Shown: piece by piece, positions 1 through 64,000 of the stretch
Layout of the letters: every line of letters begins with the position of its first letter
How positions within the stretch are numbered: the first letter of the stretch is position 1
Source of the DNA: Flavobacteriales bacterium
Lineage (GTDB): Bacteria; Bacteroidota; Bacteroidia; Flavobacteriales_F; PHOS-HE28
Length of the DNA stretch: 64,000 nt
Reading direction: 5' to 3'
NCBI GenBank assembly: GCA_016710015.1
Contig: JADJLR010000002.1
Location: 416,365 to 480,364, forward strand
Made by a program: the position numbers and the translations under genes
The notes under the pieces: generated by a model
Seen by the model: the letters and a program-made list of their open reading frames with translations, nothing else
Databases searched by the model: none
Told to the model about the DNA's origin: nothing

Positions 1-162
1 GCCTACAAGTGTACCGCGTATTATCACCCTGCCGCCGAACGTACCTTGTTGTGGAACGATGCCGATCTGGGTATCGACTGGGGCATTGCAGACCCGATCA
101 TCAGCGCGAAGGACAAGGAAGGAATGGCCTTCAAGGCGTTGAGAACGCAAGCACAGCGTTGA
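1..162 (+). CDS. rfbC: dTDP-4-dehydrorhamnose 3,5-epimerase, C-terminal fragment (5' end outside window)
   Basis: Frame 1 reads AYKCTAYYHPAAERTLLWNDADLGIDWGIADPIISAKDKEGMAFKALRTQAQR then TGA at 160-162. This matches the conserved RfbC C-terminal motif (YxPxxExxLxWNDPxLxIxWP). Confidence 0.6.
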   Translation, partial: AYKCTAYYHPAAERTLLWNDADLGIDWGIADPIISAKDKEGMAFKALRTQAQR

Positions 163-164
163 CG

Positions 165-1247
165 ATGTACAGTCCCACACAGCTGTTCCTGATCTACTCC
201 GGGCTGTTCTTCGCAGCGTTGGTTTTCAGCTTGTTGATCAACTCGGTATTCATGCGTTTCGCACGTACATTGGGCATGCGTGAAGAAGATCAGAATTTGG
301 TGCGGTGGAGCAGTACCGCGAAGCCCTCCTTTGGTGGGATCTGCTTCTACATCCTGTTCTTGGCCTCCTTTTCCCTGTACGGGGTGATCTTCCCCGGACT
401 AAGCGTTGATGCCTTACGCCCGGATCTCCTCGGCTTGCTTGCCGCCACCTCACTGGGGTTCCTGATGGGGTTGGCCGATGATGCCTACAACACCAACCCG
501 GTACTGAAGTTCCTCGCCCAAGTGGCCTGTGGTGGGATACTCATCGCAAGCGGCTCTTGCATCGACCTCTTCGATTCCCAATGGGCCAACGTGGCACTCA
601 CGTTGTTCTGGGTGGTGGGGATGATGAATTCGATCAATATGTTGGACAATATGGACGGGATCACCACCTCGGTCTCCATCGCCGTGCTGATCGCAGGTCT
701 GATGTCCATGCTCGTCATCGGTCCAGTGGATCCCGTGTACATGGTCCTTCTGGTAGGTACCATGGCGGCACTCACTGGCTTCCTGTTCTTCAACTGGAAT
801 CCCTCGCGTATGTACATGGGCGATACGGGTAGCCAATTCCTCGGAGTGTTCCTCGCCTTTGTGGGGATCCGTTTCTTTTGGAATGCACCGAGCATTGAAG
901 GCCATTGGGAACCGATCAGGCAAGTGATCAGCGCCATCACGTTGTTCCTGCTCCCGATCGTCGATACCACGGTGGTGACGATCACGCGCATCAGGCGCGG
1001 TCGTTCACCCTTCGTCGGTGGCCGGGACCATACCACACACCACTTGAGCTATGCGGGATTCAGCGATGGACAGGTCGCCTTGGTCTTCATCGGCCTATCC
1101 CTCCTACACGTGTTCCTTACCTTCGTCATGGCCCGATACATTCCGGTGTGGCAGAACATTCACACCACGATCTTCGTTTCGTATGCGATCCTGTTGTTCC
1201 TGACCCTGTTCATCCTTACCCGAAGAACACACGCACCGAAGCCATGA
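165..1247 (+). CDS. glycosyltransferase family 4 (MraY/WecA-like) undecaprenyl-phosphate sugar-1-phosphate transferase
   Basis: ATG at 165 sits 2 nt after the rfbC stop. The protein is multi-TM and carries the MraY/WecA motifs DDAYNTNPVLK, NSINMLDNMDGI and MGDTGSQFLG. The upstream part of the ORF (9..164) overlaps the rfbC tail and is rejected. Confidence 0.85.
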   Translation: MYSPTQLFLIYSGLFFAALVFSLLINSVFMRFARTLGMREEDQNLVRWSSTAKPSFGGICFYILFLASFSLYGVIFPGLSVDALRPDLLGLLAATSLGFLMGLADDAYNTNPVLKFLAQVACGGILIASGSCIDLFDSQWANVALTLFWVVGMMNSINMLDNMDGITTSVSIAVLIAGLMSMLVIGPVDPVYMVLLVGTMAALTGFLFFNWNPSRMYMGDTGSQFLGVFLAFVGIRFFWNAPSIEGHWEPIRQVISAITLFLLPIVDTTVVTITRIRRGRSPFVGGRDHTTHHLSYAGFSDGQVALVFIGLSLLHVFLTFVMARYIPVWQNIHTTIFVSYAILLFLTLFILTRRTHAPKP

Positions 1248-2209
1248 CTCCCTTACCGAACACCCTCCGTATCCTATTGCGCACCTCCTTGTGGGCCTTG
1301 CTCCTGCTGGGTGGTTCCATAGCCTTGCACCTGTTCACGTACTCCTCCTTCGTAGTAGACAATGACCTGGACCACCAACGCGATTTCAACGATGGGTACA
1401 AGGTCTTCTCCCTTACCCTTCCCAACGAACTATTGTTCTGTGGGAAAAAGGTACCCTTGGAACGGTTGGATGTGCGCGAGCGCTTGGATCGGGAATTGCT
1501 TGTGAACACCTACTGGCAGAGCAACACCTTGCTGGCACACAAGCGCGCCTCACGTTGGTTCCCTTTGATCGAGCGGATCTTGAAGGAAGAAGGCGTGCCC
1601 GATGACATGAAGTACATCGCCGTGATCGAAAGTGGGTTGATGAACGTGATCTCACCGGCCGGTGCCACCGGCTACTGGCAATTCATGAAGGAGACCGCCT
1701 TGGGCCATGGGCTGGAGGTGAATGCCGAAGTGGACGAGCGCTACCATGTGGAGAAAAGCACCTACGCCGCGTGCAAATACTTGAAGAATGCCTACGGGAA
1801 GTACAACGATTGGGCCTTGGCCGCTGCTTCGTACAACTTGGGCCAAGGCGGTGTGGACAAGCAACTCGGTCGCCAAAAGCGCGATAGTTATTTCGACCTG
1901 CTTTTGAACGATGAGACCGCTCGTTACGTCTATCGTATTCTCGCCATGAAAGAGATCCTGCGCGACCCGGAGCGCTATGGGTTCCACCTGCGCAAGAAGG
2001 ACCTTTACGCACCCTACCGCACCCGCGTGGTGGAAGTGAATGGAGCCGTTACCGATCTGGCGGACTATGCCATTGCACAAGGAACGGACTACAAGACCTT
2101 GAAGCTATTGAACCCTTGGCTGCGCGAGAACCGCTTGACCAACCGCGAGGGCCGCACCTATGCGGTATTGCTCCCCGCTGCGGATTTCGATACCGTTGAG
2201 CCTCATTAG
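1244..2209 (+). CDS. lytic transglycosylase (SLT/MltD-like domain) protein with N-terminal signal/anchor
   Basis: ATG at 1244 overlaps the upstream stop (ATGA). The N-terminus is hydrophobic ([17 protein letters not shown]). The SLT catalytic region reads [24 protein letters not shown]...[11 protein letters not shown]. Confidence 0.8.
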
Positions 2210-2237
2210 ACCGCCCAGTGATCCTTTGTATACGGAC

Positions 2238-5084
2238 GTGAAGAAGCAGGAGGACGAACAACCCGTATCGGTTGCAGGTGATGAGTATGTTGAGGTGCTC
2301 GGTGCGCGTGTACACAATCTGAAGAACATCGATGTGCGAATTCCACGCGATAAACTCGTGGTGATCACCGGCCTGAGCGGAAGCGGAAAGAGTTCACTTG
2401 CCTTCGATACCATCCATGCGGAAGGCCAGCGCCGGTACATCGAGACCTTCAATGCCTATGCCCGCCAATTCCTCGGCGGGATCGAACGGCCGGATGTGGA
2501 CCTGATCACTGGTCTCAGTCCCGTGATCGCGATCGAACAAAAGACGATCAGCCGCAACCCGCGCAGCACGGTGGGCACCATCACAGAGATCTACGACCTG
2601 CTCCGCCTGCTCTATGCGCGCGTGGCCGACGCGTACAGCTACCTCACCGGCGAGGCCATGGTGCGGTACAACGACCGCCAGATCGTGGAACTCATCAGCG
2701 AAGCCTACGAGGGCCGGGAAGTGTTGATCCTCGCACCGATCATCCGCGGACGAAAAGGTCATTACCGGGAACTCTTCGAACAGTTCCTAAGGCAGGGTTT
2801 CCTACGCGCTCGAGTGGACGGCAAAGTGATCGACCTCACAACACGTCCGCGTTTGGACAGGTACAAGGTCCACGACATCGAGTTGGTGATCGACCGGCTG
2901 AAGGTGAAGAGCGGTGATGCGAAGCGCTTGAACGAAGCTTGCGCCATCGCCATGAAGTACGGGAAGGGCAATTTGATGGTGGTGTCCGTGAAGGACGATG
3001 AAGCGCGCTACCTAAGTCGCCACTTGATGTGCCCCACCAGCGGCATCGCATACGAAGAACCCGAACCGAACCTCTTCAGCTTCAACTCCCCGTACGGCGC
3101 CTGTCCCAAATGCAGCGGTCTAGGCCAAGTGACGGAGGTGGCCATGGACAAGATCGTGCCGGACCGGAAGAAGAGTGTGAAACGTGGTGCCCTTGTTCCA
3201 CTTGGCACTTTCAAGAACTCGTGGATCTTCAAGCAGATCGAAGCGGTGTTGTCCTCCTTCGGACATGACCTCAACACACCGCTGGAAGAAATGGAGGACA
3301 CCGTGCTGGTGGCCCTGCTGAATGGCTTGGACGAACCACTGAAGGTGAGCAGCAGCATTGGGCTGAGCGACCGGCAGGTGCAATTCGACGGCATCATCCC
3401 CTTCATCTTGGAACAAGCGGAAGGTGGACCGAAGTCCGCGCAGAAATGGGCCGCTGGCTTCACGCACATGGTCACCTGTCCGGAGTGCAACGGAAGCCGG
3501 TTGAAGAAGACATCCATGTACTTCCGCTTGGATGGCAAGAACATCCATGAGCTGGCCAGCATGAGCATCGCCGATCTGCATGCCTTCATGTCCGGACTGG
3601 TCGAGCGGCTCGATGAGAAGAAAGCGGTGATCGCACGGGAAGCGGTGAAAGAGATCACGGCCCGGAGCAGTTTCCTGCTGGATGTCGGTTTGGACTACCT
3701 GATGCTGGATCGCAGTGCCCGAACACTCTCCGGAGGGGAGGCGCAACGGATCCGCTTGGCCACGCAGATCGGCAGCGAACTTACCGGTGTACTGTATATC
3801 CTGGATGAACCAAGCATCGGCCTGCATCAGCGCGACGACCAACGCTTGATCGCCAGCCTGCGCAACTTGCGCGATGCGGGCAACAGCGTGATCGTGGTGG
3901 AGCACGATAAAGAAATGATGTTGAGTGCGGACCACTTGATCGACATCGGCCCTGGCGCTGGCGAACACGGTGGGCGCATCGTGGCACAAGGTGCTCCTCG
4001 GGAACTCTTACTCGGCGAAAGCACCACGGCCAAATACCTGCGAAACGAGATCCGCATCGAGGTACCGAAAGAACGCCGTGCGGGTAGCGGCGAACGGATC
4101 ACCCTGCGCGGTGCATCCGGCAACAACCTGAAGAACGTGGATGTGGACCTTCCGCTCGGCAAGTTCATTTGTGTAACGGGGGTGAGCGGTAGTGGCAAGA
4201 GCACCCTGATCGGAGACACCCTCTACCCCATCCTCAGCAAGCACTTCTACCGCAGTGATGCACACCCCTTGGCCTACACCGCCATCGAAGGACTGGAACA
4301 CATCGATAAGGTGATCGAAGTGGACCAAAGTCCGATCGGGCGCACCCCGCGCAGCAATCCGGCCACATACACCGGTCTGTTCGATCACGTCCGGGAACTC
4401 TATGCCGCCCTTCCCAGCGCAAAGATCCGCGGCTACAAGCCGGGGCGGTTCAGCTTCAACACGGCGGGTGGACGTTGCGATACGTGCAAGGGTGCGGGAG
4501 TTCGGTCGATCGAAATGAACTTCCTACCCGATGTGAGTGTGCCCTGTGAAACCTGCCGTGGCAAACGCTTCGACCGGGAGACGCTGGAAGTGCGCTACAA
4601 AGGCAAGAGCATTGCCGATGTCCTAGCCATGCCTGTAGAAGAGGCCATGATACACTTCTCCGAGATCCCGCAACTCGCATTGAAATTGAGGACCCTTCTC
4701 GATGTGGGGTTGGGTTACGTGAAACTGGGACAAAGCAGCACCACCCTCAGTGGAGGCGAGGCGCAACGCGTGAAACTCGCCACCGAACTGAGCAAGCGCG
4801 ATACAGGCAGCACCTTCTACATCCTGGACGAACCGACCACCGGCCTACATTTCGAGGACGTGAAACAACTGATCCATGTGCTGGATCGCCTCGTGGATCA
4901 TGGCAACACCGTGTTGGTCATCGAGCACAACCTCGACATCGTGAAGGTGGCGGACCATGTGATCGACATGGGACCCGAGGGCGGGGAAGGTGGTGGCGAG
5001 GTGGTTGCACGTGGCACGCCCGAAGAAGTGGTCCATATGGGCCGTGGATATACCTTTCCCTACCTGAAAGCAGAACTCAACTAG
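2238..5084 (+). CDS. uvrA: excinuclease ABC subunit A
   Basis: Hallmark UvrA sequence is present: [35 protein letters not shown]. There are two ABC ATPase modules (LSGGEAQR twice) and zinc-finger Cys clusters (CPxC...CxxC); length is about 950 aa. The start is uncertain: the ORF opens at 2160, and an in-frame GTG at 2238 is chosen. Confidence 0.93.
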
Positions 5085-5125
5085 TGCGGGATCAGAACCG
5101 CGCAGACACGAACCACCATACCCTT

Positions 5126-5857
5126 ATGGCCAAGACCCCAGCAGCCCATCACGACAGTGAACGCCGCATCAAGAAATCCTTCAAACGCAAAGGTTGGAGT
5201 GAAGTGAAAGCCAACGACAGTTGGGCCATCTTCAAGATCATGAGCGAATTCGTTGAAGGCTTTGAAGCCATGCAACGGATCCGCCCGTGCGTGAGCATCT
5301 TCGGTAGCGCCCGGACCAAACCCGATGCCCATGCATACGCGCTGGCCGAAGAGATCGCTTACCAACTCACCGGCAACGGCTACGGCGTGATCACCGGTGG
5401 TGGGCCGGGCATCATGGAGGCGGCGAACAAAGGCGCGCAACGAGGTGGTGGCACCAGTGTGGGCCTCAACATCGACCTGCCGTTCGAACAACAGCCCAAC
5501 CCATACATCGACAAGGAAAAGAGCCTCGACTTCGATTATTTCTTCGTGCGCAAAGTGATGTTCATCAAATACAGCCAAGGTTTCATCGTATTGCCCGGTG
5601 GTTTCGGCACATTGGATGAACTTTTCGAAGCCCTCACCCTGATCCAGACCCAGAAGATCGGCCGCTTCCCCATCATCCTAGTGGGCAAGAAATACTGGCA
5701 AGGCCTCTACGACTGGATCAAGACCACCATGGGCGAGCAGTACAAGAATGTGAATGCCGAGGACCTGGACCTGTTCAGCATCGTGGACAAACCGGAGGAT
5801 GCCGTGAAGGCCATCAACGCCTTTTACAGCAAGTACATGCTGAAACCGAACTTCTAA
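5126..5857 (+). CDS. LOG family protein (TIGR00730 Rossmann fold; cytokinin riboside 5'-monophosphate phosphoribohydrolase-like)
   Basis: Carries the GGGPGIMEAANKGA and PGGFGTLDELFEALTLIQT motifs. ATG at 5126 (MAKTPAAHH); the ORF also opens with GTG at 5084, overlapping the uvrA stop. Confidence 0.85.
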   Translation: MAKTPAAHHDSERRIKKSFKRKGWSEVKANDSWAIFKIMSEFVEGFEAMQRIRPCVSIFGSARTKPDAHAYALAEEIAYQLTGNGYGVITGGGPGIMEAANKGAQRGGGTSVGLNIDLPFEQQPNPYIDKEKSLDFDYFFVRKVMFIKYSQGFIVLPGGFGTLDELFEALTLIQTQKIGRFPIILVGKKYWQGLYDWIKTTMGEQYKNVNAEDLDLFSIVDKPEDAVKAINAFYSKYMLKPNF

Positions 5858-6094
5858 GCCGAAGCGGAATTTGGCATGGGGCGGGTTTGAAGGATCCCTC
5901 CACGGGCCAACAGGAAATGGGTGGTCCGTTCGACCAATGACGCTGCCAAGGGGGCCTTTCTGACGTTCCACCAGAACGAAATAGCCTTCCCGTCAACAAG
6001 TTCCTGTTGGTATCGCTAAGTTCGCAGACACATTACACCCCGCACGTCCCGATACTTTTGGACGCACCGGGGGTAACCCTAGCGAACATCAACC

Positions 6095-7561
6095 ATGGCG
6101 CATCAATTGGTACTTCTGATCAACCTGCTCGGGCTCCTGCTCATCGATCCATTCTTCCTAGCGGATATCAGCATCACGCAGAACGTTCCCACCAACATGG
6201 TACCGGGGAGTGAGGTTCGCGTGACCGTTACGGTGAGCAAGGCCGATCTGAGCGGATTCGCCAAATTGCAATTGGACCTCCCTCCGGGACTCACCGTCAC
6301 GGCCATTGAGACCAAGGGCGCTTCCTTCACCTTCGCCGACCAGAAAGCGAAGTTCATTTGGATGGCCTTGCCGAGCACTCCCAGCTTCAAGGTGAGTTAT
6401 ACCCTGACCTCCGATGCAACAGTAAGTGGCAACCTCGCCATCCAAGGGAGACTGTCCTACATCGAGGACAATGAGCGCAAGACCTTCGATATGCCCACGG
6501 CCACCATCGACTTCGGTGTCGGCGGAGCCGTTCAGGTTGCCGAGACCACGACCAATGAAGAGCCCGATGCGCAGGACCTCGTTTCGGCGGGAGCTGGCGC
6601 ACCTCTTGGCACCTCCGTGATGGCCGTGATCGACCAAGCGGACGGGGTGGCCCCTATTCAAGGCATGGGAGGTGTTACCGGCACCCGTACCATCACACCC
6701 GTGTCAGCGAATGAAATGCTCGTGGAGGTGATCATCAAGAAAGGCGAGATCCGTGGGTTCGGCAAGTTGCAGGAGACCATTCCACAGGGGTTCAGTGCTC
6801 TTGAAAAGACCAGTACGGAAGCCATCTTCACCACGCAGGACCGGGCGGTGAAATTCGTATGGCTCAACTTGCCTGCTGCTGCGGAGGTGCGCGTGGTGTA
6901 CAAGTTGCGCGCGAATGAACGTCCAGAAGGAGAATACAGCATTGATGGTGAATTCGGATACTTGCTGAACGACGAAACGCAAAAGGCGGTATTGGGCACA
7001 TCGAAGTTCTTTATCGGTACTCGGGCCCTCGCAGGTATGGAAGGCGATGCCAGCAGCATGGACACCATGGCAAATGTGGATCCAGCTATGGCTCAACGAG
7101 AGAGAGAGGCCAAAGAAGCTGCTGCCAAGGAAGTTGCTCGTGAAGCCGCCGCCCGCGAAGCCGAAGCCAAGCGCTTGGCAGAGCAGCGCGCACGGGAGGA
7201 AGCGGTCGCCGCCCAACAGTCCAAGCCGGTCGTAGAGCCGAAGACCACCCCACGCATTCCAACGCCGGAGACCGGGATCGTGTACAAAGTGCAGATCACT
7301 GCAGGCCATCGGGAGGTGGGCAAGAGTTACTTCAGCATCCGCCACCGTTACACGGGAGCTTTCAGCGTGGAGCGCCACCAAGGCTGGATCAAATACGTGA
7401 CCGGTCGTTTCGGTTCATACAGCGAAGCACGTGATCAACGCGTAGGCTATGTAGCTGCGGGGCACCAATTCCCTGGGCCTTTTGTAACAGCCTATAACAA
7501 CGGCGATCGGATCACCGTACAAGAGGCCCTTCTCCTGAGCAACCAGAAGTGGGTGCAATGA
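6095..7561 (+). CDS. hypothetical envelope protein: internally duplicated ~100-aa N-terminal domain, Ala/Glu-rich helical linker, C-terminal SPOR-like domain
   Basis: Two homologous segments: GSEVRVTVTVSKADLSGFAKLQLDLPPGLTVTAIE...KAKFIWMALP and EVIIKKGEIRGFGKLQETIPQGFSALE...AVKFVWLNLP. The linker reads AKEAAAKEVAREAAAREAEAKRLAEQRAREEA. The C-terminus (IVYKVQITAG...WIKYVTGRFGSYSEARDQ) fits the SPOR peptidoglycan-binding fold. Confidence 0.6.
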   Translation: MAHQLVLLINLLGLLLIDPFFLADISITQNVPTNMVPGSEVRVTVTVSKADLSGFAKLQLDLPPGLTVTAIETKGASFTFADQKAKFIWMALPSTPSFKVSYTLTSDATVSGNLAIQGRLSYIEDNERKTFDMPTATIDFGVGGAVQVAETTTNEEPDAQDLVSAGAGAPLGTSVMAVIDQADGVAPIQGMGGVTGTRTITPVSANEMLVEVIIKKGEIRGFGKLQETIPQGFSALEKTSTEAIFTTQDRAVKFVWLNLPAAAEVRVVYKLRANERPEGEYSIDGEFGYLLNDETQKAVLGTSKFFIGTRALAGMEGDASSMDTMANVDPAMAQREREAKEAAAKEVAREAAAREAEAKRLAEQRAREEAVAAQQSKPVVEPKTTPRIPTPETGIVYKVQITAGHREVGKSYFSIRHRYTGAFSVERHQGWIKYVTGRFGSYSEARDQRVGYVAAGHQFPGPFVTAYNNGDRITVQEALLLSNQKWVQ

Positions 7562-7582
7562 TGTGACCTTGAAACGGAACGA

Positions 7583-9685
7583 ATGCCCAAATACCACGGT
7601 CTTAGCAACCTGTTCCGTTCCGTCCTCGGCCTTTCGCTGGCCTTCTTCTTGTCCCCTTCTCTTTCCCTTGCCCAAGCGGATAGCACAGCACTGCCGCCGG
7701 GTATCTCGGCTCCCAAGGAGGAACTCCCGATCAAATTGAAGCCCACTTTCGGGATCGGTCCGGGCATGCTCGCATTCTATGGCGATGTTGGCAACGATCA
7801 CAGCGCATACAGCCCGTTGGTGACCCGTGTTGGGTACGAGTTGCGGGCCACCACCCCGATCACCCCTTGGCTCGAAGGCGGCATCTATGCCCTGCACGGC
7901 CGACTCGGCGTGAACGAACGCAGCCTTACACGCAACCTCAACTTCGAGTCGCGCATTACCACGGGGGGGGTGCAGTTCCGTTACAATTTCCTGCAACTCC
8001 TCAACCCGTCTAGGGTGGTTGAACCTTACGTGACCGTCGGATTCGAATCCGTTGAATACCTGACCAAGACCGATCTCCGCGACGCACAAGGCCGCACCTA
8101 CCACTACTGGAGCGACGGCACCATTCGGGACATCGACGAGCAAGCATTGAATGCGGGCGATGCCGTGTTGATCCAGCGCGATCACACCTACGAAAGCGAT
8201 GTCCGCGAATCCAACCTCGATGGATTCGGGAAGTACCTCGAGCGCACTTGGGCCGTCCCGGTGGGCATCGGTGCGCGAATGGACATCGGACACGGATTCG
8301 ACTTCCGCATGGGGGCCACCATGCACTTCACCCTCACCGACCTTATGGATGGTGTCACCGAAGAAAGCGTGAACGACCGTAAGGGTACCGTCGGCAACGA
8401 CCGCTTCCTCTTCACCTCCTTCTCCATCGGTTATACCATCCCGATAGAACGTGGGTCAAAGAAGACCAAAAAGACCCCACTCTCCAGTGAAGAGGTGGAC
8501 GTGCTGGCGTGGATGGGTGATGAGGACTCCGATGGTGTGCAGGACATTTACGACAAGTGCCCTTATACGCCCGCAGGCGTGGCCGTTGATGCATTTGGCT
8601 GTCCGTTGGATGGTGATGCGGATGGTGTTCCGGATCATCTGGATGATGAATTGGATTCCGCACCTGGTGCCTTTGTGGATGCGCACGGCGTTACCGTGAG
8701 CGACGAAGGCTTGCTGAAAGGCTGGCTGGCCTACAAGGATTCGGGCAATGTGAATTACGTGACTTCCCGCGTGGAGTCCTTCGGCCCGATGAAGCCCAAG
8801 GTGGTGCCCGTGAAACGGGTGTACGTGGTGAAGGTGGGTTCGCAAATGGAGAAGATCAGTGAAGAGGTGATCCAGAAACTCCTGAGCCTGCCCGATATCC
8901 GAACCGTGGAAAATGGCGATACCACTTTCTTCGTGGTGGGCAGCTATGACAAGATCCCCGAAGCGCTGCGTCGGGAATTGGATCTGCGTAGTCTGGGTGT
9001 GGAAGGCGTGGTGATGGCCGAGGAGAACGGTCGTTTGATCGATGTGAGTGAGGAGACCGACCCGTTGCGCGTAGAAACTGGATCAGTGCCGAATACCCCA
9101 CCACCCGTTGGCGAGATCATCATCCGTGTCCAGCTCGGCGCTTTCCGCTATCCGTTATCGCGCAACATCTTCGTGGGTATCAGCGATCTGGTCACGATCA
9201 AGGGTGATGATGGTCTCACGCGATACTACACCGGTTCCTTCACGGAGGTGAATCCTGCCGCGCAACACAAGGTGAACATGTTGCTGAGAGGCTTCAACGG
9301 TGCATTCCTAGTGGCCTTCCGCGATGGTAAGCGGATCAGCATGAAGGATGCGGGAGCCAGCCTGACCGGACCCGAAGACCTCCGCAACGTACCTAGCGGC
9401 AGCATCGATAAGAGCCTGTTGCGTTACCGTGTGCAAGTAGGCACCTTCGTGGGTAACGTACCGATCGAAACCATGGGCCGAATGATCGAAATGGGCGATA
9501 TCCGTCCGATCACCAGTTCCGATGCCGTGCGCTACTTCTACGGGCAGTTCAAGGATCGCAAGTCCGCTGAGGATGCCAAGATCGCGATCCAGAAGGAAGG
9601 CTTCACCGATGCCTTCGTCGTAGGCGACATGAACGGCTACATTATCCCAGCGGAGGATGCCGATGGGTTGATGAAGCAACCATAG
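7583..9685 (+). CDS. outer-membrane beta-barrel protein with thrombospondin type-3 (TSP3) Ca-binding repeats and three SPOR-like domains
   Basis: Signal peptide MPKYHGLSNLFRSVLGLSLAFFLSPSLSLAQA. The N-terminus is OmpA-like barrel in character. The TSP3 run reads DSDGVQDIYDKCPYTPAGVAVDAFGCPLDGDADGVPDHLDDELD. Three C-terminal modules each open with a YxVxVGxF-type motif (YVVKVGSQ, IIRVQLGAFRY, RYRVQVGTFVG). The gene lies 22 nt downstream of the previous gene and is likely co-transcribed. Confidence 0.65.
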   Translation: MPKYHGLSNLFRSVLGLSLAFFLSPSLSLAQADSTALPPGISAPKEELPIKLKPTFGIGPGMLAFYGDVGNDHSAYSPLVTRVGYELRATTPITPWLEGGIYALHGRLGVNERSLTRNLNFESRITTGGVQFRYNFLQLLNPSRVVEPYVTVGFESVEYLTKTDLRDAQGRTYHYWSDGTIRDIDEQALNAGDAVLIQRDHTYESDVRESNLDGFGKYLERTWAVPVGIGARMDIGHGFDFRMGATMHFTLTDLMDGVTEESVNDRKGTVGNDRFLFTSFSIGYTIPIERGSKKTKKTPLSSEEVDVLAWMGDEDSDGVQDIYDKCPYTPAGVAVDAFGCPLDGDADGVPDHLDDELDSAPGAFVDAHGVTVSDEGLLKGWLAYKDSGNVNYVTSRVESFGPMKPKVVPVKRVYVVKVGSQMEKISEEVIQKLLSLPDIRTVENGDTTFFVVGSYDKIPEALRRELDLRSLGVEGVVMAEENGRLIDVSEETDPLRVETGSVPNTPPPVGEIIIRVQLGAFRYPLSRNIFVGISDLVTIKGDDGLTRYYTGSFTEVNPAAQHKVNMLLRGFNGAFLVAFRDGKRISMKDAGASLTGPEDLRNVPSGSIDKSLLRYRVQVGTFVGNVPIETMGRMIEMGDIRPITSSDAVRYFYGQFKDRKSAEDAKIAIQKEGFTDAFVVGDMNGYIIPAEDADGLMKQP

Positions 9686-9783
9686 ACCGGAAACGAAGAC
9701 ACGATCGATCTCGGATGCAATAGCGTCCAGATAATAGTCGTTCGGAATGCGTGGCACTACCTTGCCGCTTCATCTCCACCGTC

Positions 9784-12700
9784 ATGCACACCCGATCCTG
9801 GCCACGCCTTGTCAGCGCTGCTACGCTTACCGTATGGCTCTTCACTGGATGCCGAGATCACGGAGTTGTTGCACCGGATGCGGCCTACACACCATACATC
9901 CCGGCCTTCACCGCAGGCCACATCAGCGCAACCTCCCCGATCCTGGTCCGCATCGCGGATGGTCAACAATGGCGCGATTCCTCCAATGCAGCGATCCAGG
10001 GCCTGTTCGACTTGAGCCCCTCGGTAAAGGGAAGCGTGACGTGGAAAGACCAGAGTACACTCGCCTTTGTGCCGAACGAACGCCTTCAGCAAGAGGAAAC
10101 CTATACCGTCACCTTTCACCTTGGGGATCTGATCGTGTTGCCCACAGGTTTGGATGATTTCCGATGGCAGGTCAACACGGTCCGCCAGAGCCTCGATGTG
10201 CGCGTGAGTGACATGCAGTCCCTTTCGGCGTCCGACCTTACGTGGCAGCGGCTGATCGTCGCGGTGCATTCGGGCGATGTGATCGGAAAGGAGGTCGGCA
10301 GTTGCTTCACCGTTACACAAGGCGGACGAACGTTGGCCTTGAATTGGGTCCACGAACCGAACGGTCGTTTCCATACATTCTCCGTAGATAGTGTGCAGCG
10401 CGGCGAAACTGCCAGCACCGTAGAGATCAGCTGGAACGGAAAGCGTATAGGTGCCGCAGAGGAAGGCATGCTCCCCTTTTCCGTTCCGGCCATCGGTGAT
10501 CTGGCCTTGATCTCCGCGATCACGGATTCCGAAGGGGAACAGAGCGCGACCCTGCTCTTCTCCGATCCCTTGGATGCTTCACAGAACATGGATGGTTTGG
10601 TGGGCATATCCGGATCCGACGGGATCCGCCTTTCGGTGGAGGGGAACAAGCTGATGCTTTACCCAACCGAGCGCCTCAGCGGCGATCGGCAAGCTTATGT
10701 GGCGGCCGCCATCCGCAATGTGAACCGAAGACCACTGGGCAAGGACATCACGGTGGAACTCACCTTCGAGGAACTCAAACCGGCCGTTCGGATGGTCGGG
10801 AAAGGCGTGATCCTCCCCTCTTCTGATGGTCTAGTGATGCCCTTCGAAGCCGTGAATCTCAAAGCGGTGGATGTACGCGTGGTGAAGATCTACGAAAGCA
10901 ACATCACCCAATTCCTGCAACGCAATGCACTGGATGGCGCGAACGAATTGGCACGCGTTGGTCGACTCATCACACGCAAGACCATTCCGCTGAATACCGC
11001 CGATGCACCGGATCTGGGGCGCTGGAACACGTTCTACTTGGATCTCGCCGAGCACATGAAGGCCGAACAAGGCGCGATCTATCGGGTGGAACTCTCCTTC
11101 ACCCGAAAGCACTCCGTTTATCCGTGTACCAATGCCGATGACGCGACGGTCGAGCTGGAACGGGAACGCACTTGGGAAGAGGAACAGGCCGCCTACGATC
11201 AGGTCCAGGACTACTGGTATTACGACGACTACTATTACGAGGACTACGACTATCGCGAACGCGAGGACCCGTGTACGCCTTCCTACTTCGCGAACAACCA
11301 TTCCACGGCGCGCAACATCCTGGCCTCGGACCTGGGCTTGATCGCAAAGGGCGGCAACGATGGTTCCCTGTTGATCGCGGTGAGCGATCTACGGACCACT
11401 GCACCACTGTCTGGCGTGAAGCTGGATGTGTTGGACCTCCAGCGCAAGAGCCTCGGCCAAGCCGTTACCGATGGAGAAGGACTGGCCACCTTTCCCAACA
11501 ACACCCACAAGCCCTTCCTCGTGGTGGCCAGCAAAGGTAGCCAACGCGGCTATTTGCGGTTGGATGACGGATCCTCGCTTTCCGTAAGTGAATTCGATGT
11601 GCAGGGCGCTGCGATCGATCGCGGGCTGAAGGGTCTTCTGTACGGGGAACGCGGCGTTTGGCGTCCCGGTGATTCGCTCTACCTCGCTTTCATGTTACAA
11701 GATGCACAACACAAGCTCCCGAAGGATCATCCAGTGGTACTGGAGCTTACCGATCCCCGGGGCCGGATCGACCAGAAGCATGTGCGCACCGCATCGGTGA
11801 ATGGCGTGTACGCATTCCGCATGGCGACCTCCACGGATGCACCGACCGGCGTTTGGCATGCGCGGGTGGTGGTCGGTGGCACGAGCTTCCACAAGAGCCT
11901 TCGGATCGAAACCGTGAAACCGAATCGCCTCAAGATCCACATGGACCTGGGCGAACGTTTGACCGTTGCGGATAGCAAAGGCGTTACCCTCCGCTCGATC
12001 TGGCTGCACGGCTCGCCCGCTAAAGGGCTCAAGGCACGAGTCACCGTGACCATGTCTGCAGCCGCGCCGGTGTTCAAGGGTTTCAAGGAATTCACCTTCA
12101 ACGATCTGCGGACCTCCGTTCCCCAAGAAGAACAAGTGGCATACGATGGTGTGTTGAACGACCAGGGCGAAACGCGTTTCGACATGGACTTGCAACCCGG
12201 ACGGAACGCCCCAGCCATGGTGAATACGAACATCGTAACGCGCGTGTTCGAAGCCGGAGGTGATGCCAGCATGGATCGCACCTCGGTACCCTACTACCCG
12301 TATGTGAGCTACGCCGGGATCCGCCTCCCGGAAGCATTCAACGCATGGGGTGGTCTGGTCACGGACACCACCTACCAATTCGCGATCGCCGCAGTGGATG
12401 CCCATGGCGCACCCCTTTCCGGACATGCCCTGAAAGCGCAAGTGTACAAGTTGAAACAGAATTGGTGGTGGGATGGCGATCTGGAAGGCGATGCCAATTA
12501 CATCAGTTCGCCGAGCGTTGAATTGCGGCAGGAATTCGAGCTGGTGACCGATCCCAAAGGCCGAACGACGCTCAAGTTCCGGGTGGATCGTCCGGATTGG
12601 GGGCGTTTCGCTGTGCGCGTTTCCGATCCAGCTAGCGGACATTCAAGTGCCGTTCAATTGTACTTGGATTGGCCGGGTTGGGAGGGCCGCTCACGCCGCG

Positions 12701-15360
12701 AGGATCCCGACCAAGCCGCCAGACTCAGCTTCAACAGCGACAAGGAGAAGTACCATGTGGGAGACAACGCTACTTTGATCATCCCCTCCAGCGGAACCGG
12801 GCGCGCGTTGGTGAGCTTGGAAACGGGAAGTCGCTGTTTGGATGCGGTCTGGGTGGAGTTGAAGACGAAGGAAACACGGTATTCCTTCCCGGTGACCGCC
12901 GACATGGCACCGAACGTGTACGCGCACGTAACCGTCGTACAGCCACACGCACGCACGCTCAACGACCTGCCCATTCGGATGTACGGTGTGATCCCCATCC
13001 TAGTGGAAGATGCTGCAACACATCTCGCGCCCGTGATCACCATGGCGAAGGAGGTGAAGACCGATGTGCCGTTCACAGTTGAAGTGAGCGAGCAGAACGG
13101 TGATCCCATGACCTATACGTTGGCCATTGTGGACGAAGGTCTGCTGGACCTTACCCGATCCAAGACACCCGATCCGTGGAACCACTTCTACGCCCGGGAA
13201 GCATTGGGTGTGCGCACCTGGGACCTCTATGATCACGTGATAGGTGCGTTCGCGAAACAGATCGCACGAGTGTTGGCCTTGGGTGGTAGCGACGATGCCG
13301 GACCCGCGGAGAATGCCAAAGCCAACCGGTTCAAGCCAGTGGTGAGGTACGTGGGGCCCTTCACCTTGCAACGGGGAAAGAAGGCCAAGCATGAATTCAC
13401 CATCGCCAATTACGTCGGATCCGTACGCGTGATGGTGGTTGCTACCGATGGCGACAAAGCGTACGGCAATGCGGAGAAGGCGGTCCCGGTGAAGAAGCCA
13501 TTGATGGTGCTCGCCACACTCCCCCGAGTGCTTTCACCCGGTGAGGTTGCTGATCTGCCCGTGACCGTCTTCGCCATGGATCCTAAAGTGAAGGACGTTC
13601 GCGTTCGCTTGGAACCGAATGAATTCCTGATCCCCGAAGGACCATTGGAGAAGACGATCCACTTCAGTTCCACCGGTGATCAAGTGGTCCGCTTCAAGGT
13701 TCGCGTGAAGGAAGCGATCGGTGTTGCGAAAGTGAAGGTGAGTGTTTCCGGTGCCGGAGAAAGCGCTTCCGAACGCATTGAATTGGATGTCCGTTTGCCG
13801 AATTTGCCTGCAACAGAAGTCACGGAAGTGTTACTGGAACCGGGTAAAAGTTGGAGTGCAGCACCTGTGCCTTTGGGTGTGGCAGGCACCAACAGTGCTT
13901 ACTTGGAAGTGAGTACGATACCTCCTGTGGACCTCGGCCGGCGCCTACAGTATCTGGTGGATTATCCGCACGGATGTTTGGAACAGACCACGTCGAAGGT
14001 CTTCCCGCAACTCTACATCGGTAAGGTGATGGAACTGCCTGCGCGCTTCCAACAGAGCATGCGCGCCAATGTGGAAGCAGGGCTGCAAAAGATGGCGCAG
14101 TTCCAGCGAAGTGATGGATCCTTCAACTACTGGCCCGGTGGCGATCATTACGATGATTGGACATCGATCTATGCAGGGCACTTCATGGTAGAGGCCGAAC
14201 GTGAAGGTCTGAAGACCGTGGGTCGCACCTTGCCGAATTGGCTCGCCTATCAGCGGAAGGCTGCGCGGGACTGGCAGGCAAGACAGCAGAATGGTTGGTC
14301 GATCGAATCCACTCAGTTCATTCAGGCCTATCGCCTCTATGTGCTCGCGTTGGCCAAACACCCCGAACTGGCGGCGATGAATCGCTTGCGCGAACAAGGA
14401 TCACTCAGCACACGCTCCCGTTGGATACTCGCCGCCGCCTACGCGCAGATCGGTCAATTGGATGCTGCAAAGAGGCTCACATTGGCCAGCGAACTTTCGA
14501 TCCCGGCCTATTCGGAAATGGGATATACCTACGGCAGTGCGTTGCGTGACGAAGCCATGATCGCCCTCGCCTTGATGCACATGGACGAGACCGCCAAGGC
14601 AGCGGGAATGGTGCAACGCATTTCCAAGGACCTCAGTAGTGGTGGCTGGTACAGCACCCAGAGCACGGCATTCGCGCTGCTGGCTGTTGCCCGTTTTGCG
14701 GAGAAGAGCCAGTTGGACAAGGGCCTTTCCTTCAAACTGGAACTTGAGGGCAAAGCCACCGACCGTTTCACCGAGAAAGCGATCAGCCGTGTTGAGCTCG
14801 CCACGCCGAATGGAAAGGACCACGTGAAGGTGACGAACACCGGCAAGAACCTCCTGTACGTGCGTTTGGTCCGCAACGGAACGCCATTGGCCGGTGCAGA
14901 GGATCCCACATCGAGCGGGTTGAATATGCAGGTCGAATACACGCTGATGGATGGTAAGCGTGTGGATCCCGCACGGATCGAACAAGGCACGGACTTCAAG
15001 GCCACGGTGCGCATCATGCATCCCGGGGTGGCAGCGAACTACCAGCAATTGGCGCTGACCAACGTCTTCCCTTCCGGTTGGGAGATCCGGAACAACCGCT
15101 TGGAGGGAAGTGAAGGGGCCATCGCCGCATCCAGTTACACTTACCAGGATCTGCGCGATGATCGCGTGATGACCTACTTCGACCTCTGGCGTGGAAAGTC
15201 CGTGACCTATGAAGTGATGCTCAACGCAGCCTATACCGGGCGCTACTATCTACCCGGTGCGTTCTGCGAAGCGATGTACGACCTTACGATCAATGCACGG
15301 ACCATGGGTCGGTGGGTGGAAGTAGTGCCATCGGGCGAACCATCAGCGGCGCAACAGTGA
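9784..15360 (+). CDS. bacterial alpha-2-macroglobulin family lipoprotein (thioester-containing)
   Basis: The lipobox LTVWLFTGC follows ATG at 9784. Intact thioester motif GCLEQ (YPHGCLEQTTSKVFPQLY). Size is about 1860 aa with MG-domain-like repeats. It is immediately followed by pbpC, the classical A2M–PBP1C pairing. Confidence 0.9.
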   Translation: MHTRSWPRLVSAATLTVWLFTGCRDHGVVAPDAAYTPYIPAFTAGHISATSPILVRIADGQQWRDSSNAAIQGLFDLSPSVKGSVTWKDQSTLAFVPNERLQQEETYTVTFHLGDLIVLPTGLDDFRWQVNTVRQSLDVRVSDMQSLSASDLTWQRLIVAVHSGDVIGKEVGSCFTVTQGGRTLALNWVHEPNGRFHTFSVDSVQRGETASTVEISWNGKRIGAAEEGMLPFSVPAIGDLALISAITDSEGEQSATLLFSDPLDASQNMDGLVGISGSDGIRLSVEGNKLMLYPTERLSGDRQAYVAAAIRNVNRRPLGKDITVELTFEELKPAVRMVGKGVILPSSDGLVMPFEAVNLKAVDVRVVKIYESNITQFLQRNALDGANELARVGRLITRKTIPLNTADAPDLGRWNTFYLDLAEHMKAEQGAIYRVELSFTRKHSVYPCTNADDATVELERERTWEEEQAAYDQVQDYWYYDDYYYEDYDYREREDPCTPSYFANNHSTARNILASDLGLIAKGGNDGSLLIAVSDLRTTAPLSGVKLDVLDLQRKSLGQAVTDGEGLATFPNNTHKPFLVVASKGSQRGYLRLDDGSSLSVSEFDVQGAAIDRGLKGLLYGERGVWRPGDSLYLAFMLQDAQHKLPKDHPVVLELTDPRGRIDQKHVRTASVNGVYAFRMATSTDAPTGVWHARVVVGGTSFHKSLRIETVKPNRLKIHMDLGERLTVADSKGVTLRSIWLHGSPAKGLKARVTVTMSAAAPVFKGFKEFTFNDLRTSVPQEEQVAYDGVLNDQGETRFDMDLQPGRNAPAMVNTNIVTRVFEAGGDASMDRTSVPYYPYVSYAGIRLPEAFNAWGGLVTDTTYQFAIAAVDAHGAPLSGHALKAQVYKLKQNWWWDGDLEGDANYISSPSVELRQEFELVTDPKGRTTLKFRVDRPDWGRFAVRVSDPASGHSSAVQLYLDWPGWEGRSRREDPDQAARLSFNSDKEKYHVGDNATLIIPSSGTGRALVSLETGSRCLDAVWVELKTKETRYSFPVTADMAPNVYAHVTVVQPHARTLNDLPIRMYGVIPILVEDAATHLAPVITMAKEVKTDVPFTVEVSEQNGDPMTYTLAIVDEGLLDLTRSKTPDPWNHFYAREALGVRTWDLYDHVIGAFAKQIARVLALGGSDDAGPAENAKANRFKPVVRYVGPFTLQRGKKAKHEFTIANYVGSVRVMVVATDGDKAYGNAEKAVPVKKPLMVLATLPRVLSPGEVADLPVTVFAMDPKVKDVRVRLEPNEFLIPEGPLEKTIHFSSTGDQVVRFKVRVKEAIGVAKVKVSVSGAGESASERIELDVRLPNLPATEVTEVLLEPGKSWSAAPVPLGVAGTNSAYLEVSTIPPVDLGRRLQYLVDYPHGCLEQTTSKVFPQLYIGKVMELPARFQQSMRANVEAGLQKMAQFQRSDGSFNYWPGGDHYDDWTSIYAGHFMVEAEREGLKTVGRTLPNWLAYQRKAARDWQARQQNGWSIESTQFIQAYRLYVLALAKHPELAAMNRLREQGSLSTRSRWILAAAYAQIGQLDAAKRLTLASELSIPAYSEMGYTYGSALRDEAMIALALMHMDETAKAAGMVQRISKDLSSGGWYSTQSTAFALLAVARFAEKSQLDKGLSFKLELEGKATDRFTEKAISRVELATPNGKDHVKVTNTGKNLLYVRLVRNGTPLAGAEDPTSSGLNMQVEYTLMDGKRVDPARIEQGTDFKATVRIMHPGVAANYQQLALTNVFPSGWEIRNNRLEGSEGAIAASSYTYQDLRDDRVMTYFDLWRGKSVTYEVMLNAAYTGRYYLPGAFCEAMYDLTINARTMGRWVEVVPSGEPSAAQQ

Positions 15361-15366
15361 TCGCCG

Positions 15367-17685
15367 ATGGGATCCGGTAGGCGCAAGGTGTTGATCACCA
15401 TCGCTGCCTTTGGTGTGCTCTTCGTTTGGGCGCGTTGGGGACCGATGGACCCCTTGTTTCAGAAACCCCGAAGCACCGTTCTGCTGGACCGGGACGGAGA
15501 CTTGCTCGGTGCCACGGTGGCGTTGGATGGTCAGTGGCGCATGCCTCCGAGCGATTCGGTACCGCATCGTTTCGAAACGTGTTTGCTCGCTTTCGAGGAT
15601 CGGCACTTCCGCTCCCACCCCGGCATCCACCTTCCTTCACTGATCCGTGCGGCAAAACAGAATTGGCATGCCGGTCGCATCGTCAGCGGGGGAAGTACGA
15701 TCACCATGCAAGTCGCACGCATGGCCCATGGCGATCGGCCGCGAACGGTCTGGAACAAGGCGGTGGAGATTTGCGCGGCTTTGCGCTACGAGGTCCGGTT
15801 TTCGAAGGACTCCATCCTTGCGCTGTATGCTGCCAACGCGCCATTCGGCGGGAATGTGGTCGGACTTGAGGCCGCTGCTTGGCGCTGGTTCGGTCGATCA
15901 CCGGACCAACTGGGTTGGGCCGAATGTGCCGCACTCGCCGTGCTCCCCAACGCACCGGCACGGATCCATCCGGCACGGCAACGCGATGCACTACGCGACA
16001 AACGTGATCGCTTGCTGGAGTACTTGCGCGATACCGGAGTACTCGATAGCATGACCTGTTCGCTGGCCCGTGCAGAACCCCTCCCGGAGCGACCGATCGA
16101 CCTACCCCGATCGGCTCCGCACGCCCTAGCGACCTTGGAGTTATCCGGTCATCGTGGCCAGCGCATCACCAGTACGCTCGACCCGGATCTACAGCGCCGC
16201 GTCACCGCGATCGCCGACCGACATGGACCGATCCTTCGTGCGAACGAAGTACACAACGCGGCAGTGCTCATTCTCGATGTACCCAGCGGAAAGGTCCTCG
16301 CCTATATCGGCAACCTTCCGCAAACCTCGGCCGAACATGCTGGAGAAGTCGACATCATCCAAGCCCGACGTAGCACTGGAAGCTTGTTGAAACCCTTCCT
16401 CTATGCGGACATGCTGCAATGCGGCGAAATGATGCCCGACCAGCTTGTTGCCGATCTGCCCACGCATTACCAAGGCTTCTCACCCAAGAACTTCGACGCC
16501 CGGTTCGACGGTGCTGTACCAGCGGCAGCCGCACTCGCCCGCTCGCTCAACGTTCCAGCCGTGCGTGCATTACACCGCCATGGCATTGAACGCACCTTGC
16601 GCATGCTACGCGCCATGGGACTGGAACATGTGGACCGTACGGCCGAGAACTATGGCCTTTCGTTGATCATCGGTGGTGCGGAAAGCACACTTTGGGAACT
16701 CACCGGCGCATTCGCCTCCATGGCGCGGACGGTTCTTGTTCCATCGGAAGTAGAACCAGTCCATGCGCCGCAGCTTGTGGAAGGCGAGTACGCTTCGGCT
16801 ACCTCAGCGGTTCTTTCAGCAGCATCCGCATACCATACGATCCAAGCCCTGCATGCGGTACACCGCCCAGGCTCGGAATCTGGCTGGCAGTATTTCGCGG
16901 ATCCGAAATACATCGCTTGGAAGTCCGGAACCAGTTTTGGCCACCGCGATGCTTGGGCCATCGGGTTCACCGACCGGTTCGCTGTCGGAGTGTGGACGGG
17001 GAATGCAGATGGTGAAGGCCGGCCCGGACATACGGGTACGTTGGCCGCAGCGCCGATGCTCTTCGACGTGTTCGACCTGTTGCCCAATGGTCACGGGTTC
17101 GACACGCCATTCGATGGCATGGAACGCACTGCGGTCTGCCGAGCCACTGGATTCCGCGCTGGTCCGGATTGTCTCCCTGTCGATACGCTTTGGGTGATCC
17201 GCGAAAGCGAACGCACAGCACCGTGCCCCTATCATCATCGCATTTTGGTGAATGCAACGGAGGATCACCAAGTTGGTCCGGACGCGCATGGACATTGGGT
17301 GAATTGGTTCTCCCTTCCACCGGCCATGGAACACTACTACCGAAAGGTCCATCCAGAGTACCGACCACTGCCGCCTGCCCCAAGTGGTCCGCGCGAAACC
17401 CCCATGGAACTGATCTACCCAGGCCCCGATGCACGCATCCACATCCCGGTGCAACTGGATGGAACCTTTGCCCAGGTGGTACTGATGGCCGCACATCGCG
17501 ATCCATCTGCTCTCTTGAACTGGGACTTGGATGGCGAATTCGTAGGACGCACACAGAGTGAACATGAACTCGTAGTGGATCTGGTCACCGGGCCGCACCG
17601 ATTAACTTTGACCGATCAGCAAGGTCTTTCGTTGACCGCCACTTTCCACGTGGTCCGAAGCGACACCCAGCAGCAGAACGAATGA
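15367..17685 (+). CDS. pbpC: penicillin-binding protein 1C (bifunctional glycosyltransferase/transpeptidase)
   Basis: GT51 motifs EDRHFRSHPGI and GGSTITMQVARM. Transpeptidase motifs include WKSGTS (KTG) and SxxK/SxN-type regions. It starts 7 nt after the A2M stop. Confidence 0.9.
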   Translation: MGSGRRKVLITIAAFGVLFVWARWGPMDPLFQKPRSTVLLDRDGDLLGATVALDGQWRMPPSDSVPHRFETCLLAFEDRHFRSHPGIHLPSLIRAAKQNWHAGRIVSGGSTITMQVARMAHGDRPRTVWNKAVEICAALRYEVRFSKDSILALYAANAPFGGNVVGLEAAAWRWFGRSPDQLGWAECAALAVLPNAPARIHPARQRDALRDKRDRLLEYLRDTGVLDSMTCSLARAEPLPERPIDLPRSAPHALATLELSGHRGQRITSTLDPDLQRRVTAIADRHGPILRANEVHNAAVLILDVPSGKVLAYIGNLPQTSAEHAGEVDIIQARRSTGSLLKPFLYADMLQCGEMMPDQLVADLPTHYQGFSPKNFDARFDGAVPAAAALARSLNVPAVRALHRHGIERTLRMLRAMGLEHVDRTAENYGLSLIIGGAESTLWELTGAFASMARTVLVPSEVEPVHAPQLVEGEYASATSAVLSAASAYHTIQALHAVHRPGSESGWQYFADPKYIAWKSGTSFGHRDAWAIGFTDRFAVGVWTGNADGEGRPGHTGTLAAAPMLFDVFDLLPNGHGFDTPFDGMERTAVCRATGFRAGPDCLPVDTLWVIRESERTAPCPYHHRILVNATEDHQVGPDAHGHWVNWFSLPPAMEHYYRKVHPEYRPLPPAPSGPRETPMELIYPGPDARIHIPVQLDGTFAQVVLMAAHRDPSALLNWDLDGEFVGRTQSEHELVVDLVTGPHRLTLTDQQGLSLTATFHVVRSDTQQQNE

Positions 17686-18197
17686 AGTGGCCCCTTTTCC
17701 TCCTGTTCATCTTTCCAACTTTCGCGCTATTCGCCCAACCCGATACGCTCTGGGTGCCGGATCACGGCGTGTTGAAGCCCTATGGCGTAACCTACGATCC
17801 GGTGCGGATGGATGCCCAGTACAAGCGGATCGGCCGATTCGTTCAGGATACAGGGCGTATTGCGGTGGAGATGGACTACAAGCGCGGCTTCCCATCCGGG
17901 GTGTTCCGTGCTTTCTATCCGGATGGTCGCCCGTTGATCTTCGCGGTGTACGGCTGGAAAACGCTCCACGGCGATTGGACCGAGTATGCCGAGGACGGTA
18001 GCGTATCCTTGAAAGGACAATACCGCCAAGGGCTGCGTGATGGTCCTTGGGCCTTCCGAAAGGACGAGGTCCTGGGCCACTACAAGAAGGGACAGAAACA
18101 CGGCGAGTGGAAATACTACGCGAATGGCATCACTATACGTACGGAGAAGTACAAGAGGGGCAGCCTGAAGCGGAAGCGCAACTTCGACCGCAATTGA
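17682..18197 (+). CDS. secreted MORN-repeat protein (YwqK-family-like)
   Basis: ATGA overlap with the pbpC stop. Signal peptide MKWPLFLLFIFPTFALFAQ. MORN-variant repeats (YPDGRPLIFAVYGWKTLHGDWTEYAEDGSVSLKGQYRQGLRDGPWAF...GQKHGEWKYYANG). Confidence 0.6.
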   Translation: MKWPLFLLFIFPTFALFAQPDTLWVPDHGVLKPYGVTYDPVRMDAQYKRIGRFVQDTGRIAVEMDYKRGFPSGVFRAFYPDGRPLIFAVYGWKTLHGDWTEYAEDGSVSLKGQYRQGLRDGPWAFRKDEVLGHYKKGQKHGEWKYYANGITIRTEKYKRGSLKRKRNFDRN

Positions 18198-18271
18198 CAA
18201 CCTTGCACGACATTTCTATCCCTTCGGGGCAACCTGGCACGCGTTTGGCGCGTTCCAAAGCTTTACAGCCC

Positions 18272-19885
18272 ATGCATAGCCGTTTCCTCTTTCTGCGTCA
18301 CCACGCCGTGATCGCCCTGTTAGCGCTTCCATTTCTTAGCACTGCTCAGCACGACGATCCACTCACCAGCGGAAAGATCGGATCCTTGCTCTACCACATT
18401 GACCGCATGTACGTGGATGATGTGGACAAACAGAAGTTGGTGGATGCCGCCATCGTGAGCATGCTGGAAGAACTCGATCCGCATTCCATCTATATCCCGA
18501 AGGAGGACCTGGACGAAGTGAACGAACCCTTGAAAGGAAACTTCGAGGGAGTTGGCATTCAGTTCAACATCGTGCGCGATACCATCTACGTGGTGGATGC
18601 CATTGCAGGGGGCCCTTCCGAACGTATCGGCATACGTGCCGGTGATCGCGTAGTGACCATAGACCAAGAGAACGCTGCGGGTATGAACTTCAAGAACAGC
18701 GATGTGATGAAGCGGCTCCGGGGCAAAAAAGGCACGAAGGTGGATGTCACGATCCTGCGGAAAGGGACCTCCACTCCATTGGATTTCACCATCACCCGGG
18801 ACAAGATCCCCATCTACAGCGTGGAAGCCAGTTATATGGCAAAACCCGGCGTGGGCTACATCAAGGTGAGTCGTTTCAGTGCCACCACCATGAAGGAGTT
18901 CCGCGAACATCTTTCCGAATTGAAAGAAACAGGTATGAAGGACCTGATCCTGGACCTGCAAGGGAATGGTGGTGGCTATCTCCGCACCGCCATCGAAATG
19001 GCCGACGAATTCCTCGGGGACCGCAAGCTGGTGGTGTACACCGAAGGACGGACCTCCCCGCGCGAAGACACGTACTCCACGAAGGAAGGTCTATTCGAGA
19101 AAGGCCGGTTGGTGGTGTTGGTGGATGAAGGCTCCGCAAGTGCCAGCGAGATCGTCAGCGGTGCGATCCAGGACTGGGACCGTGGCTTGATCATTGGCCG
19201 CCGCAGTTTCGGGAAAGGTCTGGTGCAACGACCGGTCATGCTCTCCGACGGTTCAGCTGTGCGCCTTACGGTATCGCGCTATTACACCCCATCGGGTCGG
19301 TCCATCCAAAAGTCCTATGAGAATGGTGTGGAAGCCTATCAGCGGGAAAAGATCGAGCGCCTACGCAAAGGCGAACTCACCTCTGCGGATAGCATCCATG
19401 CGGCAGACACCGTGAAATATTACACCATGAACAAGCGCGTGGTTTATGGCGGTGGCGGGATCATGCCGGATGTGTTCGTGCCGATCGATACCACGCTGAG
19501 CTCGGAGTACTTCGGTCAGTTGGTACGCAAGGGCATCCTCAACACCTTCGCTCTGGAATTCGTGGACAAGGAGCGGGCGAAGTTGCTACAGCGCTACACC
19601 GATATCGATGCCTTCATCCACGAATTCCATGTGGATGCGGTGTTGACCAAGGCATTGGAGGATGCGGCCAACAAGGAGGGTGTGGTCCCGGATCCGGAGC
19701 ACATGGCCCATTCGATGGACCTGATCGAATTGCGGCTTAAAGCATTGATCGCACGCGACCTTTGGAACACATCCGCGTATTGGCAGGTGATCAATGCCAA
19801 CAACCCAGTGGATCGCAGCTTCCAACGCGCCTTGGAGTCGCTATCTGATGATTCGTTCCACCGCTATGGCATGATAAAGCCCTGA
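18272..19885 (+). CDS. ctp: carboxyl-terminal processing protease (S41 peptidase, tail-specific protease family)
   Basis: Signal peptide (MHSRFLFLRHHAVIALLALPFLSTAQ). PDZ region GIRAGDRVVTIDQE. S41 catalytic block LILDLQGNGGGYL...VLVDEGSASASEIVSGAIQDWDRGLIIGRRSFGKGLVQ. The ORF opens at 18047, but ATG at 18272 gives the signal peptide. Confidence 0.9.
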   Translation: MHSRFLFLRHHAVIALLALPFLSTAQHDDPLTSGKIGSLLYHIDRMYVDDVDKQKLVDAAIVSMLEELDPHSIYIPKEDLDEVNEPLKGNFEGVGIQFNIVRDTIYVVDAIAGGPSERIGIRAGDRVVTIDQENAAGMNFKNSDVMKRLRGKKGTKVDVTILRKGTSTPLDFTITRDKIPIYSVEASYMAKPGVGYIKVSRFSATTMKEFREHLSELKETGMKDLILDLQGNGGGYLRTAIEMADEFLGDRKLVVYTEGRTSPREDTYSTKEGLFEKGRLVVLVDEGSASASEIVSGAIQDWDRGLIIGRRSFGKGLVQRPVMLSDGSAVRLTVSRYYTPSGRSIQKSYENGVEAYQREKIERLRKGELTSADSIHAADTVKYYTMNKRVVYGGGGIMPDVFVPIDTTLSSEYFGQLVRKGILNTFALEFVDKERAKLLQRYTDIDAFIHEFHVDAVLTKALEDAANKEGVVPDPEHMAHSMDLIELRLKALIARDLWNTSAYWQVINANNPVDRSFQRALESLSDDSFHRYGMIKP

Positions 19886-19932
19886 CGCTCTGGAAGTACC
19901 CACAAGAACGCACAGGCTGTTAACGGCCTGTT

Positions 19933-19968
19933 AAGCCCCAGCATGTTTGTTGGGGCTTGTCTTATTTT
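19933..19968 (+). terminator. rho-independent terminator downstream of ctp
   Basis: AAGCCCCA-(10 nt loop)-TGGGGCTT 8-bp stem followed by GTCTTATTTT. Confidence 0.5.
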
Positions 19969-20009
19969 CGCGCCCAGAACAAACTCCATTCGACGAAAAC
20001 CGTACTCCG

Positions 20010-20540
20010 ATGAAAGACAAGATCCAGATCGCATTGCTCAGTGTCATCGCCATTGCCTTGGTGGTTCTCGCCGTAGGTCAATTCACTGGGGATAAGCAAG
20101 AGGGCAGCATCGTGGCAGCGAACTCCGTGAATTCCGTTGCGGCCAGTGTAGATCCCAACAAGCCGATCGACCCGACCTTCGACCCGCTCTCTACCGCCAC
20201 CCCTCCGGTGGACAACACGCCGAAGACCACGGTGAACTTCGCCAATTACGAGCACGACTTCGGCAACATCAAGCAGGACAGCGAGAACAAGTACGTGTTC
20301 AGCTTTACGAACACAGGCACCGAGCCCTTGATCATCGAGACCGCGAATGGTTCGTGCGGATGCACCGTGCCGAACTACCCGAAAGCACCGATCGCACCAG
20401 GTGCGACCGGCGATATCGAAGTGGTTTACAAGCCAGGCAAGCAGGAGAACGCACAGACCAAGACCGTGACGGTGATCGCCAATACCGAACCCAAGGAGAC
20501 CACCTTGCGGATCAAGGCGAACGTGGCGAAAGTGGGCTAA
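20010..20540 (+). CDS. DUF1573 domain protein (N-terminal membrane anchor)
   Basis: MKDKIQIALLSVIAIALVVLAV anchor. DUF1573 signature FANYEHDFGNIKQDSENKYVFSFTNTGTEPLIIETANGSCGCTVPNYPKAPIAPGATGDIEVVY. Confidence 0.75.
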   Translation: MKDKIQIALLSVIAIALVVLAVGQFTGDKQEGSIVAANSVNSVAASVDPNKPIDPTFDPLSTATPPVDNTPKTTVNFANYEHDFGNIKQDSENKYVFSFTNTGTEPLIIETANGSCGCTVPNYPKAPIAPGATGDIEVVYKPGKQENAQTKTVTVIANTEPKETTLRIKANVAKVG

Positions 20541-20556
20541 GCCAAACGAATCCATT

Positions 20557-20594
20557 AACGCAGAACGCCGCTCCAACGAGCGGCGTTCTGCGTT
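20557..20594. terminator. 17-bp perfect inverted repeat (bidirectional terminator-like hairpin) between convergent genes
   Basis: AACGCAGAACGCCGCTC caac GAGCGGCGTTCTGCGTT. It lies between the DUF1573 stop (20540) and the PCD stop (20609). There is no flanking T-tract, so it may act as an intrinsic terminator or an RNA stability element. Confidence 0.45.
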
Positions 20595-20608
20595 CCACAG
20601 TAGATCCT

Positions 20609-20848
20609 TCAGCCGACCAAGGCATCGATCGCAGCAGCCAACTTCCGATCCTTTTCGGTGATCATCCCGCCTGCATCGTGGGTACTCAACGCGATCTCCA
20701 CCCGGTTGTACACGTTGGTCTATTTCGGGTGGTGATCCTGCTTTTCCGCCACCAGCGCAACGCGTACCATGAATGCAAAGGCCGCGCTGAAGTCCTTGAA
20801 GTCGAAGCTTCGGCGAAGTTCATTGTCCTGTTCGGTCCAGTGGCTCAT
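20609..20848 (-). pseudogene. phhB: pterin-4-alpha-carbinolamine dehydratase (PCD/DCoH) with in-frame amber stop at the conserved Trp codon
   Basis: Minus-strand translation: [78 protein letters not shown]. Canonical PCD reads ...[32 protein letters not shown]. The TAG (20720-20722, plus strand 'cta') sits where TGG (W) is expected. The start ATG overlaps the stop of the upstream S46 peptidase (ATGA). Confidence 0.75.
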
Positions 20849-23061
20849 CGGTGTATGGGTAGTTCGATCAGGTGGGGCGCGTCGGTATGCTTGACCAATT
20901 GCATTTCGGCGATGAGGTGCTTGGCACCGGCGAATTTGTCGATGATGAAGAGCACGTACCGCGCATCTACACAGATGTTGCGGCACTTCTCCGGATCGAA
21001 CTGGATGTCGCTCATGGTGCTTTCCCATGTGCGATCGAAGTTCAATCCGATGAGCTCGCCACGCCCATTCAGCACAGGACTGCCGCTGTTGCCTCCTGTC
21101 GTATGCAGCGAGGAGGTGAAACAGACCGGCACCGTCCCGTTCACCGCATAGTCGCCGTAGTCCTTGGCGGCATGCAACTCCAATAAGCGCGCAGGCAAGT
21201 CGAATTCCACATCGCTTGGAATATACTTCTGAACCACCCCGTCCAACGTGCTGAAGGGTTCGTAGACCACTGCGTCTCGCGGTTCGCTGCCCTCCACTCT
21301 ACCGTACGACAAGCGAAGTGTGCTGTTCGCATCGGGCCACCACGTGCGGTCCGGGTCCATATCCATCCGACCTTTCACATAAGCGCGCATGGTCGCCTCG
21401 ATCCGGTCTCCCAAGCGTGCATGCTCGGGCCGAACCTGTTGCAGGAAGGAATCATAGAGACTACGGGAGGCCAAGAAGGCCGGATCCTTCTGCATCACTC
21501 TCGTGAACTTCTTGGGCGACGCGTTCAAGACGGTCTCCAATTTCTTCTGGTCAACCAACACACTACGTGCGTACAGGTCATCGACCCAGGCATTGGCGTC
21601 GCCCTTGAACTTGGTATCGATCCCTGTGAATATGGCAGGTTGTAAAGAGGCCGGAACACCAGCGCGATAGATCGGTAACAGGGCTTTGAACACCCCCTTG
21701 TCCACCTCTACATCGTAGTCCTTGAAATAGCCGATGAGCGCATCCCTCCGTGCCTTCACAACATCCTGTCGTTTGCCCTCTCGAAGCAACCGATCACCCT
21801 CCTCGATCAATTCGCGGTACCCATCCGCGAAGCGTAGGATCTCGGGTCCGTAGTACACCATTTCGACGAAAAGGTCACGTGCAGTGGCGTAGCGTACATA
21901 GCTCTTGTGGTCTCCCTCGAGCGCCGTCATATGGTCCACGAGATCCGTGCGGTTCCGTTTGTGCGCTTCATCCACGAATGCCGCCTCTTCCATTCTCTTC
22001 TTCTCCCACGTATGCAGTTCCCGCAAGCCGCGCAGTTCACCGATCCATTTCTTATATGCATTACTGATGCTCGATTGTTTGTCGGCGTATTGGATCCGTA
22101 TGCGATCACTGGAACGCATGGCCGCATCGATCACCGAAAGGCTCGCTTCCCGCATCTTTATCCGCAAGGGATCGGAAACGTTCATCACGTAGTCCACCGC
22201 ATAGGAACTGATGTAGCGCTGAGTGCTTCCTGGGAACCCGTATATCATCGCGAAATCGCCCTCTTGTACACCGCTCATGCTGATAGGCAGCACGTGGCGA
22301 GGTGCGAATGGCACGTTGGCATCACTGGGTTCCGCTGGCAAATTATCCGGCCCAGCATAGATCCGGAAAAGACTGAAATCCGCATTGTGTCGCGGCCACA
22401 TCCAGTTGTCCGTATCACCACCGAACTTGCCGATGGAACTTGGTGGTGCACCCACCAACCGCACGTCCCGGAATGTTTCCGTGATGATCAAGAAGTATGA
22501 ATTGCCATAGTTGAAAGGCCGAACGACAGCTTGGTAGTGCGTACCGACCACGGCTTCGTTGGTGATGCCCAAAGCGATCTCCGCCACGTGCAGCCGCCGT
22601 TGCGCCTCGGTGCTCACTTCGCGGTCCACGAGTCCGGCAAGGATCTGAGCGGTGACATCCTCCATACGAATGACGAAGGTGGCGGTGAGGCCCGCATTCT
22701 TCAATTCAGACTTTCCATCGGCAGCCCAGAAGCCGTTCTTCAGGTGATCGTGTTCCAAGCTGCTCTGCTCCTGGATAGCACTGAAGCCACAGTGGTGGTT
22801 GGTGAGGATGAGACCTTGCCCGCTGATCACCTCCGCCGTACAACCACTACCGAAGAGCACAATGGCATCCTTGATACTGCTGTGGTTGATGCTGTACAGG
22901 TCCTCGGCGGAGATCTGCAAGCCTGCGCTTTGCAGGTCGCTTTTGATGCTCTTGAGCAAGGTGGGTACCCACATGCCTTCGTGGGCGAATGCGCCAACAC
23001 TGAACAGTGCGGCGGTAAAGGAGAAAACACGTAGTGACCGATGAATGTTGTTTGAACGCAT
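20845..23061 (-). CDS. S46 family serine peptidase (dipeptidyl-peptidase 7/11-like)
   Basis: Signal peptide, then [18 protein letters not shown] (catalytic His region). [21 protein letters not shown] (catalytic Ser). About 738 aa. Confidence 0.9.
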
Positions 23062-23316
23062 TCCACAAAGGTCGGTTCTTCAGGCATTCAACCCTAGACG
23101 AGCATGCTCACGGGGTTTCCGCAGCTTAAGGACCCGCGAACCAATACTACGAGTAGTGAAGGTGCCTGCTAGACAAGTATCCGGAACCGTGCAGCTCTAA
23201 GCAAATCCCTGCATCGCTCGTTGGGAATGTGCATCATCTGTGATCGGGATCCGATCATTCTTTTACGAATATCAATACTGGTCCATACTTTCATCCTGCA
23301 TTGCAATTGAACCCGG

Positions 23317-25776
23317 ATGAAGTACAAGCACTTAGTGATAGGAATTCTGACATGGTGCTGCCTATACCCGATGCTTGGCCTCGGTCAGGATCTCACATTG
23401 CAAAGTGGTTGGCCAGGGGCCAACGGGCATATCCGAGCCATGGTCCTTGATCCTGCAACCGACGTGCTCTATGTTGGAGGGACCTTCACTGAAGTGGACG
23501 GCTCGCCAAGGACTAGACTGGCCGCCTTTGATGCCGTGACCGGTAACCTTCTCCCGTGGTCGCCGTCGGCAAATGACGGTGTCTTTGCCATGGCCATTCA
23601 TGATGGCACGTTGTACATCGGGGGTGATTTCACTGAACTTGCTGGCGAAGTCCGAGGCCGTTTGGGTGCTTTCGACCTTGCCACTGGCGATCTGACGACC
23701 TGGGCACCCAGCGTGAACGCTACTGTATTCAGCATCCTCGCTGGCAGCATTGCCATCCACGTGGCCGGTGACCTGACCGTCGCCAATGGTGTTACCCGAA
23801 ACCGCGTTGGCGCTTTCCACCCCACAACAGGAGCGCTACTTCCTTGGAACCCGAATGTGACCGGGTTCGTTCGTACACTGCTCCGTGATAACAGTTCGAT
23901 CTTGATCGGAGGCACCTTCACCCTTGTGGGAGGCCAAGCCCGGACCATGCTGGCCGAGGTGGATGACGCCATTGGTACGTTGTCACCATGGGATCCTGCG
24001 CCCAACGGTACCGTGCTTTCCTTGATCATGCATGGCGGAACGGTGTATTGCGGAGGTAGCTTCACGTCCATTGGTGGCATACCACGCACCTCACTTGCAG
24101 CCATCGACCGCGCCACTGGAATACCGACTTCTTGGGCACCCTCGGTCAATGGAGCGGTGAATCAATTATGTATCTGGAACGATAACCTGATCATTGGCGG
24201 CTTCATGTCCCAAGTACAGGGTCTGGCGAACCAGCATTTGGCTTCGTATTCGATCGCTACGGGAGTGCTCAATACACCGCCGCCTGCTCCATCCTCTACG
24301 GTCTATGCTATGGTGGTTCACGGTGACGAACTATACACTGGTGGCGTTTTCACCCTGATCAACCCGAACATCCCGCGCTTACGCTTCGCGGCATGGAGCC
24401 TTTGTCAACCCACCACGTGGTATGCCGACGGGGATGGTGATGGACTTGGGGACCCTAGCGTTCAAGAGGTTGCGTGCACTGCGCCCACCGGCTTCGTGGG
24501 CAACAACGACGATTGCAACGATAGTGATCCGGAGCTCCTAGGGCCCACGCTGTGGTTCGCGGATAGTGATAACGACGGCGCCGGAGATGCGAACATGACC
24601 ACATTAGCGTGCGTCGCGCCGCCCGGATATGTGCACAATAGCGATGACTGCGACGACGGCGACCCCGAACTGATCAGCCTTACGATCTGGTATTTGGATG
24701 GTGATGGCGATGGCTACGGGAACATCTTCGCCCCGACCCAACTGGCTTGCGGCGCACCCGCAGGCTATGTGGACAACCCCGATGATTGTAACGATTCGAA
24801 CCCGAACATCCACACCATCCGGAATTGGTTCGCGGATACCGACGAGGACGGTTTCGGAGACCCCTTGATCCCACTTAGCGCCTGCAACCAGCCTCCTGGC
24901 TTTGTGGCCGATTCCACCGACTGTGACGACGACGACCAGCTTTGGTTCATCGGGGCAGCATGCGATGATGGCGACCCAGCTACGGAAGGCGATGTGGTCG
25001 AAGCGGATTGTGTCTGTCGGGGATCGGGGGTCCAAGTGGAGGTGCGTGTCTGGTTGGAAGGGGCGTACACCCCCGGAAGCCTGATGTCCGCTTCCCTTTT
25101 CCAGAACGGTCTGATCCCTTTGACGGAACCCTATACGGCATTGGGCTACACCCATATCGGTGGTGGCGGCGAAACCACCACAATGCAAATGCTCGACCCC
25201 TTCCCTGGCACGGATGAACACACCGCCGTGGATTGGGTAGTGCTGGAATTGAGGGATCAGAATCAACCATCATTGATCGTGGCAACCCAATCATGCATCC
25301 TTCGACGGAACGGACTGATCACCCGGACGGACGGCTTGGACCTACCAGTATTCATGGTGGCCGCTGATGTATACTTCGTTGCCGTGCGGCACAGAAACCA
25401 CCTGGGGTTTCATAGTCTATTCCCTGTGAACCTCGGAGTACCGATCCCCCCAGTCGTGGATTTCGCATCCGGCCAAACCGCGACAGCCGGCACCAATGCC
25501 CTCAAGCCCATGGGGCAGCGCATGGTAATGTGGTCCGGTGATGCGCAATTCGATCGGAATCTGAAGTACACCGGATCGGCGAACGACCGAGATCTGATCC
25601 TACAACGCATCGGTGGCATAGTACCAACGAATACGGTGAGCGGATACTATCCAGAGGATCTGAATTTGGATGGTCAGGTCCGATACACCGGCACGAACAA
25701 CGACCGGGATCTGATCCTACAGAACATCGGAGGAGTGGTACCTACCACCATCCGCTACGACCAACTCCCGAACTAG
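23317..25776 (+). CDS. secreted multi-repeat protein: ~9 beta-propeller-like ~47-aa repeats, MopE-like putative metal-binding repeats, C-terminal dockerin-like duplicated Ca-binding motif
   Basis: Signal peptide MKYKHLVIGILTWCCLYPMLGLGQ. Repeats L(L/T)PWxPxxNGxVxxxxxxGxxLYxGGxFTxxxGxxRxxLAAxD. Four or five W(Y/F)ADxDxDGxGD...C blocks (WYADGDGDGLGD, WFADSDNDGAGD, WYLDGDGDGYGN, WFADTDEDGFGD). The tail carries two copies of NDRDLILQ(R/N)IGG(I/V)VPT, each preceded by a D-x-D/N-x-D-G-like segment. Confidence 0.65.
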   Translation: MKYKHLVIGILTWCCLYPMLGLGQDLTLQSGWPGANGHIRAMVLDPATDVLYVGGTFTEVDGSPRTRLAAFDAVTGNLLPWSPSANDGVFAMAIHDGTLYIGGDFTELAGEVRGRLGAFDLATGDLTTWAPSVNATVFSILAGSIAIHVAGDLTVANGVTRNRVGAFHPTTGALLPWNPNVTGFVRTLLRDNSSILIGGTFTLVGGQARTMLAEVDDAIGTLSPWDPAPNGTVLSLIMHGGTVYCGGSFTSIGGIPRTSLAAIDRATGIPTSWAPSVNGAVNQLCIWNDNLIIGGFMSQVQGLANQHLASYSIATGVLNTPPPAPSSTVYAMVVHGDELYTGGVFTLINPNIPRLRFAAWSLCQPTTWYADGDGDGLGDPSVQEVACTAPTGFVGNNDDCNDSDPELLGPTLWFADSDNDGAGDANMTTLACVAPPGYVHNSDDCDDGDPELISLTIWYLDGDGDGYGNIFAPTQLACGAPAGYVDNPDDCNDSNPNIHTIRNWFADTDEDGFGDPLIPLSACNQPPGFVADSTDCDDDDQLWFIGAACDDGDPATEGDVVEADCVCRGSGVQVEVRVWLEGAYTPGSLMSASLFQNGLIPLTEPYTALGYTHIGGGGETTTMQMLDPFPGTDEHTAVDWVVLELRDQNQPSLIVATQSCILRRNGLITRTDGLDLPVFMVAADVYFVAVRHRNHLGFHSLFPVNLGVPIPPVVDFASGQTATAGTNALKPMGQRMVMWSGDAQFDRNLKYTGSANDRDLILQRIGGIVPTNTVSGYYPEDLNLDGQVRYTGTNNDRDLILQNIGGVVPTTIRYDQLPN

Positions 25777-25830
25777 GAGGCGCGAATATCTCGTACGGAA
25801 CCTTCAACCCCATGGCCCCGTTGAAAGGCC

Positions 25831-27408
25831 ATGGACCCACGCACCTTGGTCATGCTTTTGGCACTGGCCGGAAGCCAGCTGCATGCGCAGGACTTTGTTC
25901 TGGACCCTTCATTCGGAACAAATGGCGTGGCCTATCAGCCTGGTCCGGAGCCATACAGCGGCGCATCTCCGCTTGTTATGGAGACCCTTCCCGATGGTGG
26001 ATTCCTCAGCCTGCATAGTGCAGGTGTGGACGCTATAAAGGTCATGCGCTGCACGCCGAACGGCAAACCGGATAGCAGCTTCGCGATCAATGGGCACTTC
26101 ATCCTCGCTCCGCCTTCCATCGGACTAATCCCTTCAGGTATGGTGGTGCGGCCGGATGGGAAGATCATCATTACCGCGACCGGCCTTTTTCAAGGCACGA
26201 ACGATCCGAAAATCTTCATCTGTCAACTCCTGCCGAACGGAGTGCCGGATCCTTCCTTTGGAGTGGACGGCGTTCTCTACTACAATATGCCCGTGTACCA
26301 GATCCTTCGGGACGCAGTGCTTCAGACGGACGGGAAGATCTTGGTGGCCGGCGGTTCGTCCGGCTCCATGTTCGTAAGCCGTTTCCTACCCAATGGGGAT
26401 CTGGACCTATCCTTCGCCACGAACGGTATCGGACTATACAACCCACCCGGCGTAACGGCTTCGGCCAAAACGATCGCCTTGGGTCCTGATGGTAGCATCT
26501 ACGTTGGCGGTTTCAAATCCATTGGTGCTGATGCCTCGGCATGGGTCGTGGCAAAGGCCGCCCCGAACGGTGTCCTCGATCCGTCATTCGGCGATGGCGG
26601 TATCTTCTTCTTGGACCACGTGCCCGACCAATCCACCATGTCCAACAAACCGGAGTGCATCATGGACCTGATGGTACTGGATGACGGTTCGCTGATCGCG
26701 GGTGGCTATGTGGCACTTTCCGACACTTGGGAACGCTTGGCCATAATGAAATTGGATGCTTTCGGCCAAGCCGTGCACGAATTCGGTGATAACGGACGGA
26801 TCTATGCCGGCACACTTCCAGAGGGCCGGTACTTAGGCAAAGAGTTGGTGTATGACCCTACCGGGTTATTCATCTTGGTCGGATCGATGCTTACCTTGGA
26901 CAATAGGAAGGAGGTTGTGATCCTGGCCTTCGATGGGATGGGCACTGTGCTGGATCAGAATGGCAGCAACGCGCCATTTCAGTTTCAGCCTGAGGTCCAG
27001 ATGCAGTTGACCACTTGCGGCACCTTCGACCTTCAAGGCCGATTGATCGTGGCCGTGAGCCATTGGAACCAACCCGAAGGCAGATCATCCTTCATCGCAT
27101 TCAACTTCGATATCAATGTCGGCTCGAATGAATTCCCGGAAAACTCCATCGGCCTTTCCGCTTGGCCCAATCCCACCTCGGGTCAATTGAGTATTTCCTA
27201 TGACCTGCAGGCTGCTTCCAAGGTATCCGTAGATTTATTGGATGTATCCGGACGAACGGTGGAGCGGTCACTCACGAACGCGCACAGGAGCTCAGGTGCG
27301 CAATTGGAACACCTGTCCCTCGACCCCTCCCTATCCAGTGGCACGTACCACCTCAGGGTACGGACCGGAGCTGGCTCCTGGACACGAACAGTTGTTATCG
27401 ATCGGTAG
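25831..27408 (+). CDS. delta-60 repeat beta-propeller protein with T9SS type A C-terminal sorting domain
   Basis: Signal peptide MDPRTLVMLLALAGSQLHAQ. Repeated DPSFG(x)NG / DSSFAINGH / DLSFATNG motifs (TIGR02608-like). C-terminus reads WPNPTSGQLSISYDL...VDLLDVSGRTV...SGTYHLRVRTGAGSWTRTVVI (Por_Secre_tail). Confidence 0.8.
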   Translation: MDPRTLVMLLALAGSQLHAQDFVLDPSFGTNGVAYQPGPEPYSGASPLVMETLPDGGFLSLHSAGVDAIKVMRCTPNGKPDSSFAINGHFILAPPSIGLIPSGMVVRPDGKIIITATGLFQGTNDPKIFICQLLPNGVPDPSFGVDGVLYYNMPVYQILRDAVLQTDGKILVAGGSSGSMFVSRFLPNGDLDLSFATNGIGLYNPPGVTASAKTIALGPDGSIYVGGFKSIGADASAWVVAKAAPNGVLDPSFGDGGIFFLDHVPDQSTMSNKPECIMDLMVLDDGSLIAGGYVALSDTWERLAIMKLDAFGQAVHEFGDNGRIYAGTLPEGRYLGKELVYDPTGLFILVGSMLTLDNRKEVVILAFDGMGTVLDQNGSNAPFQFQPEVQMQLTTCGTFDLQGRLIVAVSHWNQPEGRSSFIAFNFDINVGSNEFPENSIGLSAWPNPTSGQLSISYDLQAASKVSVDLLDVSGRTVERSLTNAHRSSGAQLEHLSLDPSLSSGTYHLRVRTGAGSWTRTVVIDR

Positions 27409-27670
27409 TATCAGTGCCATCGGTTGGTAACTGCTCACGCGCAGGTCCCGGTTCCAGCGGCGCATCGACCACTTCCGAGAGGAACCAAGCCAAGAGCACG
27501 ATCAGCAAGAGTGCCAAGAAGGCCTTGGGATCCCGGTATATCGGCAATTTGGGCCGTTGGACAGCGCGATGGTAGTTGTGCAATAGGCGCTTCGGATCCT
27601 TCAAGCGTTCGATCTCCTTCGCTGTGGGCTCCGGCCTTCCTTCCGGGGTTATGTGGTAACGTCGTTTCAT
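27395..27670 (-). CDS. small single-pass membrane protein, putative anti-sigma factor partner of the upstream ECF sigma
   Basis: ATGA overlap with the sigma-factor stop. 91 aa with one TM helix (AFLALLLIVLLAWFL), a basic N-terminus and a short acidic C-tail. Its 3' end overlaps the convergent gene (25831..27408) by 14 nt. Confidence 0.45.
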   Translation of the reverse strand: MKRRYHITPEGRPEPTAKEIERLKDPKRLLHNYHRAVQRPKLPIYRDPKAFLALLLIVLLAWFLSEVVDAPLEPGPAREQLPTDGTDTTDR

Positions 27671-28203
27671 GCCCGTTGTGAAAGGTAGGTGCGTAGCGTG
27701 GCAAGGACCCGATGTGTCCGCATCTTGGCCGCATCCTCAGCGATCCCTAGGACCTGGCCGATCTCTTGGAAACTAAGTCCATCCATGTACCGGAGTTCGA
27801 CCAGGTGTGCCTTGGCCTCATCCAATCGACCCATCGCCTGTGCCAATCGTGCCAGCTCTTCCTCGACCGGCGGCATTCCAATTTCCTCCGTCAACCCCAA
27901 GACTTCCGCGAAGCTCATTTCCACCAAGATCTCTTTCCGTTTCCTCCAATACATGCGCACTTCGTTCAGCGCGATCCGATACAACCAAGCCCTGAACGGT
28001 AGGCCGCGATCCGTATAGCGAGGCAGCGCCAGCATGGCCTTCAGGAAAGCATCCTGTGTGATATCAGCGCTCCGCTGACGGTCCCTGATGCGTCGCTCCA
28101 CGAAGCGATAGATGTCCCCGAAGTACCGCTCGTACAACGGCGTAAAACGCTGTGGATCGGCCTTGGCGGCTCGTATGGCCGCAGCCTCGCTTTCGGGATC
28201 CAT
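27667..28203 (-). CDS. RNA polymerase ECF-type sigma-70 factor
   Basis: Region 2 motif FTPLYERYFGDIYRFVERRIRDRQRSADITQDAFLKA. Region 4 motif LVELRYMDGLSFQEIGQVLGIAEDAAKMRTHRVLATLR. Confidence 0.9.
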   Translation of the reverse strand: MDPESEAAAIRAAKADPQRFTPLYERYFGDIYRFVERRIRDRQRSADITQDAFLKAMLALPRYTDRGLPFRAWLYRIALNEVRMYWRKRKEILVEMSFAEVLGLTEEIGMPPVEEELARLAQAMGRLDEAKAHLVELRYMDGLSFQEIGQVLGIAEDAAKMRTHRVLATLRTYLSQRA

Positions 28204-28350
28204 TCGGTGGGTTCGGTAATGGAATGCACTCCGGTGGAAAAGGTAACACGCTATTCGGCGATGCCATGTAGGAGTTCGTCGAAACCTTAAAGCGTTTTAC
28301 CCGTTCCAAGGGCTAACTCAAAATCGGCCAAGACGGTCCATACGAGATAA

Positions 28351-31300
28351 ATGATCCTCTGGATGCCCATTGCTCATAGGCGATCCCTGCTCCTAGTCAT
28401 ACTCCTGACCCATCTACTGCTAGCCGGTGCCGCTAGTGCCCAGTCCTATGTCTGGCAATGGGGACACTCGCTATCCAGCAGCGATAAGGAGGAGGTGACC
28501 GGGGTCGCGATGGACAATGCCTCAGGTGCGTCATACGCTTGTGGATATACAGAAGGAAATGGTCTTATCGGCGGATCAAGCGGGACCGTTGGAGGAAACG
28601 TGGATGCCTTCGTAATGAAGTACGACCAGAACGGCGTCCGTGAATGGGCGTTTACTCCAACAAGCCTGAATGATAGCAGAGCTACAGGTATTGCCTTGGA
28701 TGCCGCTGGGAATATCTATGTCTGTGGTTGGTTCAAAGGGGTTATTGACATTGCAGGTAACTCCGCGCTGGGAACAGGCTTATTGTCCAGTTCCGGCAAC
28801 ATAGACTGGTTCATCGCATCCTTTTCACCGAACGGAATACTGAGGTGGAAGGCCAAGCTCGGAGGATCCGGGGACGACCTTCCTGCCGGCATCGCCGTTT
28901 CAGGGGATCAGGTCTCCGTGTTCGGGACCGTCAAAGGGCGGATCACGACCTCGTTCGGATCCATTTCAAACAGTCTGCCCTCCGGCAAAGAGAACTTGGT
29001 GATCGTCAGTTATGGATTGAACGGGACCGGCCAGTGGCTGATCTCCGGAGGAAGTGGCGATGATGAGATCCCACGATCCATCGCTAAGGACGCGAGCCGT
29101 GTGTTCGTGGCATTCAGGGCGAAGAACAACCCCTTCAGATGGTACGATCCAGCAGGTGCGGTCCTATCAAGTCACTCCAATTCGACGGACAAGGAAGTGC
29201 GGATTTCCGCGTTCAGCATCAGCGCTGCACACTTATGGACCACTTCCCTTTTCGAAAATGACAACGTGGACATTAGTGGGGCGGGCATGGCGGCGGGCTG
29301 CGATGCGCTCTACTATTCCAGCATCAGTCATTCTCCCTGCACATTCCCGGGAGTTGGCGTGGTCAACACCGGTACGCATGATTTCTTCTACCTCGGTCGC
29401 ATCGACCCGAACACCGGTCTATTTCAATGGGTGACCACCGGCACTACGACCGGTTCCACCCATACCATAGGAGGAACAGGAATAGCGATCGGAAGAGCAG
29501 GAGCGGTGCATGTGGTCGGCAACTTCAAGGACGATGTTTCGATCGATGGAAATACGTTGTTGTCAAGTACAGGTAAGGTCCAACCGTTCGTTGCCACCTT
29601 CCGGTCCTCCGGCATCCTCGTCCGGAACGACAAACTGACCAGTTCCAAGGATGCTTGGGGGGCATGTATTGCTTCTGACGCACAAGGAAGGCTCGCCATA
29701 GGAGGGCGCTTCAACACGAATATCTCGAGCAGTACGATTCCATTGACGGGACCTTCCAATGACAACGGTTACCTTTTCAAGGGTTCCATTGCCAATTTAG
29801 GCGGTGCCGAACCCTCTGCTTGGACCCCGCCTGGGACCATGTGTTCGAATGCGGGTCCATTTTCGTTGAATTCCTTGCTCATAGCCTACGGGAGCGGACC
29901 AGCAGTATCTGTCGCTAATTCCAGCAATGTGGTCTCGCCAAATGGAGCGCTCGGTGCCGTACTTGGCAGCTACGCACAGTTCAACACCGCTGGTGGGCAT
30001 ATCACCGTAGACCTTGGGGTCACAGTACCCTCCGGAACGACGATCAGTGTACTCTGGCGCACATCAGGAGCATCAGCCTCTGCGAACATCCTTTCCGGAA
30101 CAACCACCAGCCCGACAGCTTCTGCAGGCACGATCAGCACGGCCTCCAATTCGGCGATCTATTCGGATATCACGCTGTCCGGTCCTGCGCGATACATCAG
30201 GCTCCAACGTCCAAGTTCGGGCAGCTCGAATTTCGAAGTGGACGGTATCTACTACAGTTTCGGCAATGACCTTAGCGGCACATGGTCCGGACCAGGCGTG
30301 TCCGGATCCACCTTCAACCCTGCGGGACTGTCCGGAGCCGTTGCGTTGACCTATACCGTCGGCAGCGGATCCTGTGCATCGTCCACGACCGATTCCATCC
30401 AAGTGACCGCAGCTCCGAACGCAGGTACGAACGGAACGCTGTCGACGTGCAGTGGTTCACCAGCAGCCAGCTTATTCGCACAATTGGGTGGTACTCCGCA
30501 GACCGGTGGCATCTGGTCGGGACCAAGCCCAGTAGTCGGTGGCATGTTCGATCCGAGCAACATGAGCCCCGGCAACTACATGTACACCGTTGCTCCGACA
30601 GGTATTTGTGCGGGTTCGGCCACAGCATCGGCCTCTGTGACGGTCGGTGCCACCCCGAGTGGTGGCACCTTCACTGGGAATGGGGTGGTTTGCCCTTCCC
30701 CAGCGACCGGTACGCTGACGATAACCGGATATAGCGGCACGATCGTTCGTTGGAGGGTATCAACGAACGGCGGCACGCTTTGGACCTCGATCGGCTCCAC
30801 AAATTCCAGCATCACGTGGAGCAACCTCACCGGTCCAACACAGTACATGGTGGAACTAAGCCAACCCGGTTGTGGAACTGGTTTCAGTCCGGTGGCCACA
30901 CTGACGCCGCAAGACATGATCGCACCATCGATCATTTGCCCGGCGGTCGCCCCGATCCAAACCGCTTACGCCACGCCCTCATGCTCCATGCAAGTTCCCG
31001 ACTTCAGGACCTTGTACACTGCATCGGACAATTGCACGGCCACACCGACCATCGTCCAGGATCCGGCGGCGAACACATTCGTACCATTCGCGGAATACTT
31101 GTTGGTCCAACTGAAAGCCGTGGACGCGGCCGGAAATGGTTCCGCATCGTGCATGGCTACCATCATCGGTGTGGATACACTTCCTCCGACCTATAGCTGT
31201 CCAGGGGATGTGAATATCAATACCGATCCAGGTGCCTGCGGTGCAAGTCGCACGTTCTCGCCTATCGGATATTCGGACAACTGTTACGGGAATGGTAATT

Positions 31301-34300
31301 CGGAAGCGCTCTACCTCGCTCCCGGGAACGTGAGCCAGACGCCACTCTCGATATTCGACCCGACGGATTGGGTAGATATCACCGCGACCCCAACTCAGAC
31401 CCTTTCATTGGGTGATCATACGGTAGCCTATGTGCACGAGAACGGCGTTGAGGACGTAGTGCTTTGTTCGCAGATCATTCGAGTGACAGATTCACAACCT
31501 CCACAGATCTCCTGTCCAGCGGGTGTTCTGGCAATCACCAACACCGGTTGTACCGCTACTGGTGTCGCCCTCGGTACGCCGGTGTCTAGTGACAACTGCG
31601 GTGTGGCTTCCGTAACGAACGATGCTCCGGCCGTCTTCCCGATCGGTGTGACCACCGTGACCTGGACCGTGACCGACAACGCTGGATCGACCGCTACCTG
31701 CACACAGACCGTCACCGTGAGCGACAACGTGCCACCTACGATCACCTGCCCGGCCGACGTTGCCGTGAACACCAACAGTGGTTGTACCGCTACTGGTGTC
31801 GCCCTCGGTACGCCGGTGTCTAGTGACAACTGCGGTGTGGCTTCCGTAACGAACGATGCTCCGGCCGTCTTCCCGATCGGTGTGACCACCGTGACCTGGA
31901 CCGTGACCGACAACGCTGGATCGACCGCTACCTGCACACAGACCGTCACCGTGAGCGACAACGTGCCACCTACGATCACCTGCCCGGCCGACGTTGCCGT
32001 CAACACCAACAGTGGTTGTACCGCTACTGGTGTCGCCCTCGGTACGCCGGTGTCTAGTGACAACTGCGGTGTGGCCACCGTGACGAACGATGCTCCGGCC
32101 GTCTTCCCGATCGGTGTGACCACCGTGATCTGGACCGTGACCGACAACGCTGGACTGACCGCTACTTGCACACAGACCGTCACCGTGAGCGACAACGTGC
32201 CACCTACGATCACCTGCCCGGCCGACGTTGCCGTCAACACCAACAGTGGTTGTACCGCTACTGGTGTCGTCCTCGGTACGCCGGTGTCTAGTGACAACTG
32301 CGGTGTGGCTTCCGTGACGAACGATGCTCCGGCCGTCTTCCCGATCGGTGTGACCACCGTGATCTGGACCGTGACCGACAACGCTGGACGGACCGCTACC
32401 TGCCACAGACCGTCACCGAGGACACGCCACCTCGCCGGCCGACGGCTGGAACACCAACAGTGTCCGTGTCCCGCGGGTAACACGGGCCCTCGCGCGCTCT
32501 GTGCGCCACCATGCCGGACCGACAACGCTGGACTGACCGCTACTTGCACACAGACCGTCACCGTGAGCGACAACGTGCCACCTACGATCACCTGCCCGGC
32601 CGACGTTGCCGTGAACACCAACAGTGGTTGTACCGCTACTGGTGTCGCCCTCGGTACGCCGGTGTCTAGTGACAACTGCGGTGTGGCTTCCGTACGAACA
32701 TGCTCCGGCTCTCGTCCGCCGGCAGTACTGGTGTGCCTCGGTACGCGGTGTCTAGTGACAACTGCGGTGTGGCTTCCGTGACGAACGATGCTCCGGCCGT
32801 CTTCCTGGTGTGACACCGGATCGGACCGTGACCGACAACGCTGGATCGCCGCTACCTGCCACAGACCGTCACCGTGAGCGACAACGTGCCACCTAGATCG
32901 CCTGCCCGGCCGACGTTGCCGTCAACACCAACAGTGGTTGTACCGCTACTGGTGTCGCCCTCGGTACGCCGGTGTCTAGTGACAACTGCGGTGTGGCTTC
33001 CGTGACGAACGATGCTCCGGCCGTCTTCCTGATCGGTGCGACCACCGTGACCTGGACCGTGACCGACAACGCTGGACTGACCGCTACTTGCACACAGACC
33101 GTCACCGTGAGCGACAACGTGCCACCTACGATCACCTGCCCGGCCGACGTTGCCGTCAACACCAACAGTGGTTGTACCGCTACTGGTGTCGCCCTCGGTA
33201 CGCCGGTGTCTAGTGACAACTGGGTGTGGCCTCTGCCGTCGTGGACCGAGTGACACTGCCACCACTCCCTGCCGTGCCCCAGGGTGTCCCTGGTGTCGTC
33301 CTCGGTACACCGGTGTCTAGTGACAACTGCGGTGTGGCTTCCGTGACGAACGATGCTCCGGCCGTCTTCCCGATCGGTGTGACCACCGTGACCTGGACCG
33401 TGACCGACAACGCTGGACTGACCGCTACTTGCACACAGACCGTCACCGTGAGCGACAACGTGCCACCTACGATCACCTGCCCGGTCGACGTTGCCGTCAA
33501 CACCAACAGTGGTTGTACCGCTACTGGTGTCGCCCTCGGTACGCCGGTGTCTAGTGACAACTGCGGTGTGGCCACCGTAACGAACGATGCTCCGGCCGTC
33601 TTCCCGATCGGTGTGACCACCGTGATCTGGACCGTGACCGACAACGCTGGACTGACCGCTACTTGCACACAGACCGTCACCGTTTCGGATGCGACGGCCC
33701 CTTCTGCTGACTGTCAGAATATTACCGTTCAACTTGATGCAAGCGGTAGCGCTACCATCACGCCTGCTTCCATTGATGGCGGCAGTAGCGATAACTGTAG
33801 TGGCTTTACTCTGAGCGCTTCTCAGACTGTCTTCAACTGTAGCCATATTGGAGTAAATACCGTGACACTCACCGTTACGGATGCTTCCGGCAACGTGGGT
33901 ACGTGCGATGCGATCGTAACCGTGGAGGACACCATCGATCCCACTATCACTTGCCCAGGAGATCAAACCGTACAACTGGCATTCGGTAGCACCGGCACTT
34001 GGTATGTACCTGTCATCAACGCGAATGACAATTGTGGAATTTCAGCGATCGCCCCAGCCGTTACGGACAGTTTGTGGCTCACTGCCGGAACGCATGCACT
34101 CGCCTATACAGCTTATGATGCAGCCGGGAATTCCTTTGAATGTGATTTTGAAGTGACAGTAGACATCTTAGATTGCTTTGGAACGCCAAATGGTACCGCA
34201 TTCCTTGACAACTGCGCAACATGCGTGGGTGGCAACACCGGTGAAGTAGCTTGCGTGCAAGACTGCAACGGTGACTTCGGCGGTACGGCATTCCTTGACA

Positions 34301-37300
34301 ACTGCGCAACTTGCGTGGGCGGCAACACCGGTGAAGTAGCTTGCGTGCAAGACTGCAACGGTGACTTCGGCGGTACGGCATTCCTTGACAACTGCGCAAC
34401 TTGCGTGGGTGGCAACACCGGTGAAGTGGCTTGTGTGGCTGACTGCAACGGTGACTTCGGTGGTACCGCATTCCTCGACAACTGCGCAACTTGCGTGGGT
34501 GGCAACACCGGTGAAGTGGCTTGTGTGGCTGACTGCAACGGTGACTTCGGCGGTACGGCATTCCTCGACAACTGCGCAACCTGCGTGGGTGGCAACACCG
34601 GTGAAGTAGCTTGTGTGGCTGACTGCAACGGTGACTTCGGCGGTACGGCATTCCTCGACAACTGCGCAACCTGCGTGGGTGGCAACACCGGTGAAGTAGC
34701 TTGTGTGGCTGACTGCAACGGTGACTTCGGCGGTACGGCATTCCTCGACAACTGCGCAACCTGCGTGGGCGGCAACACCGGTGAAGTAGCTTGTATCCAA
34801 GACTGCAACGGTGACTTCGGCGGTACGGCAGTCCTCGACAACTGCGCAACCTGCGTGGGCGGCAACACCGGTGAAGTAGCTTGTATCCAAGACTGCAACG
34901 GTGACTTTGGCGGAACGGCATTCCTCGACAATTGCGCAACCTGCGTGGGCGGAAACACCGGTGAAGTAGCTTGTATCCAAGACTGCAACGGTGACTTCGG
35001 CGGTACGGCATTCCTCGACAACTGCGCAACTTGCGTGGGTGGCAACACCGGTGAAGTAGCTTGTGTCCAAGACTGTAACGGTGACTTTGGCGGTACGGCA
35101 TTCATCGACAACTGCGCAACCTGCGTGGGTGGCAACACCGGTGAAGTAGCTTGTATCCAAGACTGCAACGGTGACTTCGGCGGTACGGCATTCATCGACA
35201 ATTGCGCAACCTGCGTCGGTGGCAACACCGGTGAAGTAGCTTGTGTGGCTGACTGCAACGGTGACTTCGGCGGAACAGCATTCCTCGACAACTGCGCAAC
35301 TTGCGTGGGTGGCAACACCGGTGAAGTAGCTTGTGTGGCTGACTGCAACGGTGACTTCGGCGGAACAGCATTCCTCGACAACTGCGCAACTTGCGTGGGT
35401 GGCAACACCGGTGAAGTAGCTTGTGTGGCTGACTGCAACGGTGACTTCGGCGGTACGGCATTCATCGACAATTGCGCAACCTGCGTCGGTGGCAACACCG
35501 GTGAAGTAGCTTGTGTGGCTGACTGCAACGGTGACTTCGGCGGAACAGCATTCCTCGACAACTGCGCAACTTGCGTGGGTGGCAACACCGGTGAAGTAGC
35601 TTGTGTGGCTGACTGCAACGGTGACTTCGGCGGAACAGCATTCCTCGACAACTGCGCAACCTGCGTCGGTGGCAACACCGGTGAAGTAGCTTGTGTGGCT
35701 GACTGCAACGGTGACTTTGGCGGAACAGCATTCATCGACAACTGCGCAACCTGCGTGGGTGGCAACACCGGTGAAGTAGCTTGTGTCCAAGACTGCAACG
35801 GCGACTTTGGCGGCACAGCATTCCTCGACAACTGCGCAACCTGCGTGGGCGGCAACACCGGTGAAGTGGCTTGTGTCCAAGACTGCAACGGCGACTTCGG
35901 TGGAACGGCATTCCTTGACAACTGCGCAACTTGCGTGGGCGGCAACACCGGTGAAGTAGCTTGTGTGGCTGACTGCAACGGTGACTTCGGCGGAACAGCA
36001 TTCATCGACAACTGCGCAACCTGCGTGGGTGGCAACACCGGTGAAGTAGCTTGTATCCAAGACTGCAACGGTGACTTCGGCGGTACGGCATTCCTCGACA
36101 ATTGCGCAACCTGCGTGGGTGGCAACACCGGTGAAGTAGCTTGTGTGGCTGACTGCAACGGTGACTTCGGCGGAACAGCATTCCTCGACAACTGCGCAAC
36201 CTGCGTGGGTGGCAACACCGGTGAAGTAGCTTGTATCCAAGACTGCAACGGTGACTTCGGCGGTACGGCATTCCTCGACAACTGCGCAACTTGCGTGGGT
36301 GGCAACACCGGTGAAGTAGCTTGTATCCAAGACTGCAACGGTGACTTCGGCGGAACAGCATTCATCGACAACTGCGCAACCTGCGTGGGTGGCAACACCG
36401 GTGAAGTGGCTTGTGTCCAAGACTGCAACGGCGACTTCGGTGGAACGGCATTCCTTGACAACTGCGCAACTTGCGTGGGCGGCAACACCGGTGAAGTAGC
36501 TTGTGTGGCTGACTGCAACGGTGACTTCGGCGGTACGGCATTCATCGACAATTGCGCAACCTGCGTGGGCGGCAACACCGGTGAAGTGGCTTGTGTCCAA
36601 GACTGCAACGGCGACTTCGGTGGAACAGCATTCATCGACAACTGCGCAACCTGCGTGGGAGGTAACACCGGTGAAGTAGCTTGTGTGGCTGACTGCAACG
36701 GTGACTTCGGCGGTACGGCATTCCTTGACAACTGCGCAACTTGCGTGGGTGGCAACACCGGTGAAGTAGCTTGTGTGGCTGACTGCAACGGTGACTTCGG
36801 CGGAACAGCATTCCTCGACAACTGCGCAACCTGCGTCGGTGGCAACACCGGTGAAGTAGCTTGTGTGGCTGACTGCAACGGTGACTTCGGCGGAACAGCA
36901 TTCATCGACAACTGCGCAACCTGCGTGGGTGGCAACACCGGTGAAGTAGCTTGTATCCAAGACTGCAACGGTGACTTCGGCGGAACAGCATTCATCGACA
37001 ACTGCGCAACCTGCGTGGGCGGCAACACCGGTGAAGTGGCTTGTGTCCAAGACTGCAACGGCGACTTCGGTGGAACGGCATTCCTTGACAACTGCGCAAC
37101 TTGCGTGGGTGGCAACACCGGTGAAGTAGCTTGTGTCCAAGACTGCAACGGTGACTTCGGCGGTACGGCATTCATCGACAATTGCGCAACCTGCGTGGGC
37201 GGAAACACCGGTGAAGTAGCTTGTGTGGCTGACTGCAACGGTGACTTCGGCGGTACAGCATTCATCGACAACTGCGCAACCTGCGTCGGTGGCAACACCG

Positions 37301-39096
37301 GTGAAGTAGCTTGTGTCCAAGACTGCAACGGTGACTTTGGCGGCACAGCTTTCATCGACAATTGCGCAACCTGCGTGGGTGGCAACACCGGTGAAGTGGC
37401 TTGCACCGCTGACTGCAACGGTGACTTCGGCGGTACGGCACTTCCAGGCACGACCTGTGACGACAACAATGCCAACACGGTAGGTGACACATGGAACACA
37501 AGCTGCGCGTGTATCGGAACACCGATCAACTTCGATTGCGAAGGCGTTAGTGGCGGAAGTGCTTCACCCGGAACCGCTTGTGACGATCAAAACGAAGGCA
37601 CCATCAACGACATCTGGACCGCAGATTGCCAGTGTAGCGGAACGATCGTATCGTGCAGCAGTGATGCAGGTGCCGACCAAAGCACGTGTGCAACAGCATT
37701 GAATTTGAACGCGAGCGGCATAGGTTCATGGAGTGGTCCGGGGTTCGTGACCATATCTGAGATCGACTCTCCTCAGTCCTTGATAACGTGTACCGTCCCT
37801 GGCACCTATACACTTGTTTGGACCGTAAGCATTCCAGGCTGCACGGCGACGGACGACGTAGAGGTGACCTTCCATGGAACACCGGATGCTTCATTCACCT
37901 ACGCGAGCACCACGATCTGCTCCGATGGCTCCATCATATCCCCTTCCACCTCCACCACGGGCGGCACGTTCATGGCACCGACCGGGCTAGCGATCAACGC
38001 TAGTAGTGGCGCTATCGATCCGAGCAACAGTGAGCAAGGCAGCTATGAAGTCACCTACACGTTGGATGGCACTTGTCCGATAAGCTCCATGCAAGTGATC
38101 ACCGTGAATGATGCATTGGACCCTTCTTGGGCCGCTCCGCAATCGGTCTGTGCAAACGCAACGATCATCTCTTTGGACGAATTGATCACCGGTGATGGTG
38201 GCGGTATCTGGAGTGGACAGGGCGTGAATGCAGCTATGTTCGACCCCGCAGTAGTAGAGGGTAGCTCGTTGGTGACCTATACCGTTGGCTCGGGTAGCTG
38301 CGAACAGAGCAGCAGTGCTACGATCGTTGTGACTCCGGCACCGCAAGCCAATGGAGGAGCCGATGCATTCACGTGTGATCCCGAATACCAATTATCGGCG
38401 AACGCTTTCGGTGGAACCGGGATATGGAGTACCGATGGCATGGCCCAATTCCTGCCAAATGCCTCCGACCCGAACGCGATCGTGACCGGAGCAGGTCCCG
38501 GAACGTATGTCCTCTTCTGGACGGTCTCCAATGACGTTTGCTCTTCCACGGACACGATACGGATCACATTCCTCGACCCGGCCACCGACCTGACCATCGA
38601 TGCCGGACAAGACCAGATCTTGGAGGTAGAGACCAACACATTCTTGGAAGCGACCACCACTCCTGGAGCGAATGTGACATGGACCCTACTGAATGGATCC
38701 GGGTCCATCGCAACGCCGAACGCGGCTCAAACCGACGTTCATGGCTTGGGTATCGGTCCCAATACATTCATCGCCACGGTGTCATTGGGTCAATGTATCG
38801 GTACATCGGATACGATCGTCGTGCGGGTGAAGGATCTATTCATTCCACAAGGTTTCTCACCGAACGGGGATGGCGACAACGACCTGTTCGAAGTGACCGG
38901 CATGGCGGCCTATCCGGGAAGCGAACTGATGATCTACAACCGTTGGGGGCAAGAAGTGTTCTCCGACCCAGCCTATGCCAACGGTTGGGGCGGAAGGTCC
39001 AAGAATGGAAGCGACCTACCCAATGACACCTATTTCTACCTGCTGAACCTATCTGACGGAACCGCGTACAACGGCTTCGTAGTCATCAAACGATGA
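28351..39096 (+). CDS. giant SprB-like cell-surface adhesin with T9SS type B (gliding motility-associated) C-terminal domain; reading frame disrupted within the HYR array (about 32400-33300)
   Basis: Signal peptide MILWMPIAHRRSLLLVILLTHLLLAGAASAQ. N-terminal beta-propeller-like repeats, then HYR (hyalin-repeat) domains (DNVPPTITCPADVAVNTNSGCTATG...SSDNCGVASVTNDAPAVFPIGVTTVTWTVTDNAG). Next come 36 x 30-aa Cys-rich repeats, PKD/SprB-like domains, and the C-terminus KDLFIPQGFSPNGDGDNDLFEVTGMAAYPGSELMIYNRWGQEVF...NDTYFYLL (TIGR04131-type). Three ORF pieces (28351..32781, 32972..33253, 33226..39096) are joined by degraded repeat copies. A PorP/SprF gene follows immediately. Confidence 0.75.
31490..33690 (+). 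repeat. tandem 240-bp (80-aa) near-identical HYR-domain coding repeats, ~9 copies, three of them degraded by indels
   Basis: The string gtgccacctacgatcacctgcccggccgacgttgcc recurs at a 240-nt period (e.g. 31729, 31969, 32209). The junk segments 32395-32520, 32690-32900 and 33205-33300 are recognisably the same repeat with many small deletions. Confidence 0.8.
34167..37440 (+). repeat. 36 tandem copies of a 90-bp unit encoding a 30-aa four-cysteine repeat DCNGDFGGTAF(L/I/V)DNCATCVGGNTGEVAC(V/I)(Q/A)
   Basis: Counted from the translation: 36 DCNGDFGG occurrences plus a degenerate first copy (DCFGTPNG). DNA copies differ mainly at third codon positions (ggc/ggt, acg/acc/aca, ctt/ctc, gta/gtg, tgc/tgt). 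The peptide varies only at V/I, Q/A and L/I/V. Confidence 0.9.
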
Positions 39097-40016
39097 GGAC
39101 CAAAGGACATATCCTCCTTGTCGTAGCCATGATCTGCGGGAAGCAAATGACCGGTCAACATACGCCATTGACAAGCCAATACCTGTTCAACGGATTGGTG
39201 ATCAATCCCGCCTATGCTGGCAGTCGTGATGCATTGGCGGCCAACCTCACCTATCGTCATCAATGGGCCGGTCTCGATGGTGCCCCGGTGACCCAGATCG
39301 CCAGCATCCATGCTCCAGTGGCCCGACGGAAGGTGGGTTTGGGACTCCTATTGTACAACGACAAGATCGGCGTGAGCCAAGAGACCGGTCTCTTTTCGAA
39401 CTACGCGTACCGTGTGCGGTTCAGAAATGGGAAACTCTCCTTCGGACTGGGTGCCGGCCTCACCTTCCTACGCAGCCAATGGTCGACCTTGGCGATCCAG
39501 CAGACCTCGGACATTTCCTTCGCCTCGGATACGCGTAGCGCCATTCGTCCCAACTTCAGTACAGGGGCCTTCTACTACACCAAGAATTGGTTCGTTGGAG
39601 TCTCCGCTCCTTTCCTGATCGTACACCGTTACTCGGTGAACAACGATGGCTGGAAGCTCTCGGACAGCCGTGGAGATCTGCAACCTATGCTAACGGGCGG
39701 GTACGTATTTGAACTTTCCCGGGAAGTGAAACTGAAACCGAGCACCTTGGTCCGTTACCGCACAGCGACCGGGGTTCAAGCCGACCTTAGCACGAACCTG
39801 ATCTACCAGGATCGGATCTGGTTGGGAGCATCATACCGCTCCGGAGATGCCTTCGTTGCCTCGCTCGAAGTGCTGCCCACACCCCAGTGGAGACTCGGAT
39901 ATGCGTATGATCTGGGAATGTCCAAACTACGTGCAGCTCATTTCGGTTCGCATGAGGTGATGCTCCAATATGAATTCGGCTACCGTATCCGAGTAAAAGA
40001 CCCTCGCTCATTCTAA
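39093..40016 (+). CDS. sprF: PorP/SprF family type IX secretion system membrane protein
   Basis: ATGA overlap with the adhesin stop. The N-terminus reads HTPLTSQYLFNGLVINPAYAGSRDALAANLTYRHQWAGLDGAPVT, typical of TIGR03519. It is about 300 aa with beta-barrel character. Confidence 0.85.
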   Translation: MRTKGHILLVVAMICGKQMTGQHTPLTSQYLFNGLVINPAYAGSRDALAANLTYRHQWAGLDGAPVTQIASIHAPVARRKVGLGLLLYNDKIGVSQETGLFSNYAYRVRFRNGKLSFGLGAGLTFLRSQWSTLAIQQTSDISFASDTRSAIRPNFSTGAFYYTKNWFVGVSAPFLIVHRYSVNNDGWKLSDSRGDLQPMLTGGYVFELSREVKLKPSTLVRYRTATGVQADLSTNLIYQDRIWLGASYRSGDAFVASLEVLPTPQWRLGYAYDLGMSKLRAAHFGSHEVMLQYEFGYRIRVKDPRSF

Positions 40017-42206
40017 ATGCTTCGCAAGCTCTCCATAGCCTTCGTGTTGCTCGCCAATGTTGGTGTGGCTCAGGAGTCCCATGAGGTAATGCCCCTAGCA
40101 CTTGGCAACATGACGGAGGACTATGCGCCGGTCTTTCTGGATTCGGGTTTCGTTATGAGTTCCATCCGGGAGACCGAAGCCACCATCGCATTCAAGGACG
40201 CAGAAACCGGCCGACCGCTTGCCGACCTATACTGGGTCCCCCTGATGGACAATGTACCGGGCACTCCGGTCCTCTTCAGTGCGAACCTAACAACACCGGT
40301 GAACGAAGGTCCAGCTGCATTCACACACGGTGGTAAAACGATCTGCTACACCCGGAATGTGACACTTCCGAAGAAGTTATCCAACCTCCGCGCATCGAAT
40401 TCCCAACTCGGACTCTTCTTCTCCGATCTGGAGAACGGGACCTGGTCTTTGCCGATCCCTTTCATGCACAATAGCACCAAATACTCGGTGATGCACCCAG
40501 CGATCAGCATCGATGGCAACACCCTGATATTCGCCAGTGACATGCCAGAGGGCCTTGGTGGCATGGACCTCTACCGCAGTACTCGAACCGTCGAGGGCTG
40601 GTCCACGCCGGAGAATCTCGGTGCTGCGATCAATGGCCCGAACAACGATGTATTTCCCTCCTTCGGTCCGAACGGTGCCTTGTACTACTCCAGCGACCGG
40701 ATCGGCGGAATGGGCAAACTGGACCTCTACATGGCTCCGCGCAACGGTCCTACTTGGAGTGATCCGACCGCCCTGCCAGCCCCGATCAACTCTCCGGGGA
40801 ACGACATGGGGATCACCTTCCGCGCCGATGGACGCAATGGTTACTTCAGTTCGAACCGAAGTGGGACGGATCGGATCATGTCCATGAAGTGGACCGTTCC
40901 GAAATTCCGGGACTGTGCACCTCAAGAGCGAAACAATTACTGTTACGCCTTCCGAGCCAAGAAGCATGCCGCCACAAGTTCACTCCCGCTTGACCACGTT
41001 TGGGAACTTGGTGACGGTACCCGCACCACCGGTTTGGTCGCCGAACACTGCTACGACCAGCCAGGCACCTACGTCGTACGCTCCTTGCTCGTGGATCGCA
41101 AGACCGGGGATGTCTTCCATCAACTCAAGGAGCACGAGTTGGTGATCGATGATGCCCAGCAAGCTTGGATCTCATCACCGGATACGGTGCGCACTGGACG
41201 TGCGATGGCCTTGGATGCATTCAATAGCCACCTGACCGAATGGGAACCCTCGGAATACCATTGGGATATGGGAAATGGCTCAGTCCTTCAAGGCGAGAAG
41301 ATCCAGCATACGTTCCGGATACCTGGAGTGTATGAAGTCAAATTGGATATTCTTTCCCAACCGGATGCCAACGGTGCGATCGCCAACCAGTGCAACACCC
41401 GAACCGTGGTGGTCTTGGATCGCTTCCACGATCAGGAGGACCTGACCGTGGTGGCCACCTACCAAGATGTCATGGGGGCCACACACACGTTCGAGTACCA
41501 AGAATTGCCCTTTGATCAATTGGGTATGGCCATGGATGAGATGGCGGATGCTACCTTCTCCGTGGAACTCTTTGCATCGAAGGATCGGATCAGCTTGGAC
41601 GATCCGAAATTCATGGAAGTCCGCAAACTGTATAGGGTGGTGGAACGTTTCGATCCGGAACGCGGCGTGTACACCTATTCAGTAGGTGAGACCAGTGATC
41701 TGGAAGAGCTTTACAAAGTGTTCAAGAAGGTGAAGGAGTTGCAATTCCTGGATGCCGAAGTATTCCAACTGCAACCCGAGAAGTTGATGGACCTGAGCAA
41801 ACTCGATCTTGCCTCGATCGAAGAGTTGAATCATTCGAAACTGCGGACCAATGCGATCCACTTCGCGTACAAAAGCGCGGATATCGGATCGGGGTCCGAG
41901 GAGACCTTGGACCAGATCATCGGATTGCTCCGTCAACACCCGGAATTGAAGTTGGTGATCGAGGCGCACACGGACGACATTGGAAACAACGCATACAACA
42001 TCGACCTTTCCCAACAGCGTGCGCAGTCCGTACTCAGTTATCTGGAGGAACACGATGTTTCTCCGGACCGGTTGATCCCCGTGGGCCATGGAGAGAACCA
42101 GCCCATGGCGAGCAACAAGACCGAAGATGGGCGCAGTCAGAACCGTCGTGTGGAATTCCGCATGACCGTTAAGGGCGAGGATCAGGCGTTCCAGAAGACC
42201 CGCTGA
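40017..42206 (+). CDS. OmpA family protein with PD40 (TolB-like WD40) repeats and PKD domains
   Basis: Signal peptide MLRKLSIAFVLLANVGVAQE. PD40-like repeats (GGMDLYRS, GKLDLYMA, NGYFSSNRSG). PKD-like blocks (WELGDGTRTTG...GTYVVRS; WDMGNGSV...GVYEVKL). C-terminal OmpA domain reads IHFAYKSADIGSGSEETLDQIIGLLRQHPELKLVIEAHTDDIGNNAYNIDLSQQRAQSV...NRRVEF. Confidence 0.8.
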   Translation: MLRKLSIAFVLLANVGVAQESHEVMPLALGNMTEDYAPVFLDSGFVMSSIRETEATIAFKDAETGRPLADLYWVPLMDNVPGTPVLFSANLTTPVNEGPAAFTHGGKTICYTRNVTLPKKLSNLRASNSQLGLFFSDLENGTWSLPIPFMHNSTKYSVMHPAISIDGNTLIFASDMPEGLGGMDLYRSTRTVEGWSTPENLGAAINGPNNDVFPSFGPNGALYYSSDRIGGMGKLDLYMAPRNGPTWSDPTALPAPINSPGNDMGITFRADGRNGYFSSNRSGTDRIMSMKWTVPKFRDCAPQERNNYCYAFRAKKHAATSSLPLDHVWELGDGTRTTGLVAEHCYDQPGTYVVRSLLVDRKTGDVFHQLKEHELVIDDAQQAWISSPDTVRTGRAMALDAFNSHLTEWEPSEYHWDMGNGSVLQGEKIQHTFRIPGVYEVKLDILSQPDANGAIANQCNTRTVVVLDRFHDQEDLTVVATYQDVMGATHTFEYQELPFDQLGMAMDEMADATFSVELFASKDRISLDDPKFMEVRKLYRVVERFDPERGVYTYSVGETSDLEELYKVFKKVKELQFLDAEVFQLQPEKLMDLSKLDLASIEELNHSKLRTNAIHFAYKSADIGSGSEETLDQIIGLLRQHPELKLVIEAHTDDIGNNAYNIDLSQQRAQSVLSYLEEHDVSPDRLIPVGHGENQPMASNKTEDGRSQNRRVEFRMTVKGEDQAFQKTR

Positions 42207-42327
42207 TCACGCCTCGCGTACAACACGGTTCGACGACGACCGGAGTTCCTGAAGCTTTCGGTCATTGTTCCACGAATGGTCCGCAGATCGTTCCGCTCAA
42301 CCCCATCGTGGTGGATACCTTAGCTGC

Positions 42328-45300
42328 GTGTCACCTTCGAACCGCATCTTGGCCCACCTGATCTTCTTGTGTGCTTCGGTCCAAGCGACCGTGGCCCAGA
42401 CGGGTCTTCAATTCATCCAGAATCGTGGGCAATGGCCGGATGCAGTGACCTATCGTGCGGACGCACCCTCGGCCACGGTCTGGGTCGAACGCAGTAGCTT
42501 GTTGATCGATCGGTACGATGCCACCGCCATGGAGCACTTGGCCCATGCGCATACGCACGGTGGTGAAGTCCCGCGAACCGTTGCTCATCATGCACTCCGG
42601 TTGGGCTTTGCAGGCGCGAACCCAGACCCGATCATCGAACCGTTGGGTATTCGACCGGGGGCGTACAACTACATCCTCGGTAATGATGCCTCCCGTTGGG
42701 TGGGCAAGGCACATGCATTCGGTGCCTTGGTGCAAAAGGACATCTACCCTGGGGTGGACCTGCGCATTCGGGCAAAACACACCGCGTTGAAATACGACCT
42801 ACTCCTTGCAGCCGAAGCGGAGGTGGGAAAGATCCTTCTTCACTATGAAGGAGCCGAACGCATCGAGCTGACCCCGGACCGGCTGATCATCCACACCGCA
42901 CTGGGCGCTCTTACCGAAAGTATTCCACTGGCTTACCAAGAGATCGCTGGGGAACGCCGACACGTCGAATGCACCTATCGCAGGGTTGGTGATCTCATCG
43001 GTTTCGAACTTGGTGTACACGACCCTACTGCACCCGTGGTGATCGACCCGACCCTTGTCTTCAGTACGTATTCCGGTTCGTTCGCCAACAATTTCGGTTA
43101 CACCGCTACTTTCGATCGCAATGGATTTCTGTACAGCGGCAGCACGGCGTTCGGTCAAGGCTATCCGACCACCACGGGAGCCTATCAAGTTTCGCATGCC
43201 GGTGGTGATGGCTTGTTCGACGGGACCGATATCGCCCTTACGAAGTACGACACCACGGGCACCTTCCTCATCTGGAGCACGTACCTGGGCGGAAGCAGCG
43301 ACGAACTACCCCACAGTTTGATCGTGAACGGGAACGACGAGGTCTTCGTGTACGGCACCACCAGTTCGCCTAATTTTCCCACTACTGCCGGGGCGTTCGA
43401 TGGCACCTTCCATGGTGGCCCGCCCGTGGACCTCACCAACGGACTGGGTGCCGATATGCCGAACGGTGCGGACATGATCGTGGCACGCTTGAGCGCAGAT
43501 GGTTCGCAATTGCTGGCGAGCACCTACCTCGGTGGTTCTGGTACCGATGGATTGAATACAGCGGCAGGGCTGAAGTTCAACTATGCGGATGAAGTACGCG
43601 GAGAGGTGTTGCTGGATGCCAACGACAATGTGTACATCGCGAGTTGCACGGCATCGCCCGACATGCCAGTGACCATCGGCAGCATCCAACCCGTGTATGG
43701 TGGCGGTGCGCAGGATGGCGTGGTGGTGAAGATGGACGCTTCACTCACTTCGGTGATCTGGGGCAGCTACTTCGGCGGAACTGCTGCCGATGCCATCTAC
43801 AACATCGAATTGAACAGTGCAGGAGCATTGTACGTGACAGGTGGAACGCGTAGCACGGACCTGCCCGTCACCTCTGGAGCGTATCAAAGCACCTTCCAAG
43901 GCGGCACTGCGGACGGATTCGTTGCGTTGATCGGTGGCAATGGAGCCACCTTGCTCGCTAGTAGCTATTTCGGCACCAGCGGATATGACCAATGCTACTT
44001 CGCCGAGCTGGATCAGGAAGGCCAAGTGTACCTCTTCGGTCAAACCACTGCGGTCGGAAATGTCCTGATCGTGAACGCGCCGTACAACGTTCCGAACGCA
44101 GGTCAATTCATTTCGAAAATGGATCCTGGCCTCACAGCGATCCAGATCAGCACCCGATTCGGTCAAGGCGATGGCATTCCGGACATCTCCCCGACCGCAT
44201 TCTTGGTGGACTATTGCGACAAGATCTACGTGAGTGGTTGGGGTAGCGCGATCCAAGGTGGACAGTTGAGCACGGCCGGGTTACCGGTAACTCCCGATGG
44301 CTTTCAACAAACGACCGATGGCAACGACTTCTACCTCGCGGTCTTTGACATCGATCTCTCGGACCTGTTCTACGCCACCTACTTCGGCGGCGGCACCAGT
44401 GCCGAGCATGTGGATGGAGGCACCAGCCGATTCGACCGACGTGGTCGAGTTTACCAAAGTGTTTGCGCCGGATGTGGCGGAAATTCCGACTTCCCGATCC
44501 AACCGAACCCCGGTGCGTGGAGCCCCACGAACAATAGCGGTTTCTGCAACAACGGCGTTTTCAAGTTCGATTTCGACCTACCGATCGTTGTGGCGGACTT
44601 CGGATCGAGCACCAACTGCCTGCCTACGCCGATCACCTTCAACAACCAGAGCTACGGTGCCACGGACCATGCTTGGCAATTCGGTGATGGCACGAGCAGC
44701 ACGCTTCCCTCGCCGAGTCACCTTTATGCCGCTCCGGGTGTGTACACCGTGACCTTGATCGCGAGCAATGCATCAACGTGCAACCTGAGTGATACAACGA
44801 CCCAGCAGATCGTGATCCTGGGCGACGGCAACCTTGAACTTCCGGACACGACCATTTGTTCGGGCGGATCCGTTCAGATCGGCATCCTGCCCATCGCCGA
44901 TCCGAGCGTGACCTATCAATGGTCCCCATCGCAAGGGTTGTCCAACGCAACAGCTTCGAATCCCTTCGCTTCGCCCATACAGACCAATACGTATGCCTTG
45001 ACGATCAGCAACGGAACGTGCAGCACCACCGCGCGACAAACCGTGATCGTGAGCACGGGTGCGATCGATGCCGGCGCGGAACAACTCCTTTGCGGACCCG
45101 ACCCGGTCACGACCCTTGTGGCGAACGGTTTCGGAAGTATCCATGCGTTCCAATGGTCCAGTACCGCCACATTCTCCGATACACTGAACGCACCCATCGC
45201 AGATAGTACAGCGCTCGTGATGCCGCTTCGTGATACGTGGTACTTCGCACGCGCATTGGATCAGGCATGTAGCGCCGTGGATAGTGTACTCCTCCGCGTT

Positions 45301-46071
45301 TCGCTTGCAGTCCCTCTCCTTTTCGGTGACAGCACGATCTGCACATCGGATATCGCGACGTTGGAGTTGTCCGGTATCGATCCGGGTTCCACGATCACTT
45401 GGGAACCGACCGATGGGATCATTTCCGGACAAGGGACCACCAGTGTACAGGTCGCACCGGAGGAGACCATGGGCTTTGGTGTTACCGTATTATCCCCGCT
45501 CGGATGCATCTGGAATGCAACCACTATCGTCGTGGTTTCGCCACTGGATGGCACCTCGGTGATCGCTACGGCCACGCCCTCGCTCGTACTTCCCGGCGAA
45601 AGCGTTCAACTTCAAGCTTTCCCAACCGATGCGGCGAGTTATTCCTGGTCACCGACCGCACCACTCAACACGCCGAACATCGCCACTCCCATAGCAACGG
45701 TCACAGCAAGCACGCTGTTCACGGTGACCGTTTCCGATGGCATTTGCACCAAGGATGCCTTCGTTCGGGTAGAGGTCCACGACCTCCGTTGCGCCGACCC
45801 GGATATTTTCGTTCCGAACACTTTCACCCCGAATGGCGATGGGAACAATGATGTCCTTTACGTGCGTGGTCGAGCGGTGGAACGCCTGAATTTCGAACTG
45901 TTCGATCGATGGGGTGAGTTGATCTTCCAGACCACCGATCTCACGCGCGGATGGGACGGTACGTACAAAGGGAAACCCGTCGACCCTGCGGTCTTCGTGT
46001 ATCACCTGACCGCATATTGCATCGATGGGCAGCGCTACTTCACAAAAGGAAACGTGACCGTTCTGCGATGA
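42328..46071 (+). CDS. T9SS type B C-terminal domain protein with SBBP beta-propeller repeats and PKD domain
   Basis: In-frame GTG at 42328 gives a signal-like N-terminus (VSPSNRILAHLIFLCASVQATVAQ); the ORF opens at 42265. SBBP-type repeats (YLGGSSDELPHSLIVNGNDEVFVYGTTSSPNFPTTAGAF and others). PKD region (GDGTSSTLPSPSHLYAAPGVYTVTLIASN). C-terminus reads DIFVPNTFTPNGDGNNDVLYVRGRAVERLNFELFDRWGELIF...FVYHL. Confidence 0.8.
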   Translation: MSPSNRILAHLIFLCASVQATVAQTGLQFIQNRGQWPDAVTYRADAPSATVWVERSSLLIDRYDATAMEHLAHAHTHGGEVPRTVAHHALRLGFAGANPDPIIEPLGIRPGAYNYILGNDASRWVGKAHAFGALVQKDIYPGVDLRIRAKHTALKYDLLLAAEAEVGKILLHYEGAERIELTPDRLIIHTALGALTESIPLAYQEIAGERRHVECTYRRVGDLIGFELGVHDPTAPVVIDPTLVFSTYSGSFANNFGYTATFDRNGFLYSGSTAFGQGYPTTTGAYQVSHAGGDGLFDGTDIALTKYDTTGTFLIWSTYLGGSSDELPHSLIVNGNDEVFVYGTTSSPNFPTTAGAFDGTFHGGPPVDLTNGLGADMPNGADMIVARLSADGSQLLASTYLGGSGTDGLNTAAGLKFNYADEVRGEVLLDANDNVYIASCTASPDMPVTIGSIQPVYGGGAQDGVVVKMDASLTSVIWGSYFGGTAADAIYNIELNSAGALYVTGGTRSTDLPVTSGAYQSTFQGGTADGFVALIGGNGATLLASSYFGTSGYDQCYFAELDQEGQVYLFGQTTAVGNVLIVNAPYNVPNAGQFISKMDPGLTAIQISTRFGQGDGIPDISPTAFLVDYCDKIYVSGWGSAIQGGQLSTAGLPVTPDGFQQTTDGNDFYLAVFDIDLSDLFYATYFGGGTSAEHVDGGTSRFDRRGRVYQSVCAGCGGNSDFPIQPNPGAWSPTNNSGFCNNGVFKFDFDLPIVVADFGSSTNCLPTPITFNNQSYGATDHAWQFGDGTSSTLPSPSHLYAAPGVYTVTLIASNASTCNLSDTTTQQIVILGDGNLELPDTTICSGGSVQIGILPIADPSVTYQWSPSQGLSNATASNPFASPIQTNTYALTISNGTCSTTARQTVIVSTGAIDAGAEQLLCGPDPVTTLVANGFGSIHAFQWSSTATFSDTLNAPIADSTALVMPLRDTWYFARALDQACSAVDSVLLRVSLAVPLLFGDSTICTSDIATLELSGIDPGSTITWEPTDGIISGQGTTSVQVAPEETMGFGVTVLSPLGCIWNATTIVVVSPLDGTSVIATATPSLVLPGESVQLQAFPTDAASYSWSPTAPLNTPNIATPIATVTASTLFTVTVSDGICTKDAFVRVEVHDLRCADPDIFVPNTFTPNGDGNNDVLYVRGRAVERLNFELFDRWGELIFQTTDLTRGWDGTYKGKPVDPAVFVYHLTAYCIDGQRYFTKGNVTVLR

Positions 46072-47105
46072 GTAAGTGCAGGTGGCATCCAACAATCGGT
46101 GCGGGTATTTTCGTCGCTTCACTCGCTATGGGCACAGCATGTCGAGTCCACGCGCAAGACATCCATTTCTCGCAATTCTTCAATTCCCCATTGGCATCGG
46201 GCCCTGGTGCGATCGGTACGTTCGAAGGGCAGTATCGTTTCAACGGGATCTTTCGGCAACAGTGGCGTTCGGTGACCATTCCTTATCGCACATTCGCTTT
46301 CGGTGCGGATGCGGCTGACGTGGGCGGCATCGGCGGCCTAGGTGTAGGCGCGTGGATCTACAATGACCGCGCTGGGGATAGCCAACTGGACCAATTCCAC
46401 TTCAGCATGGGTGCAAGTTGGACCGAACACTTCGGTGCCGATCGCGATCACGCTCTGACCGGCGGTGTGCAATTCGGAATCACCAACCTTTCACTCGATC
46501 CTTCCAGTCTCACCTTCGACAGCCAGTACAATGGGTACTATTTCGACCCCAACTCCGCCACCAATGAGCGGATCATTCGCGATGCAAAAACGCATTCCGA
46601 TCTCCACGCAGGACTTGTCTACCGCTTCAACATGGATCATCGCAAAGGTGTGCAGGTAGGGTTCAATGCATTCAACCTCACCACGCCGAACATCGACTTT
46701 CTCGGCGGTCCCTACACCGCGTTGGATGTGCGCACCAGTAGTCACTTGATGCTCTGGTTCCCTATAGCGAAGAAGCTGGACCTACGACCGATGTTGCAGT
46801 ACATGGCACAAGGGGAATTCCAGGAATTCGATATCGGATCGAATGTGCGCTACATCCTTCTGGATCGATTTGGCCTGTTACGTGCACTTTCCGTCGGACT
46901 GCATTACCGCGCCGCCGATGCCGGATACGTGTACGCCGGGTTGGAATACGACGATTGGACCTTTGGGATGAGCTACGACATCAACACGAGTTCGCTCGTG
47001 CCAGCCAGCCGGAACCGTGGTGCCATCGAACTCACGGCGATACGGATCCTGCGTAAAAGGCCGGTCGTTCCAGTACGCTTCAAAGCTTGTCCCACTCAGC
47101 TCTGA
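46068..47105 (+). CDS. PorP/SprF family type IX secretion system membrane protein
   Basis: ATGA overlap with the upstream stop. Reads MSKCRWHPTIGAGIFVASLAMGTACRVHAQDIHFSQFFNSPLASGPGAIGTFEGQYRFNGIFRQQW, the PorP/SprF N-terminal signature. Confidence 0.8.
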   Translation: MSKCRWHPTIGAGIFVASLAMGTACRVHAQDIHFSQFFNSPLASGPGAIGTFEGQYRFNGIFRQQWRSVTIPYRTFAFGADAADVGGIGGLGVGAWIYNDRAGDSQLDQFHFSMGASWTEHFGADRDHALTGGVQFGITNLSLDPSSLTFDSQYNGYYFDPNSATNERIIRDAKTHSDLHAGLVYRFNMDHRKGVQVGFNAFNLTTPNIDFLGGPYTALDVRTSSHLMLWFPIAKKLDLRPMLQYMAQGEFQEFDIGSNVRYILLDRFGLLRALSVGLHYRAADAGYVYAGLEYDDWTFGMSYDINTSSLVPASRNRGAIELTAIRILRKRPVVPVRFKACPTQL

Positions 47106-47108
47106 AAA

Positions 47109-49343
47109 ATGCGCTCGTTCGCTCGTATCACCACGCTCCTCCTTTTCGCTTGCACGAATGCTTGGGTGAGCGGGCAATCGGTGCAGCAATGGATCCTGTG
47201 GGGCGATGCGTCCATGGCTCGTTCTGAATTCTATGGTGCCTCACGATTCTATGCCGATGCCTTGGAGTTGGAACCCGGACGCATGAGCTTGCAATGGAAA
47301 CAAGCCGAAGCATGCAGACTGAGCAACCAGTACGACAAGGCCGCTGATCTGTACGAAGTGGTGTACCGAAAAGACGCCGGGCGGACCTACCCCGAGGCCT
47401 TGCGTTGGCTCGGTGAAATGCAGCTCTGCGATGCACGCTACGACGATGCGGAACGAACGTGGAACAAGGTGTTGCAGAAGGAGAAGGACAAATCATCGAC
47501 CATGGCCCTTCGTGCGAATGAAGCGATCAAGGGTTGCACATTAGCGAAGCAAGAGGGAGACCAGAACATTTTACTGGAACACCTTCCCGAACCACTCAAC
47601 TCGTTCTCCAGTGAATTCGCCCCACGCATCGGACCGGACTCGGTGCTCTACTTCTCCAGCCTGCGCGGCGACCTGAAGAGCGACGGGGAAGTGAAGGATA
47701 GCACCACCTATTTCACACATCTCTTTCCTGCAAAGGAATCGAACGGAACTTGGACCATCGGCGATCCGCTTCTCGATGAACGGCAACCGTGGAACAGCGC
47801 GAATGCGACATGGACAAGGAACGGGAAGTCGATCTTGTACACACAATGTGATAGCGCGAACAATTGTGTGATCCATTATGCGCCATTCACCAAGACCGGC
47901 CTATTGGGCACACCGCAGATGGGCTTGGATGGCGGAAGCAGTACGCAGCCGATGGTGGTCGCTGAAAATGATACGGAATGGCTGTACTTCGTAAGTGACC
48001 GGCCAGGCGGTGAAGGAGGAATGGACATTTGGCGTGCCCGGATCCTAAATGGCACAGCTGTTGATCCACGACCACTCGGACCACCGGTCAATTCGCCAGG
48101 AAATGAGTCGAGCCCGTGGTACGATGCCAGCAACGGCCAATTGTGGTTCGCCTCGGATTTTCACGCTGGCCTAGGTGGTTTCGACATCTTCCACAGTACT
48201 TGGAACGATACGTTCGATGCGCCTGTGAACGCCGGAATGCCGATCAACTCACCGGCCAATGATCTGTATCCGGTATACAACAGCACCACCGGTGAAGGTT
48301 GGTTGACCAGCAACCGCAAAGGCTCCTTCGCGGCGAAGGGCGAAACATGCTGCAACGACCTGTATCGTTTCGCGAAGCGTGTGTTACCAACGGGGCCGTT
48401 CGTTACCGTTACGACATTGGATACTTCCGTGATCGCATCGCTCCCTACGTACGATCCACAAACCGTCGTAGAACGTCTCCGCAGTGCGCAGCCGCTGGTC
48501 CTCTATTTCCACAACGACGAACCTGAACCGCGCTCACGTGCAACGCGCACCAAGCAGACATACGGAGCCACATTCGAAGCGTACGAAGCGTTGTTCCCAA
48601 CGTACATGAAGGAAAACGAAGCTCCTGATGCGATCGTCGACTTCTTTGCCCAGCTGGTTCGAGCAGGTCGCTCCCGGTTGGATACCCTGATCGTGGATCT
48701 GGCCCTTGCTTTGGAAGATGGCCACAACGTGACCTTGGATGTTCGCGGACATGCTAGTCCGTTGGCTCAGAACGACTACAACGTCGATCTGTCCCGTCGT
48801 CGCATAGAGAGCCTACGGATGCACTTATCGAACGCCAACGATCGTGCTTTGCAGGCCTACTTGGATAGCACCGCAGCGAACGGGGTGATCCTTCGCCTTC
48901 GTCCACTTCCCTTCGGTGAAGACCGATCGGCCCCGGGGGTTAGTGATGCACTTTCCGATGTGAAGCGGTCGGTATACAGTGTGGAAGCGGCGCAGGAACG
49001 CCGGATCGAAATAGCGCAGATCACGGTCGAACCCGTTAAGGAACACGAATTCATTCAGCGCTTTTCCATCGGGACGGTGACACGCGGAAGGCCAGAACCG
49101 TTCGACGTACCCGTGAAGAATGAAAGTGGGCAAACATTGACCTTGATCAGCGGGAATGCCGGTTGTGAGTGTATTTTAGTGGACCGACTACCACCTCCGA
49201 TCGAACCCGGTGGAACAGGCATTCTTCGCATCAGCTATTCAGGCAGATCGCTTGTCGGTCCCCTTGACCGAACGATCACGTTCCAAACGAATGACTTACC
49301 ATCGCGATTCGAGATCATCATCACAGGACTTGTCCAACCATAG
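47109..49343 (+). CDS. OmpA family protein with N-terminal TPR-like region, PD40 repeats and C-terminal DUF1573 domain
   Basis: Signal peptide MRSFARITTLLLFACTNAWVSGQ. TolB-like repeats (GGMDIWRAR, GGFDIFHS). OmpA-like segment NVTLDVRGHASPLAQNDYNVDLSRRRIESL. The C-terminus (GNAGCECILVDRLPPPIEPGGTGILRISYSG) resembles DUF1573. Confidence 0.75.
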   Translation: MRSFARITTLLLFACTNAWVSGQSVQQWILWGDASMARSEFYGASRFYADALELEPGRMSLQWKQAEACRLSNQYDKAADLYEVVYRKDAGRTYPEALRWLGEMQLCDARYDDAERTWNKVLQKEKDKSSTMALRANEAIKGCTLAKQEGDQNILLEHLPEPLNSFSSEFAPRIGPDSVLYFSSLRGDLKSDGEVKDSTTYFTHLFPAKESNGTWTIGDPLLDERQPWNSANATWTRNGKSILYTQCDSANNCVIHYAPFTKTGLLGTPQMGLDGGSSTQPMVVAENDTEWLYFVSDRPGGEGGMDIWRARILNGTAVDPRPLGPPVNSPGNESSPWYDASNGQLWFASDFHAGLGGFDIFHSTWNDTFDAPVNAGMPINSPANDLYPVYNSTTGEGWLTSNRKGSFAAKGETCCNDLYRFAKRVLPTGPFVTVTTLDTSVIASLPTYDPQTVVERLRSAQPLVLYFHNDEPEPRSRATRTKQTYGATFEAYEALFPTYMKENEAPDAIVDFFAQLVRAGRSRLDTLIVDLALALEDGHNVTLDVRGHASPLAQNDYNVDLSRRRIESLRMHLSNANDRALQAYLDSTAANGVILRLRPLPFGEDRSAPGVSDALSDVKRSVYSVEAAQERRIEIAQITVEPVKEHEFIQRFSIGTVTRGRPEPFDVPVKNESGQTLTLISGNAGCECILVDRLPPPIEPGGTGILRISYSGRSLVGPLDRTITFQTNDLPSRFEIIITGLVQP

Positions 49344-49345
49344 CC

Positions 49346-50065
49346 ATGGAACTCCTCCTTCTCTCCAACTCCACTTTGCCCGGCGAAGCTTACTTCGCTT
49401 GGCCAAAACCTCATGTTCAACCGTTCCTCACAGGGAAACGTCGCATCGCATTCGTCCCGTTCGCGGCCGTGGATGAGCAGCAAGATGCATACGTGGAACG
49501 CATGTCCGATCTGTTCGGTGAATGGAATTGCGAAACCATCGGCCTGCATCGGGAAAGCGATCCGGTAAAGACCTTATCCACCTGCGATGCGGTCGCCATC
49601 GGTGGCGGGAATTCCTTCCTCCTGATCCGTTCGTTGTACCGCAGTGGCTTGATGCGCGCACTTCAACCACTGGTGAAAGAGGGTATGCCGTACCTCGGCT
49701 GGAGCGCCGGCAGCAATGTGGCCTGCCCCACCATCATGACCACGAACGATATGCCGATCGTGGAGGCCCCTTCGCTGAAGGCCTTGAACCTGATCCCGTT
49801 CCAGATCAACCCGCATTTCACAGAAGCTACCATTGCAGGCCACGGAGGCGAAAGTCGGTCCCAACGGATCGCGGAGTACTTGGCCATGCACCCGCACATG
49901 CCTGTGGTCGGCTTACGCGAAGGATCGCTCTTGCACGTCCACAAGGACCAGATGGAGTTGATCGGCAAGGACATGACGATCTTCCGCAGAGGATCCGAAC
50001 CCGAAGTGATCACCGCCGGGACCAAGTTGCGCATCGACCTACGTCCTCTGGCCCCTGCTCACTGA
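49346..50065 (+). CDS. pepE: dipeptidase E (S51 peptidase, alpha-aspartyl dipeptidase)
   Basis: Reads RIAFVPFAA...AVAIGGGNSFLLIRSLYRSGLMRALQPLVKEGMPYLGWSAGSNVACPTIMTTNDMPI, the S51 catalytic Ser/His region. Confidence 0.85.
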   Translation: MELLLLSNSTLPGEAYFAWPKPHVQPFLTGKRRIAFVPFAAVDEQQDAYVERMSDLFGEWNCETIGLHRESDPVKTLSTCDAVAIGGGNSFLLIRSLYRSGLMRALQPLVKEGMPYLGWSAGSNVACPTIMTTNDMPIVEAPSLKALNLIPFQINPHFTEATIAGHGGESRSQRIAEYLAMHPHMPVVGLREGSLLHVHKDQMELIGKDMTIFRRGSEPEVITAGTKLRIDLRPLAPAH

Positions 50066-50166
50066 CAACGGACCCTTCACAACTCGATCAACAGAGTTCA
50101 CCAGTCCGGCCTCACGGCTCCGGTTCTTTGTACATCGCTTCCAACGAAGCGTGAACTGAACGACCG

Positions 50167-51105
50167 ATGCCGACCCCAACAGAAGACGCTCCGGGAGCAC
50201 TCCTCACCTTTCTGCGCGTTCTCGGCATGGACCTGTTGATCCTATTGAAGATCGTGGCCGTCCTTGCCGCAGCATGGTTGGTGGAAAGGATCACGTACCT
50301 GATCCTGCGCCGCGGCTATGCCCGTCGTAAGGCGAGAGGCCGTGATGAATTCACCCAATACCGGTTCTTGCGCAATGCGGTGCGAACCGTTGTGGTGGTT
50401 TGCGCCTTCTTCGCCGTGGTGTACACCATACCTGCTTTGCGTTCCTTCGCTTTCACACTTTTCGCTGGTGCTGGCTTGTTGGTCGCGATCCTAGGCTTTG
50501 CCGCACAGAAGGCATTCAGTGATATCATCAGCGGCATCTTCATTGTTGCGTTCAGACCGTTCCGCGTGGGCGATGTGATCCAAGTAGGCCAGCAAGGTCT
50601 TTTCGGCACCGTGGAGGACATCAACTTGCGACACACCACCTTTCTCACTTTCGAGAATCGCCGAGTGGTGATCCCCAACTCGATCATCGGTGAGGAACGT
50701 ATCGTGAACAGCAGCATCCGCGATGAATCCACGTGCCAATTCGTTGAGATCCCCGTGGCCGTGAATGCGGATCTGGAAAGGGCAAGGTCCATCATGCAAC
50801 GCGTTGCGAAGGCTCATCCCGCGCAATACGACAACCGTTCGGTGGAAGAAAAGGCCGCTGGTGAGCCGGAGGTCGCTGTTCGCGTGGTGGACATCAAGGA
50901 TGGAGTGGTCAACCTGCGTGCGTATGTATGGGCTGCGGACCCGGTCACCGCTCGCGTGATGCGCTACGATCTGACCGAACGGATCCTGATCCAGTTCGCG
51001 CAAGAACACATCCCGATCGCCGTGCCCATTCAGCATTTCGTGCAGCAGAATCCGTTCCGAACACTCGCCACCGGAGCGGTCGACATTCAACAAGACGATC
51101 AATAG
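50167..51105 (+). CDS. mscS: mechanosensitive ion channel family protein (MscS-like)
   Basis: TM helices, then the MscS core GFAAQKAFSDIISGIFIVAFRPFRVGDVIQVGQQGLFGTVEDINLRHTTF. Confidence 0.85.
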   Translation: MPTPTEDAPGALLTFLRVLGMDLLILLKIVAVLAAAWLVERITYLILRRGYARRKARGRDEFTQYRFLRNAVRTVVVVCAFFAVVYTIPALRSFAFTLFAGAGLLVAILGFAAQKAFSDIISGIFIVAFRPFRVGDVIQVGQQGLFGTVEDINLRHTTFLTFENRRVVIPNSIIGEERIVNSSIRDESTCQFVEIPVAVNADLERARSIMQRVAKAHPAQYDNRSVEEKAAGEPEVAVRVVDIKDGVVNLRAYVWAADPVTARVMRYDLTERILIQFAQEHIPIAVPIQHFVQQNPFRTLATGAVDIQQDDQ

Positions 51106-51148
51106 AGCCGCTGTTCTGGACCAACCTTTTGTAGGCAAGAAAGACACG

Positions 51149-52210
51149 ATGAAGAAAGTCCGCCTCCGATCCGAAAAAGCAGGTCTACCGCCGGGTGCCT
51201 TCGTTCGTGTGGGTCATGGGTCAGGATCAAATACGCTTATTCGTTTGTTCGAGTATGGCACCGATCGCGTGGTGGAGAGGCAACTCGACTCGATCGATGT
51301 ACCTGACACACTGGAAAATGGGTGCGCGAATGCGTGGATCGACATCGACGGGTTGAACGACGATGGGCTACTGCTCTCCATTGGAGAACGCTTCGACCTG
51401 CACCCACTGTTGCTGGAAGATGTATTGAACACGGATCACCGGCCCAAGGTGGAGGAGTACCATGATACCCTCTTCGTGGTGACCAAGATGCTCGCACTGG
51501 ATGAGGAGACCGGTGGTATCCTAAGCGAACAGATCTGCTTCATACTACGCAAAGGACTTGTGATCTCGTTCCAGGAACGTCCGGGCGATGTGCTTGAACC
51601 CATTCGTGAACGCCTGCGCATGGACACCGGTCGCGTGCGTCGAGCCGGAGCAGATTATCTTCTCTATTCGCTCCTCGATGTGATCGTGGACAACTACTTC
51701 CAGATCGTGGAGGATCTGGGTGGACGGATCGAAGCCCTTGAGCGCAAAGTGATGCTGAAGCCCGGCAACGAAGACCTGCTCACCATCCAAGAGTTGCGCA
51801 CTGCGCTGATCGGCGTGAACCGTTATGTGACCCCCACGCGGGAACTCGCTGGGCGGTTGAATACGCTGCAAAGCCCACTCATTGATAAAAGTACCAGGCG
51901 GTACATCAACGACCTACAGGACCATACGGTGTACATCGCCGAAACGATCAACACGGACCGCGAGATCCTGACCAGTTTGGAGAATACGTACCACGCCGGG
52001 CAGAACGCACGGATGACGCAGGTGATGAAGCTGCTGACCGTGATCAGCACCATCTTCATTCCGCTCACCTTCATCGTGGGTGTGTTCGGGATGAATTTCA
52101 GGTACATGCCCGAGTTGGAATGGCACTATGGCTACCCTCTGGTGATGCTGGCCATGGCCGTGATCACCGGGCTGATGCTCCTCTGGTTCCGCAAGCGGAA
52201 ATGGCTCTGA
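51149..52210 (+). CDS. corA: magnesium/cobalt transporter CorA
   Basis: C-terminal two-TM region with the GMN motif (GVFGMNFRYMPELEWHYGYP). Length 353 aa. Confidence 0.9.
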   Translation: MKKVRLRSEKAGLPPGAFVRVGHGSGSNTLIRLFEYGTDRVVERQLDSIDVPDTLENGCANAWIDIDGLNDDGLLLSIGERFDLHPLLLEDVLNTDHRPKVEEYHDTLFVVTKMLALDEETGGILSEQICFILRKGLVISFQERPGDVLEPIRERLRMDTGRVRRAGADYLLYSLLDVIVDNYFQIVEDLGGRIEALERKVMLKPGNEDLLTIQELRTALIGVNRYVTPTRELAGRLNTLQSPLIDKSTRRYINDLQDHTVYIAETINTDREILTSLENTYHAGQNARMTQVMKLLTVISTIFIPLTFIVGVFGMNFRYMPELEWHYGYPLVMLAMAVITGLMLLWFRKRKWL

Positions 52211-52518
52211 GGGCTCCTCTCCTCGGACCCCGGCGATCGAATTTCTCCGAGGAGTGTCGGCGCATTGTCCTGTCCTTTTACTTTGCACCGTGACGAACCG
52301 CGAACACAACCTTCCTTCCAAGGCCCCACCTAACTGTGGAATGACCTTGCATTGGGCTGTGGACGGCACCTGTTGCGCATCCTTCGCTTTCAGCTGATGG
52401 GCATTCGCGTGTCCTTCTGCTATGGGATGGCCCAGTTCCCCAACGCTTCGAACCGCTCACGCTTCCTTCTGATCACCCTGCGGACCTTGGCCCACCTTGA
52501 TGGACCGAGCGATCGCAC

Positions 52519-53961
52519 ATGGCCAATCCCCGCCTTTCACGCACTATGAAAACACGCTACGTCGACTTGATCGAGCAGACCTTCGATTTCCCGAAGGACG
52601 AGTTCACCTTGGACGATGACAACTTGGTCTGGAACGATCTGCCTCTGGTCCAGTTGATCGAAAAACACGGCACACCACTCCGCATCACGTACTTGCCGAA
52701 GATCGGCGAGAAGATCGAGTTCGCCCGCGACCGCTTCAAGAAAGCCTTTGAGACGCATGCGTATAACGGCACCTATGAATACTTCTACTGCACCAAGAGC
52801 AACCATTTCCAATACGTGATCGATAAGGTATTGGACAAGGGCGTGAATCTGGAGACCAGCAGTGCCTATGATCTGGAGATGATCGAATTGCTCATCGAGC
52901 GGGGACGGATCACCAAGGAAGCCACCATCCTGTGCAACGGGTTCAAGGATGCGCGCTACATACAAGGTATCGGCAAGCTTGCCAACCGGGGGTTCAACGT
53001 GGTGCCCATCATCGACAACATGGCGGAGATCCAACTGTTGGACGAAGTGATCGAGGGGAAGTGCGACATCGGGATCCGCATTGCTGCGGAAGAGGCTCCG
53101 AAATTCGAATTCTACACCAGCCGGTTGGGGATCGGGTACAAGGACATCATCCCGTTCTATATGCGCAACATCAGCAAACAGAAGAAATTCCGTTTGAAGC
53201 TGATGCACTTCTTCATCAACACCGGCATCACCGATACTGCGTACTACTGGAACGAGTTGAGCAAGTGCGTGAACGTGTACTGCGACCTGTGGAAGCTCTG
53301 CCGAACCTTGGACACACTGGATATCGGCGGTGGATTACCCATCAAGAACAGCCTCAATTTCAGCTTCGATGTGGATTACATGATCAGCGAGATCGTCGGG
53401 CGTATCAAGGACATCTGCGAGGAGAACAAAGTGCAGGAACCGAACATCTTCAGCGAATTCGGATCCTTCACCGTGAGCGATAGCGGTGCCACATTCTTCA
53501 GTATCGTGTACCAGAAGAAGCAGAACGAGAAGGAACGGTGGAACATGATCGATGGGTCCTTCATGACCACCTTACCGGACACATGGGCCATCAGCAAACG
53601 GTTCATCATGTTGCCCGTGAACAATTGGAACGACGAGTACGAACGCGTCTTCCTCGGTGGCATGACCTGCGATAGCGACGACTATTACAACAGCGAGCAG
53701 CATATAAACGCCATCTACCTGCCCAAGTACCAAGAGGAACGGCGCCAATACATCGGCTATTTCAATACCGGGGCATACCAAGATACCCTAGGCGGCTTCG
53801 GTGGTATCCAACACTGCCTGATCCCCAAGCCCAAGCACGTGTTGATCGACCGGTTGCCGGACGGCACCCTCACCGACCGCATCTTCGCTGAACAGCAGAC
53901 CGCCGAACGCATGCTGCAATTGTTGGGCTACTTACCGATGGAAGAGGAGGTGAAGAAGTAA
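52519..53961 (+). CDS. speA: arginine decarboxylase (short Bacteroidota-type, PLP fold III)
   Basis: Reads DLIEQTFDFPKDEFTLDDDNLVWNDLPLVQLIEKHGTPLRITYLPKIGEKIEFARDRFKKAFE...YEYFYCTKSNHFQYVIDKVLDKGVNLETSSAYDLEMI. The alternative start is ATG at 52546. Confidence 0.85.
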   Translation: MANPRLSRTMKTRYVDLIEQTFDFPKDEFTLDDDNLVWNDLPLVQLIEKHGTPLRITYLPKIGEKIEFARDRFKKAFETHAYNGTYEYFYCTKSNHFQYVIDKVLDKGVNLETSSAYDLEMIELLIERGRITKEATILCNGFKDARYIQGIGKLANRGFNVVPIIDNMAEIQLLDEVIEGKCDIGIRIAAEEAPKFEFYTSRLGIGYKDIIPFYMRNISKQKKFRLKLMHFFINTGITDTAYYWNELSKCVNVYCDLWKLCRTLDTLDIGGGLPIKNSLNFSFDVDYMISEIVGRIKDICEENKVQEPNIFSEFGSFTVSDSGATFFSIVYQKKQNEKERWNMIDGSFMTTLPDTWAISKRFIMLPVNNWNDEYERVFLGGMTCDSDDYYNSEQHINAIYLPKYQEERRQYIGYFNTGAYQDTLGGFGGIQHCLIPKPKHVLIDRLPDGTLTDRIFAEQQTAERMLQLLGYLPMEEEVKK

Positions 53962-53973
53962 CGAACTCCATGA

Positions 53974-54022
53974 TGAGTGACGAGTGGCGAGTGGCGAGTG
54001 ATGAGTGGCTAGTGGCGAATGA
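53974..54022. repeat. seven tandem copies of a degenerate heptamer (GAGTGGC) in the speA–DHS intergenic region
   Basis: gagtgac gagtggc gagtggc gagtgat gagtggc tagtggc gaatgac, about 85 nt upstream of the DHS-like start codon. Confidence 0.7.
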
Positions 54023-54107
54023 CCAGCTTTGTGGACACCACATGCCACTTGATCCTCGACCCATCCTTTGCATTTCCACTTCCCCCTCTATATTCGACCC
54101 CTGAACG

Positions 54108-55082
54108 ATGAGCAACACGCGACCGATATCGGCCTTCATGGAGAAGCACTACCTGCACTTCAATGCAGCAGCGCTCGTGGATGCCGCGAAAGGATACAAG
54201 GCCCATTTGGCACAAGGTCGCAAAATGATGGTGACCTTGGCCGGTGCAATGAGTACCGCTGAACTGGGCAAGAGCTTGGCCGAAATGATCCGCCAAGGGA
54301 AGGTGGACATCATCAGTTGCACGGGTGCGAATTTGGAGGAGGATGTGATGAACCTCGTGGCGCACGACCATTACGAGCGAGTACCCAACTACAGGGACCT
54401 GACCCCGCAACAAGAACGGGCACTGCTGGACCGTGGCATGAACCGCGTCACTGACACTTGCATTCCGGAACATGAGGCCTTCCGTCGTTTGGAAAAGCAT
54501 GTGGTGGACCTGTGGACCGCCGATGACAAGAGCAGGAACCGTCGATTTCCGCACCAGTACTTCTACGAAATGATCAACTCTGGCGTACTGAAGCAGTATT
54601 ACCAGATCGACCCGAAGAACAGTTGGATGGTGGCCGCAGCAGAGCGCAACCTGCCTATCATCTGCCCCGGATGGGAGGACAGTACCTTGGGCAACATCTT
54701 CGCTGGCCATTGCATGGTCGGCGATTGCAAACCCGGCATGATGAAGAGCGGGATCGAATACATGATGTTCCTAGCGGATTGGTACACGAACAATTGCGGT
54801 GTTGAGGGCATCGGTTTCTTCCAGATCGGTGGTGGTATCGCAGGGGACTTCCCGATCTGTGTAGTGCCCATGCTCCAACAAGACCTGCAACGCGAAACGC
54901 CGTTCTGGAGCTACTTCTGCCAGATCAGCGACAGCACCACGAGCTACGGCAGTTACAGCGGCGCTGTACCCAATGAGAAGATCACGTGGGGAAAACTCGA
55001 TATCGACACCCCGAAGTACATCATTGAAAGCGATGCTACTATTGTAGCACCACTCTTATTCGCGTACGTCCTTGATATGTGA
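54108..55082 (+). CDS. deoxyhypusine synthase family protein (homospermidine-synthase-like)
   Basis: Reads LAGAMSTAELGKSLAEMIRQGKVDIISCTGANLEEDVMNLV and GWEDSTLGNIFAG, the DHS-like fold. It is adjacent to speA, a polyamine context. Confidence 0.85.
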   Translation: MSNTRPISAFMEKHYLHFNAAALVDAAKGYKAHLAQGRKMMVTLAGAMSTAELGKSLAEMIRQGKVDIISCTGANLEEDVMNLVAHDHYERVPNYRDLTPQQERALLDRGMNRVTDTCIPEHEAFRRLEKHVVDLWTADDKSRNRRFPHQYFYEMINSGVLKQYYQIDPKNSWMVAAAERNLPIICPGWEDSTLGNIFAGHCMVGDCKPGMMKSGIEYMMFLADWYTNNCGVEGIGFFQIGGGIAGDFPICVVPMLQQDLQRETPFWSYFCQISDSTTSYGSYSGAVPNEKITWGKLDIDTPKYIIESDATIVAPLLFAYVLDM

Positions 55083-55471
55083 CCAAACGCCTGCGCCGGG
55101 CCTCGGTGCTTGAAACCATGCAACGCCTGATCCGCTCCTTCAATACCTTGACCGATGCGCTCAAGGAAACCCTACAGGAACAATACCCTGATGGGATCGA
55201 CACCACGCACATCAAGACGATCCCCACCGCCAAGGGCGAAGTCCTACGGGTGATCGAACTGCTTACGGCAGATGCCATGTACCTGATCAAGATCAACCCG
55301 GAGAGTCGGGAAGAGATCGAACAGTTCCTGGATCAGGATGACGGCGGTTCGGATGACGGTGACGAGATGGAAGGCAACGACGAGCTGGAAGGTGCCGACG
55401 ATGCAGACGACGATGATCCCGATGATGATGTGGCGGACGATGCAGGAGATGACGACGATGATGAAGATTGA
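55079..55471 (+). CDS. hypothetical protein with ~80-aa N-domain and extreme poly-Asp/Glu C-terminal tail
   Basis: GTG at 55079 overlaps the DHS stop (GTGA); the alternative ATG is 55118 (MQRLIRSF). The tail reads DQDDGGSDDGDEMEGNDELEGADDADDDDPDDDVADDAGDDDDDED. Confidence 0.5.
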   Translation: MTKRLRRASVLETMQRLIRSFNTLTDALKETLQEQYPDGIDTTHIKTIPTAKGEVLRVIELLTADAMYLIKINPESREEIEQFLDQDDGGSDDGDEMEGNDELEGADDADDDDPDDDVADDAGDDDDDED

Positions 55472-55571
55472 CCGGTTCATTACTTGAATACCCGAACGCC
55501 TCCGCTAACAACGGGGGCGTTCTTACTTTCGGTGCAAGCAACGCCATAGCTCCAAAGATCGGCGCACGCAA

Positions 55572-55988
55572 ATGACCGGACCATTCCACCTCGCCTTCGC
55601 CACCACGGACCTCAAACGCATCAGAGCCTTCTACGGCAAGTTCCTTGGCTGCAAGGAGGGCCGCAGCGCCGAGACCTGGGTGGACTACGACTTCTTCGGT
55701 CATCAACTCACGATCCAAGAGGTACCCAAATTGATCAAGACCGCTCGGATCTACAACCCCAAGAGCAGCATCCCAAGCACGCATTGGGGCATCGTGCTGC
55801 CATTGGCCGACTGGAGAAAGCTGCGCGACAAATTGAAGAAGGTGGGCGTGAAGTTCTACATCGAACCCGGCGTGGTGATGAAGGGCCAAGTAGGCGAACA
55901 ACGCAGCATGTTCATCGAGGACCCTGACGGCCATGCCATCGAGTTCAAGGCCTTCGAGGACGCTGGCGATCTCTTTCGTCGATCATGA
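55572..55988 (+). CDS. VOC family (glyoxalase/bleomycin-resistance/dioxygenase fold) protein
   Basis: Reads FHLAFATTDLKRIRAFYGKFLGC...HAIEFKAF, a typical VOC beta-alpha-beta-beta-beta module. Confidence 0.75.
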   Translation: MTGPFHLAFATTDLKRIRAFYGKFLGCKEGRSAETWVDYDFFGHQLTIQEVPKLIKTARIYNPKSSIPSTHWGIVLPLADWRKLRDKLKKVGVKFYIEPGVVMKGQVGEQRSMFIEDPDGHAIEFKAFEDAGDLFRRS

Positions 55989-56182
55989 CGGCAAGAGGTG
56001 CCATTGTACTTCTCCTTTTCGGCCTTGGCGTCGGGATCATTGGTAATTTGTTCAAGATCCAACATTGGCCGAATGCCGGACCGATCCTCATCGCAGCCTC
56101 GTCCATGCAAGCGATCGCCGTCTTCATTCTCATCCTGAAGGTTTCCCGCTACCCCGGTTCCAAGGAATTCCTGGACCGATGA
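55985..56182 (+). CDS. small two-TM membrane protein, hypothetical
   Basis: ATGA overlap with the VOC stop. 65 aa with two hydrophobic helices (IVLLLFGLGVGIIGNLF; ILIAASSMQAIAVFILIL). Confidence 0.45.
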   Translation: MTARGAIVLLLFGLGVGIIGNLFKIQHWPNAGPILIAASSMQAIAVFILILKVSRYPGSKEFLDR

Positions 56183-56191
56183 GCACCAATG

Positions 56192-56218
56192 AAAAAGGCA
56201 CCTGACCGGTGCCCTTTT
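56192..56218. terminator. bidirectional rho-independent terminator
   Basis: AAAAAGGCACC tgac CGGTGCCCTTTT: GC stem flanked by an A-tract and a T-tract, between convergent genes. Confidence 0.6.
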
Positions 56219-56241
56219 ACAATTCGGATCGTTTCGTTCTT

Positions 56242-56637
56242 TCAGTAGGTCCGGTGCGCGGCGAGCAAGCCATCAGCATCGTACTGCTTGCCGTGTCGAA
56301 GCTTTCCGTTGTGGTAGGTCAACTGGCCCAAGGGTTCGTCGGCCTCCGTGCGGAATTCCCAAACCCCTTGCCGCTCGCCTTCCTTGAACCCGGCTTGTGT
56401 GATCAGCGCACCCGTGTCCGTGTATTGCTTCCACACACCATCCCTCCGGCCTTGGTGGAAACATCCGATCTCATTCACCTTGCCGTTCTCGTGGTAGGTA
56501 ATGAAATGGATCCGTTCGTCCTCGGTGTAGCGAGTAGCGCGCAATGTCCCGTCCGGCCAATACTCTTGGCTGAGCAATTCCTGTGCGCTGAGACCTGTGC
56601 CCAAACCGAGGAAAAGAAGAAAGAGCAAGTGCTTCAT
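56242..56637 (-). CDS. secreted MORN-repeat protein (YwqK-family-like)
   Basis: Signal peptide MKHLLFLLFLGLGTGLSAQ (ATG at 56637; the ORF opens at 56685). Repeats read YWPDGTLRATRYTEDERIHFITYHENGKVNEIGCFHQGRRDGVWKQY...GERQGVWEF. Confidence 0.6.
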   Translation of the reverse strand: MKHLLFLLFLGLGTGLSAQELLSQEYWPDGTLRATRYTEDERIHFITYHENGKVNEIGCFHQGRRDGVWKQYTDTGALITQAGFKEGERQGVWEFRTEADEPLGQLTYHNGKLRHGKQYDADGLLAAHRTY

Positions 56638-56782
56638 GGTCCTGTGTTCCACCTTGGAATTCTTCGAAAGTAAGGATTGTTTCATACCGAGTTAACATGG
56701 ATCTAACATTGGAATTCGGCTGATCGATCCCGTTCTGAACCCGTTGAGCACCCTACTTTAGTCGGCCTTCCCGCAGCTACGC

Positions 56783-58237
56783 ATGGTCTTCAGTTCACCG
56801 GTCTTCTTGTTCCTCTTCCTGCCGGTGGTGTTGCTGTTGGTGCTATCTGCCGGTACGCTGAAGGCGCGGAACACGATCCTCACGATCGCCAGCCTCTTCT
56901 TCTACGCATGGGGAGAAACGCTGTATGTGGTGGTGATGCTCGGCAGCATCTTGCTGAACTACCTGATGGGCCTGTGGCTCGGGGCAGCATCCACAAGTTC
57001 CGGAAGGAAGATCGCCATCACGGTGGCGGTGGTCTCCAACCTCGGCCTGCTTGCATGGTTCAAGTACGCCAATTTCATTGTGGACAATCTGGCCATCCTG
57101 TTGGATGGTTTCGATATCAGCATGACCACGATCGATCCCGTTCAGCTACCGATCGGGATCTCCTTCTTCACTTTCCAGAGCCTGAGCTATGTGATCGACG
57201 TGTACCGCCGAGAGGTGCCCGAGCAACGAAAGCTGGGGAACCTGGCGCTCTACATTTCCCTCTTTCCCCAGCTGATCGCTGGACCGATCGTCCGCTATCA
57301 AGACGTGATGGACCAGATCGACGACCGCAGGATCGACTTGGAAGGATTCGCCATCGGTGCCCGGCGCTTCATCATCGGCTTGGGCAAGAAACTCCTGATC
57401 GCCGACCACGCCGCACGCGTTGCCGATACGATCTACGCGATCCCCGAAGGTGCCATGCCGGTGAGCGTCGCATGGCTGGGCGCACTGGCGTACAGCATCC
57501 AGATCTACTTCGACTTCAGCGGATACAGCGATATGGCCATCGGCTTGGGACGCATGTTCGGTTTCCACTTCTTGGAGAACTTCAATTTCCCGTTCATCGC
57601 GCGCAGCATTCGGGAATTCTGGCAGCGTTGGCACATCTCGTTAACGACGTGGTTCCGCGACTACGTGTACATCCCCTTGGGTGGTAGCCGAGGAACCACA
57701 TTGATGACCTACCGGAACCTACTGGCCATCTTCTTCTTCACCGGTCTATGGCATGGCGCCAGTTGGAACTTCGTGATCTGGGGACTCTTCCACGGCATGT
57801 TCCTGGTGATCGAACGACTGGGTTGGCAAAAGATCCTCGACAAGCTCCCTGCACCATTCGGCATCGTGTACATGATGATTGTCCTCAATGTGGCTTGGGC
57901 ACTCTTCCACACCAACGACTTGGAGAGCGCTTGGAACTATATGCGCAGTATGTTCGGAACGAATCCGCACGGCATCGGCATCAACTATCTCTCTTTCTAC
58001 CTCAGCAACGACTTCGTCGTGGTGATGATCCTCGGTGCCCTAGCAAGCACTCCGCTTCTCCGGACGGTCCTAGCGCGGATGAAGGTCGGTCTCGCCGAGC
58101 GCTCTGTGCGGGTCCGCGCATTCTCCCGGAGCATGTATGCCATCAGCGATGTGAGCGTGCATGCGCTGATCCTGTTGTTGTGCGCGATGCATATGGCGAG
58201 CAACACCTATGCACCGTTCATCTACTTCCGCTTCTAG
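56783..58237 (+). CDS. MBOAT family membrane-bound O-acyltransferase (AlgI/DltB-like)
   Basis: N-terminus MVFSSPVFLFLFLPVVLLL. Conserved His region FWQRWHISLTTWFRDYVYIPLGGSR. Multi-TM. Confidence 0.9.
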   Translation: MVFSSPVFLFLFLPVVLLLVLSAGTLKARNTILTIASLFFYAWGETLYVVVMLGSILLNYLMGLWLGAASTSSGRKIAITVAVVSNLGLLAWFKYANFIVDNLAILLDGFDISMTTIDPVQLPIGISFFTFQSLSYVIDVYRREVPEQRKLGNLALYISLFPQLIAGPIVRYQDVMDQIDDRRIDLEGFAIGARRFIIGLGKKLLIADHAARVADTIYAIPEGAMPVSVAWLGALAYSIQIYFDFSGYSDMAIGLGRMFGFHFLENFNFPFIARSIREFWQRWHISLTTWFRDYVYIPLGGSRGTTLMTYRNLLAIFFFTGLWHGASWNFVIWGLFHGMFLVIERLGWQKILDKLPAPFGIVYMMIVLNVAWALFHTNDLESAWNYMRSMFGTNPHGIGINYLSFYLSNDFVVVMILGALASTPLLRTVLARMKVGLAERSVRVRAFSRSMYAISDVSVHALILLLCAMHMASNTYAPFIYFRF

Positions 58238-58240
58238 GCC

Positions 58241-60631
58241 ATGAAGCTGATCAAACGCATCCTCCCCTTCTTGATCGGGCTCGCCGTTTTCGGCTGGACC
58301 TGGGAGCACACGAAAGCTCCTCCGGAGCCACGTGAGGATGTGCGGATCACCCTGTCGATCCGGTCGGATGTTACGGATGACATTGAGCTGTTCTTCGATA
58401 CGAGCGGTACCGGATTCCATACCGAAGCCTCCTTGCGGCGAAAGCTGCTCTCGTCCATCGCCCTGCAAGAGTTGAGCTTCAGCCTCCCGCGAATGGACAG
58501 CTTGCATGGGCTACGGATCGACCCTGGGGACCACCCGATCCTGTTGGAGTTGCAATCGTTACGGATCGATGGACCCTATCGGAGCACGACATGGGATGCG
58601 CAGGACATCATCGAACGATTCGTGGTGACGAACCAGATGGATACACTGGCCTTCGACCCGATCACGAAGTCGGCGCTATTGCCATGCAAAGGGAACGACC
58701 CTTTCATGACCACGGGAGCATCACTGCCGATGGGTACGCGAGAGGTACTCTCCCCGGCGCGTCCGGTCATGCTGGCCTTCGTGAAGGCCGCCCTAGCGGG
58801 GATCCTGGCCGCACTCCTTACCGCGCTGCTTCTGTCCATGCGGTGGCGAGTACCCGACCTTCGGAAGATCATCGCAGGGCGTTCCTTGCCGGTTTCGCTG
58901 TTCGTGCTCCTATGCGCTGGTTCGATCTTTTTCGCGGTGTGCTCCTTCGTCAGCGGGATCCGGATCATTGACAAGGACAAGGAGATCCACGTGTTCGGCA
59001 CCTGGCACAAGGCTGATGAGGTGCAGGTGTATTATGCCGAACGACCGGACACCTTCGATAAGTACCACTACGCTGGGCGATCCGTGGTCCCCAATCGCTC
59101 CCCACAATTGGTCCGATTCACTTTCGCATCGAGCACCAACCTCCGGCACTTGCGCTTCGACCCGGGGATGTCGCAGGATTCCATTTGGCTTGACAGCTTG
59201 CGATTGACCAGCGGAAACGCCTCGATCACTTGGCTACCCGAGGCCATGAAGGATCGTTTCGCCACGAATGAATACGTTGCCGATGTGCAGATCGTTGACG
59301 ACCGCTTGCTCATCATCACCAAAGGCAACGACCCGTTCTTCCGGATCACAGAGGACGTGGGGCCCTTGTTCATCGAGCTGAACGGGAAGAGCGGGAACGG
59401 ACCTGCCCCTTTCATCATCGCCGGCATAGCCGCGCTATTCTTCCTCTTCGGTTCGGGCCAGGCCTTGGCGCGTTGGTTGCGTAGCCCAGATGCACACCAT
59501 TCCGACATGATCATTGCCTGGGTCTTCGCCGTCGTGGTGGCTGCACCGCTGATCACGATGTTCACGGACACGGAGCCCGTGCTGGAGAACACTGAGAAAC
59601 GCACCCTTGCCGAACGGCCCGAGTTCGAATTGCACCGTGCCTTGGATTTCCCGATCGAGTACACCACCTACTTCGCCGAGAATTTCGGGCTTCGCAAGGT
59701 GCTCTTCCGTTGGAATTCGTTGTTCAAGGCGCTTGTACTGCGCACCTCACCACTACCGGAGCGCACGCTCTTCGGCAAGGATGGTTGGATGTTCTATGTG
59801 CAACCCGGTGCCATGGAGAAGTACCAAGACATCTGCGACATCAACGATCAGGATCTGGAACGCGTGGCCACACGACTCGAATTGCGCCGCCAATGGCTAG
59901 CGGGACAGGGCATCCACTATGTCCTCTTCGTTCCTCCGGAGAAATCGGCCGTTTACAATGACAAGCTCCCGGACCGCATTCACCGCTTCGGGACCCCGAG
60001 CTGTTTGGACAAGTTGCTCGTTTTGCTGAAGGAACGGACCCAGCTACAGGTGGTTGATATACGTGATACACTTCGCAGCGCGCGGGCGAAGCACGATGTG
60101 TACTACACCACCGATACGCACTGGAACCCGATCGGGGCATGGTACGGCTACAAGGAATTGATCGGTGCTTTGAATGCCGTCGACACCGCGATCACACCTC
60201 CAAAGCCGTTCACAGCATTCACCTTCCAACCGAAGGAGAACGACGAAGGTGATCTGGCCGTCATGATCGGCCTCAACGACATCTTCACACGCGTATCGCC
60301 GATGATGGCCCCGAAGGACTCGCTCTTAGCACGTGATGTAGCAGTGGGTTCGTTCGCGAAGAGCGGTTTCTTCAAATACACACCGATCGCCAAAGAGATC
60401 CCAGGAAGCACCAAACCCCGGCTGCTCATGTTCCGGGATTCGTTCGCCGTGTATATGATCCCGTACCTGAGCGAGCATTTCAGTCACAGCACCTATGTGT
60501 GGACCCCGATCTTCCTTCCAGACGTGGTGATCGAAGAGCGACCGGATGTCGTGGTACATGAAGTGATGGAATTGTACTTGTCCGATCTCTTGGAAGACGA
60601 CCTCGACCTTCCCCCTACGCAGCTGCCTTAA
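58241..60631 (+). CDS. AlgJ/AlgX-like (DHHW/SGNH-type) acyl-transfer partner protein with long N-terminal extension
   Basis: It starts 4 nt after the MBOAT stop. C-terminal DVYYTTDTHWNPIGAWYGY (D-x-H-W catalytic motif of AlgJ/AlgX-type proteins). The N-terminal 400 aa contain an internal duplication (LRIDPGDHPILLELQSLRIDG / LRFDPGMSQDSIWLDSLRLTSG) and TM segments. Confidence 0.65.
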   Translation: MKLIKRILPFLIGLAVFGWTWEHTKAPPEPREDVRITLSIRSDVTDDIELFFDTSGTGFHTEASLRRKLLSSIALQELSFSLPRMDSLHGLRIDPGDHPILLELQSLRIDGPYRSTTWDAQDIIERFVVTNQMDTLAFDPITKSALLPCKGNDPFMTTGASLPMGTREVLSPARPVMLAFVKAALAGILAALLTALLLSMRWRVPDLRKIIAGRSLPVSLFVLLCAGSIFFAVCSFVSGIRIIDKDKEIHVFGTWHKADEVQVYYAERPDTFDKYHYAGRSVVPNRSPQLVRFTFASSTNLRHLRFDPGMSQDSIWLDSLRLTSGNASITWLPEAMKDRFATNEYVADVQIVDDRLLIITKGNDPFFRITEDVGPLFIELNGKSGNGPAPFIIAGIAALFFLFGSGQALARWLRSPDAHHSDMIIAWVFAVVVAAPLITMFTDTEPVLENTEKRTLAERPEFELHRALDFPIEYTTYFAENFGLRKVLFRWNSLFKALVLRTSPLPERTLFGKDGWMFYVQPGAMEKYQDICDINDQDLERVATRLELRRQWLAGQGIHYVLFVPPEKSAVYNDKLPDRIHRFGTPSCLDKLLVLLKERTQLQVVDIRDTLRSARAKHDVYYTTDTHWNPIGAWYGYKELIGALNAVDTAITPPKPFTAFTFQPKENDEGDLAVMIGLNDIFTRVSPMMAPKDSLLARDVAVGSFAKSGFFKYTPIAKEIPGSTKPRLLMFRDSFAVYMIPYLSEHFSHSTYVWTPIFLPDVVIEERPDVVVHEVMELYLSDLLEDDLDLPPTQLP

Positions 60632-63600
60632 AGGGCGATCTGGAAATCATGTACACCCCGGGAGAGATTCGGGTTGTAGCACGGATCATCCTTCACATAG
60701 CCGCTCCAGCGTTCCTTGAAGAGGCCCACTTCGCGCAGGTGCCTTTCGTAGCTCTCCTTGGTCATGTGTGGATGCCCGCGTGTGAGCGATTCGTAGTGGT
60801 ACAAGGAAACATCCGGCACGTACACATTGCTGTAGCCCGCCTCGCGTAAGCGCAGACAGAGGTCAACGTCGTTGTACTCCACGGTGAATTCCGCTTCCCA
60901 TCCGCCGATGCGCTCGAGCTTGGTGCGCTCTACCATCATGCATGCGGCCGTAACGGCGCTGTTGTTATTCACCGTGTTGATGTAGTTGAAATAGCCCGGA
61001 CCGTCCTTGTGGTAGCCTACGAAGGTGTGACCGGCCACACCACCGAGTCCAATGATGACGCCCGCATGCTGGATCGTGTCGTTGTGGTAGAGCAGCTTCA
61101 CCCCCACCGCTCCGATCGACGGCCGTTGCGACCACTCGTGCATGATCCGCATCCAATTCGCATGGATCACCTCGGTATCGTTGTTCAGGAAGAGGATCTG
61201 GTCACCGCTGGACTTCGAGATCCCGAAGTTCATCAAGGCCGAGAAGTTGAACGGCACGTTGTGTTCGTACCACTTGAATCTCTCCGGCTGCAAGCGTTGC
61301 ATCTCCTTCATGAAGGCAAAGAATGCCGGCTCCTTGCTGTTGTTGCTCACCACGATCACTTCGAAATCCGGATGATCGGTCAAGTTGAACAAGGAATGCA
61401 CGCAGGTGGCGAGCACCTCAGTCATGTCCTTCGTGGGAATGATCACGCTCACCTTGCCGCGCAATGGGGCCGTGAACCGGATCCCGTAGCCCCGGTAGCC
61501 GGGTAAGAAGGAGACCTCTGCTGGTTCATCCCTACGTTGCAAAGCTTCCGTAAGCGCATTGCGCGCAGCTTGATAGGCGTAGGGCTTCACCTCTTCACTT
61601 CGTGCCGCGCTCGCAGCATGGATGCGCCAGTGGTACAGCACGCGCGGCACATGTTCGATACGCTTGGCTTTTTCAGTGGCCCGAAGTATCAGATCGTAGT
61701 CCTGACTGCCTTCGAATCCTTCGCGGAAGCCTCCGACCGCATTCACCAAGGATGTACGCATGACGACCAAGTGCCCGAAGTAGTTCCGAGACAATAGATG
61801 GTCCTGACACCACTGTGGCTTGAAGTGCGCATCGCTGTGCCGCCCCTCCTCATCCACTTTGTCCTCGTCGGTGTATATGATGTCCGAATCAGGCTTCATA
61901 TTGATGCGCTTGATCACGTGATACAGCGCATCCGGTGCGAGCAGATCGTCGTGGTCCATGAAGGCGATGAACTCCCCGTTCACCAGTTCCAACGCACTGT
62001 TGCTCGCTTTGCTGATGTGACCGTTCTCCGTGCGGAACACCACATGGATCCTCGGATCCTCCTTCATCCAGCGCTCAATACACTTGCGCACCTCGGCGTT
62101 CGGCGATCGATCGTCTGCGATGCAGAGTTCCCAATCCGCGTACACTTGATCCACAACGGAACGGATGGCAGCGTCGAGCAGCGCGATCGGCGGATCGTAC
62201 ACTGGCATGACCACGCTGATCAAGGGGCGTTCCCGGAACAAGTCGATCTGCTCTCTCTGATCATCGAGGTCACTGGCCCGTGCGAAGTGTTTGACCATCC
62301 ATTGCTCATACGGGTCTCCTGAAGGCACCATGGCATTGCGCATCTGCTCGTTGCCCAGAAGGATCCGCACCGGCTGATCCTCGGTCATGAGGTACATGGC
62401 CCGGAAGAACTTCGCCAAGAACTTGCGCACGATCCGCCGGCCTTTCTCCGAAACGAGGAATGTGATCCTCTTGATCCATCGGAAGCCGGACTTCGAAGTA
62501 CCACTGGAGGTGCGCAACAAGGCCCGCATCTTGTTGTAGCCCTTGCGCAATCGCCAGAGCTTACTGCTTTCAATGGCCTTGATACGCTCCTCGTACTGGC
62601 CGATGAGCCCTTGCAAGGCCTTGGTATGTTCGCGGTGCGCCGTGAGCGCTTGCATCAGTTTATCGGTCTCCCCCACCAAGCGATGCGCTTCGACCACCAA
62701 GATCTCCTTCTCCTTCGCAGCCTGTTCAGCTTCATTCCGTACTGCTTGTATGGTACGAGATAGCTCTTCTACCTTCTCCAAGCGCGCTCGAGATCCGGTC
62801 TCTGCACTGGCGATACGTCGTTCAAGCTCCGCCTCTTTTGCACGCCACTTAGCATACAGATCGCGTTGTGCAACGACTAGCTCTTCTACGCGTTCAATAG
62901 CCTCCTTTGCGCGTTGTTGAGCTTCGACGAGAACAAGTCCCGATCGTTGCTCCGCCGCTTTCGCATTTCGCAGCTCCGACCCCAACCCTTTCAGCAGTTC
63001 TTCGGATCGTCTCCATTGCGTACGATCGTTCGCTTGGATACGGTGCAATTCAGACACCACGGTATCCACATGATCGGCGTAGACCGCACGATGCCTGCTC
63101 ACGATGAGGTTGAGGATCCGTTGCCGCGTATCCGGCTCTGATGCCCGACCGATCAAGGATCCCTCTCGAACTCGGTAGTGGAACAAAGCACCGGGGATGT
63201 GATGGAACCCGTGCCCAGCGATCATCAAGCGTAGCCAAAGCTCCCAGTCTTCATAGCCATCACGCATTTCCTCGTCGAATCCCCCTACCGCATCGAAAGC
63301 GGAACGGCGCACGATCGCACAAGCGTCAACACGATTCCCGACGAGTTCTTCCGCGAGAGTGGGGACCCGCTGTTCCACGACCCCTGATCGGTCACCGAAC
63401 TCCAACTTGTCACTGAAGACGACCGCCACTTGGGGATCCGCCTCCATAACGGGGAATGCGCGCTCCGGATATTCCTGATCGATCCGGTTATCGGCATCCA
63501 AGAATAACAAGTACGGGGCAGTGCTGACTTGGACCCCAGCGTTGCGTGCAGCGGATAGGCCTCGGTTCGGCGTATCGATGACCCGGAATCCTTGTGCCCG

Positions 63601-63783
63601 CAAAGAATCGAGTACCTCTAGCGTATGCGTCTCGGTCGAACCGTCATTGACGATCACCACACCGGCTCCGCTGGATCGCGCCGGACCCAAACTCTCCAAG
63701 GCTTCGGTGAGGAATCCCCCATCGTTGAAGCATGGTATGATGACATCCACCGCATCTACCATCGATCTTCCTTTCGAAGTCAT
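60628..63783 (-). CDS. multidomain glycosyltransferase: three GT2 (GT-A) domains separated by a ~200-aa coiled-coil
   Basis: GT2-1: VDVIIPCFNDGGFLTEALESL...LFLDADN. Coiled-coil: LRNAKAAEQRS...EELVVAQRDLYAKWRAKEAELERR.... GT2-2: ISVVMPVYDPPIALLDAAIRSV...FMDHDDLLAPDAL. GT2-3: VSVIIPTKDMTEVLATCVHSL...FLNNDTEV. ATGA overlap with the downstream ABC gene. Confidence 0.85.
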   Translation of the reverse strand: MTSKGRSMVDAVDVIIPCFNDGGFLTEALESLGPARSSGAGVVIVNDGSTETHTLEVLDSLRAQGFRVIDTPNRGLSAARNAGVQVSTAPYLLFLDADNRIDQEYPERAFPVMEADPQVAVVFSDKLEFGDRSGVVEQRVPTLAEELVGNRVDACAIVRRSAFDAVGGFDEEMRDGYEDWELWLRLMIAGHGFHHIPGALFHYRVREGSLIGRASEPDTRQRILNLIVSRHRAVYADHVDTVVSELHRIQANDRTQWRRSEELLKGLGSELRNAKAAEQRSGLVLVEAQQRAKEAIERVEELVVAQRDLYAKWRAKEAELERRIASAETGSRARLEKVEELSRTIQAVRNEAEQAAKEKEILVVEAHRLVGETDKLMQALTAHREHTKALQGLIGQYEERIKAIESSKLWRLRKGYNKMRALLRTSSGTSKSGFRWIKRITFLVSEKGRRIVRKFLAKFFRAMYLMTEDQPVRILLGNEQMRNAMVPSGDPYEQWMVKHFARASDLDDQREQIDLFRERPLISVVMPVYDPPIALLDAAIRSVVDQVYADWELCIADDRSPNAEVRKCIERWMKEDPRIHVVFRTENGHISKASNSALELVNGEFIAFMDHDDLLAPDALYHVIKRINMKPDSDIIYTDEDKVDEEGRHSDAHFKPQWCQDHLLSRNYFGHLVVMRTSLVNAVGGFREGFEGSQDYDLILRATEKAKRIEHVPRVLYHWRIHAASAARSEEVKPYAYQAARNALTEALQRRDEPAEVSFLPGYRGYGIRFTAPLRGKVSVIIPTKDMTEVLATCVHSLFNLTDHPDFEVIVVSNNSKEPAFFAFMKEMQRLQPERFKWYEHNVPFNFSALMNFGISKSSGDQILFLNNDTEVIHANWMRIMHEWSQRPSIGAVGVKLLYHNDTIQHAGVIIGLGGVAGHTFVGYHKDGPGYFNYINTVNNNSAVTAACMMVERTKLERIGGWEAEFTVEYNDVDLCLRLREAGYSNVYVPDVSLYHYESLTRGHPHMTKESYERHLREVGLFKERWSGYVKDDPCYNPNLSRGVHDFQIAL

Positions 63784-64000
63784 GTGGGAATACCCAAGAG
63801 TTCGTGGTAGTACATCCCGACTTCATGTGTGGTACCGACCTTCACGATGGTTCCCGCTTCCACGCATGCTGCGCGATCACAGATCCGTTGCACCTCGCCC
63901 AACATGTGCGAAACAAAGACGATCGTACACCCCTTTGCCTTCAGTGCCTCGATCCGCCGATAACACTGCTGCTGAAACGCCACATCGCCCACGGCCAACA
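63780..64000 (-). CDS. ABC transporter ATP-binding protein (Wzt/TagH-like polysaccharide exporter ATPase), C-terminal part; 5' end outside window
   Basis: Reads ...KGCTIVFVSHMLGEVQRICDRAACVEAGTIVKVGTTHEVGMYYHELLG (D-loop/H-loop region of an ABC NBD); the stop TGA overlaps the GT start. Confidence 0.7.
   Translation of the reverse strand, partial: LAVGDVAFQQQCYRRIEALKAKGCTIVFVSHMLGEVQRICDRAACVEAGTIVKVGTTHEVGMYYHELLGIPT

Follow-up and report, generated by a model that had tools for sequence, protein, structure and literature searches.

A predicted outer-membrane barrel with a tail of SPOR-fold modules, encoded next to a SPOR-like partner protein in a Flavobacteriales bacterium

So far, the outer membrane is known to be linked to the cell wall by OmpA_C-type domains, as in OmpA and Pal, or by covalently bound Lpp; OmpA_C recognises the stem-peptide region of the wall. 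The SPOR proteins known to us are inner-membrane bitopic proteins or lipoproteins. In studied bacteria the denuded glycan occurs mainly at the division septum. SPOR-fold modules recognise peptide-free glycan, and the domain has an RNP-type fold with an antiparallel sheet and two helices on one face (PMC6895207). Only a few side chains touch the denuded glycan, namely a glutamine in β1 and those of a basic patch (Alcorlo et al. 2019, PMC6895207), and RlpA, which is attached to the outer membrane, reaches septal denuded glycan through its SPOR domain (PMC6895207).

The protein encoded by geneB, the second of the two adjacent genes described here, resembles Bacteroidota OmpA-family anchors such as the PDB 5wtl protein in its signal peptide, predicted 8-stranded barrel, DxDxDG TSP3-like motifs with conserved cysteines and putative wall-binding end in the periplasm. 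The PA1041-type anchor of NCBIfam has its TSP3 and OmpA_C part in common with these anchors. Unlike them, geneB lacks OmpA_C (PF00691) and ends instead in a row of SPOR-fold modules. It is like RlpA in its predicted outer-membrane attachment, but RlpA is lipid-anchored and combines one SPOR domain with a DPBB lytic-transglycosylase domain that is catalytic, whereas geneB has a predicted integral barrel, no enzyme domain and three modules. The last three strands match the small Bacteroidota barrels PorG (E 4e-11) and DUF6089; PorG, unlike geneB, has no TSP3 or SPOR tail. The product of geneA can be compared to FtsN, DedD and DamX, the inner-membrane bitopic SPOR proteins of E. coli. It is laid out in a similar way, with a hydrophobic N-terminus, a long linker or helix and a C-terminal SPOR-like module in which the glutamine and a basic residue are conserved, but a charged cytoplasmic tail is missing and two DUF11/CLIPPER-like sandwiches are present.

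Both genes lie in a 64-kb stretch of DNA (the window) from a Flavobacteriales bacterium (GCA_016710015.1, contig JADJLR010000002.1), and the two open reading frames were found where a preliminary description of the sequence had placed them (Table 1). No terminator was found in the 21-nt gap between them, and geneA is probably co-transcribed with geneB. The 237-nt intergenic region preceding geneA contains a TAnnTTTG motif, read here as a putative promoter element from what is established about Bacteroidota sigma-A promoters; there are 3 matches to the motif in the window, against 12.5 ± 3.3 expected. A protein with 100% identity to that of geneB, named 'hypothetical protein', is encoded in a Flavobacteriales MAG. 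All Pfam and NCBIfam matches of the two window proteins are under the curated cut-offs; their recognition leans on family profiles, on relatives that do pass and on predicted structure.

Table 1. Features of the geneA-geneB locus, in window positions (AF2, AlphaFold2).
Feature	Residues	Position	Strand	Description
-7 promoter motif		6053..6060	+	putative, TAnnTTTG (TACTTTTG), Bacteroidota-type; 34 nt upstream of geneA ATG
geneA		6095..7561	+	488 aa; putative envelope protein made of a pair of beta-sandwich repeats, helix and SPOR-like C-terminus (ORF, AF2 model)
geneA N-terminus	1-22	6095..6160	+	conserved uncharged hydrophobic helix; export signal or membrane anchor
geneA repeat 1	24-140	6164..6514	+	DUF11/CLIPPER-like (CnaA-like) beta-sandwich
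geneA repeat 2	192-308	6668..7018	+	second copy of repeat 1 beta-sandwich (hhalign, AF2 model)
geneA helix	331-372	7085..7210	+	long, Ala/Glu/Arg-rich (AF2 model)
geneA C-terminal module	392-485	7268..7549	+	divergent SPOR-like; Gln400 and Lys433 kept
geneB		7583..9685	+	700 aa; predicted outer-membrane barrel, TSP3 linker, three SPOR-type modules (ORF, AF2 model)
geneB signal peptide	1-30	7583..7672	+	A-x-A|Q cleavage site; Gln31 invariant
geneB barrel	50-290	7730..8452	+	predicted 8-stranded outer-membrane beta-barrel, OmpA/DUF6089/PorG-like
geneB insertion	162-217	8066..8233	+	56 aa, highly conserved, strands 5-6; predicted surface loop L3
geneB TSP3-like region	300-372	8480..8698	+	two DxDxDGxxDxxD calcium-binding motifs; conserved Cys326 and Cys340
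geneB module 1	408-492	8804..9058	+	SPOR-fold, ligand residues lost (Lys417 at Gln position, Phe449 at basic position)
geneB module 2	507-590	9101..9352	+	probable SPOR domain with motif RVQLGAFR; invariant Gln517 and Arg547
geneB module 3	609-694	9407..9664	+	SPOR domain; Gln618 and Arg650 invariant

The AlphaFold2 model of geneB has a mean pLDDT of 73 and starts with a signal helix (residues 9-23). The N-termini of the family all finish in A-x-A/Q, with signal peptides that otherwise vary, and Gln31 agrees with the Bacteroidetes Q-rule of a glutamine at +1 after the signal peptide (PMC5837995). Eight long strands follow between residues 55 and 285, and the best PDB matches in Foldseek are 8-stranded outer-membrane barrels, namely the OmpA TM domain (9fzc, target TM-score 0.77; 1bxw was also matched), Ail, NspA, OmpW, OmpX and OprF-N. 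It is from the eight-strand model and the OmpA, Ail and OmpX matches that a barrel fold with a C-terminus facing the periplasm is predicted, and the same evidence bears out the N-terminal membrane barrel suggested earlier. In Pfam the barrel scores 24.8 bits for OMP_b-brl (cut-off 28.7) and 18.4 bits for DUF6089 (PF19573, cut-off 23.2); relatives pass both, and PF19573 is on record for many distant ones. The T9SS protein PorG (NCBIfam NF052316) was rejected as an identity for geneB, with 43.3 bits against a cut-off of 130 and a match to residues 217-286 only. In the 56-residue insertion and its flank Y173, Y175, W176, D178, G179, R199, D200 and D213-Y218 are invariant. The Asp-rich segment at about 300-372 is modelled as confident, non-regular structure, and the Asp residues of its two full TSP3 motifs are invariant in the family. 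It scores 19 bits for Pfam TSP_3 (PF02412, cut-off 25), a domain on record for several relatives; geneB also matches the NCBIfam PA1041 anchor at E 3e-7, and its profile matches the TSP3 repeats of the 5wtl 'OmpA family protein' at E 7.5e-4.

The C-terminal 290 residues of geneB are taken up by the three SPOR-fold modules, and OmpA_C gave no Pfam match in geneB even at E<=1. The architecture first proposed, a signal peptide, barrel and TSP3 followed by SPOR-type modules in place of OmpA_C, is upheld by the model, the matches and the motifs. The modules, which in the model span residues 413-487, 512-585 and 614-689, all have the same β-α-β-β-α-β-β order, as does the C-terminus of geneA (modelled at 395-482), and the predicted RNP-type order β-α-β-β-α-β is common to the four with a pLDDT of about 80-90. 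The SPOR fold of the modules is predicted from their secondary-structure order; in the fold searches the barrel and the sandwiches took up the listed places. With hhalign, module 2 matches module 3 (97.5%, E 5e-12), module 1 matches module 3 (96.3%, E 2e-9) and the geneA C-terminus matches module 2 (96.5%, E 1e-9), values which, as profile comparisons, are far beyond chance. The invariant pairs of β1 glutamine and sheet basic residue, Q517/R547 and Q618/R650 in modules 2 and 3, are in the geneA module represented by Q400/K433, in register with Q517/R547.

The three modules differ in how well they are recognised. For module 3, Pfam SPOR (PF05036) scores 20.3-20.6 bits on the window protein against a gathering threshold of 21, and matches 17/17 family members (best E 8e-7); the domain is on record for most relatives. 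In HMMER, module 3 aligned to the FtsN SPOR domain 1uta with Gln and Arg in register, but with an E of about 1. Judged by these matches, module 3 appears to be a bona fide SPOR domain. The evidence for module 2 as a SPOR domain is weak but consistent: 15/17 family members match at E<=1 (best E 1e-3), but the window sequence itself gave no match at E<=10. Module 1 is matched in just 1/17 members (E 0.14), and by homology it is a SPOR fold in which, family-wide, the Gln and the basic residue that contact glycan have been lost. No SPOR structure in the PDB was matched by HMMER profiles built on modules 1 and 2 and on the geneA C-terminus. Of the 'triple SPOR' tail of the preliminary description, module 3 and, less strongly, module 2 hold, and module 1 does not. 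Among about 130 distant representatives, about 88% and 85% of the middle and last modules retain the Gln and the basic residue, and in first modules the Gln is kept in 38/129 (29%) and the basic residue in 8/129 (6%). This difference indicates that ligand binding by the distal modules is under selection.

The 693 homologues of geneA are all 'hypothetical', and none has a recorded Pfam domain. The N-terminal helix (residues 2-21 of the AF2 model) is highly conserved across the family, unlike the variable signal peptides of geneB; this unusual conservation and the lack of positive charges make the export and topology of the protein uncertain. The two repeats match each other in hhalign (99.4%, E 2e-21, 29% identity). 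A DUF11/CLIPPER domain (PF01345) is defined by at least 24.6 bits in Pfam, a CnaA-like fold and a Lys-Asn isopeptide bond with a catalytic Asp. The repeats match DUF11 under the 24.6-bit threshold, and neither shows a Lys in its first strand, so that an isopeptide bond is doubtful. CLIPPER (DUF11) domains form the stalks of fibrillar adhesins (bioRxiv 10.1101/2025.04.25.650565), whereas the context here is SPOR-linked and presumably periplasmic, and not that of a long surface adhesin. In the C-terminal module Gln400, Trp431 and Lys433 are invariant, and Pfam SPOR matches 2/16 family members (best E 0.025). The internal duplication, the Ala/Glu-rich helix and the single SPOR-like C-terminus first noted for geneA are all found again, in the hhalign match of the repeats, the AF2 model and the match to module 2, respectively. 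DedD (NCBIfam NF008641) was rejected as an identity for geneA, since the match reaches 11.7 bits where 150 are required and lies on the low-complexity Ala/Glu-rich helix only.

The combination of barrel, TSP3 and SPOR had been called an unusual arrangement, but it is not rare in nature. Relatives occur in at least 577 species-level genomes, of which 80 were looked at and are Flavobacteriales/Bacteroidota MAGs, and end-to-end matches form more than 100 clusters at 50% identity. The design is unusual only relative to characterised biology: a barrel with a SPOR array is a widespread but unstudied link from outer membrane to wall. NCBI automatically names family members 'SPOR domain-containing protein', and we know of no member that has been studied. 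Family members have between 1 and about 8 modules. In distant relatives the barrel-TSP3 front end is retained and LysM repeats form the tail, and as LysM is another peptidoglycan binder this supports the logic of a membrane anchor with a wall-binding tail. In the clade of the window the pairing of the two genes is universal and specific, with geneA directly upstream of geneB in 73/73 related loci with room. Crocinitomix relatives have a TPR+PD40 protein in place of geneA, which shows that geneA is not essential to the barrel-SPOR design.

Taken as a whole, sequence and model are best explained if geneB is a non-covalent tether between outer membrane and peptidoglycan that recognises peptide-free glycan, with geneA as its partner, and we consider this probable. 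The geneB protein would be exported by Sec and inserted as an 8-stranded OmpA-type barrel, leaving the C-terminal two thirds in the periplasm, where a TSP3 linker that binds calcium, together with a short helix, would carry the three-module array. Modules 2 and 3 would bind the 'denuded' glycan, strands stripped of stem peptides by amidases, and tie the outer membrane to the wall wherever such glycan occurs; it is reasonable to infer a septal tether. Module 1, closest to the barrel, may have become a spacer or a protein-contact module. The geneA protein would be an exported partner, anchored or released via its hydrophobic N-terminus, and its two stalk-type sandwiches, long helix and SPOR-like module would target the same substrate. 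This would couple an integral barrel directly to amidase-processed, mainly septal glycan, and provide a simple alternative for how the outer membrane follows the constricting septum.

It is conceivable, though rather unlikely, that geneB instead does the job of OmpA and Pal over the whole cell as a general, non-septal stabiliser, with SPOR modules as a generic glycan-binding tail. The front end is that of OmpA-family anchors, relatives can have LysM in place of this tail, and the variable module number suggests a tuning of avidity rather than a precise divisome role. However, modules 2 and 3 have kept the residues on which denuded-glycan specificity depends, and every SPOR domain characterised so far binds such glycan and is concentrated at septa (PMC6895207; bioRxiv 10.1101/2022.07.01.498525). 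That the modules have been re-purposed for a protein or another polymer, with no tether to the wall, would best fit module 1, which has lost both ligand residues, and the geneA C-terminus; both are essentially invisible to Pfam SPOR, and the RNP fold serves many ligands. We regard this as very improbable, as modules 2 and 3 keep the Gln/Arg signature and Pfam SPOR matches across the family, and the geneA module has its three invariant residues.

The most interesting lead is a possible operon of geneA and geneB with the downstream genes for alpha-2-macroglobulin (A2M) and PBP1C. The four are all on the + strand with successive gaps of 21, 65 and 6 nt, and the only copies of TAnnTTTG on this strand of the region precede geneA (at 6053) or sit close to where PBP1C ends (at 17603). 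They might form an envelope defence and repair unit, not concerned with cell division as such, in which the SPOR arrays mark damaged or amidase-processed peptidoglycan and so place a protease trap (A2M) and a repair synthase (PBP1C); we find this unlikely. A2M follows geneB in 53/65 related loci with room, the neighbouring genes include those for SLT, PBP1C and a Ctp protease, and the E. coli SPOR proteins DamX and DedD are reported to stimulate class A PBPs (PMC7642682). The synteny with A2M is mostly among close relatives, though, and may reflect shared ancestry alone; several loci (L020, L021, L023 and L024) have the pair without A2M, and Crocinitomix relatives have no A2M nearby. An A2M gene does lie less than 2 kb from the very distant homologue P0356, but on the opposite strand. 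More speculatively still, and with little likelihood, the single operon could encode a trans-envelope device for surveillance and repair. The barrel and a membrane-anchored partner would home to peptide-free glycan through their SPOR arrays, the degenerate module 1 and the conserved surface loop would make protein contacts, and trap and synthase would be positioned at septal or damaged wall. If true, bacterial alpha-2-macroglobulin/PBP1C would have a functional partner system described for the first time, and no SPOR protein integral to the outer membrane would have been known before. Next to the probable tether, the adjacency gives a testable lead on how this poorly understood pair is deployed.

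With a first module that is systematically degenerate, a changing number of modules and tails that are swapped, the large and conserved geneB family is a useful natural experiment in modular envelope anchors, and it is experimentally tractable since Crocinitomix catalasitica is a cultured relative. The tails exchanged within the family are SPOR, LysM and EF-hand-like.

The preliminary description of this DNA, as two paired SPOR envelope proteins of which the second joins an OmpA-like barrel, thrombospondin type 3 (TSP3) repeats and three SPOR modules, is largely right. Three refinements are made: the first module has degenerated, the pairing is confined to this clade, and the arrangement occurs widely and is not rare. 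Both reading frames, geneA (488 aa) and the downstream geneB (700 aa), lie where they had been placed, and the product of each has a 100% identical counterpart, a 'hypothetical protein', in an uncultured Flavobacteriales MAG. The architecture of geneB is that of OmpA-like anchors and SPOR proteins recombined.

When geneB was scanned directly against Pfam and NCBIfam, every match fell below its curated cut-off: OMP_b-brl reached 20.7 to 24.8 bits (cut-off 28.7), DUF6089 18.4 bits (23.2), TSP_3 19 bits (25) and SPOR, at one place only, 18.1 to 20.6 bits (21). OmpA_C gave no match at E≤1 in the profile scan. The AlphaFold2 model, made from an alignment of 62 family sequences (mean pLDDT 73), has eight long strands, and its closest PDB folds in Foldseek are the 8-stranded outer-membrane barrels Ail, NspA, OmpW, OmpX and OprF-N, with the OmpA transmembrane domain 9fzc among the top matches (target TM-score 0.77). 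The model thus agrees with the barrel proposed for the N-terminal end, which would be of the OmpA type. The claimed signal peptide also stands, and the TSP3 repeats are probable. The signal peptides of the family are classical but variable and end in A-x-A/Q with an invariant Gln31, in agreement with the Bacteroidetes Q-rule (PMC5837995). The TSP3 region contains two complete DxDxDGxxDxxD motifs with invariant Asp residues, and Cys326 and Cys340 are conserved. It resembles a PA1041-type anchor model (E 3e-7) and the TSP3 repeats in the solved structure 5wtl, an 'OmpA family protein' (E 7.5e-4), although geneB differs from the latter in having no OmpA_C. As the predicted barrel is even-stranded, as in the OmpA topology, the entire C-terminal part would be periplasmic. 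PorG was also considered as an identity for geneB, and was ruled out by the NCBIfam model (43 bits, cut-off 130).

Features of the window and of the two proteins (AF2, AlphaFold2 model)
Feature	Window (nt)	Residues	Strand	Remark
GT4 glycosyltransferase and SLT lytic transglycosylase	9-1247 and 905-2209			upstream of the pair
TAnnTTTG	6053-6060		+	34 nt before geneA
TAnnTTTG	11532-11539		-	
TAnnTTTG	17603-17610		+	next + strand site after 6053; near PBP1C end
geneA	6095-7561	1-488	+	
geneA conserved N-terminus	6095-6160	1-22		
geneA N-terminal helix		2-21		AF2
geneA β-sandwiches		25-140, 195-307		AF2
geneA long Ala/Glu/Arg-rich helix		331-372		AF2
geneA C-terminal module, β-α-β-β-α-β-β		395-482		AF2
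geneB	7583-9685	1-700	+	
geneB signal helix		9-23		AF2
geneB long strands		55-66, 82-92, 97-113, 118-135, 146-161, 218-236, 239-250, 274-285		AF2
geneB insertion, strands 5 to 6	8066-8233	162-217		predicted surface loop L3
geneB Asp-rich region		about 300-372		AF2; irregular, confidently modelled
geneB helix		374-386		AF2
geneB modules 1, 2, 3		413-487, 512-585, 614-689		AF2; all β-α-β-β-α-β-β
geneB OMP_b-brl match		54-158		Pfam
geneB PorG match		217-286		NCBIfam
geneB DUF6089 match		220-286		Pfam
geneB TSP_3 match		313-330		Pfam
geneB SPOR match		615-680		Pfam
A2M, then PBP1C	9751-17685		+	immediately 3' of geneB
DUF5122 β-propeller repeats	23317-27408			two neighbouring ORFs

Profile-profile comparison shows that the three modules of geneB are homologous to one another, with modules 2 and 3 (97.5%, E 5e-12) and modules 1 and 3 (96.3%, E 2e-9) matching well and modules 1 and 2 weakly. 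The Pfam SPOR model matched module 3 in 17/17 members (best E 8e-7), module 2 in 15/17 (1e-3) and module 1 in 1/17 (0.14). Module 3 aligns to the FtsN SPOR domain 1uta, 'RVQVGTF' on 'MVQCGSF' and 'VRYFYG' on 'NRVVIG' (FtsN second of each). With HMMER profiles, modules 1 and 2 matched no SPOR structure among PDB sequences (chance-level matches only), and the fold searches did not single out the SPOR modules, their lists being taken up by barrels or β-sandwiches. SPOR domains are about 70 aa long, share <20% pairwise identity and have a common RNP-type fold; they bind denuded glycan mostly via backbone atoms, and the few side-chain contacts come from one highly conserved Gln in β1 and a basic patch (Alcorlo et al. 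2019, PMC6895207). In register with these positions are the invariant Q517 and R547 of module 2 and Q618 and R650 of module 3, while module 1 has K417 at the Gln site and F449 at the basic site. We extended the survey to about 130 distant family representatives. Gln was kept in 38/129 first modules, 125/140 middle modules and 113/129 last modules, and the basic residue in 8/129, 122/140 and 106/129, respectively. Given this retention, the most fitting description of the array is a degenerate SPOR-fold module with two putatively ligand-competent SPOR domains behind it. The three consecutive SPOR modules first proposed are therefore upheld for module 3 and, more weakly, for module 2, but not for module 1, even though it is homologous to module 3.

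No member of the geneA family has a Pfam domain on record. The AF2 model of geneA (mean pLDDT 76) contains two β-sandwiches and the long helix, which fits the duplicated domain and helix expected there. Single-sequence self-BLAST missed the internal repeats, for which family profiles were required. The C-terminal module, which had been read as a single SPOR-like domain, is indeed homologous to module 2 of geneB (96.5%, E 1e-9); Q400 and K433 line up with Q517 and R547, W431 is invariant, and Pfam SPOR matches just 2/16 members. Against PDB sequences, a HMMER profile of this C-terminal end found no SPOR structure, chance-level matches only, and the full-length profile had no matches. The N-terminal residues of geneA (MxNQLVLLINxxGLLLxDxF..AD.SITQN) are hydrophobic and without positive charges. 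They are conserved far beyond a normal signal peptide, whereas the signals of geneB are variable and classical, and this N-terminus may be a retained anchor and not a cleaved signal. Weak bMG10 matches occur in 28/55 family members. An origin of the repeats from the MG domains of the neighbouring alpha-2-macroglobulin (A2M) was rejected, because hhalign gave a probability of <1% for either repeat against it. DedD was ruled out as well (NCBIfam, 11.7 bits against 150, on the low-complexity helix).

On the same strand, geneA and geneB are preceded by a GT4 glycosyltransferase, an SLT lytic transglycosylase, an ORF called UvrA-like from its sequence and a LOG-family protein; behind them come a bacterial A2M (1,869 aa), a penicillin-binding protein of the PBP1C type and a Ctp protease of family S41. 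The gaps geneA/geneB/A2M/PBP1C are 21, 65 and 6 nt, and G+C is about 57%, even along the window. TAnnTTTG, the Bacteroidota -7 promoter motif, is depleted, with 3 sites against 12.5 ± 3.3 expected, and all 100 shuffles had at least the real count. A sigma-70 promoter scan gave 0 sites. We found no convincing terminator; terminator-like matches were at chance level and within coding sequence. Judging from this layout, geneA and geneB are likely to be co-transcribed, and the transcript possibly extends to A2M-PBP1C. The A2M is of the lipoprotein type, with an N-terminal LFTGC lipobox.

In an exhaustive profile search covering 1.84 billion representatives (50% identity), 1,045 matched at E≤1e-30, of which more than 100 did so end to end, and at least 577 species-representative genomes encode a relative. 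The arrangement, once taken to be unusual, is thus widespread. Among the best 80 of these genomes all are uncultured Flavobacteriales or Bacteroidota MAGs. Starting the search from the full-length member that diverges most led to Crocinitomicaceae; many members found there have DUF6089, TSP_3 and SPOR on record, and the cultured Crocinitomix catalasitica has a relative named 'thrombospondin type 3 repeat-containing protein'. The source names are automatic only (hypothetical, SPOR domain-containing, TSP3 repeat-containing, outer membrane beta-barrel protein), and full-text searches of the literature on SPOR together with thrombospondin or beta-barrel in Bacteroidetes turned up no paper on the architecture. 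When the top 149 representatives were parsed locally into domains, the layout was barrel-TSP-(SPOR-like)n, n ranging from 1 to about 8; the three-module form of the window is the commonest (69/149). The barrel-TSP3 front end is kept where LysM-like repeats end the protein (P0385) or EF-hand-like segments do so (P0384, P0387, P0388), and it appears, from these sequences, to be a reusable platform for varied periplasmic tails. What matters here is a large, wholly unstudied family with a clean family-wide degeneracy of its first module, and a possible link to alpha-2-macroglobulin and PBP1C adds weight.

The best-supported reading, which we consider probable, is that geneB is a non-covalent peptidoglycan tether embedded in the outer membrane, with geneA as its partner. 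The two distal SPOR domains would bind glycan that cell-wall amidases have freed of its peptides, and geneA would be exported and directed to the same glycan. The TSP3 segment and the degenerate module 1 could form a calcium-stabilised spacer or contact module. Peptide-free glycan is enriched at septa in the bacteria studied; that geneB is instead a general, non-septal anchor seems quite unlikely to us. Given the Gln and basic residues kept in modules 2 and 3, it would be very improbable that the modules have been re-purposed for ligands other than peptidoglycan, even with K417 and F449 in module 1.

It is also conceivable, if rather doubtful, that the pair works within a defence and repair unit with A2M and PBP1C. 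A2M comes next after geneB in 53/65 related loci with room, and the geneA-geneB pair is kept where A2M is missing. Upstream of geneB, geneA was present in 73/73 related loci with room. In the Crocinitomix relatives (L081 5535-6896; L083 5526-6902) a TPR and PD40 (TolB-like repeat) protein of about 455 aa takes the place of geneA, and at the locus of the very distant homologue P0356 (L082) the upstream gene encodes a protein with a T9SS tail, and A2M, SLT and GT4 lie close by in rearranged order. The pairing is clade-specific.

The insertion between barrel strands 5 and 6 of geneB (56 aa, modelled in part at low confidence) is among the most conserved segments of the family, with invariant Y173, Y175, W176, D178, G179, R199, D200 and D213-Y218. 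So strong a conservation would be unexpected in an exposed loop; the segment may be a plug or binding site. Among the long relatives P0305 (1,185 aa), P0309 (1,691 aa) and P0319 (1,639 aa), some have up to eight SPOR-like modules, and in others about 800 aa of unassigned sequence separate the first module from the distal array. Elsewhere in the window, the second of the DUF5122 ORFs is closed by a T9SS C-terminal sorting domain (Por_Secre_tail), and the organism therefore has type IX secretion.

Follow-up and report, generated by a model that had tools for sequence, protein, structure and literature searches.

The giant gene at the centre of the window (the whole 64-kb stretch of Flavobacteriales DNA that was analysed) probably encodes a single cell-surface adhesin of ~4,000 aa, held by a PorP-family barrel and tethered to peptidoglycan as a static fibre. 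The gene is intact in an independent assembly, its product combines a secretion signal, a long repetitive middle part, and a C-terminal domain (CTD) of type B, and it is followed by two further genes with which it forms a conserved triad. [quoted passage not shown] This domain would then remain bound to a dedicated beta-barrel of the PorP/SprF family, which in turn would be tethered to peptidoglycan by a PorE-like protein with beta-propeller, PKD, and OmpA domains. From this C-terminal anchor, a stalk consisting of the proximal Ig-like domains, 36 four-cysteine beads, and ~17 HYR Ig-like domains would keep the head, an SBBP beta-propeller at the N-terminus, well away from the cell. A divergently encoded ECF sigma factor possibly drives transcription of the cargo gene via an AAC-N16-CGT promoter. 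The features of the locus are collected in Table 1.

Table 1. Features of the cargo locus and its neighbourhood (positions in the window)
Feature	Position	Strand	Remarks
Putative anti-sigma factor, 91-aa ORF	27395..27670	-	4-nt overlap with sigma gene stop; one hydrophobic segment
ECF-type sigma-70 factor, 178 aa	27667..28203	-	Sigma70_r2, r4_2, ECF (PF04542, PF08281, PF07638); TIGR02937 84.5 bits (cutoff 42.9)
Candidate ECF-type promoter motif GAAACC-N15-CGTTCCA (AAC-N16-CGT)	28281..28308	+	Ends 43 nt before cargo ATG
Giant cargo gene, 5' piece	28351..32781	+	1476 aa as assembled
HYR (Ig-like) array	31486..34170	+	234-nt units, ~9.4 unit-lengths as assembled plus two divergent units (TRF, Pfam)
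Garbled, collapsed HYR-array stretch	32390..33310	+	Many small indels; makes stop at 32779 and apparent second start at 33226
Giant cargo gene, 3' piece	33226..39096	+	1956 aa as assembled; 99.67% ungapped identity to JGI copy from 33290
Four-cysteine repeat GTAFLDNCATCVGGNTGEVACVxDCNGDFG (90 nt/30 aa)	34192..37445	+	36 tandem copies (36.1, TRF)
Two short CDD..D.W..C.C motifs, then anchor-proximal Ig-like domains	37446..38841	+	Weak K319L-like PKD; weak GhpA stem matches
Type B T9SS C-terminal sorting domain	38842..39093	+	PF13585, TIGR04131
PorP/SprF-family outer-membrane carrier, 307 aa	39093..40016	+	PF11751 246 bits; TIGR03519 251 bits (cutoff 90.55)
PorE-like periplasmic protein, 729 aa	40017..42206	+	PD40 beta-propeller, two PKD, OmpA_C peptidoglycan-binding domain (Pfam)
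Second type B triad, adjacent downstream	42328..49343	+	Kept downstream in related species
Cargo2 (DUF7948/PKD/CHU_C)	42328..46071	+	
PorP2	46128..47105	+	Conserved C-tail cysteine
TPR/PD40/DUF1573 protein without OmpA	47109..49343	+	

The cargo gene and its assembly break

The ORF listing of the window divides the cargo into two ORFs in the same frame, which are two pieces of one gene. The HYR-repeat coding runs on across the gap between them, although the frame shifts within it. The JGI assembly Ga0558120_00474, which is independent of the one studied here, carries a single intact ORF of 12,057 nt with 15 near-identical HYR units (mean nucleotide identity 95.8%), and the short-read assembly L014 also shows one ORF, from the same start through the CHU_C end. 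The proposal of an initial sequence-only reading that both ORFs belong to one gene is thus borne out by a single ORF in an independent assembly, where two genes with their own starts and stops could have appeared. In contrast, the length of ~3,580 aa given in that reading is an underestimate, since the intact copy encodes 4,018 aa.

Comparison with the JGI copy locates the damage precisely. Over 20000-32418, the window and this copy share 99.92% identity, and the identity of the 3' piece continues ungapped to position 50000 (33290-50000). The sole differing stretch lies between these two, at 32419-33289, where 871 nt in the window correspond to 2,181 nt in the JGI copy, leaving the window short of ~5.6 HYR units. 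Whichever other assembly it is aligned with, this damaged stretch requires 12 or more gap openings. At the nucleotide level, identity between HYR units reaches up to 100%, which accounts for the collapse of the repeat. Locus length ranges from 6.3 to 12.7 kb among assemblies, as taken from coordinates, and the HYR count is therefore an as-assembled figure. Most likely, an assembly artefact accounts for the break at 32390-33310: consensus errors would have arisen where a near-identical tandem repeat was collapsed, and no gene boundary lies there.

The in-frame stops and frame shifts of the window as assembled, and the fragmentation of the ORFs at this place in many public MAGs, could also be taken as signs of a genuine pseudogene or of two independent genes, yielding an N-terminal protein that is truncated and unanchored, a C-terminal protein of its own, or both. 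Several observations make this very improbable. The other long-read MAGs present the gene in 3-13 ORFs, with break positions that differ among all the broken assemblies, while two assemblies hold it intact. The 1.3-kb deficit and the dense patch of indels are confined to the near-identical HYR repeat, and the 29 kb flanking it show one gap in all. Moreover, the apparent start of the second ORF falls in the middle of an HYR unit, and inspection of its translation revealed no signal peptide. Finally, the differences between the window and the JGI copy within the cargo gene comprise 27 synonymous and 9 nonsynonymous substitutions, and 17 of the 23 variable nucleotide sites in the cysteine array are third codon positions, which argues for purifying selection on the gene. 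True polymorphism among strains, or an actual frameshift in the strain from which the window derives, is formally possible.

Domain content of the cargo, the carrier, and the third protein

The N-terminus of the cargo holds a Sec signal peptide (aa 1-31, MILWMPIAHRRSLLLVILLTHLLLAGAASA/Q), recognized by inspection from its basic n-region, hydrophobic core, and AxA site. It is followed by an SBBP-type beta-propeller (~aa 31-480), whose sequence matches in the PDB are SBBP-derived propellers and CylK, and whose homologues contain PF06739. The next region (~aa 490-640) might, at a guess from its sequence, be a beta-sandwich. Ig-like and degenerate HYR domains then precede the HYR array, which matches PF02494 in Pfam with E values of 2.9e-44 and 1.3e-26. 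The signal peptide, the beta-propeller-like N-terminus, the HYR array, and the Cys-rich bead array had all been anticipated in the sequence-only reading, and all were seen by inspection, in the domain searches, or with TRF. The same holds true for the type B CTD, which passed the HMM check with 57.4 bits for TIGR04131 (cutoff 35) and 81.1 bits for CHU_C PF13585 (cutoff 27). This domain corresponds to aa 1873-1956 of the second ORF and reaches its stop codon. The distal domains, which had been described as PKD/SprB-like, fared less well: only a sub-threshold K319L-like PKD match was found (24 bits, below the cutoff of 27), and the SprB repeat PF13573 was detected neither in the two ORFs at E <= 0.01 nor in six sub-segments at E <= 1. 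No core T9SS genes were found within the 64-kb window.

The four-cysteine bead repeat has no counterpart in Pfam, NCBIfam, or PDB searches. Nevertheless, it occurs in at least 1,443 protein clusters elsewhere, mostly T9SS cargos, and its AF2 model, built with an alignment, reaches a pLDDT of 93.2. The array of 36 copies is predicted to form a disulfide-stabilised stalk, the length of which appears to be conserved, as the related protein P0052 holds ~34 Cys repeats.

The three genes of the triad are tightly packed. The TGA of the cargo and the ATG of the carrier overlap as ATGA at 39093, an arrangement noted from the outset and now confirmed by the junction sequence and by the TIGR03519 match of the carrier, and the TAA of the carrier directly abuts the ATG of the third gene (TAAATG). 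The only cysteine of the carrier is found at position 15, within its signal peptide, while its C-terminus reads ...YRIRVKDPRSF. A C-tail cysteine is also absent in all 17 carrier relatives examined (14 Flavobacteriales orthologues and three Chitinophaga homologues).

The product of the third gene, which the sequence-only reading had overlooked, matches PD40 (63 bits) and OmpA_C (80 bits), it contains the NRRVE motif, and its OmpA_C matches in the PDB include PorE itself (6TOP, E 7.9e-11). However, it reaches 226.5 bits against the NCBIfam PorE model NF052230, whose cutoff is 600 bits, and its 229 bits against CHU_0125 are also below cutoff. NF052230 describes a lipoprotein with TPR, propeller, CRD, and OmpA parts, of which only the propeller and OmpA parts are matched; TPR and the lipobox cysteine are absent. 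Judged by these comparisons, the protein is PorE-like and not a PorE equivalog. It differs in the same way from PorE of Porphyromonas gingivalis, a lipoprotein and core T9SS component composed of TPR, beta-propeller, CRD, and OmpA_C, and it has two PKD domains besides. A protein without TPR or the lipoprotein cysteine, and so far below the PorE cutoff, may act in a different manner. The order cargo-PorP-PorE-like is kept in 21 related Flavobacteriales species, with full-length PorE-like orthologues, and a looser form of the triad exists in Chitinophaga.

Static anchoring compared with gliding and capture systems

Two characterized loci share this gene order. In Flavobacterium johnsoniae, the type B cargo Fjoh_3952 is described as encoded in one operon with its cognate PorP/SprF-like shuttle Fjoh_3951 and the PorE-like protein Fjoh_3950; it forms static foci only, and anchoring to the cell wall has been proposed (PMC12618676). 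The cargo of the window greatly exceeds this protein in size and differs from it in domain composition. In Aureispira sp. CCB-QB1, the genes ghpA-ghpB(PorP)-ghpC(PorE) encode static grappling hooks anchored in the outer membrane (PDB 9flp; bioRxiv 10.1101/2024.01.29.577165), and there too, homologues of PorP and PorE are encoded, in this order, after a giant cargo. Because the conserved cargo-PorP-PorE order matches both Fjoh_3952-3950 and ghpABC, a static, peptidoglycan-tethered fibre would be the best model by analogy. [quoted passage not shown]

The sequence-only reading had instead proposed a SprB-like protein as the principal motility filament of the organism, in analogy with sprB-sprF. 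According to that proposal, the cargo would ride on its PorP/SprF carrier along the helical gliding track and act as the main motility adhesin. Both loci do encode a giant adhesin with repeated Ig-like domains and a type B CTD, followed by a PorP/SprF-family carrier gene, and SprF is required for the delivery of SprB to the surface. Besides, some type B cargos of F. johnsoniae other than SprB also move on the track (PMC12618676). Nevertheless, the window locus departs from the sprCDBF operon in several respects. SprB repeats were not detected, and in place of sprC and sprD the synteny check found a divergent ECF sigma gene upstream of the cargo. The C-tail Cys-X-Cys of SprF, which forms a disulfide with GldK and thereby links SprB to the gliding track (PMC12635249), has no equivalent in the carrier. 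[quoted passage not shown] Lastly, a second type B cargo adjoins the triad, so this one is not the only protein of its type in the organism. Together, the co-encoded PorE-like OmpA protein and the carrier's lack of a C-tail cysteine reverse the motility interpretation, and a gliding role for the cargo is considered unlikely. The association of the PorE-like gene with static behaviour is itself drawn from one tested F. johnsoniae cargo and from GhpA.

A static fibre could go further in its resemblance to GhpA, with protomers assembled side by side into a rigid, multimeric, PorP/PorE-anchored fibre whose head captures cells or particles (in activated sludge, for instance, prey or floc partners). 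GhpA, which forms a heptameric rigid fibre and serves in prey capture, is a Sec/T9SS cargo of 5,898 aa with a type B-like CTD, a stem of 52 Ig-like repeats, and a hook module as tip (bioRxiv 10.1101/2024.01.29.577165). Apart from the shared gene order, this idea is favoured by the long, repetitive, cysteine-rich stalk of apparently conserved length, and by the fact that GhpA is the only relative of solved structure for the C-terminal 557 aa of the cargo (E 1.3e-23 in the PDB search). This similarity comprises a CTD match of 52.6 bits and only weak matches (18-32 bits, with high bias) in the Ig-like region. However, it is limited to the C-terminal ~450 aa, and PDB searches with the N-terminal 630 aa or the HYR region returned no GhpA match. 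The stalk chemistry differs as well, as it is based on HYR units and 36 four-cysteine beads, and the head is an SBBP beta-propeller and not a hook module. Capture by a fibre of this multimeric kind is therefore regarded as a rather doubtful possibility. For the static fibre, scaling from GhpA suggests a length of the order of 100-200 nm.

Neighbourhood, regulation, and implications

An ECF sigma/anti-sigma pair had been proposed to lie in divergent orientation 147 bp upstream of the cargo gene. The sigma factor and the distance were both confirmed: the protein consists of regions 2 and 4 only, which is the ECF architecture, and an ECF sigma gene is also located upstream of the cargo gene in five further loci (L019, L021, L024, L027, and L030). 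As for the anti-sigma part, the 91-aa ORF has no Pfam match; in both L024 and L030, its N-terminal 49 aa are conserved beside the sigma gene, and it is retained as a putative anti-sigma factor. The candidate promoter motif, in the form AAC-N16-17-CGT, was defined post hoc; each of the six species examined has a single + strand copy upstream of its cargo gene and no - strand copy, and in the window as a whole the motif is not enriched (nine found vs 6.7 +/- 2.5 expected). Further upstream of the ECF sigma gene are beta-propeller proteins with type A CTDs.

The bacterium is uncultured; its lineage is found in more than 100 contig blocks within the sequence collection, and the GCA_0167 accessions presumably originate from wastewater. 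Tentatively, the locus might encode a GhpA-like, peptidoglycan-tethered static fibre with a stalk of an undescribed kind, in which 36 four-cysteine beads represent a new and widespread extracellular rod module. The fibre would be turned on by the adjacent ECF sigma factor and would serve an abundant Flavobacteriales lineage of activated sludge in capturing other cells or particles.

For genome annotation, the finding means that the 3-13 'hypothetical proteins' into which this gene is divided in many of the species' public long-read MAGs are artefactual fragments, the real product being an adhesin of ~4,000 aa. Beyond this species, a PorE-like OmpA gene together with a carrier lacking the C-tail cysteine provides cheap sequence markers by which probable static type B adhesins may be told from mobile ones of the SprB type. 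The four-cysteine bead repeat is a widespread and uncurated module that merits the definition of a family and a solved structure. Finally, a fixed fibre with a length on the scale of 100-200 nm could play a part in the formation of flocs or in contacts with cells that are prey or partners.

A giant cargo gene, probably interrupted by an assembly artefact

The giant putative adhesin gene between 28351 and 39096 (the cargo gene) is assembled as two ORFs, A and B, which share strand and frame, and the break between them is most likely an assembly artefact. Three-frame translation has revealed that HYR coding (SDNVPPTITCPADVAVNTNSGCTATGVALGTPVSSDNCGVASVTNDAPAVF) runs across the gap while switching frames. 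The GTG at 33226 lies inside a HYR unit and ORF B has no signal peptide; this codon was rejected as its genuine start. Mapping onto a clean 234-nt HYR unit locates patches of closely spaced small indels and incomplete units from ~32390 to 33310; the first patch (32390-32516) keeps the frame only through a net change of -90 nt. In the independent JGI assembly Ga0558120_00474, the cargo is encoded by one gene of 4,018 aa (stitched ORF of 12,057 nt, with a single terminal stop). The sequence-only reading had already joined both ORFs into one giant gene, which is borne out by the HYR coding that crosses the gap and by this uninterrupted copy; the possibility of two independent genes was checked against this assembly, and a single ORF was found. 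Its estimate of ~3,580 aa falls short of the JGI copy, and the comparison of both assemblies, with the deficit that it reveals in the window, led to the rejection of that reconstruction as the true length.

The same damage appears elsewhere. Identical sequences of the PorP/SprF-like carrier PorP1 and of the sigma factor occur on about 100 public contig blocks, including several NCBI MAGs (GCA_0167..., a series that we take to be long-read activated-sludge MAGs), JGI metagenomes and ENA assemblies, in which the cargo gene upstream of PorP1 falls into 3 to 13 ORFs whose breakpoints vary by assembly. Most long-read MAGs among loci L001-L016, all from public assemblies of this species, carry the cargo as 3-13 proteins annotated as 'hypothetical' or 'HYR domain-containing', and the database entries P0048, P0050 and P0051 are pieces of it. 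In the short-read assembly of locus L014 the cargo is a single gene of 2,056 aa, in which the two repeat arrays have both collapsed. Aligned with any other assembly, the garbled stretch of the window opens at least 12 gaps. Since the intact copy has 15 HYR units with a mean nucleotide identity of 95.8%, some pairs being identical, collapse is expected in a long-read consensus. The distance from sigma gene to PorP, taken from contig coordinates, ranges from 6.3 to 12.7 kb across assemblies.

Third codon positions account for 17 of the 23 variable nucleotide sites of the Cys array, and 27 of the 36 differences between the window and the JGI copy inside the cargo gene are synonymous; both biases indicate selection and argue for a live gene. 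A true pseudogene, or two separate genes, is highly improbable, as both the intact assemblies and the character of the damage speak against it.

Features of the locus, comparison with the JGI copy and domain order of the intact cargo (nt, window; aa, residues of the intact copy)
Feature	Coordinates	Strand	Size	Description
DUF5122/Rax2-like protein	within 23317..27408	+	819 aa	
delta-60/DUF5122 repeat protein	within 23317..27408	+	525 aa	type A T9SS sorting domain
ECF sigma gene	27667..28203	-		147 bp from cargo ATG
ORF A	28351..32781	+	1476 aa	
ORF B	33226..39096	+	1956 aa	
PorP1	39093..40016			PF11751 246 bits; TIGR03519 251 bits
PorE-like protein	40017..42206		729 aa	PD40 beta-propeller, two PKD, OmpA_C with NRRVE motif
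Cargo2			1247 aa	DUF7948/PKD/Ig_7/CHU_C
PorP2	46128..47105			
Third protein of triad 2				TPR/PD40/DUF1573, no OmpA domain
Window segment	20000-32418			99.92% identity to JGI copy, 1 gap
Window segment	32419-33289		871 nt	2,181 nt in JGI copy; deficit 1,310 nt, about 5.6 HYR units
Window segment	33290-50000			99.67% identity to JGI copy, 0 gaps; includes whole 36-copy Cys array
Signal peptide	aa 1-31			
SBBP beta-propeller	aa ~31-480			
Region without family hit	aa ~490-640			beta-sandwich, a guess from sequence inspection only
Ig-like and degenerate HYR domains	aa ~640-1045			
HYR array	aa 1046-2215			15 near-identical 78-aa units
Two divergent HYR units	up to aa ~2375			
Four-Cys repeats (34192..37445 in window)	aa ~2384-3466			36 x 30 aa
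Two short CDD..D.W..C.C motifs	directly after Cys repeats			
Ig-like domains	aa ~3540-3930			
Type B CTD	aa 3935-4018			

Domain anatomy and the four-cysteine repeat

Domain searches of the cargo ORFs identified the HYR domain as PF02494 (E 2.9e-44 and 1.3e-26) and a type B T9SS C-terminal sorting domain (CTD) at the extreme C-terminus (PF13585, 81 bits; TIGR04131, 57.4 bits with a cutoff of 35). The N-terminal SBBP-type beta-propeller matches NF047494 (E 9.4e-12) and, in the PDB, SBBP-derived propellers and CylK; PF06739, present in distant homologues, backs this assignment. Anchoring through the CTD would place the propeller at the distal tip. The HYR array, the CTD, the PorP/SprF partner and the propeller of the sequence-only reading were all matched by these searches. 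Its PKD/SprB-like distal domains fared less well: no SprB repeat was found at any threshold in the cargo ORFs and segments, and in the distal region PKD is represented only by a sub-threshold K319L-like match. A PDB sequence search with the HYR region gave no match.

The Cys repeat has the unit GTAFLDNCATCVGGNTGEVACVxDCNGDFG, whose main variation across 36 copies is confined to positions 5, 22 and 23, with two single-copy substitutions at positions 4 and 22. Pfam and NCBIfam searches of the window segment and 28 diverse homologous segments returned spurious matches only, and no PDB match was obtained for the repeat. A word-indexed search recovered only 4 proteins, so that an exhaustive HMMER search was needed, which yielded at least 1,443 clusters (50% identity) at E <= 1e-3 and 212 at E <= 1e-30. 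A type A CTD terminates the proteins of 78 of the 150 top-scoring clusters and a type B CTD those of 6; the remaining 66 lack both, many of these being truncated and some clearly of other architectures. AlphaFold2 models the repeat with a pLDDT of 93.2 from a 28-sequence alignment, versus 57 from the single sequence. Judging from these matches, the repeat is a large family without a curated model, present mostly in T9SS type A cargos and also in CTD-less proteins. Two copies of the motif PGT.CDD.N..T..D.W...C.C.G lie 3' of the array (37446..37650); this motif flanks both sides of the Cys array in the related protein P0052 and is also found in protein P0049.

Promoter candidate and neighbouring genes

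The ECF sigma gene is divergent from the cargo gene, as previously read, and this position is kept in five related species. A single plus-strand copy of the motif AAC-N16-17-CGT, of the 'AAC...CGT' type typical of ECF promoters, closely precedes the cargo gene in 6/6 species (28281-28308 in the window, ending 43 nt before the ATG), and it stays by the cargo gene in locus L024 despite an extra 0.7 kb between both genes. A minus-strand copy, which would suggest autoregulation of the sigma gene, was found in none of the six species. The motif was defined post hoc and alone is not enriched window-wide (9 found versus 6.7 +/- 2.5 expected); it is a candidate ECF promoter of the cargo gene, a lead rather than a result. 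Similar motifs precede the type A cargo gene (25797, +) and a peptidase S46 gene (23079, -) at short distance. Scans of 27300-28450 and 38500-50300 for sigma-70 promoters and intrinsic terminators gave nothing above shuffled expectation, as expected for Bacteroidota.

The two further secreted beta-propeller proteins encoded upstream of the cargo, one with a type A CTD, make this neighbourhood rich in T9SS cargo. A bacterial alpha-2-macroglobulin gene (1869 aa) and, after it, one for a PBP1C-type transglycosylase/transpeptidase (772 aa) occupy 9751..17685, a known pairing that looks ordinary.

Partner genes and a probably fixed adhesin

The cargo gene, PorP1 and the PorE-like gene form a compact triad (triad 1): the ATGA overlap described at the cargo/PorP junction is genuine (AAACGATGAGG), and the TAA stop of PorP1 directly abuts the ATG of the third gene. 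A search with PorP1, limited to a single genome for each species, recovered the same arrangement in 21 species of Flavobacteriales (49-75% PorP identity), with a type B CTD ORF of 2,100-3,000 aa upstream wherever the contig allows and a full-length homologue of the PorE-like protein downstream. Chitinophaga exhibits a looser version. P0052 (2,739 aa) has the architecture of the cargo, including about 34 Cys repeats.

The PorE-like protein scores about 227 bits against the PorE and CHU_0125 NCBIfam models, well under their ~600-bit cutoffs, and lacks the TPR domain and lipobox of PorE; among the solved structures of peptidoglycan-binding domains that its OmpA_C domain matches is that of the PorE C-terminus (6TOP). 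A PDB sequence search with PorP1 gave no match. The only cysteine of PorP1 is located in its signal peptide, and 17 relatives (14 Flavobacteriales orthologues and three Chitinophaga homologues) conserve a Cys-free ...RVKDPRYF C-terminus.

The type B protein PG1035 of Porphyromonas gingivalis occurs in a complex with PorE and PorP, and it has been proposed that PorP-PorE pairs tether non-mobile type B cargos to the wall (PMC9143113). Triad 1 encodes comparable components, its third protein being PorE-like and lacking the TPR and lipobox. Fjoh_3952 of Flavobacterium johnsoniae, encoded with the shuttle Fjoh_3951 and the PorE-like Fjoh_3950 as in triad 1, forms static foci only (PMC12618676). In contrast, sprB-sprF has no neighbouring porE-like gene (PMC9143113), and a disulfide between the C-tail Cys-X-Cys of SprF and GldK links SprF to the track (PMC12635249), whereas the C-tail of PorP1 is Cys-free. 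These partner genes have changed the interpretation. The cargo is probably one T9SS type B adhesin that stays attached to a PorP-like barrel of its own, which the PorE-like protein would tether to peptidoglycan; the outcome would be a fixed fibre instead of a track-driven one. A mobile adhesin of the SprB type, as suggested by the earlier analogy with sprB-sprF and motility, is unlikely, having failed four sequence tests; the observation itself stands, and its interpretation does so only in part.

An attractive refinement is a multimeric capture fibre like that of GhpA, the Aureispira grappling-hook protein, whose locus ghpA-ghpB(PorP)-ghpC(PorE) has the gene order of triad 1 and whose product is a static 240-nm outer-membrane-anchored fibre (bioRxiv 10.1101/2024.01.29.577165). 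GhpA is the only solved-structure relative of the C-terminal 557 aa of the cargo (E 1.3e-23), with 52.6 bits over the CTD and weak Ig-like matches elsewhere. This reading is nonetheless doubtful, as the likeness is confined to gene order, CTD and generic Ig-like repeats.

A second type B triad (42328..49343) lies directly downstream. PorP2 holds a single cysteine five residues from its C-terminus (...RFKACPTQL), kept in six other species, whereas the PorP1 tail has none. If this cysteine plays the part of those by which SprF/PorG bond to GldK/PorK, a link between triad 2 and the T9SS/gliding track is conceivable, with triad 1 anchored to the wall.

Triad 1 belongs to the known type B cargo/PorP-like/PorE-like triads, and the composition of its stalk is unusual. 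The repeat-collapsed giant gene offers a clear lesson for annotation.

Follow-up and report, generated by a model that had tools for sequence, protein, structure and literature searches.

Two tandem type B cargo–PorP/SprF–PorE-like modules in a Flavobacteriales bacterium genome

Described systems and the two triads

P. gingivalis has a single PorP, a single PorE and a single type B protein, which assemble into one complex, and gingipain secretion requires PorP and PorE (PMC12773672, PMC9143113); the PorE–PorP–PG1035 complex was demonstrated by pull-down and BN-PAGE (PMC9143113). The WD40 domain of PorE contributes to PorP binding, D576 and N584 are essential, and the Asp equivalent to D576 is reported to be completely conserved in PorE homologues (PMC12773672). 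F. johnsoniae carries five or six cargo/porP-like/porE-like operons, of which Fjoh_3952–3951–3950 gives rise to static foci; PorE-linked cargos have been proposed to be static and were observed to be so for Fjoh_3952 (PMC12618676). Earlier publications describe both the cargo–PorP–PorE-like operon and a model of static cell-wall anchoring (Kulkarni 2019, Gorasia 2022, Lauber 2025).

We analysed a stretch of 64,000 nucleotides (the window) that contains two tandem triads, each composed of a type B T9SS cargo, a PorP/SprF barrel, and a PD40-propeller protein (Table 1). Both are very probably operons of the known kind, encoding a type B cargo, its cognate PorP/SprF-like shuttle/anchor, and a PorE-like tether. 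The triads are an ordinary further example of a described arrangement: the third component, which an earlier note on this DNA took to be new, is PorE-like (NF052230/NF053607) and known from the F. johnsoniae operons and the P. gingivalis complex. Novelty is only modest and lies in a Ser-variant, DUF1573-bearing PorE-like family.

Table 1. Coordinates of the two modules and their main features, numbered from the first nucleotide of the window.
Feature	Position	Strand	Evidence or remark
Cargo 1, giant T9SS type B substrate	28351..39096	+	HYR, CHU_C, TIGR04131 matches; interrupted in window
Frame-scrambled stretch in cargo 1 HYR tandem array	32404..33290	+	frame hops 1->0->2->1, in-frame stops
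90-bp tandem repeat in cargo 1	34192..37445	+	36.1 copies, 92% matches, without indels
Type B C-terminal sorting domain (CTD) of cargo 1, CTD class 1	38794..39093	+	
PorP/SprF-like outer-membrane barrel 1 (PorP1)	39093..40016	+	PF11751 5.6e-73 (246 bits)
PorE-like protein 1	40017..42206	+	OmpA PF00691 1.5e-22, PD40 1.8e-17, PKD_4 2e-21
Cargo 2, T9SS type B substrate	42328..46071	+	DUF7948 1e-57, CHU_C 1.9e-14, TIGR04131
PorP/SprF-like barrel 2 (PorP2)	46068..47105	+	PF11751 2.4e-32 (113 bits); TIGR03519 134.4 bits
PorE-like protein 2 (variant)	47109..49343	+	TPR/PD40/DUF1573 matches
Divergent OmpA-like fold domain of PorE-like 2	48450..49043	+	motif RGHASPLAxNDYNxNLSxRRIESL
C-terminal DUF1573 / HYDIN-VesB-like Ig domain of PorE-like 2	49050..49337	+	

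The domain content, gene coupling, conservation and fold of the modules come directly from the present analysis. The gene order cargo–PorP/SprF–PD40 protein, twice over, had been proposed earlier and is borne out by family matches and coordinates: both cargos pass the curated TIGR04131 cutoff of 35 (57.4 bits for cargo 1, 52.2 bits for cargo 2), both PorP-like proteins pass the TIGR03519 cutoff of 90.55 (251.3 bits for barrel 1), and in NCBIfam both third genes match PorE (NF052230) and CHU_0125_OmpA best. The tight spacing also stands as first read. ATGA overlaps at 39093-39096 (module 1) and 46068-46071 (module 2; this 4-nt overlap is also kept in L006-L010) indicate that cargo and barrel are made by translational coupling, and the third gene follows PorP after 0 nt (40016/40017) in module 1 and 3 nt (47105/47109) in module 2. 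The two barrels share only ~25% identity, and across loci the CTD class, of the two seen, varies together with the PorP type, which we read as a sign of cognate pairs.

The F. johnsoniae operon Fjoh_3952–Fjoh_3951–Fjoh_3950, compared by gene order and domains, shares with the window both the gene order (type B CTD cargo, PorP/SprF-like shuttle, PorE-like gene) and the cognate pairing of CTD and shuttle. The window differs in having two modules in tandem, in its cargo domains (HYR giant; DUF7948/PKD), in a first PorE-like protein with two PKD domains in place of the CRD and without TPR, and in a second with a Ser-variant OmpA-like domain and DUF1573. In P. gingivalis, as in the model proposed for the window, the PorP barrel holds the type B CTD protein on the surface while PorE bridges PorP to peptidoglycan via its propeller and OmpA_C; the PorE crystal structure 6TOP is matched at sequence level by the OmpA_C of PorE-like 1 (PorE C-terminus, 7.9e-11) and at fold level by PorE-like 2. 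The P. gingivalis PG1035, PorP and PorE genes do not, however, form one operon, whereas the PorP- and PorE-like proteins of the window are encoded with their cargo. Furthermore, P. gingivalis PorE is a lipoprotein, whereas neither PorE-like protein of the window is one and both fall under the PorE model cutoff, and we count the requirement of P. gingivalis PorP and PorE for general secretion as another difference. TolB–Pal provides an analogy only, in that a PD40 beta-propeller and an OmpA-like peptidoglycan-binding domain cooperate at the outer membrane; the fold matches included structures of TolB and Pal, but the Tol system has the two parts as separate proteins, while in the window both are fused in one periplasmic partner of a T9SS barrel.

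Module 1 and its interrupted cargo gene

Module 1 (HYR giant, PorP1, PD40-PKD-OmpA) has all elements of the cargo–PorP–PorE-like anchoring model. Cargo 1 comprises a Sec signal peptide, an SBBP-like N-terminus, HYR repeats (149.7 and 93.1 bits), a Cys-rich repeat, and the type B CTD, with a CHU_C match of 81.1 bits; the Cys-rich part is the 90-bp tandem repeat, which encodes 36 copies of the 30-aa unit GTAFLDNCATCVGGNTGEVACVxDCNGDFG. This gene had been described as one ORF, but the window sequence splits it into two in the same frame (28351..32781, 1476 aa; 33226..39096, 1956 aa, carrying the CTD) around the scrambled stretch. There, ~900 bp of an array of 234-bp HYR units, whose copies are 97% identical, is disrupted, and the garbled patches (32404-32520, 32694-32900, and 33223-33290) are most likely an artefact of long-read consensus or collapse. 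Frame hops and in-frame stops are also what a true pseudogene in this strain would display, with PorP1 and PorE-like 1 left orphaned. We consider this very unlikely, given that the damage is limited to near-identical repeats, after which the original frame is regained, and that the gene is broken at differing positions in 8 other same-species assemblies (6 of the 8 show just 5-19 mismatches to the window per 10.9 kb downstream) and intact in one, L164 (open over 3333+ codons, annotated 4018 aa). Because the break points vary and L164 is intact, the interruptions are almost certainly assembly errors, not real lesions; the gene is also intact in L007 (4226 aa).

The label "SprB-like", previously given to this giant, finds no support, as the domain search of cargo 1 returned HYR and CHU_C and no SprB repeats, and it is misleading, the mobile adhesin SprB being the one without a porE-like gene next to it. 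SprB–SprF of F. johnsoniae and module 1 do have in common a giant repetitive type B CTD cargo and a co-transcribed, overlapping PorP/SprF-family gene, a likeness on the strength of which cargo 1 could be a mobile gliding adhesin of the SprB type, with PorP1 as its SprF. That reading is highly improbable: the repeats are HYR and the 30-aa Cys-rich unit, and the operon includes a PorE-like gene, in F. johnsoniae a mark of static cargos.

PorE-like 1 had been called a PD40/PKD/OmpA protein, correctly so. Besides a signal peptide of the signal peptidase I type, it has a PD40 beta-propeller at ~32-289 and a pair of PKD domains. Its OmpA_C (616-710) is canonical and carries the D-N-R triad for peptidoglycan binding; neither TPR nor lipobox was found in the protein. 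Its scores of 226.5 bits (NF052230 PorE) and 229.3 bits (NF053607) are both under the model cutoffs.

Module 2 and its Ser-variant PorE-like protein

Module 2 (DUF7948 cargo, PorP2, TPR-propeller-OmpA-like-DUF1573) is built along the same lines. Cargo 2 begins at a GTG start and contains a signal peptide, DUF7948, PKD, Ig-like domains, and a type B CTD of class 2. PorE-like 2 is made up of TPR (25-146), a beta-propeller (154-423), a disordered linker (426-447), the OmpA-like domain (448-645), and DUF1573 (648-743), an Ig-like domain with a CxC motif. Its N-terminal half (TPR and propeller) aligns to PorE positions 5-406, yet it reaches only 162 bits against the NF052230 cutoff of 600 (PorE-like 1: 226); both third genes being far under this cutoff, they are paralogues and not PorE itself.

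The earlier TPR/PD40/OmpA/DUF1573 annotation holds for all parts save OmpA, which is detectable at fold level only. Similarly, OmpA_C had been expected by HMM in both third genes and was found in the first (PF00691), while the second gave no HMM match. The OmpA-like domain of PorE-like 2 had no Pfam match even at E<=10, and PDB sequence and profile searches yielded marginal matches only. The peptidoglycan-binding Asp is replaced by Ser in 42/42 family members examined (triad S550-N558-R565), and N558, R565 and the neighbouring motif are invariant across these sequences, which share ~50% overall identity.

With the Asp-to-Ser change and the missing HMM match, peptidoglycan tethering by module 2 is not a given, and the invariant Ser and added Ig-like domain suggest that its periplasmic attachment may differ from that of module 1. 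PorE-like 2 might, in a possible though somewhat doubtful reading, not bind peptidoglycan at all but serve as a degenerate OmpA-like scaffold joining PorP2 to a different partner or ligand in the periplasm; the altered pocket and/or the DUF1573 domain would make that contact. The lack of an OmpA signal at HMM level, a Ser at the equivalent of the essential PorE D576, retention of D-N-R in 16/16 other cargo-linked PorE-like proteins sampled, and the extra conserved DUF1573 domain with its invariant CxC motif are consistent with such a role; the fold is nevertheless plainly OmpA-like, the invariance of N558/R565 and the motif argues for a maintained ligand pocket, and Ser can still serve as a hydrogen-bond partner. 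The window also encodes a stand-alone DUF1573 protein with an N-terminal membrane anchor (20010..20540), as noted earlier.

Proposed anchoring and conservation of the modules

Under the favoured tether model, Sec would export all three products of each operon, and the cargo would cross the T9SS translocon by means of its type B CTD, to be received by its own PorP-like outer-membrane barrel and to remain on the cell surface, bound to it non-covalently. In the periplasm, the PorE-like protein would contact the barrel via its PD40 beta-propeller and its OmpA-like domain would fix the complex to peptidoglycan, giving a static envelope-spanning adhesin anchor and not a mobile SprB-type adhesin. Contacts between the proteins, binding to peptidoglycan, and lack of movement are inferred here from experiments in P. 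gingivalis and F. johnsoniae. The earlier note's idea of a dedicated PorP and PD40-OmpA tether for each cargo is supported at its core by domains, fold, conservation, and survey, and agrees with the published model; the part that does not hold is a canonical OmpA in module 2.

In related MAG loci, counted at species level, the PorE2-like gene is immediately preceded by a PorP2-like gene in 59/59 and the DUF7948 cargo occurs in 47/47, and module 1 sits just upstream of module 2 in 33 of 41; L008 has module 2 alone in a different neighbourhood. Occurrence of module 2 once per related genome with enough sequence, in this invariant order and usually beside housekeeping genes, could mean that one or both PorE-like proteins, above all the module 2 set, belong to a general T9SS PorP/PorE core of the lineage, needed for secretion at large, and are not cargo-dedicated tethers. 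The alignment of PorE-like 2 to PorE would fit such a core, as would the single P. gingivalis complex on which gingipain secretion depends. We judge this improbable for the PorE-like proteins, including that of module 2, which scores well under the PorE cutoff, is no lipoprotein, and lacks the essential Asp; moreover, the window has two tandem paralogous sets, each with its own cargo and co-varying CTD/PorP class, and the several such operons of F. johnsoniae are treated as cargo-specific.

The co-occurrence survey suggested earlier was carried out on 80 diverse, independent metagenomic type B loci, ranked by their resemblance to a PorE-linked CTD, so that the following counts may over-represent PorE-linked modules: a PorP-like gene came next to the cargo in 42 of the 69 loci with enough sequence, a propeller+OmpA gene followed 15 of 30 cargo–PorP pairs, and all PorE-like ORFs (17/17) sat within cargo–PorP–PorE-like modules. 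Together with the invariance of module 2, the last of these results makes the triad association more than chance. PorP–OmpA and PorP–SPOR fusion proteins were also found among the surveyed loci.

Organization of the tandem modules and relation to published systems

The ORF map and junction sequences bear out the gene order that the earlier note had read on the + strand, in which two type B cargo genes are each followed by a PorP/SprF gene and by a gene encoding a PD40/OmpA protein, here termed PorE-like. Coordinates are summarized in the following table. Both PorP genes lie directly downstream of their type B cargo, each joined to it by an ATGA overlap, and this arrangement is kept in relatives. 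PorE-like 1 and cargo 2 are separated by a spacer of 121 nt. Because scans for sigma-70 promoters and terminators returned fewer sites than in shuffled controls, the transcription units are inferred from overlaps and spacing only; the Bacteroidetes -7 motif likewise gave fewer matches than shuffles, with none near either module. A gene encoding an ECF-type sigma factor (27667..28203, - strand) is positioned divergently, 147 nt upstream of cargo 1.

Features of the two cargo–PorP–PorE-like modules
Feature	Coordinates	Strand	Basis or remark
Cargo 1 region, giant	28351-39096	+	ORF map
90-bp tandem repeat, 36 copies, 92% identity, no indels	34192..37445	+	Inside cargo 1
PorP/SprF 1	39093..40016	+	ATG shares ATGA with cargo 1 TGA
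PorE-like 1	40017..42206	+	Start directly after PorP1 TAA
Cargo 2	42328..46071	+	GTG start, good signal peptide
PorP/SprF 2	46068..47105	+	ATGA overlap with cargo 2
PorE-like 2	47109..49343	+	3-nt gap after PorP2

These triads are a correct and well-observed instance of an already published T9SS module. In Porphyromonas gingivalis, PorE, PorP and PG1035 form a complex in which PorP holds the type B protein on the cell surface, and six porP-like genes of F. johnsoniae adjoin porE-like genes while sprB/sprF does not; it was proposed that PorP–PorE-like complexes anchor non-mobile type B proteins to the wall (Gorasia et al. 2022, PMC9143113). The genomic observation of porP-like/porE-like adjacency is itself credited to Kulkarni et al. 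2019. Five F. johnsoniae operons encode a PorE homologue, a type B substrate and its cognate shuttle, and Fjoh_3952, from an operon with the PorE-like Fjoh_3950 as its last gene, forms static foci only (Lauber et al. 2025, PMC12618676). The WD40 propeller of PorE has been implicated in PorP binding, and residues of the OmpA_C pocket are essential (Tominaga et al. 2025, PMC12773672). The suggestion that each cargo comes with a dedicated PorP anchor and an OmpA tether thus agrees with what is known, but its novelty does not hold, since the arrangement had already been published for model organisms.

Cargo proteins, PorP barrels and the interruption of cargo 1

Both cargos carry a type B C-terminal sorting domain (CTD), with TIGR04131 scores of 57.4 bits for cargo 1 and 52.2 bits for cargo 2 (cutoff 35) and PF13585 (CHU_C) scores of 81.1 and 54, respectively (cutoff 27). 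Cargo 2 is one uninterrupted ORF from its Sec signal peptide through the CTD, and the N-termini of the two cargos share only a weak SBBP-like repeat match. The PorP barrels were identified as such by TIGR03519 (251.3 bits for PorP1 and 134.4 bits for PorP2 vs a cutoff of 90.55) and by PF11751 (246.3 and 113 vs 22.3), and are only about 25% identical to each other. Two CTD classes co-vary with PorP type across related loci, as cognate cargo–shuttle pairs would predict. The need for a PorP-family protein in secretion or surface retention of its cognate cargo is documented only for SprF, Fjoh_3951 and PorP (PMC12618676, PMC9143113).

Cargo 1 has two kinds of repeats, namely HYR domains and a Cys-rich unit of 30 aa, GTAFLDNCATCVGGNTGEVACVxDCNGDFG. 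The latter is present in 36 copies, is encoded by the 90-bp tandem repeat and matched no Pfam family. Pfam assigned only HYR and CHU_C to this protein. The label "SprB-like" that had been attached to it is unjustified, given that SprB repeats are absent and that the gene next to PorP is porE-like; a mobile gliding adhesin of the SprB type would be expected to show SprB repeats and an sprF gene free of a porE-like neighbour, and the cargo 1 operon has neither.

In the window, cargo 1 is open over 28351..32781, meets a stop, and is reopened in the original frame at 33226. With one HYR unit as tblastn query, the coding frame between 32410 and 33292 hops from 1 to 0, then to 2, and returns to 1, and alignment to an intact 234-bp unit reveals three compressed, indel-dense patches (32404-32520, 32694-32900 and 33223-33290) around which the repeat sequence is otherwise 97% identical. 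Comparison with same-species assemblies, many of which encode an identical PorP1 protein, bears on the cause. In eight of these (L163-L170), none identical to the window although six have only 5-19 mismatches to it in the downstream 10.9 kb, the frame leading to the cargo stop is open from a different position in each of the eight; the gene is broken, at differing places, in seven, and in the eighth (L164) the full 10 kb is open and the annotated product is an HYR + CHU_C protein of 4018 aa. First cargos are also intact in more distant relatives, at 4226, 3184 and 676 aa. The differing break points and the intact L164 copy make a pseudogene very unlikely; the interruptions are almost certainly errors of consensus or collapse within the repeats, and the gene is probably intact in the cell. 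This locus is an example of the mis-calling of long, repeat-rich adhesin genes in MAGs.

PorE-like proteins and the altered OmpA-like domain of module 2

The best NCBIfam matches of both PorE-like proteins are PorE (NF052230, P. gingivalis PG1058) and a CHU_0125 OmpA-like model. Scores with NF052230, 226.5 bits for PorE-like 1 and 162.1 bits for PorE-like 2, lie far below the 600-bit cutoff, and the two are therefore considered PorE-like paralogues rather than PorE itself. While P. gingivalis PorE is an outer-membrane-associated lipoprotein with a lipobox Cys, neither paralogue is: the signal peptide of PorE-like 1 contains no Cys, and the candidate lipobox of PorE-like 2 (LLFAC, Cys at position 15) was rejected on account of a Cys that is unconserved in the family and A|QS sites of signal peptidase I type.

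PorE-like 1 comprises a PD40 propeller, two PKD domains and a canonical OmpA_C. The PKD domains take the place of the carboxypeptidase-regulatory-like domain (CRD) of PorE, which is dispensable in P. gingivalis (PMC12773672), and a TPR domain was not found, such that the protein departs from the four-domain PorE layout (TPR, beta-propeller, CRD, OmpA_C). Its OmpA domain, predicted in the earlier note, was confirmed by Pfam (80.2 bits vs a gathering score of 27.2); numerous OmpA-like domains of solved structure match it, among them that of the PorE C-terminus (6TOP, 7.9e-11), and it retains the peptidoglycan-binding triad corresponding to D576-N584-R591 of P. gingivalis PorE (D-N-R).

PorE-like 2 has TPR, PD40 and DUF1573 matches. 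Relative to PorE it keeps the propeller, has a disordered linker and a divergent OmpA-like domain where PorE has a CRD followed by OmpA_C, and gains the DUF1573. An OmpA_C domain had been assigned to this protein as well, an assignment that fails at the level of HMMs, the test that the note itself had named as refuting it, and stands by fold. Pfam gave no OmpA match even at E<=10, and NCBIfam returned nothing usable for OmpA, the only trace being a 13.9-bit TraB match. BLASTP against PorE-like 1 gave E = 0.001, and PDB searches were marginal (weak with phmmer; E = 0.011-0.5 with a family profile). The full-length AlphaFold model (pLDDT 86.8) consists of five parts, namely eight TPR helices, the propeller, a disordered linker, an alpha/beta domain at residues 450-642 and an Ig-like sandwich. 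Foldseek searches with the full-length model were swamped by beta-propeller matches and were uninformative on the C-terminal half, and it was the model of the isolated domain (residues 448-645; pLDDT 90.2) that decided the matter: its best 50 Foldseek matches are all OmpA-like, and it displays the beta-alpha-beta-alpha-beta-beta fold of OmpA-like domains. As modelled, the domain is OmpA-like in fold with an altered pocket. Ser550 occupies the position of PorE D576, and N558 and R565 are retained. Across the PorE-like 2 family none of these three residues varies (42/42 members); they lie within the motif RGHASPLAxNDYNxNLSxRRIESL. PorE D576 is essential and the triad has been reported as completely conserved among PorE homologues (Tominaga et al. 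2025, PMC12773672), in contrast to the PorE-like 2 family, in which Asp is invariantly Ser. D-N-R is kept in all 16 other cargo-linked PorE-like proteins sampled.

DUF1573 (PF07610) spans residues 651-742 of PorE-like 2 (36.8 bits vs a gathering score of 26.1), and a stand-alone, membrane-anchored DUF1573 protein is encoded at 20010..20540 (115.5 bits). A CxC motif occurs in both copies, as SCGCT in the stand-alone protein and as GCEC in PorE-like 2 (domain at 49050..49337), and in the PorE-like 2 family its two Cys are invariant in all 42 members. A further pair of cysteines occurs in an invariant TCCxD.Y motif at the propeller end (residues 413-419; window 48345..48365), where canonical PorE-like proteins have G.DDIY. 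Literature searches on DUF1573 together with T9SS returned nothing relevant among the papers covered.

The family is large, with >120 clusters at 47-61% identity, all of which have TPR, PD40 and DUF1573 and lack Pfam OmpA. Among species-representative genomes its 72 loci all came from MAGs of uncultured "Flavobacteriales bacterium". Immediately upstream there is a PorP2-like gene in all 59 loci with room for it, a DUF7948 cargo is present in 47/47, and module 1 (PorP1 and PorE-like 1) is located just upstream of module 2 in 33 of 41. In gene-level views, both modules stood in tandem in four loci, and in a fifth module 2 stood alone in a different neighbourhood. Owing to the Asp-to-Ser change, peptidoglycan attachment of module 2 is uncertain. 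Based on the invariant Ser, the appended DUF1573 with its CxC motif and the fixed DUF7948 cargo–PorP context, PorE-like 2 might represent a distinct PorE-like family whose complex either has an attachment point different from the canonical stem-peptide site of peptidoglycan or replaces the core PorE/PorP/PG1035 complex of this lineage, though we consider this reading unlikely. The Ser-variant family offers a natural test of the need for the OmpA_C Asp in PorE paralogues dedicated to a cargo.

Distribution of the module, proposed role and neighbouring genes

Metagenome contigs were scanned with a type B CTD alignment, yielding 80 diverse loci at 33-50% identity. A PorP-like gene comes next in 42 of the 69 loci whose downstream sequence extends for 1.1 kb or more, and a propeller + OmpA gene directly follows 15 of the 30 cargo–PorP pairs for which 3.2 kb or more of downstream sequence is available, a proportion of 50% that may be inflated given that the loci are those most similar to a PorE-linked CTD. 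Conversely, the 80 loci contain 263 ORFs of 250 aa or more, 17 of them PorE-like, and all 17 sit in cargo–PorP modules. Pfam analysis of 18 partner proteins identified OmpA in 17 (the exception being PorE-like 2), PD40 in 16, CarboxypepD_reg in 8 and TPR in about 8. The survey carries what was seen in F. johnsoniae over to a diverse set of environmental Bacteroidota, with about half of the cargo–PorP pairs accompanied by a PorE-like gene.

A PorP–OmpA fusion is present in one of the pairs and a PorP–SPOR fusion in two. PorP/SprF barrels (PF11751) with a C-terminal OmpA domain (PF00691) directly follow type B cargos at L161:6322-7905 and L160:6347-7576, as do barrels with a C-terminal SPOR domain at L108:6309-8156 and L109:410-2248. 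SPOR is a different peptidoglycan-binding module from OmpA. Judging from domain composition, a PorP–OmpA fusion would by itself couple PorP to peptidoglycan binding, with no PorE-like protein involved, and the two kinds of fusion independently point to frequent ties between PorP-like barrels and peptidoglycan. Literature searches for PorP with a SPOR domain found nothing relevant among the papers covered. Together, these fusions and the Ser-variant, DUF1573-bearing PorE-like family are the only elements that we regard as new, and modestly so. Two other variants were encountered: at L095:6380-10488 a type B cargo is followed by two consecutive PorP-like genes and then a PorE-like gene (8530..10488), a duplicated-barrel arrangement, and at L150:2578-3918 the gene that follows the cargo–PorP pair encodes a protein of 446 aa with PD40 alone, OmpA being absent.

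Domain content, coupling, conservation and folds were observed in both modules. By analogy with the two model organisms, each cargo would be exported by Sec and then pass through the T9SS, to be captured by its own PorP-like barrel, translational coupling keeping production of the two in step. The PorE-like propeller would bind the barrel from the periplasm and fix the complex to peptidoglycan, the outcome being a static adhesin; these contacts, the peptidoglycan binding and the static behaviour are carried over from the model organisms. Two large adhesins are probably held at the cell wall by the PorE-like tethers and their PorP partners. For annotation purposes, proteins named "PD40/OmpA" or "DUF1573 domain-containing" in these MAGs may be read as PorE-like tethers.

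Just upstream of the modules (23317..27408) lie genes for two beta-propeller (DUF5122) proteins, the second of which bears a type A T9SS sorting tail (Por_Secre_tail), so type A and type B substrates are mixed in this region. Further upstream (9751..17685), a bacterial alpha-2-macroglobulin (1869 aa) is followed immediately by a PBP1C-type transglycosylase/transpeptidase (772 aa), a known gene pairing.

Follow-up and report, generated by a model that had tools for sequence, protein, structure and literature searches.

Array-confined deletions that split a giant T9SS adhesin gene of a PHOS-HE28 flavobacterium are very probably artefacts of consensus and assembly collapse

SprB and RemA of Flavobacterium johnsoniae are surface adhesins that carry a type B C-terminal domain (CTD) for T9SS secretion and have cognate PorP/SprF-like proteins. 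Other surface adhesins, including the alpha C protein of group B Streptococcus and SasG/Aap of staphylococci, are built from tandem repeats and are polymorphic in copy number. Fragmentation of open reading frames (ORFs) by indels in long-read assemblies was reportedly described by Watson and Warr in 2019. The errors that remain after polishing are concentrated in repeats, and polishing with Racon added errors to each of 100 test genomes (Wick & Holt 2022, Polypolish, PMC8812927).

The window analyzed here (the whole stretch of 64,000 nt) comes from an uncultured activated-sludge flavobacterium of the GTDB family PHOS-HE28 (MiDAS species midas_s_758) and contains a locus resembling the SprB/RemA type: a very large repetitive surface protein with a type B CTD, followed by a PorP/SprF gene and then by a gene for a PorE-like OmpA protein (Table 1). 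It differs from that type in having 17 HYR domains and 36 copies of an unclassified 30-aa Cys repeat, and the likeness rests on the CTD and the gene order. The CTD was detected by both Pfam (PF13585, CHU_C, 81.1 bits) and NCBIfam (TIGR04131, 59.8 bits vs a cut-off of 35), the start of the PorP/SprF-family gene overlaps the adhesin stop codon, and the N-terminus of the adhesin (MPIAHRRSLLLVILLTHLLLAGAASAQ) looks, by eye, like a signal peptide. Judged from sequence, the adhesin is a predicted ordinary type-B-CTD cargo of the T9SS with a PorP/SprF partner, and the product of the adjacent gene is presumed to be that dedicated partner. Among GTDB representatives, the adhesin N-terminus matched two more distant relatives, at 67% and 51% identity, and nothing else; the species of the window itself was absent from these matches.

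Table 1. Features of the adhesin locus in window coordinates (u, unit position in the intact HYR array)
Feature	Position	Strand	Details
Giant T9SS-secreted surface adhesin gene	28351..39096	+	One gene, read as three ORFs in the window assembly
ORF1	28351-32781		ORF list
ORF2	32972-33253		ORF list
ORF3	33226-39096		ORF list
HYR tandem array	31536..33683	+	234-bp (78-codon) unit, 2148 bp; TRF, wrap-around alignment
Damage zone S1	32404..32517	+	Intact u4.71-u5.58; 102 bp lost, 12 bp extra, net -90
Damage zone S2	32694..32896	+	Intact u6.33-u10.87; 860 bp lost (about 3.7 units)
Damage zone S3	33223..33290	+	Intact u12.27-u14.10; 361 bp lost
Second tandem array	34192..37445	+	36 copies of a 90-bp unit; TRF, 0% indels
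C-terminal T9SS type B sorting domain (CHU_C/TIGR04131)	38842..39087	+	PF13585, residues 1873-1954 of ORF3
PorP/SprF-family T9SS outer-membrane protein	39093..40016	+	PF11751, E = 5.6e-73, 246 bits; TIGR03519, 251 bits, above cut-off
PorE-like protein with PD40, PKD and OmpA domains	40017..42206	+	Pfam; NCBIfam PorE and CHU_0125 partial, below cut-offs

The original prediction described an array of HYR repeats with three degraded stretches, and both were found close to where it had placed them; alignment to an intact array refined the stretches to zones S1, S2 and S3. The repeat unit was given as 240 bp, which TRF corrected to 234 bp. The units of the HYR array are 95.6-100% identical (between-unit mean, 97.2%), and shifts by one or two units yield identical runs of 290-304 nt at u10.7 and u12.5, inside or adjoining the damage zones. 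The second array, whose 90-bp unit encodes a 30-aa four-cysteine repeat that matched no family in Pfam or NCBIfam, is undamaged in the window, being gap-free against assembly L002 over 33290-50016; the region containing it ranges from about 3.77 to 6.09 kb between assemblies. A phase-variable contingency locus, in which changes in repeat number would act as a frameshift switch, was considered and rejected because the unit lengths of 234 and 90 bp are both multiples of 3.

Comparison with a close relative, a check proposed alongside the original prediction, delimited the damage. In the conspecific assembly L002 (the same assembly as L034; L038 and L039 are likewise the same as L008 and L009, respectively), the HYR array is intact, comprising 14.78 units in 3459 bp with 0 indels, and the adhesin orthologue is one open ORF of 12057 nt (4018 aa) with 17 HYR stretches and a score of 519 bits. 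This 3459-bp array lies on JGI 3300056831 contig Ga0558120_00474. In the window, HYR (PF02494) scored above the gathering threshold in each of the three ORFs (149.7, 38.7 and 93.1 bits for ORF1, ORF2 and ORF3), and codon-phase arithmetic placed the unit in an identical phase in all of them. The window array is collinear with the intact array, with 8 mismatches, and every missing base pair falls within the three zones. Against the intact 14.78-unit array, 53 events remove 1323 bp and add 12 bp, a net loss of 1311 bp (3 x 437) that includes gaps of 134-472 bp; against a single-unit consensus, the damage amounts to 58 deletion events totaling 375 bp and zero insertions. The clean islands correspond to u5.59-6.33, u10.88-12.26 and u14.10 to the end of the L002 array, with 0-1 mismatches each. 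The last clean unit upstream of S1 (32238-32403) has 1 mismatch to unit 7 of L002 vs 4 to unit 4, a preference that counts against a purely collinear collapse, which does not explain that match.

The lesions had been characterized as deletions of 1-3 nt, and the example quoted for them is indeed present from 32401, but in the cores the lesions are far larger. Likewise, the degraded stretches had been called recognizable copies of the unit; this holds only at their edges, whereas the cores at 32452-32519 and 33231-33285 score like dinucleotide shuffles in ordinary gapped alignment (z of 0.4 and 0.9). In a longest-common-subsequence test against the expected repeat, 97% of S1 is a subsequence (z = 7, 0/300 shuffles); the corresponding value is 100% for the S2 core and for S3, although the test is powerless for both. 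The predicted division of the adhesin into three ORFs was observed, but only S2 and S3 cause it: S2 shifts the frame and terminates ORF1 at 32781, and S3 terminates ORF2, with the frame of ORF1 regained in ORF3. Zone S1 garbles approximately 39 residues without introducing a stop, because its net loss of 90 bp is in frame.

All indels of the window lie within 887 bp (32404-33290), while the other ~63 kb is gap-free against independent conspecific assemblies at 99.7-100% identity, as covered by the stretches 1-11084 (L029, 100.000%), 5367-27685, 24518-31718, 33290-50016 and 46783-64000. This clustering is far beyond chance. Within the adhesin gene itself, the 3.2 kb upstream of the lesions is open and gap-free, and the 5.9 kb downstream of S3, spanning the whole 90-bp array, has no gap relative to the intact allele and no stop. 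None of the deletions of the window was found in any other assembly analyzed at the array (L001-L010, L041 and L042). Damage of the same deletion-dominated kind is present in L041 (JADJGD, a Nanopore MAG), which also carries the 14.78-unit allele; its 46 events, which delete 239 bp and insert 4, cluster elsewhere, at u10.3-11.2, u12.0-12.8 and u13.6-14.5. According to gene calls, the adhesin gene is also broken, at differing sites, in eight long-contig assemblies (L001 and L003-L009); in two of these, L001 and L007, the HYR array is indel-free and the break lies downstream of it. A MEGAHIT contig (L010/L040) has the HYR array reduced to 0.78 unit and the 90-bp array shortened, resulting in a falsely "intact" ORF of 2056 aa.

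The provenance of the window was approached indirectly, through a protein: ORF1 is identical over 1472/1472 residues, garbled peptide included, to NCBI entry MBK7618972.1 ("MAG: Flavobacteriales bacterium"). The sister MAGs JADJKF, JADJGD, JADJAQ and JADIYX are listed in Supplementary Data 3 of a Nanopore MAG study of activated sludge (PMC8012365), where JADIYX has a Nanopore/Illumina coverage of 10.5/7.3 and JADJAQ one of 17.8/12.3. The pipeline behind these MAGs comprised Canu 1.8, Racon, two rounds of Medaka and a final Racon step with Illumina reads (PMC8012365). The identical protein, the accession series and the sister MAGs suggest that the MAG of the window was made by the same pipeline. 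A placement of the damage zones at the boundaries of 500-bp polisher windows was considered and set aside, the zones being spaced about 250 and 540 bp apart, which are not multiples of 500.

These observations suggest that S1-S3 are, with high probability, a combined consensus and collapse artefact rather than mutations or pseudogenization. Given that the adhesin gene is unbroken in a different assembly of this bacterium, its breaks in the window are almost certainly assembly mistakes. The sequence comparisons that point to an artefact are the confinement of the damage to the array, its restriction to the window assembly, its position at skipped units, the intact allele elsewhere and the similar damage in a sister Nanopore MAG. 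In the proposed scenario, the organism itself would possess an intact adhesin of about 4000 aa. With noisy long reads at low coverage, the correct repeat register would have been unattainable among near-identical units, so that the assembler and polishers would have merged reads originating from different units. Such merging would have dropped approximately 5.6 units' worth of sequence, leaving three "moth-eaten" junctions in which the true bases survive only in part. We infer both the assembly step that made the scars and the true copy number; the array of the window strain is most likely the 14.78-unit allele of 3459 bp, and its copy number could be anywhere from ~10.8 to 14.8 units.

Two HYR array alleles, of 6.78 and 14.78 units, were identified across assemblies of the species, with flanks ~99.9% identical. 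Clean copies of both are in frame across the array, and the shorter one occurs without array indels in two MAGs. The short allele carries a private terminal unit and is therefore not simply a collapsed long allele, so this flavobacterium of wastewater treatment plants seems to carry real HYR copy-number alleles. Their existence raises the possibility that reads from 6.78- and 14.78-unit (or other) alleles were laid on one backbone, the scattered alignment gaps producing a moth-eaten consensus. That would still be an artefact, arising from real population heterogeneity rather than from read noise alone. The nearly identical flanks of the two known alleles and the deletion-only pattern are consistent with such a mixture, but the losses of the individual zones (-90, -860 and -361 bp) are not whole units. 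In addition, a length mixture is not required, because L041 is equally moth-eaten and has kept all 14.78 units. A mixture of alleles is thus possible but rather doubtful as the source of the scars.

The original prediction had left two readings of the locus: an intact gene of uncertain copy number obscured by consensus error or assembly collapse, or a genuine and very recent pseudogenization. The former is supported by damage that is array-confined and assembly-private and by the open 4018-aa ORF elsewhere, whereas the latter, under which real deletions would have inactivated the adhesin in the window strain, gained no support and is very improbable. It is true that the deletions are present in the deposited sequence, that the truncated ORF is annotated as a protein by NCBI, and that loss or variation is frequent among adhesin genes. 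However, ~53-58 deletion events are crowded into 887 bp vs none in the remaining ~63 kb, and substitutions between strains are only about 0.1%. Real unequal crossing-over would leave clean, in-register junctions, and the sequence after S3 stays open as far as it was compared with the intact allele. The lesions recur in no other assembly, and the analogous damage in L041 lies at different sites. A pseudogene would be expected to carry disabling mutations over its whole length that recur in independent sequence of its lineage, and no such pattern was found. It is scarcely credible that a real, localized, deletion-only scrambling at three sites of the array, for example when replication forks that had stalled or broken underwent error-prone repair, inactivated the adhesin very recently in a genome otherwise ~99.9-100% identical to its relatives. 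The poor alignment of the S1 and S3 cores to the unit under ordinary gap penalties could also be read as a foreign or unrelated insertion, such as a mobile-element remnant or the product of recombination with another locus. This reading was rejected, as having next to no probability, because the cores match nothing elsewhere: their 13-mers have no match in the rest of the window or in conspecific loci, the sole match being one 13-mer in the more distantly related L012. Moreover, the cores are only 42-68 nt long, fit the repeat expected at their register as 97-100% subsequences, and are flanked by repeat sequence that degrades gradually.

With S1-S3 read as an assembly artefact, the value of the finding lies mainly in quality control. 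The deposited annotation fragments one adhesin of ~4000 aa, entry MBK7618972.1 contains a nonsense peptide, and the same gene is broken, at varying sites, in most of the public assemblies of the species examined. Such MAGs would mislead surveys of pseudogenes, adhesin repertoires and repeat copy number. Even an "intact" ORF may be wrong, as illustrated by the MEGAHIT contig, which turns both arrays into a tidy protein. The modest biological point that survives is the variation between 6.78 and 14.78 units, which is ordinary for repeat adhesins. As in the alpha C protein and SasG/Aap, near-identical DNA repeats are arranged in frame and vary in number by strain, with the difference that the variation at this locus is seen between metagenome assemblies only, some of them error-prone.

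Short-read assemblies are known to collapse tandem repeats, an error that is comparable in that copy number is under-represented, as in L010/L040; that kind of collapse is clean and in frame, whereas the collapse in the window is partial and has scrambled junctions. Another likeness is provided by the errors of polished long-read assemblies (PMC8812927), which share with this locus ORF-truncating indels concentrated in repeats that defy unique read placement, clean flanks and, in the pipeline of the sister MAGs, the error-introducing Racon. Those errors are typically single-base indels in homopolymers, whereas here hundreds of bases are lost, units are collapsed and junctions are moth-eaten; damage this heavy is in keeping with metagenomic data of low coverage across an array of 3.5 kb whose units are about 97% identical.

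The HYR array, the tandem repeat within the adhesin gene, has a unit period of 234 bp (78 codons) by Tandem Repeats Finder and by the intervals between occurrences of a marker motif, rather than the 240 bp of the original prediction. Wrap-around alignment of the array to one clean unit gave long perfect stretches with three damaged interruptions (S1, S2, and S3), in agreement with the coordinates and example string previously quoted for them. Relative to the single-unit consensus, 58 deletion events (375 bp) and 0 insertions were counted. Alignments to the unit and to an intact array revealed larger deletions besides the predicted ones of 1-3 nt. Although all three stretches had been described as recognizable copies of the unit, their cores are not: in ordinary alignment, the S1 and S3 cores scored z = 0.4 and z = 0.9, respectively, against dinucleotide shuffles. 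Taken in full, S1 can be read as a 97% subsequence of the repeat expected there (z = 7; 0 of 300 shuffles); for the S2 core and for S3 the figure is 100%, a result without power given that the reference is far longer than the query. A 13-mer comparison matched the cores to nothing else in the window and to no conspecific locus, the sole match being one 13-mer in a more distant relative (L012). The subsequence test and the lack of matches to the cores elsewhere argue against a foreign insertion in the array.

The window array is collinear, with 8 mismatches, with the intact 14.78-unit array of L002/L034 (one public contig of the same species; JGI 3300056831), but is 1311 bp shorter, with the entire loss falling within S1, S2, and S3. 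The clean islands between these zones have 0-1 mismatches to the corresponding L002 units. Since both zones and islands map to the intact array, the damaged stretches are junctions of skipped repeat units. Immediately ahead of S1, the final clean unit (32238-32403) has 1 mismatch to L002 unit 7 and 4 to unit 4, its collinear counterpart, which could reflect another mis-join or genuine gene conversion among units. The total loss equals 3 x 437 bp, and ORF1 and ORF3 are therefore in one frame; arithmetic from the ORF coordinates and the unit period places all three ORFs in one codon phase across the repeat unit. The proposal that the lesions split the adhesin into three ORFs holds for S2 and S3, but not for S1, which leaves the frame intact and garbles ~39 residues without a stop, as visible in the alignment of ORF1 with MBK7618972.1.

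Features of the adhesin locus and gap-free flanks (window coordinates; u, position in units along the intact L002/L034 array; L-numbers, public contigs of the same species)
Feature	Coordinates	Strand	Description
Giant adhesin gene	28351-39096	+	One protein, read as three ORFs in the window's assembly
ORF1	28351-32781	+	1476 aa; Pfam HYR
ORF2	32972-33253	+	93 aa; Pfam HYR
ORF3	33226-39096	+	1956 aa; Pfam HYR and terminal CHU_C type IX secretion sorting domain
HYR array	31536-33683	+	2148 bp
S1	32404-32517	+	Intact u4.71-5.58; 102 bp lost, 12 bp extra (net -90 bp)
S2	32694-32896	+	Intact u6.33-10.87; 860 bp lost; frame shifted
S3	33223-33290	+	Intact u12.27-14.10; 361 bp lost; frame shifted
Second tandem array	34192-37445	+	36 copies x 90 bp (Tandem Repeats Finder)
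PorP/SprF-family gene	39093-40016	+	Next after adhesin (Pfam, NCBIfam)
PorE-like PD40/PKD/OmpA gene	40017-42206	+	After PorP/SprF gene (Pfam, NCBIfam)
Gap-free flank	1-11084		vs L029, 100.000% identity
Gap-free flank	5367-27685		vs L013 and L014
Gap-free flank	24518-31718		vs L010
Gap-free flank	33290-50016		vs L002, including entire 90-bp array
Gap-free flank	46783-64000		vs six assemblies

Many public contigs carry the exact PorP/SprF protein and four further proteins of the window; outside the repeats, these contigs align to the window without gaps at 99.7-100% identity. Given these gap-free flanks, every window indel relative to conspecifics is confined to 32404-33290. If L029 (JGI 3300056625, contig Ga0558121_00012; 2.33 Mb) is collinear throughout, its position 1 would map to ~32803, inside S2, in which case another assembler's contig would have stopped within the same array. 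Two window-private bases, A at 49787 (C in nine other assemblies; probably non-synonymous by codon position) and T at 15284 (A in five others; non-synonymous by codon position), could reflect either strain variation or leftover consensus error. Window 9751-17685 encodes a bacterial alpha-2-macroglobulin (MG domains, A2M, and thioester region) directly followed by a PBP1C-type transglycosylase/transpeptidase, a well-known gene pair. The uneven quality of public assemblies of this species is illustrated by ENA ERZ25039603 contig_84076 (L008/L028/L038), which is very noisy in places: over 17 kb its identity is 97.6% and 101 positions are gaps, and many of its genes are fragmented.

The 90%-identity cluster to which the adhesin N-terminus belongs includes P0028 (NCBI MBK7618972.1, 'MAG: HYR domain-containing protein [Flavobacteriales bacterium]', on a 708,255-bp contig), which is identical to window 28363-32781 at 1472/1472 residues, including the nonsense peptide across S1. 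Supplementary Data 3 of Singleton et al. 2021 (PMC8012365) includes four sister MAGs (JADJKF, JADJGD, JADJAQ, and JADIYX) that form one species cluster (GTDB f__PHOS-HE28, g__PHOS-HE28; MiDAS midas_s_758), with Illumina/Nanopore coverage of 7.3/10.5 for JADIYX and 12.3/17.8 for JADJAQ. From the accession series and naming, we infer that this project also produced the window.

Comparison with a closely related strain, as had been proposed, revealed an open gene in L002/L034: a single frame of 12057 nt (4018 aa; 17 Pfam HYR stretches) containing an array of 3459 bp with 0 indels. The same 14.78-unit allele in L041 (GCA_016708235.1, JADJGD) carries 46 events (239 bp deleted, 4 bp inserted) clustered at u10.3-11.2, u12.0-12.8, and u13.6-14.5, positions that differ from the window's zones, as assembly error predicts and as mutation would not behave. 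A 6.78-unit allele (1587 bp) occurs in eight assemblies, without indels in L001 and L007 and at ~1587 bp with few small indels in L003, L004, L006, L008, L009, and L042; the L005 array is noisy. Private variants in its terminal unit indicate that the short allele is real rather than a collapsed long one. By sequence comparison, the species appears to have at least two real HYR copy-number alleles; the window's strain probably carries that of 14.78 units, and ~10.8 to 14.8 units are all compatible. The gene is fragmented, at differing places, in 8 of 8 other long-contig assemblies with gene calls examined (L001, L003-L009); in at least two Nanopore MAGs, L001 and L007, the frame breaks downstream of the HYR array, in the region of the 90-bp array. 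A MEGAHIT k141 short-read contig (L010/L040; ENA ERZ27280359) has a seemingly intact 2056-aa ORF through collapse of the HYR array to 183 bp (0.78 unit), and its 90-bp array region is also shortened, to ~1.2 kb; thus, an uninterrupted frame does not prove the assembly correct here.

The damage is truly present in the sequence as deposited. The intact L002/L034 allele and the differently placed L041 damage support the original preference for consensus error or assembly collapse, with S1-S3 almost certainly an assembly artefact. Within the intact array, units share 95.6-100% identity (mean 97.2%), and runs of 290-304 bases, at u10.7 and u12.5, within or adjoining damage zones, are identical under one- or two-unit shifts. 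Because individual R9.4 Nanopore reads have error rates above the per-unit differences of ≤4%, reads cannot be kept in register. The errors that survive polishing are concentrated in repeats, and Racon introduced errors in 100 of 100 test genomes (Wick and Holt, PMC8812927). Short and long alleles occurring together in the sample may have helped to produce the moth-eaten junctions. Genuine pseudogenization is highly improbable: it would need >50 deletion events within 887 bp, against a background of ~0.1% substitutions and zero indels between the rest of the genome and its relatives, together with out-of-register junctions that are not a product of unequal crossing-over, while 5.9 kb downstream was left untouched. 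Phase variation is excluded, since both repeat units (234 and 90 bp) are multiples of three.

Each 90-bp unit translates to a 30-aa, four-cysteine repeat (GTAFLDNCATCVGGNTGEVACVxDCNGDFG), for which Pfam and NCBIfam gave no significant family. The region containing this array is of equal length in the window and L002, and ranges from ~3.77 to 6.09 kb across other long-read assemblies of the species. Two T9SS modules of the same layout follow in succession (28351-42206 and 42265-49343), each with a type B CTD cargo, a PorP/SprF-family gene, and a PD40-containing protein: in the first, the HYR adhesin and the PorE-like protein with its OmpA domain; in the second, a DUF7948/PKD/CHU_C cargo and a TPR/PD40/DUF1573 protein. 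The ORF3 C-terminal end is a T9SS type B sorting domain (NCBIfam). Judging from this CHU_C/type B domain and the PorP/SprF and PorE-like genes downstream, damage aside, the gene appears to encode a T9SS surface adhesin of an ordinary Bacteroidota kind, followed by the usual partner genes.
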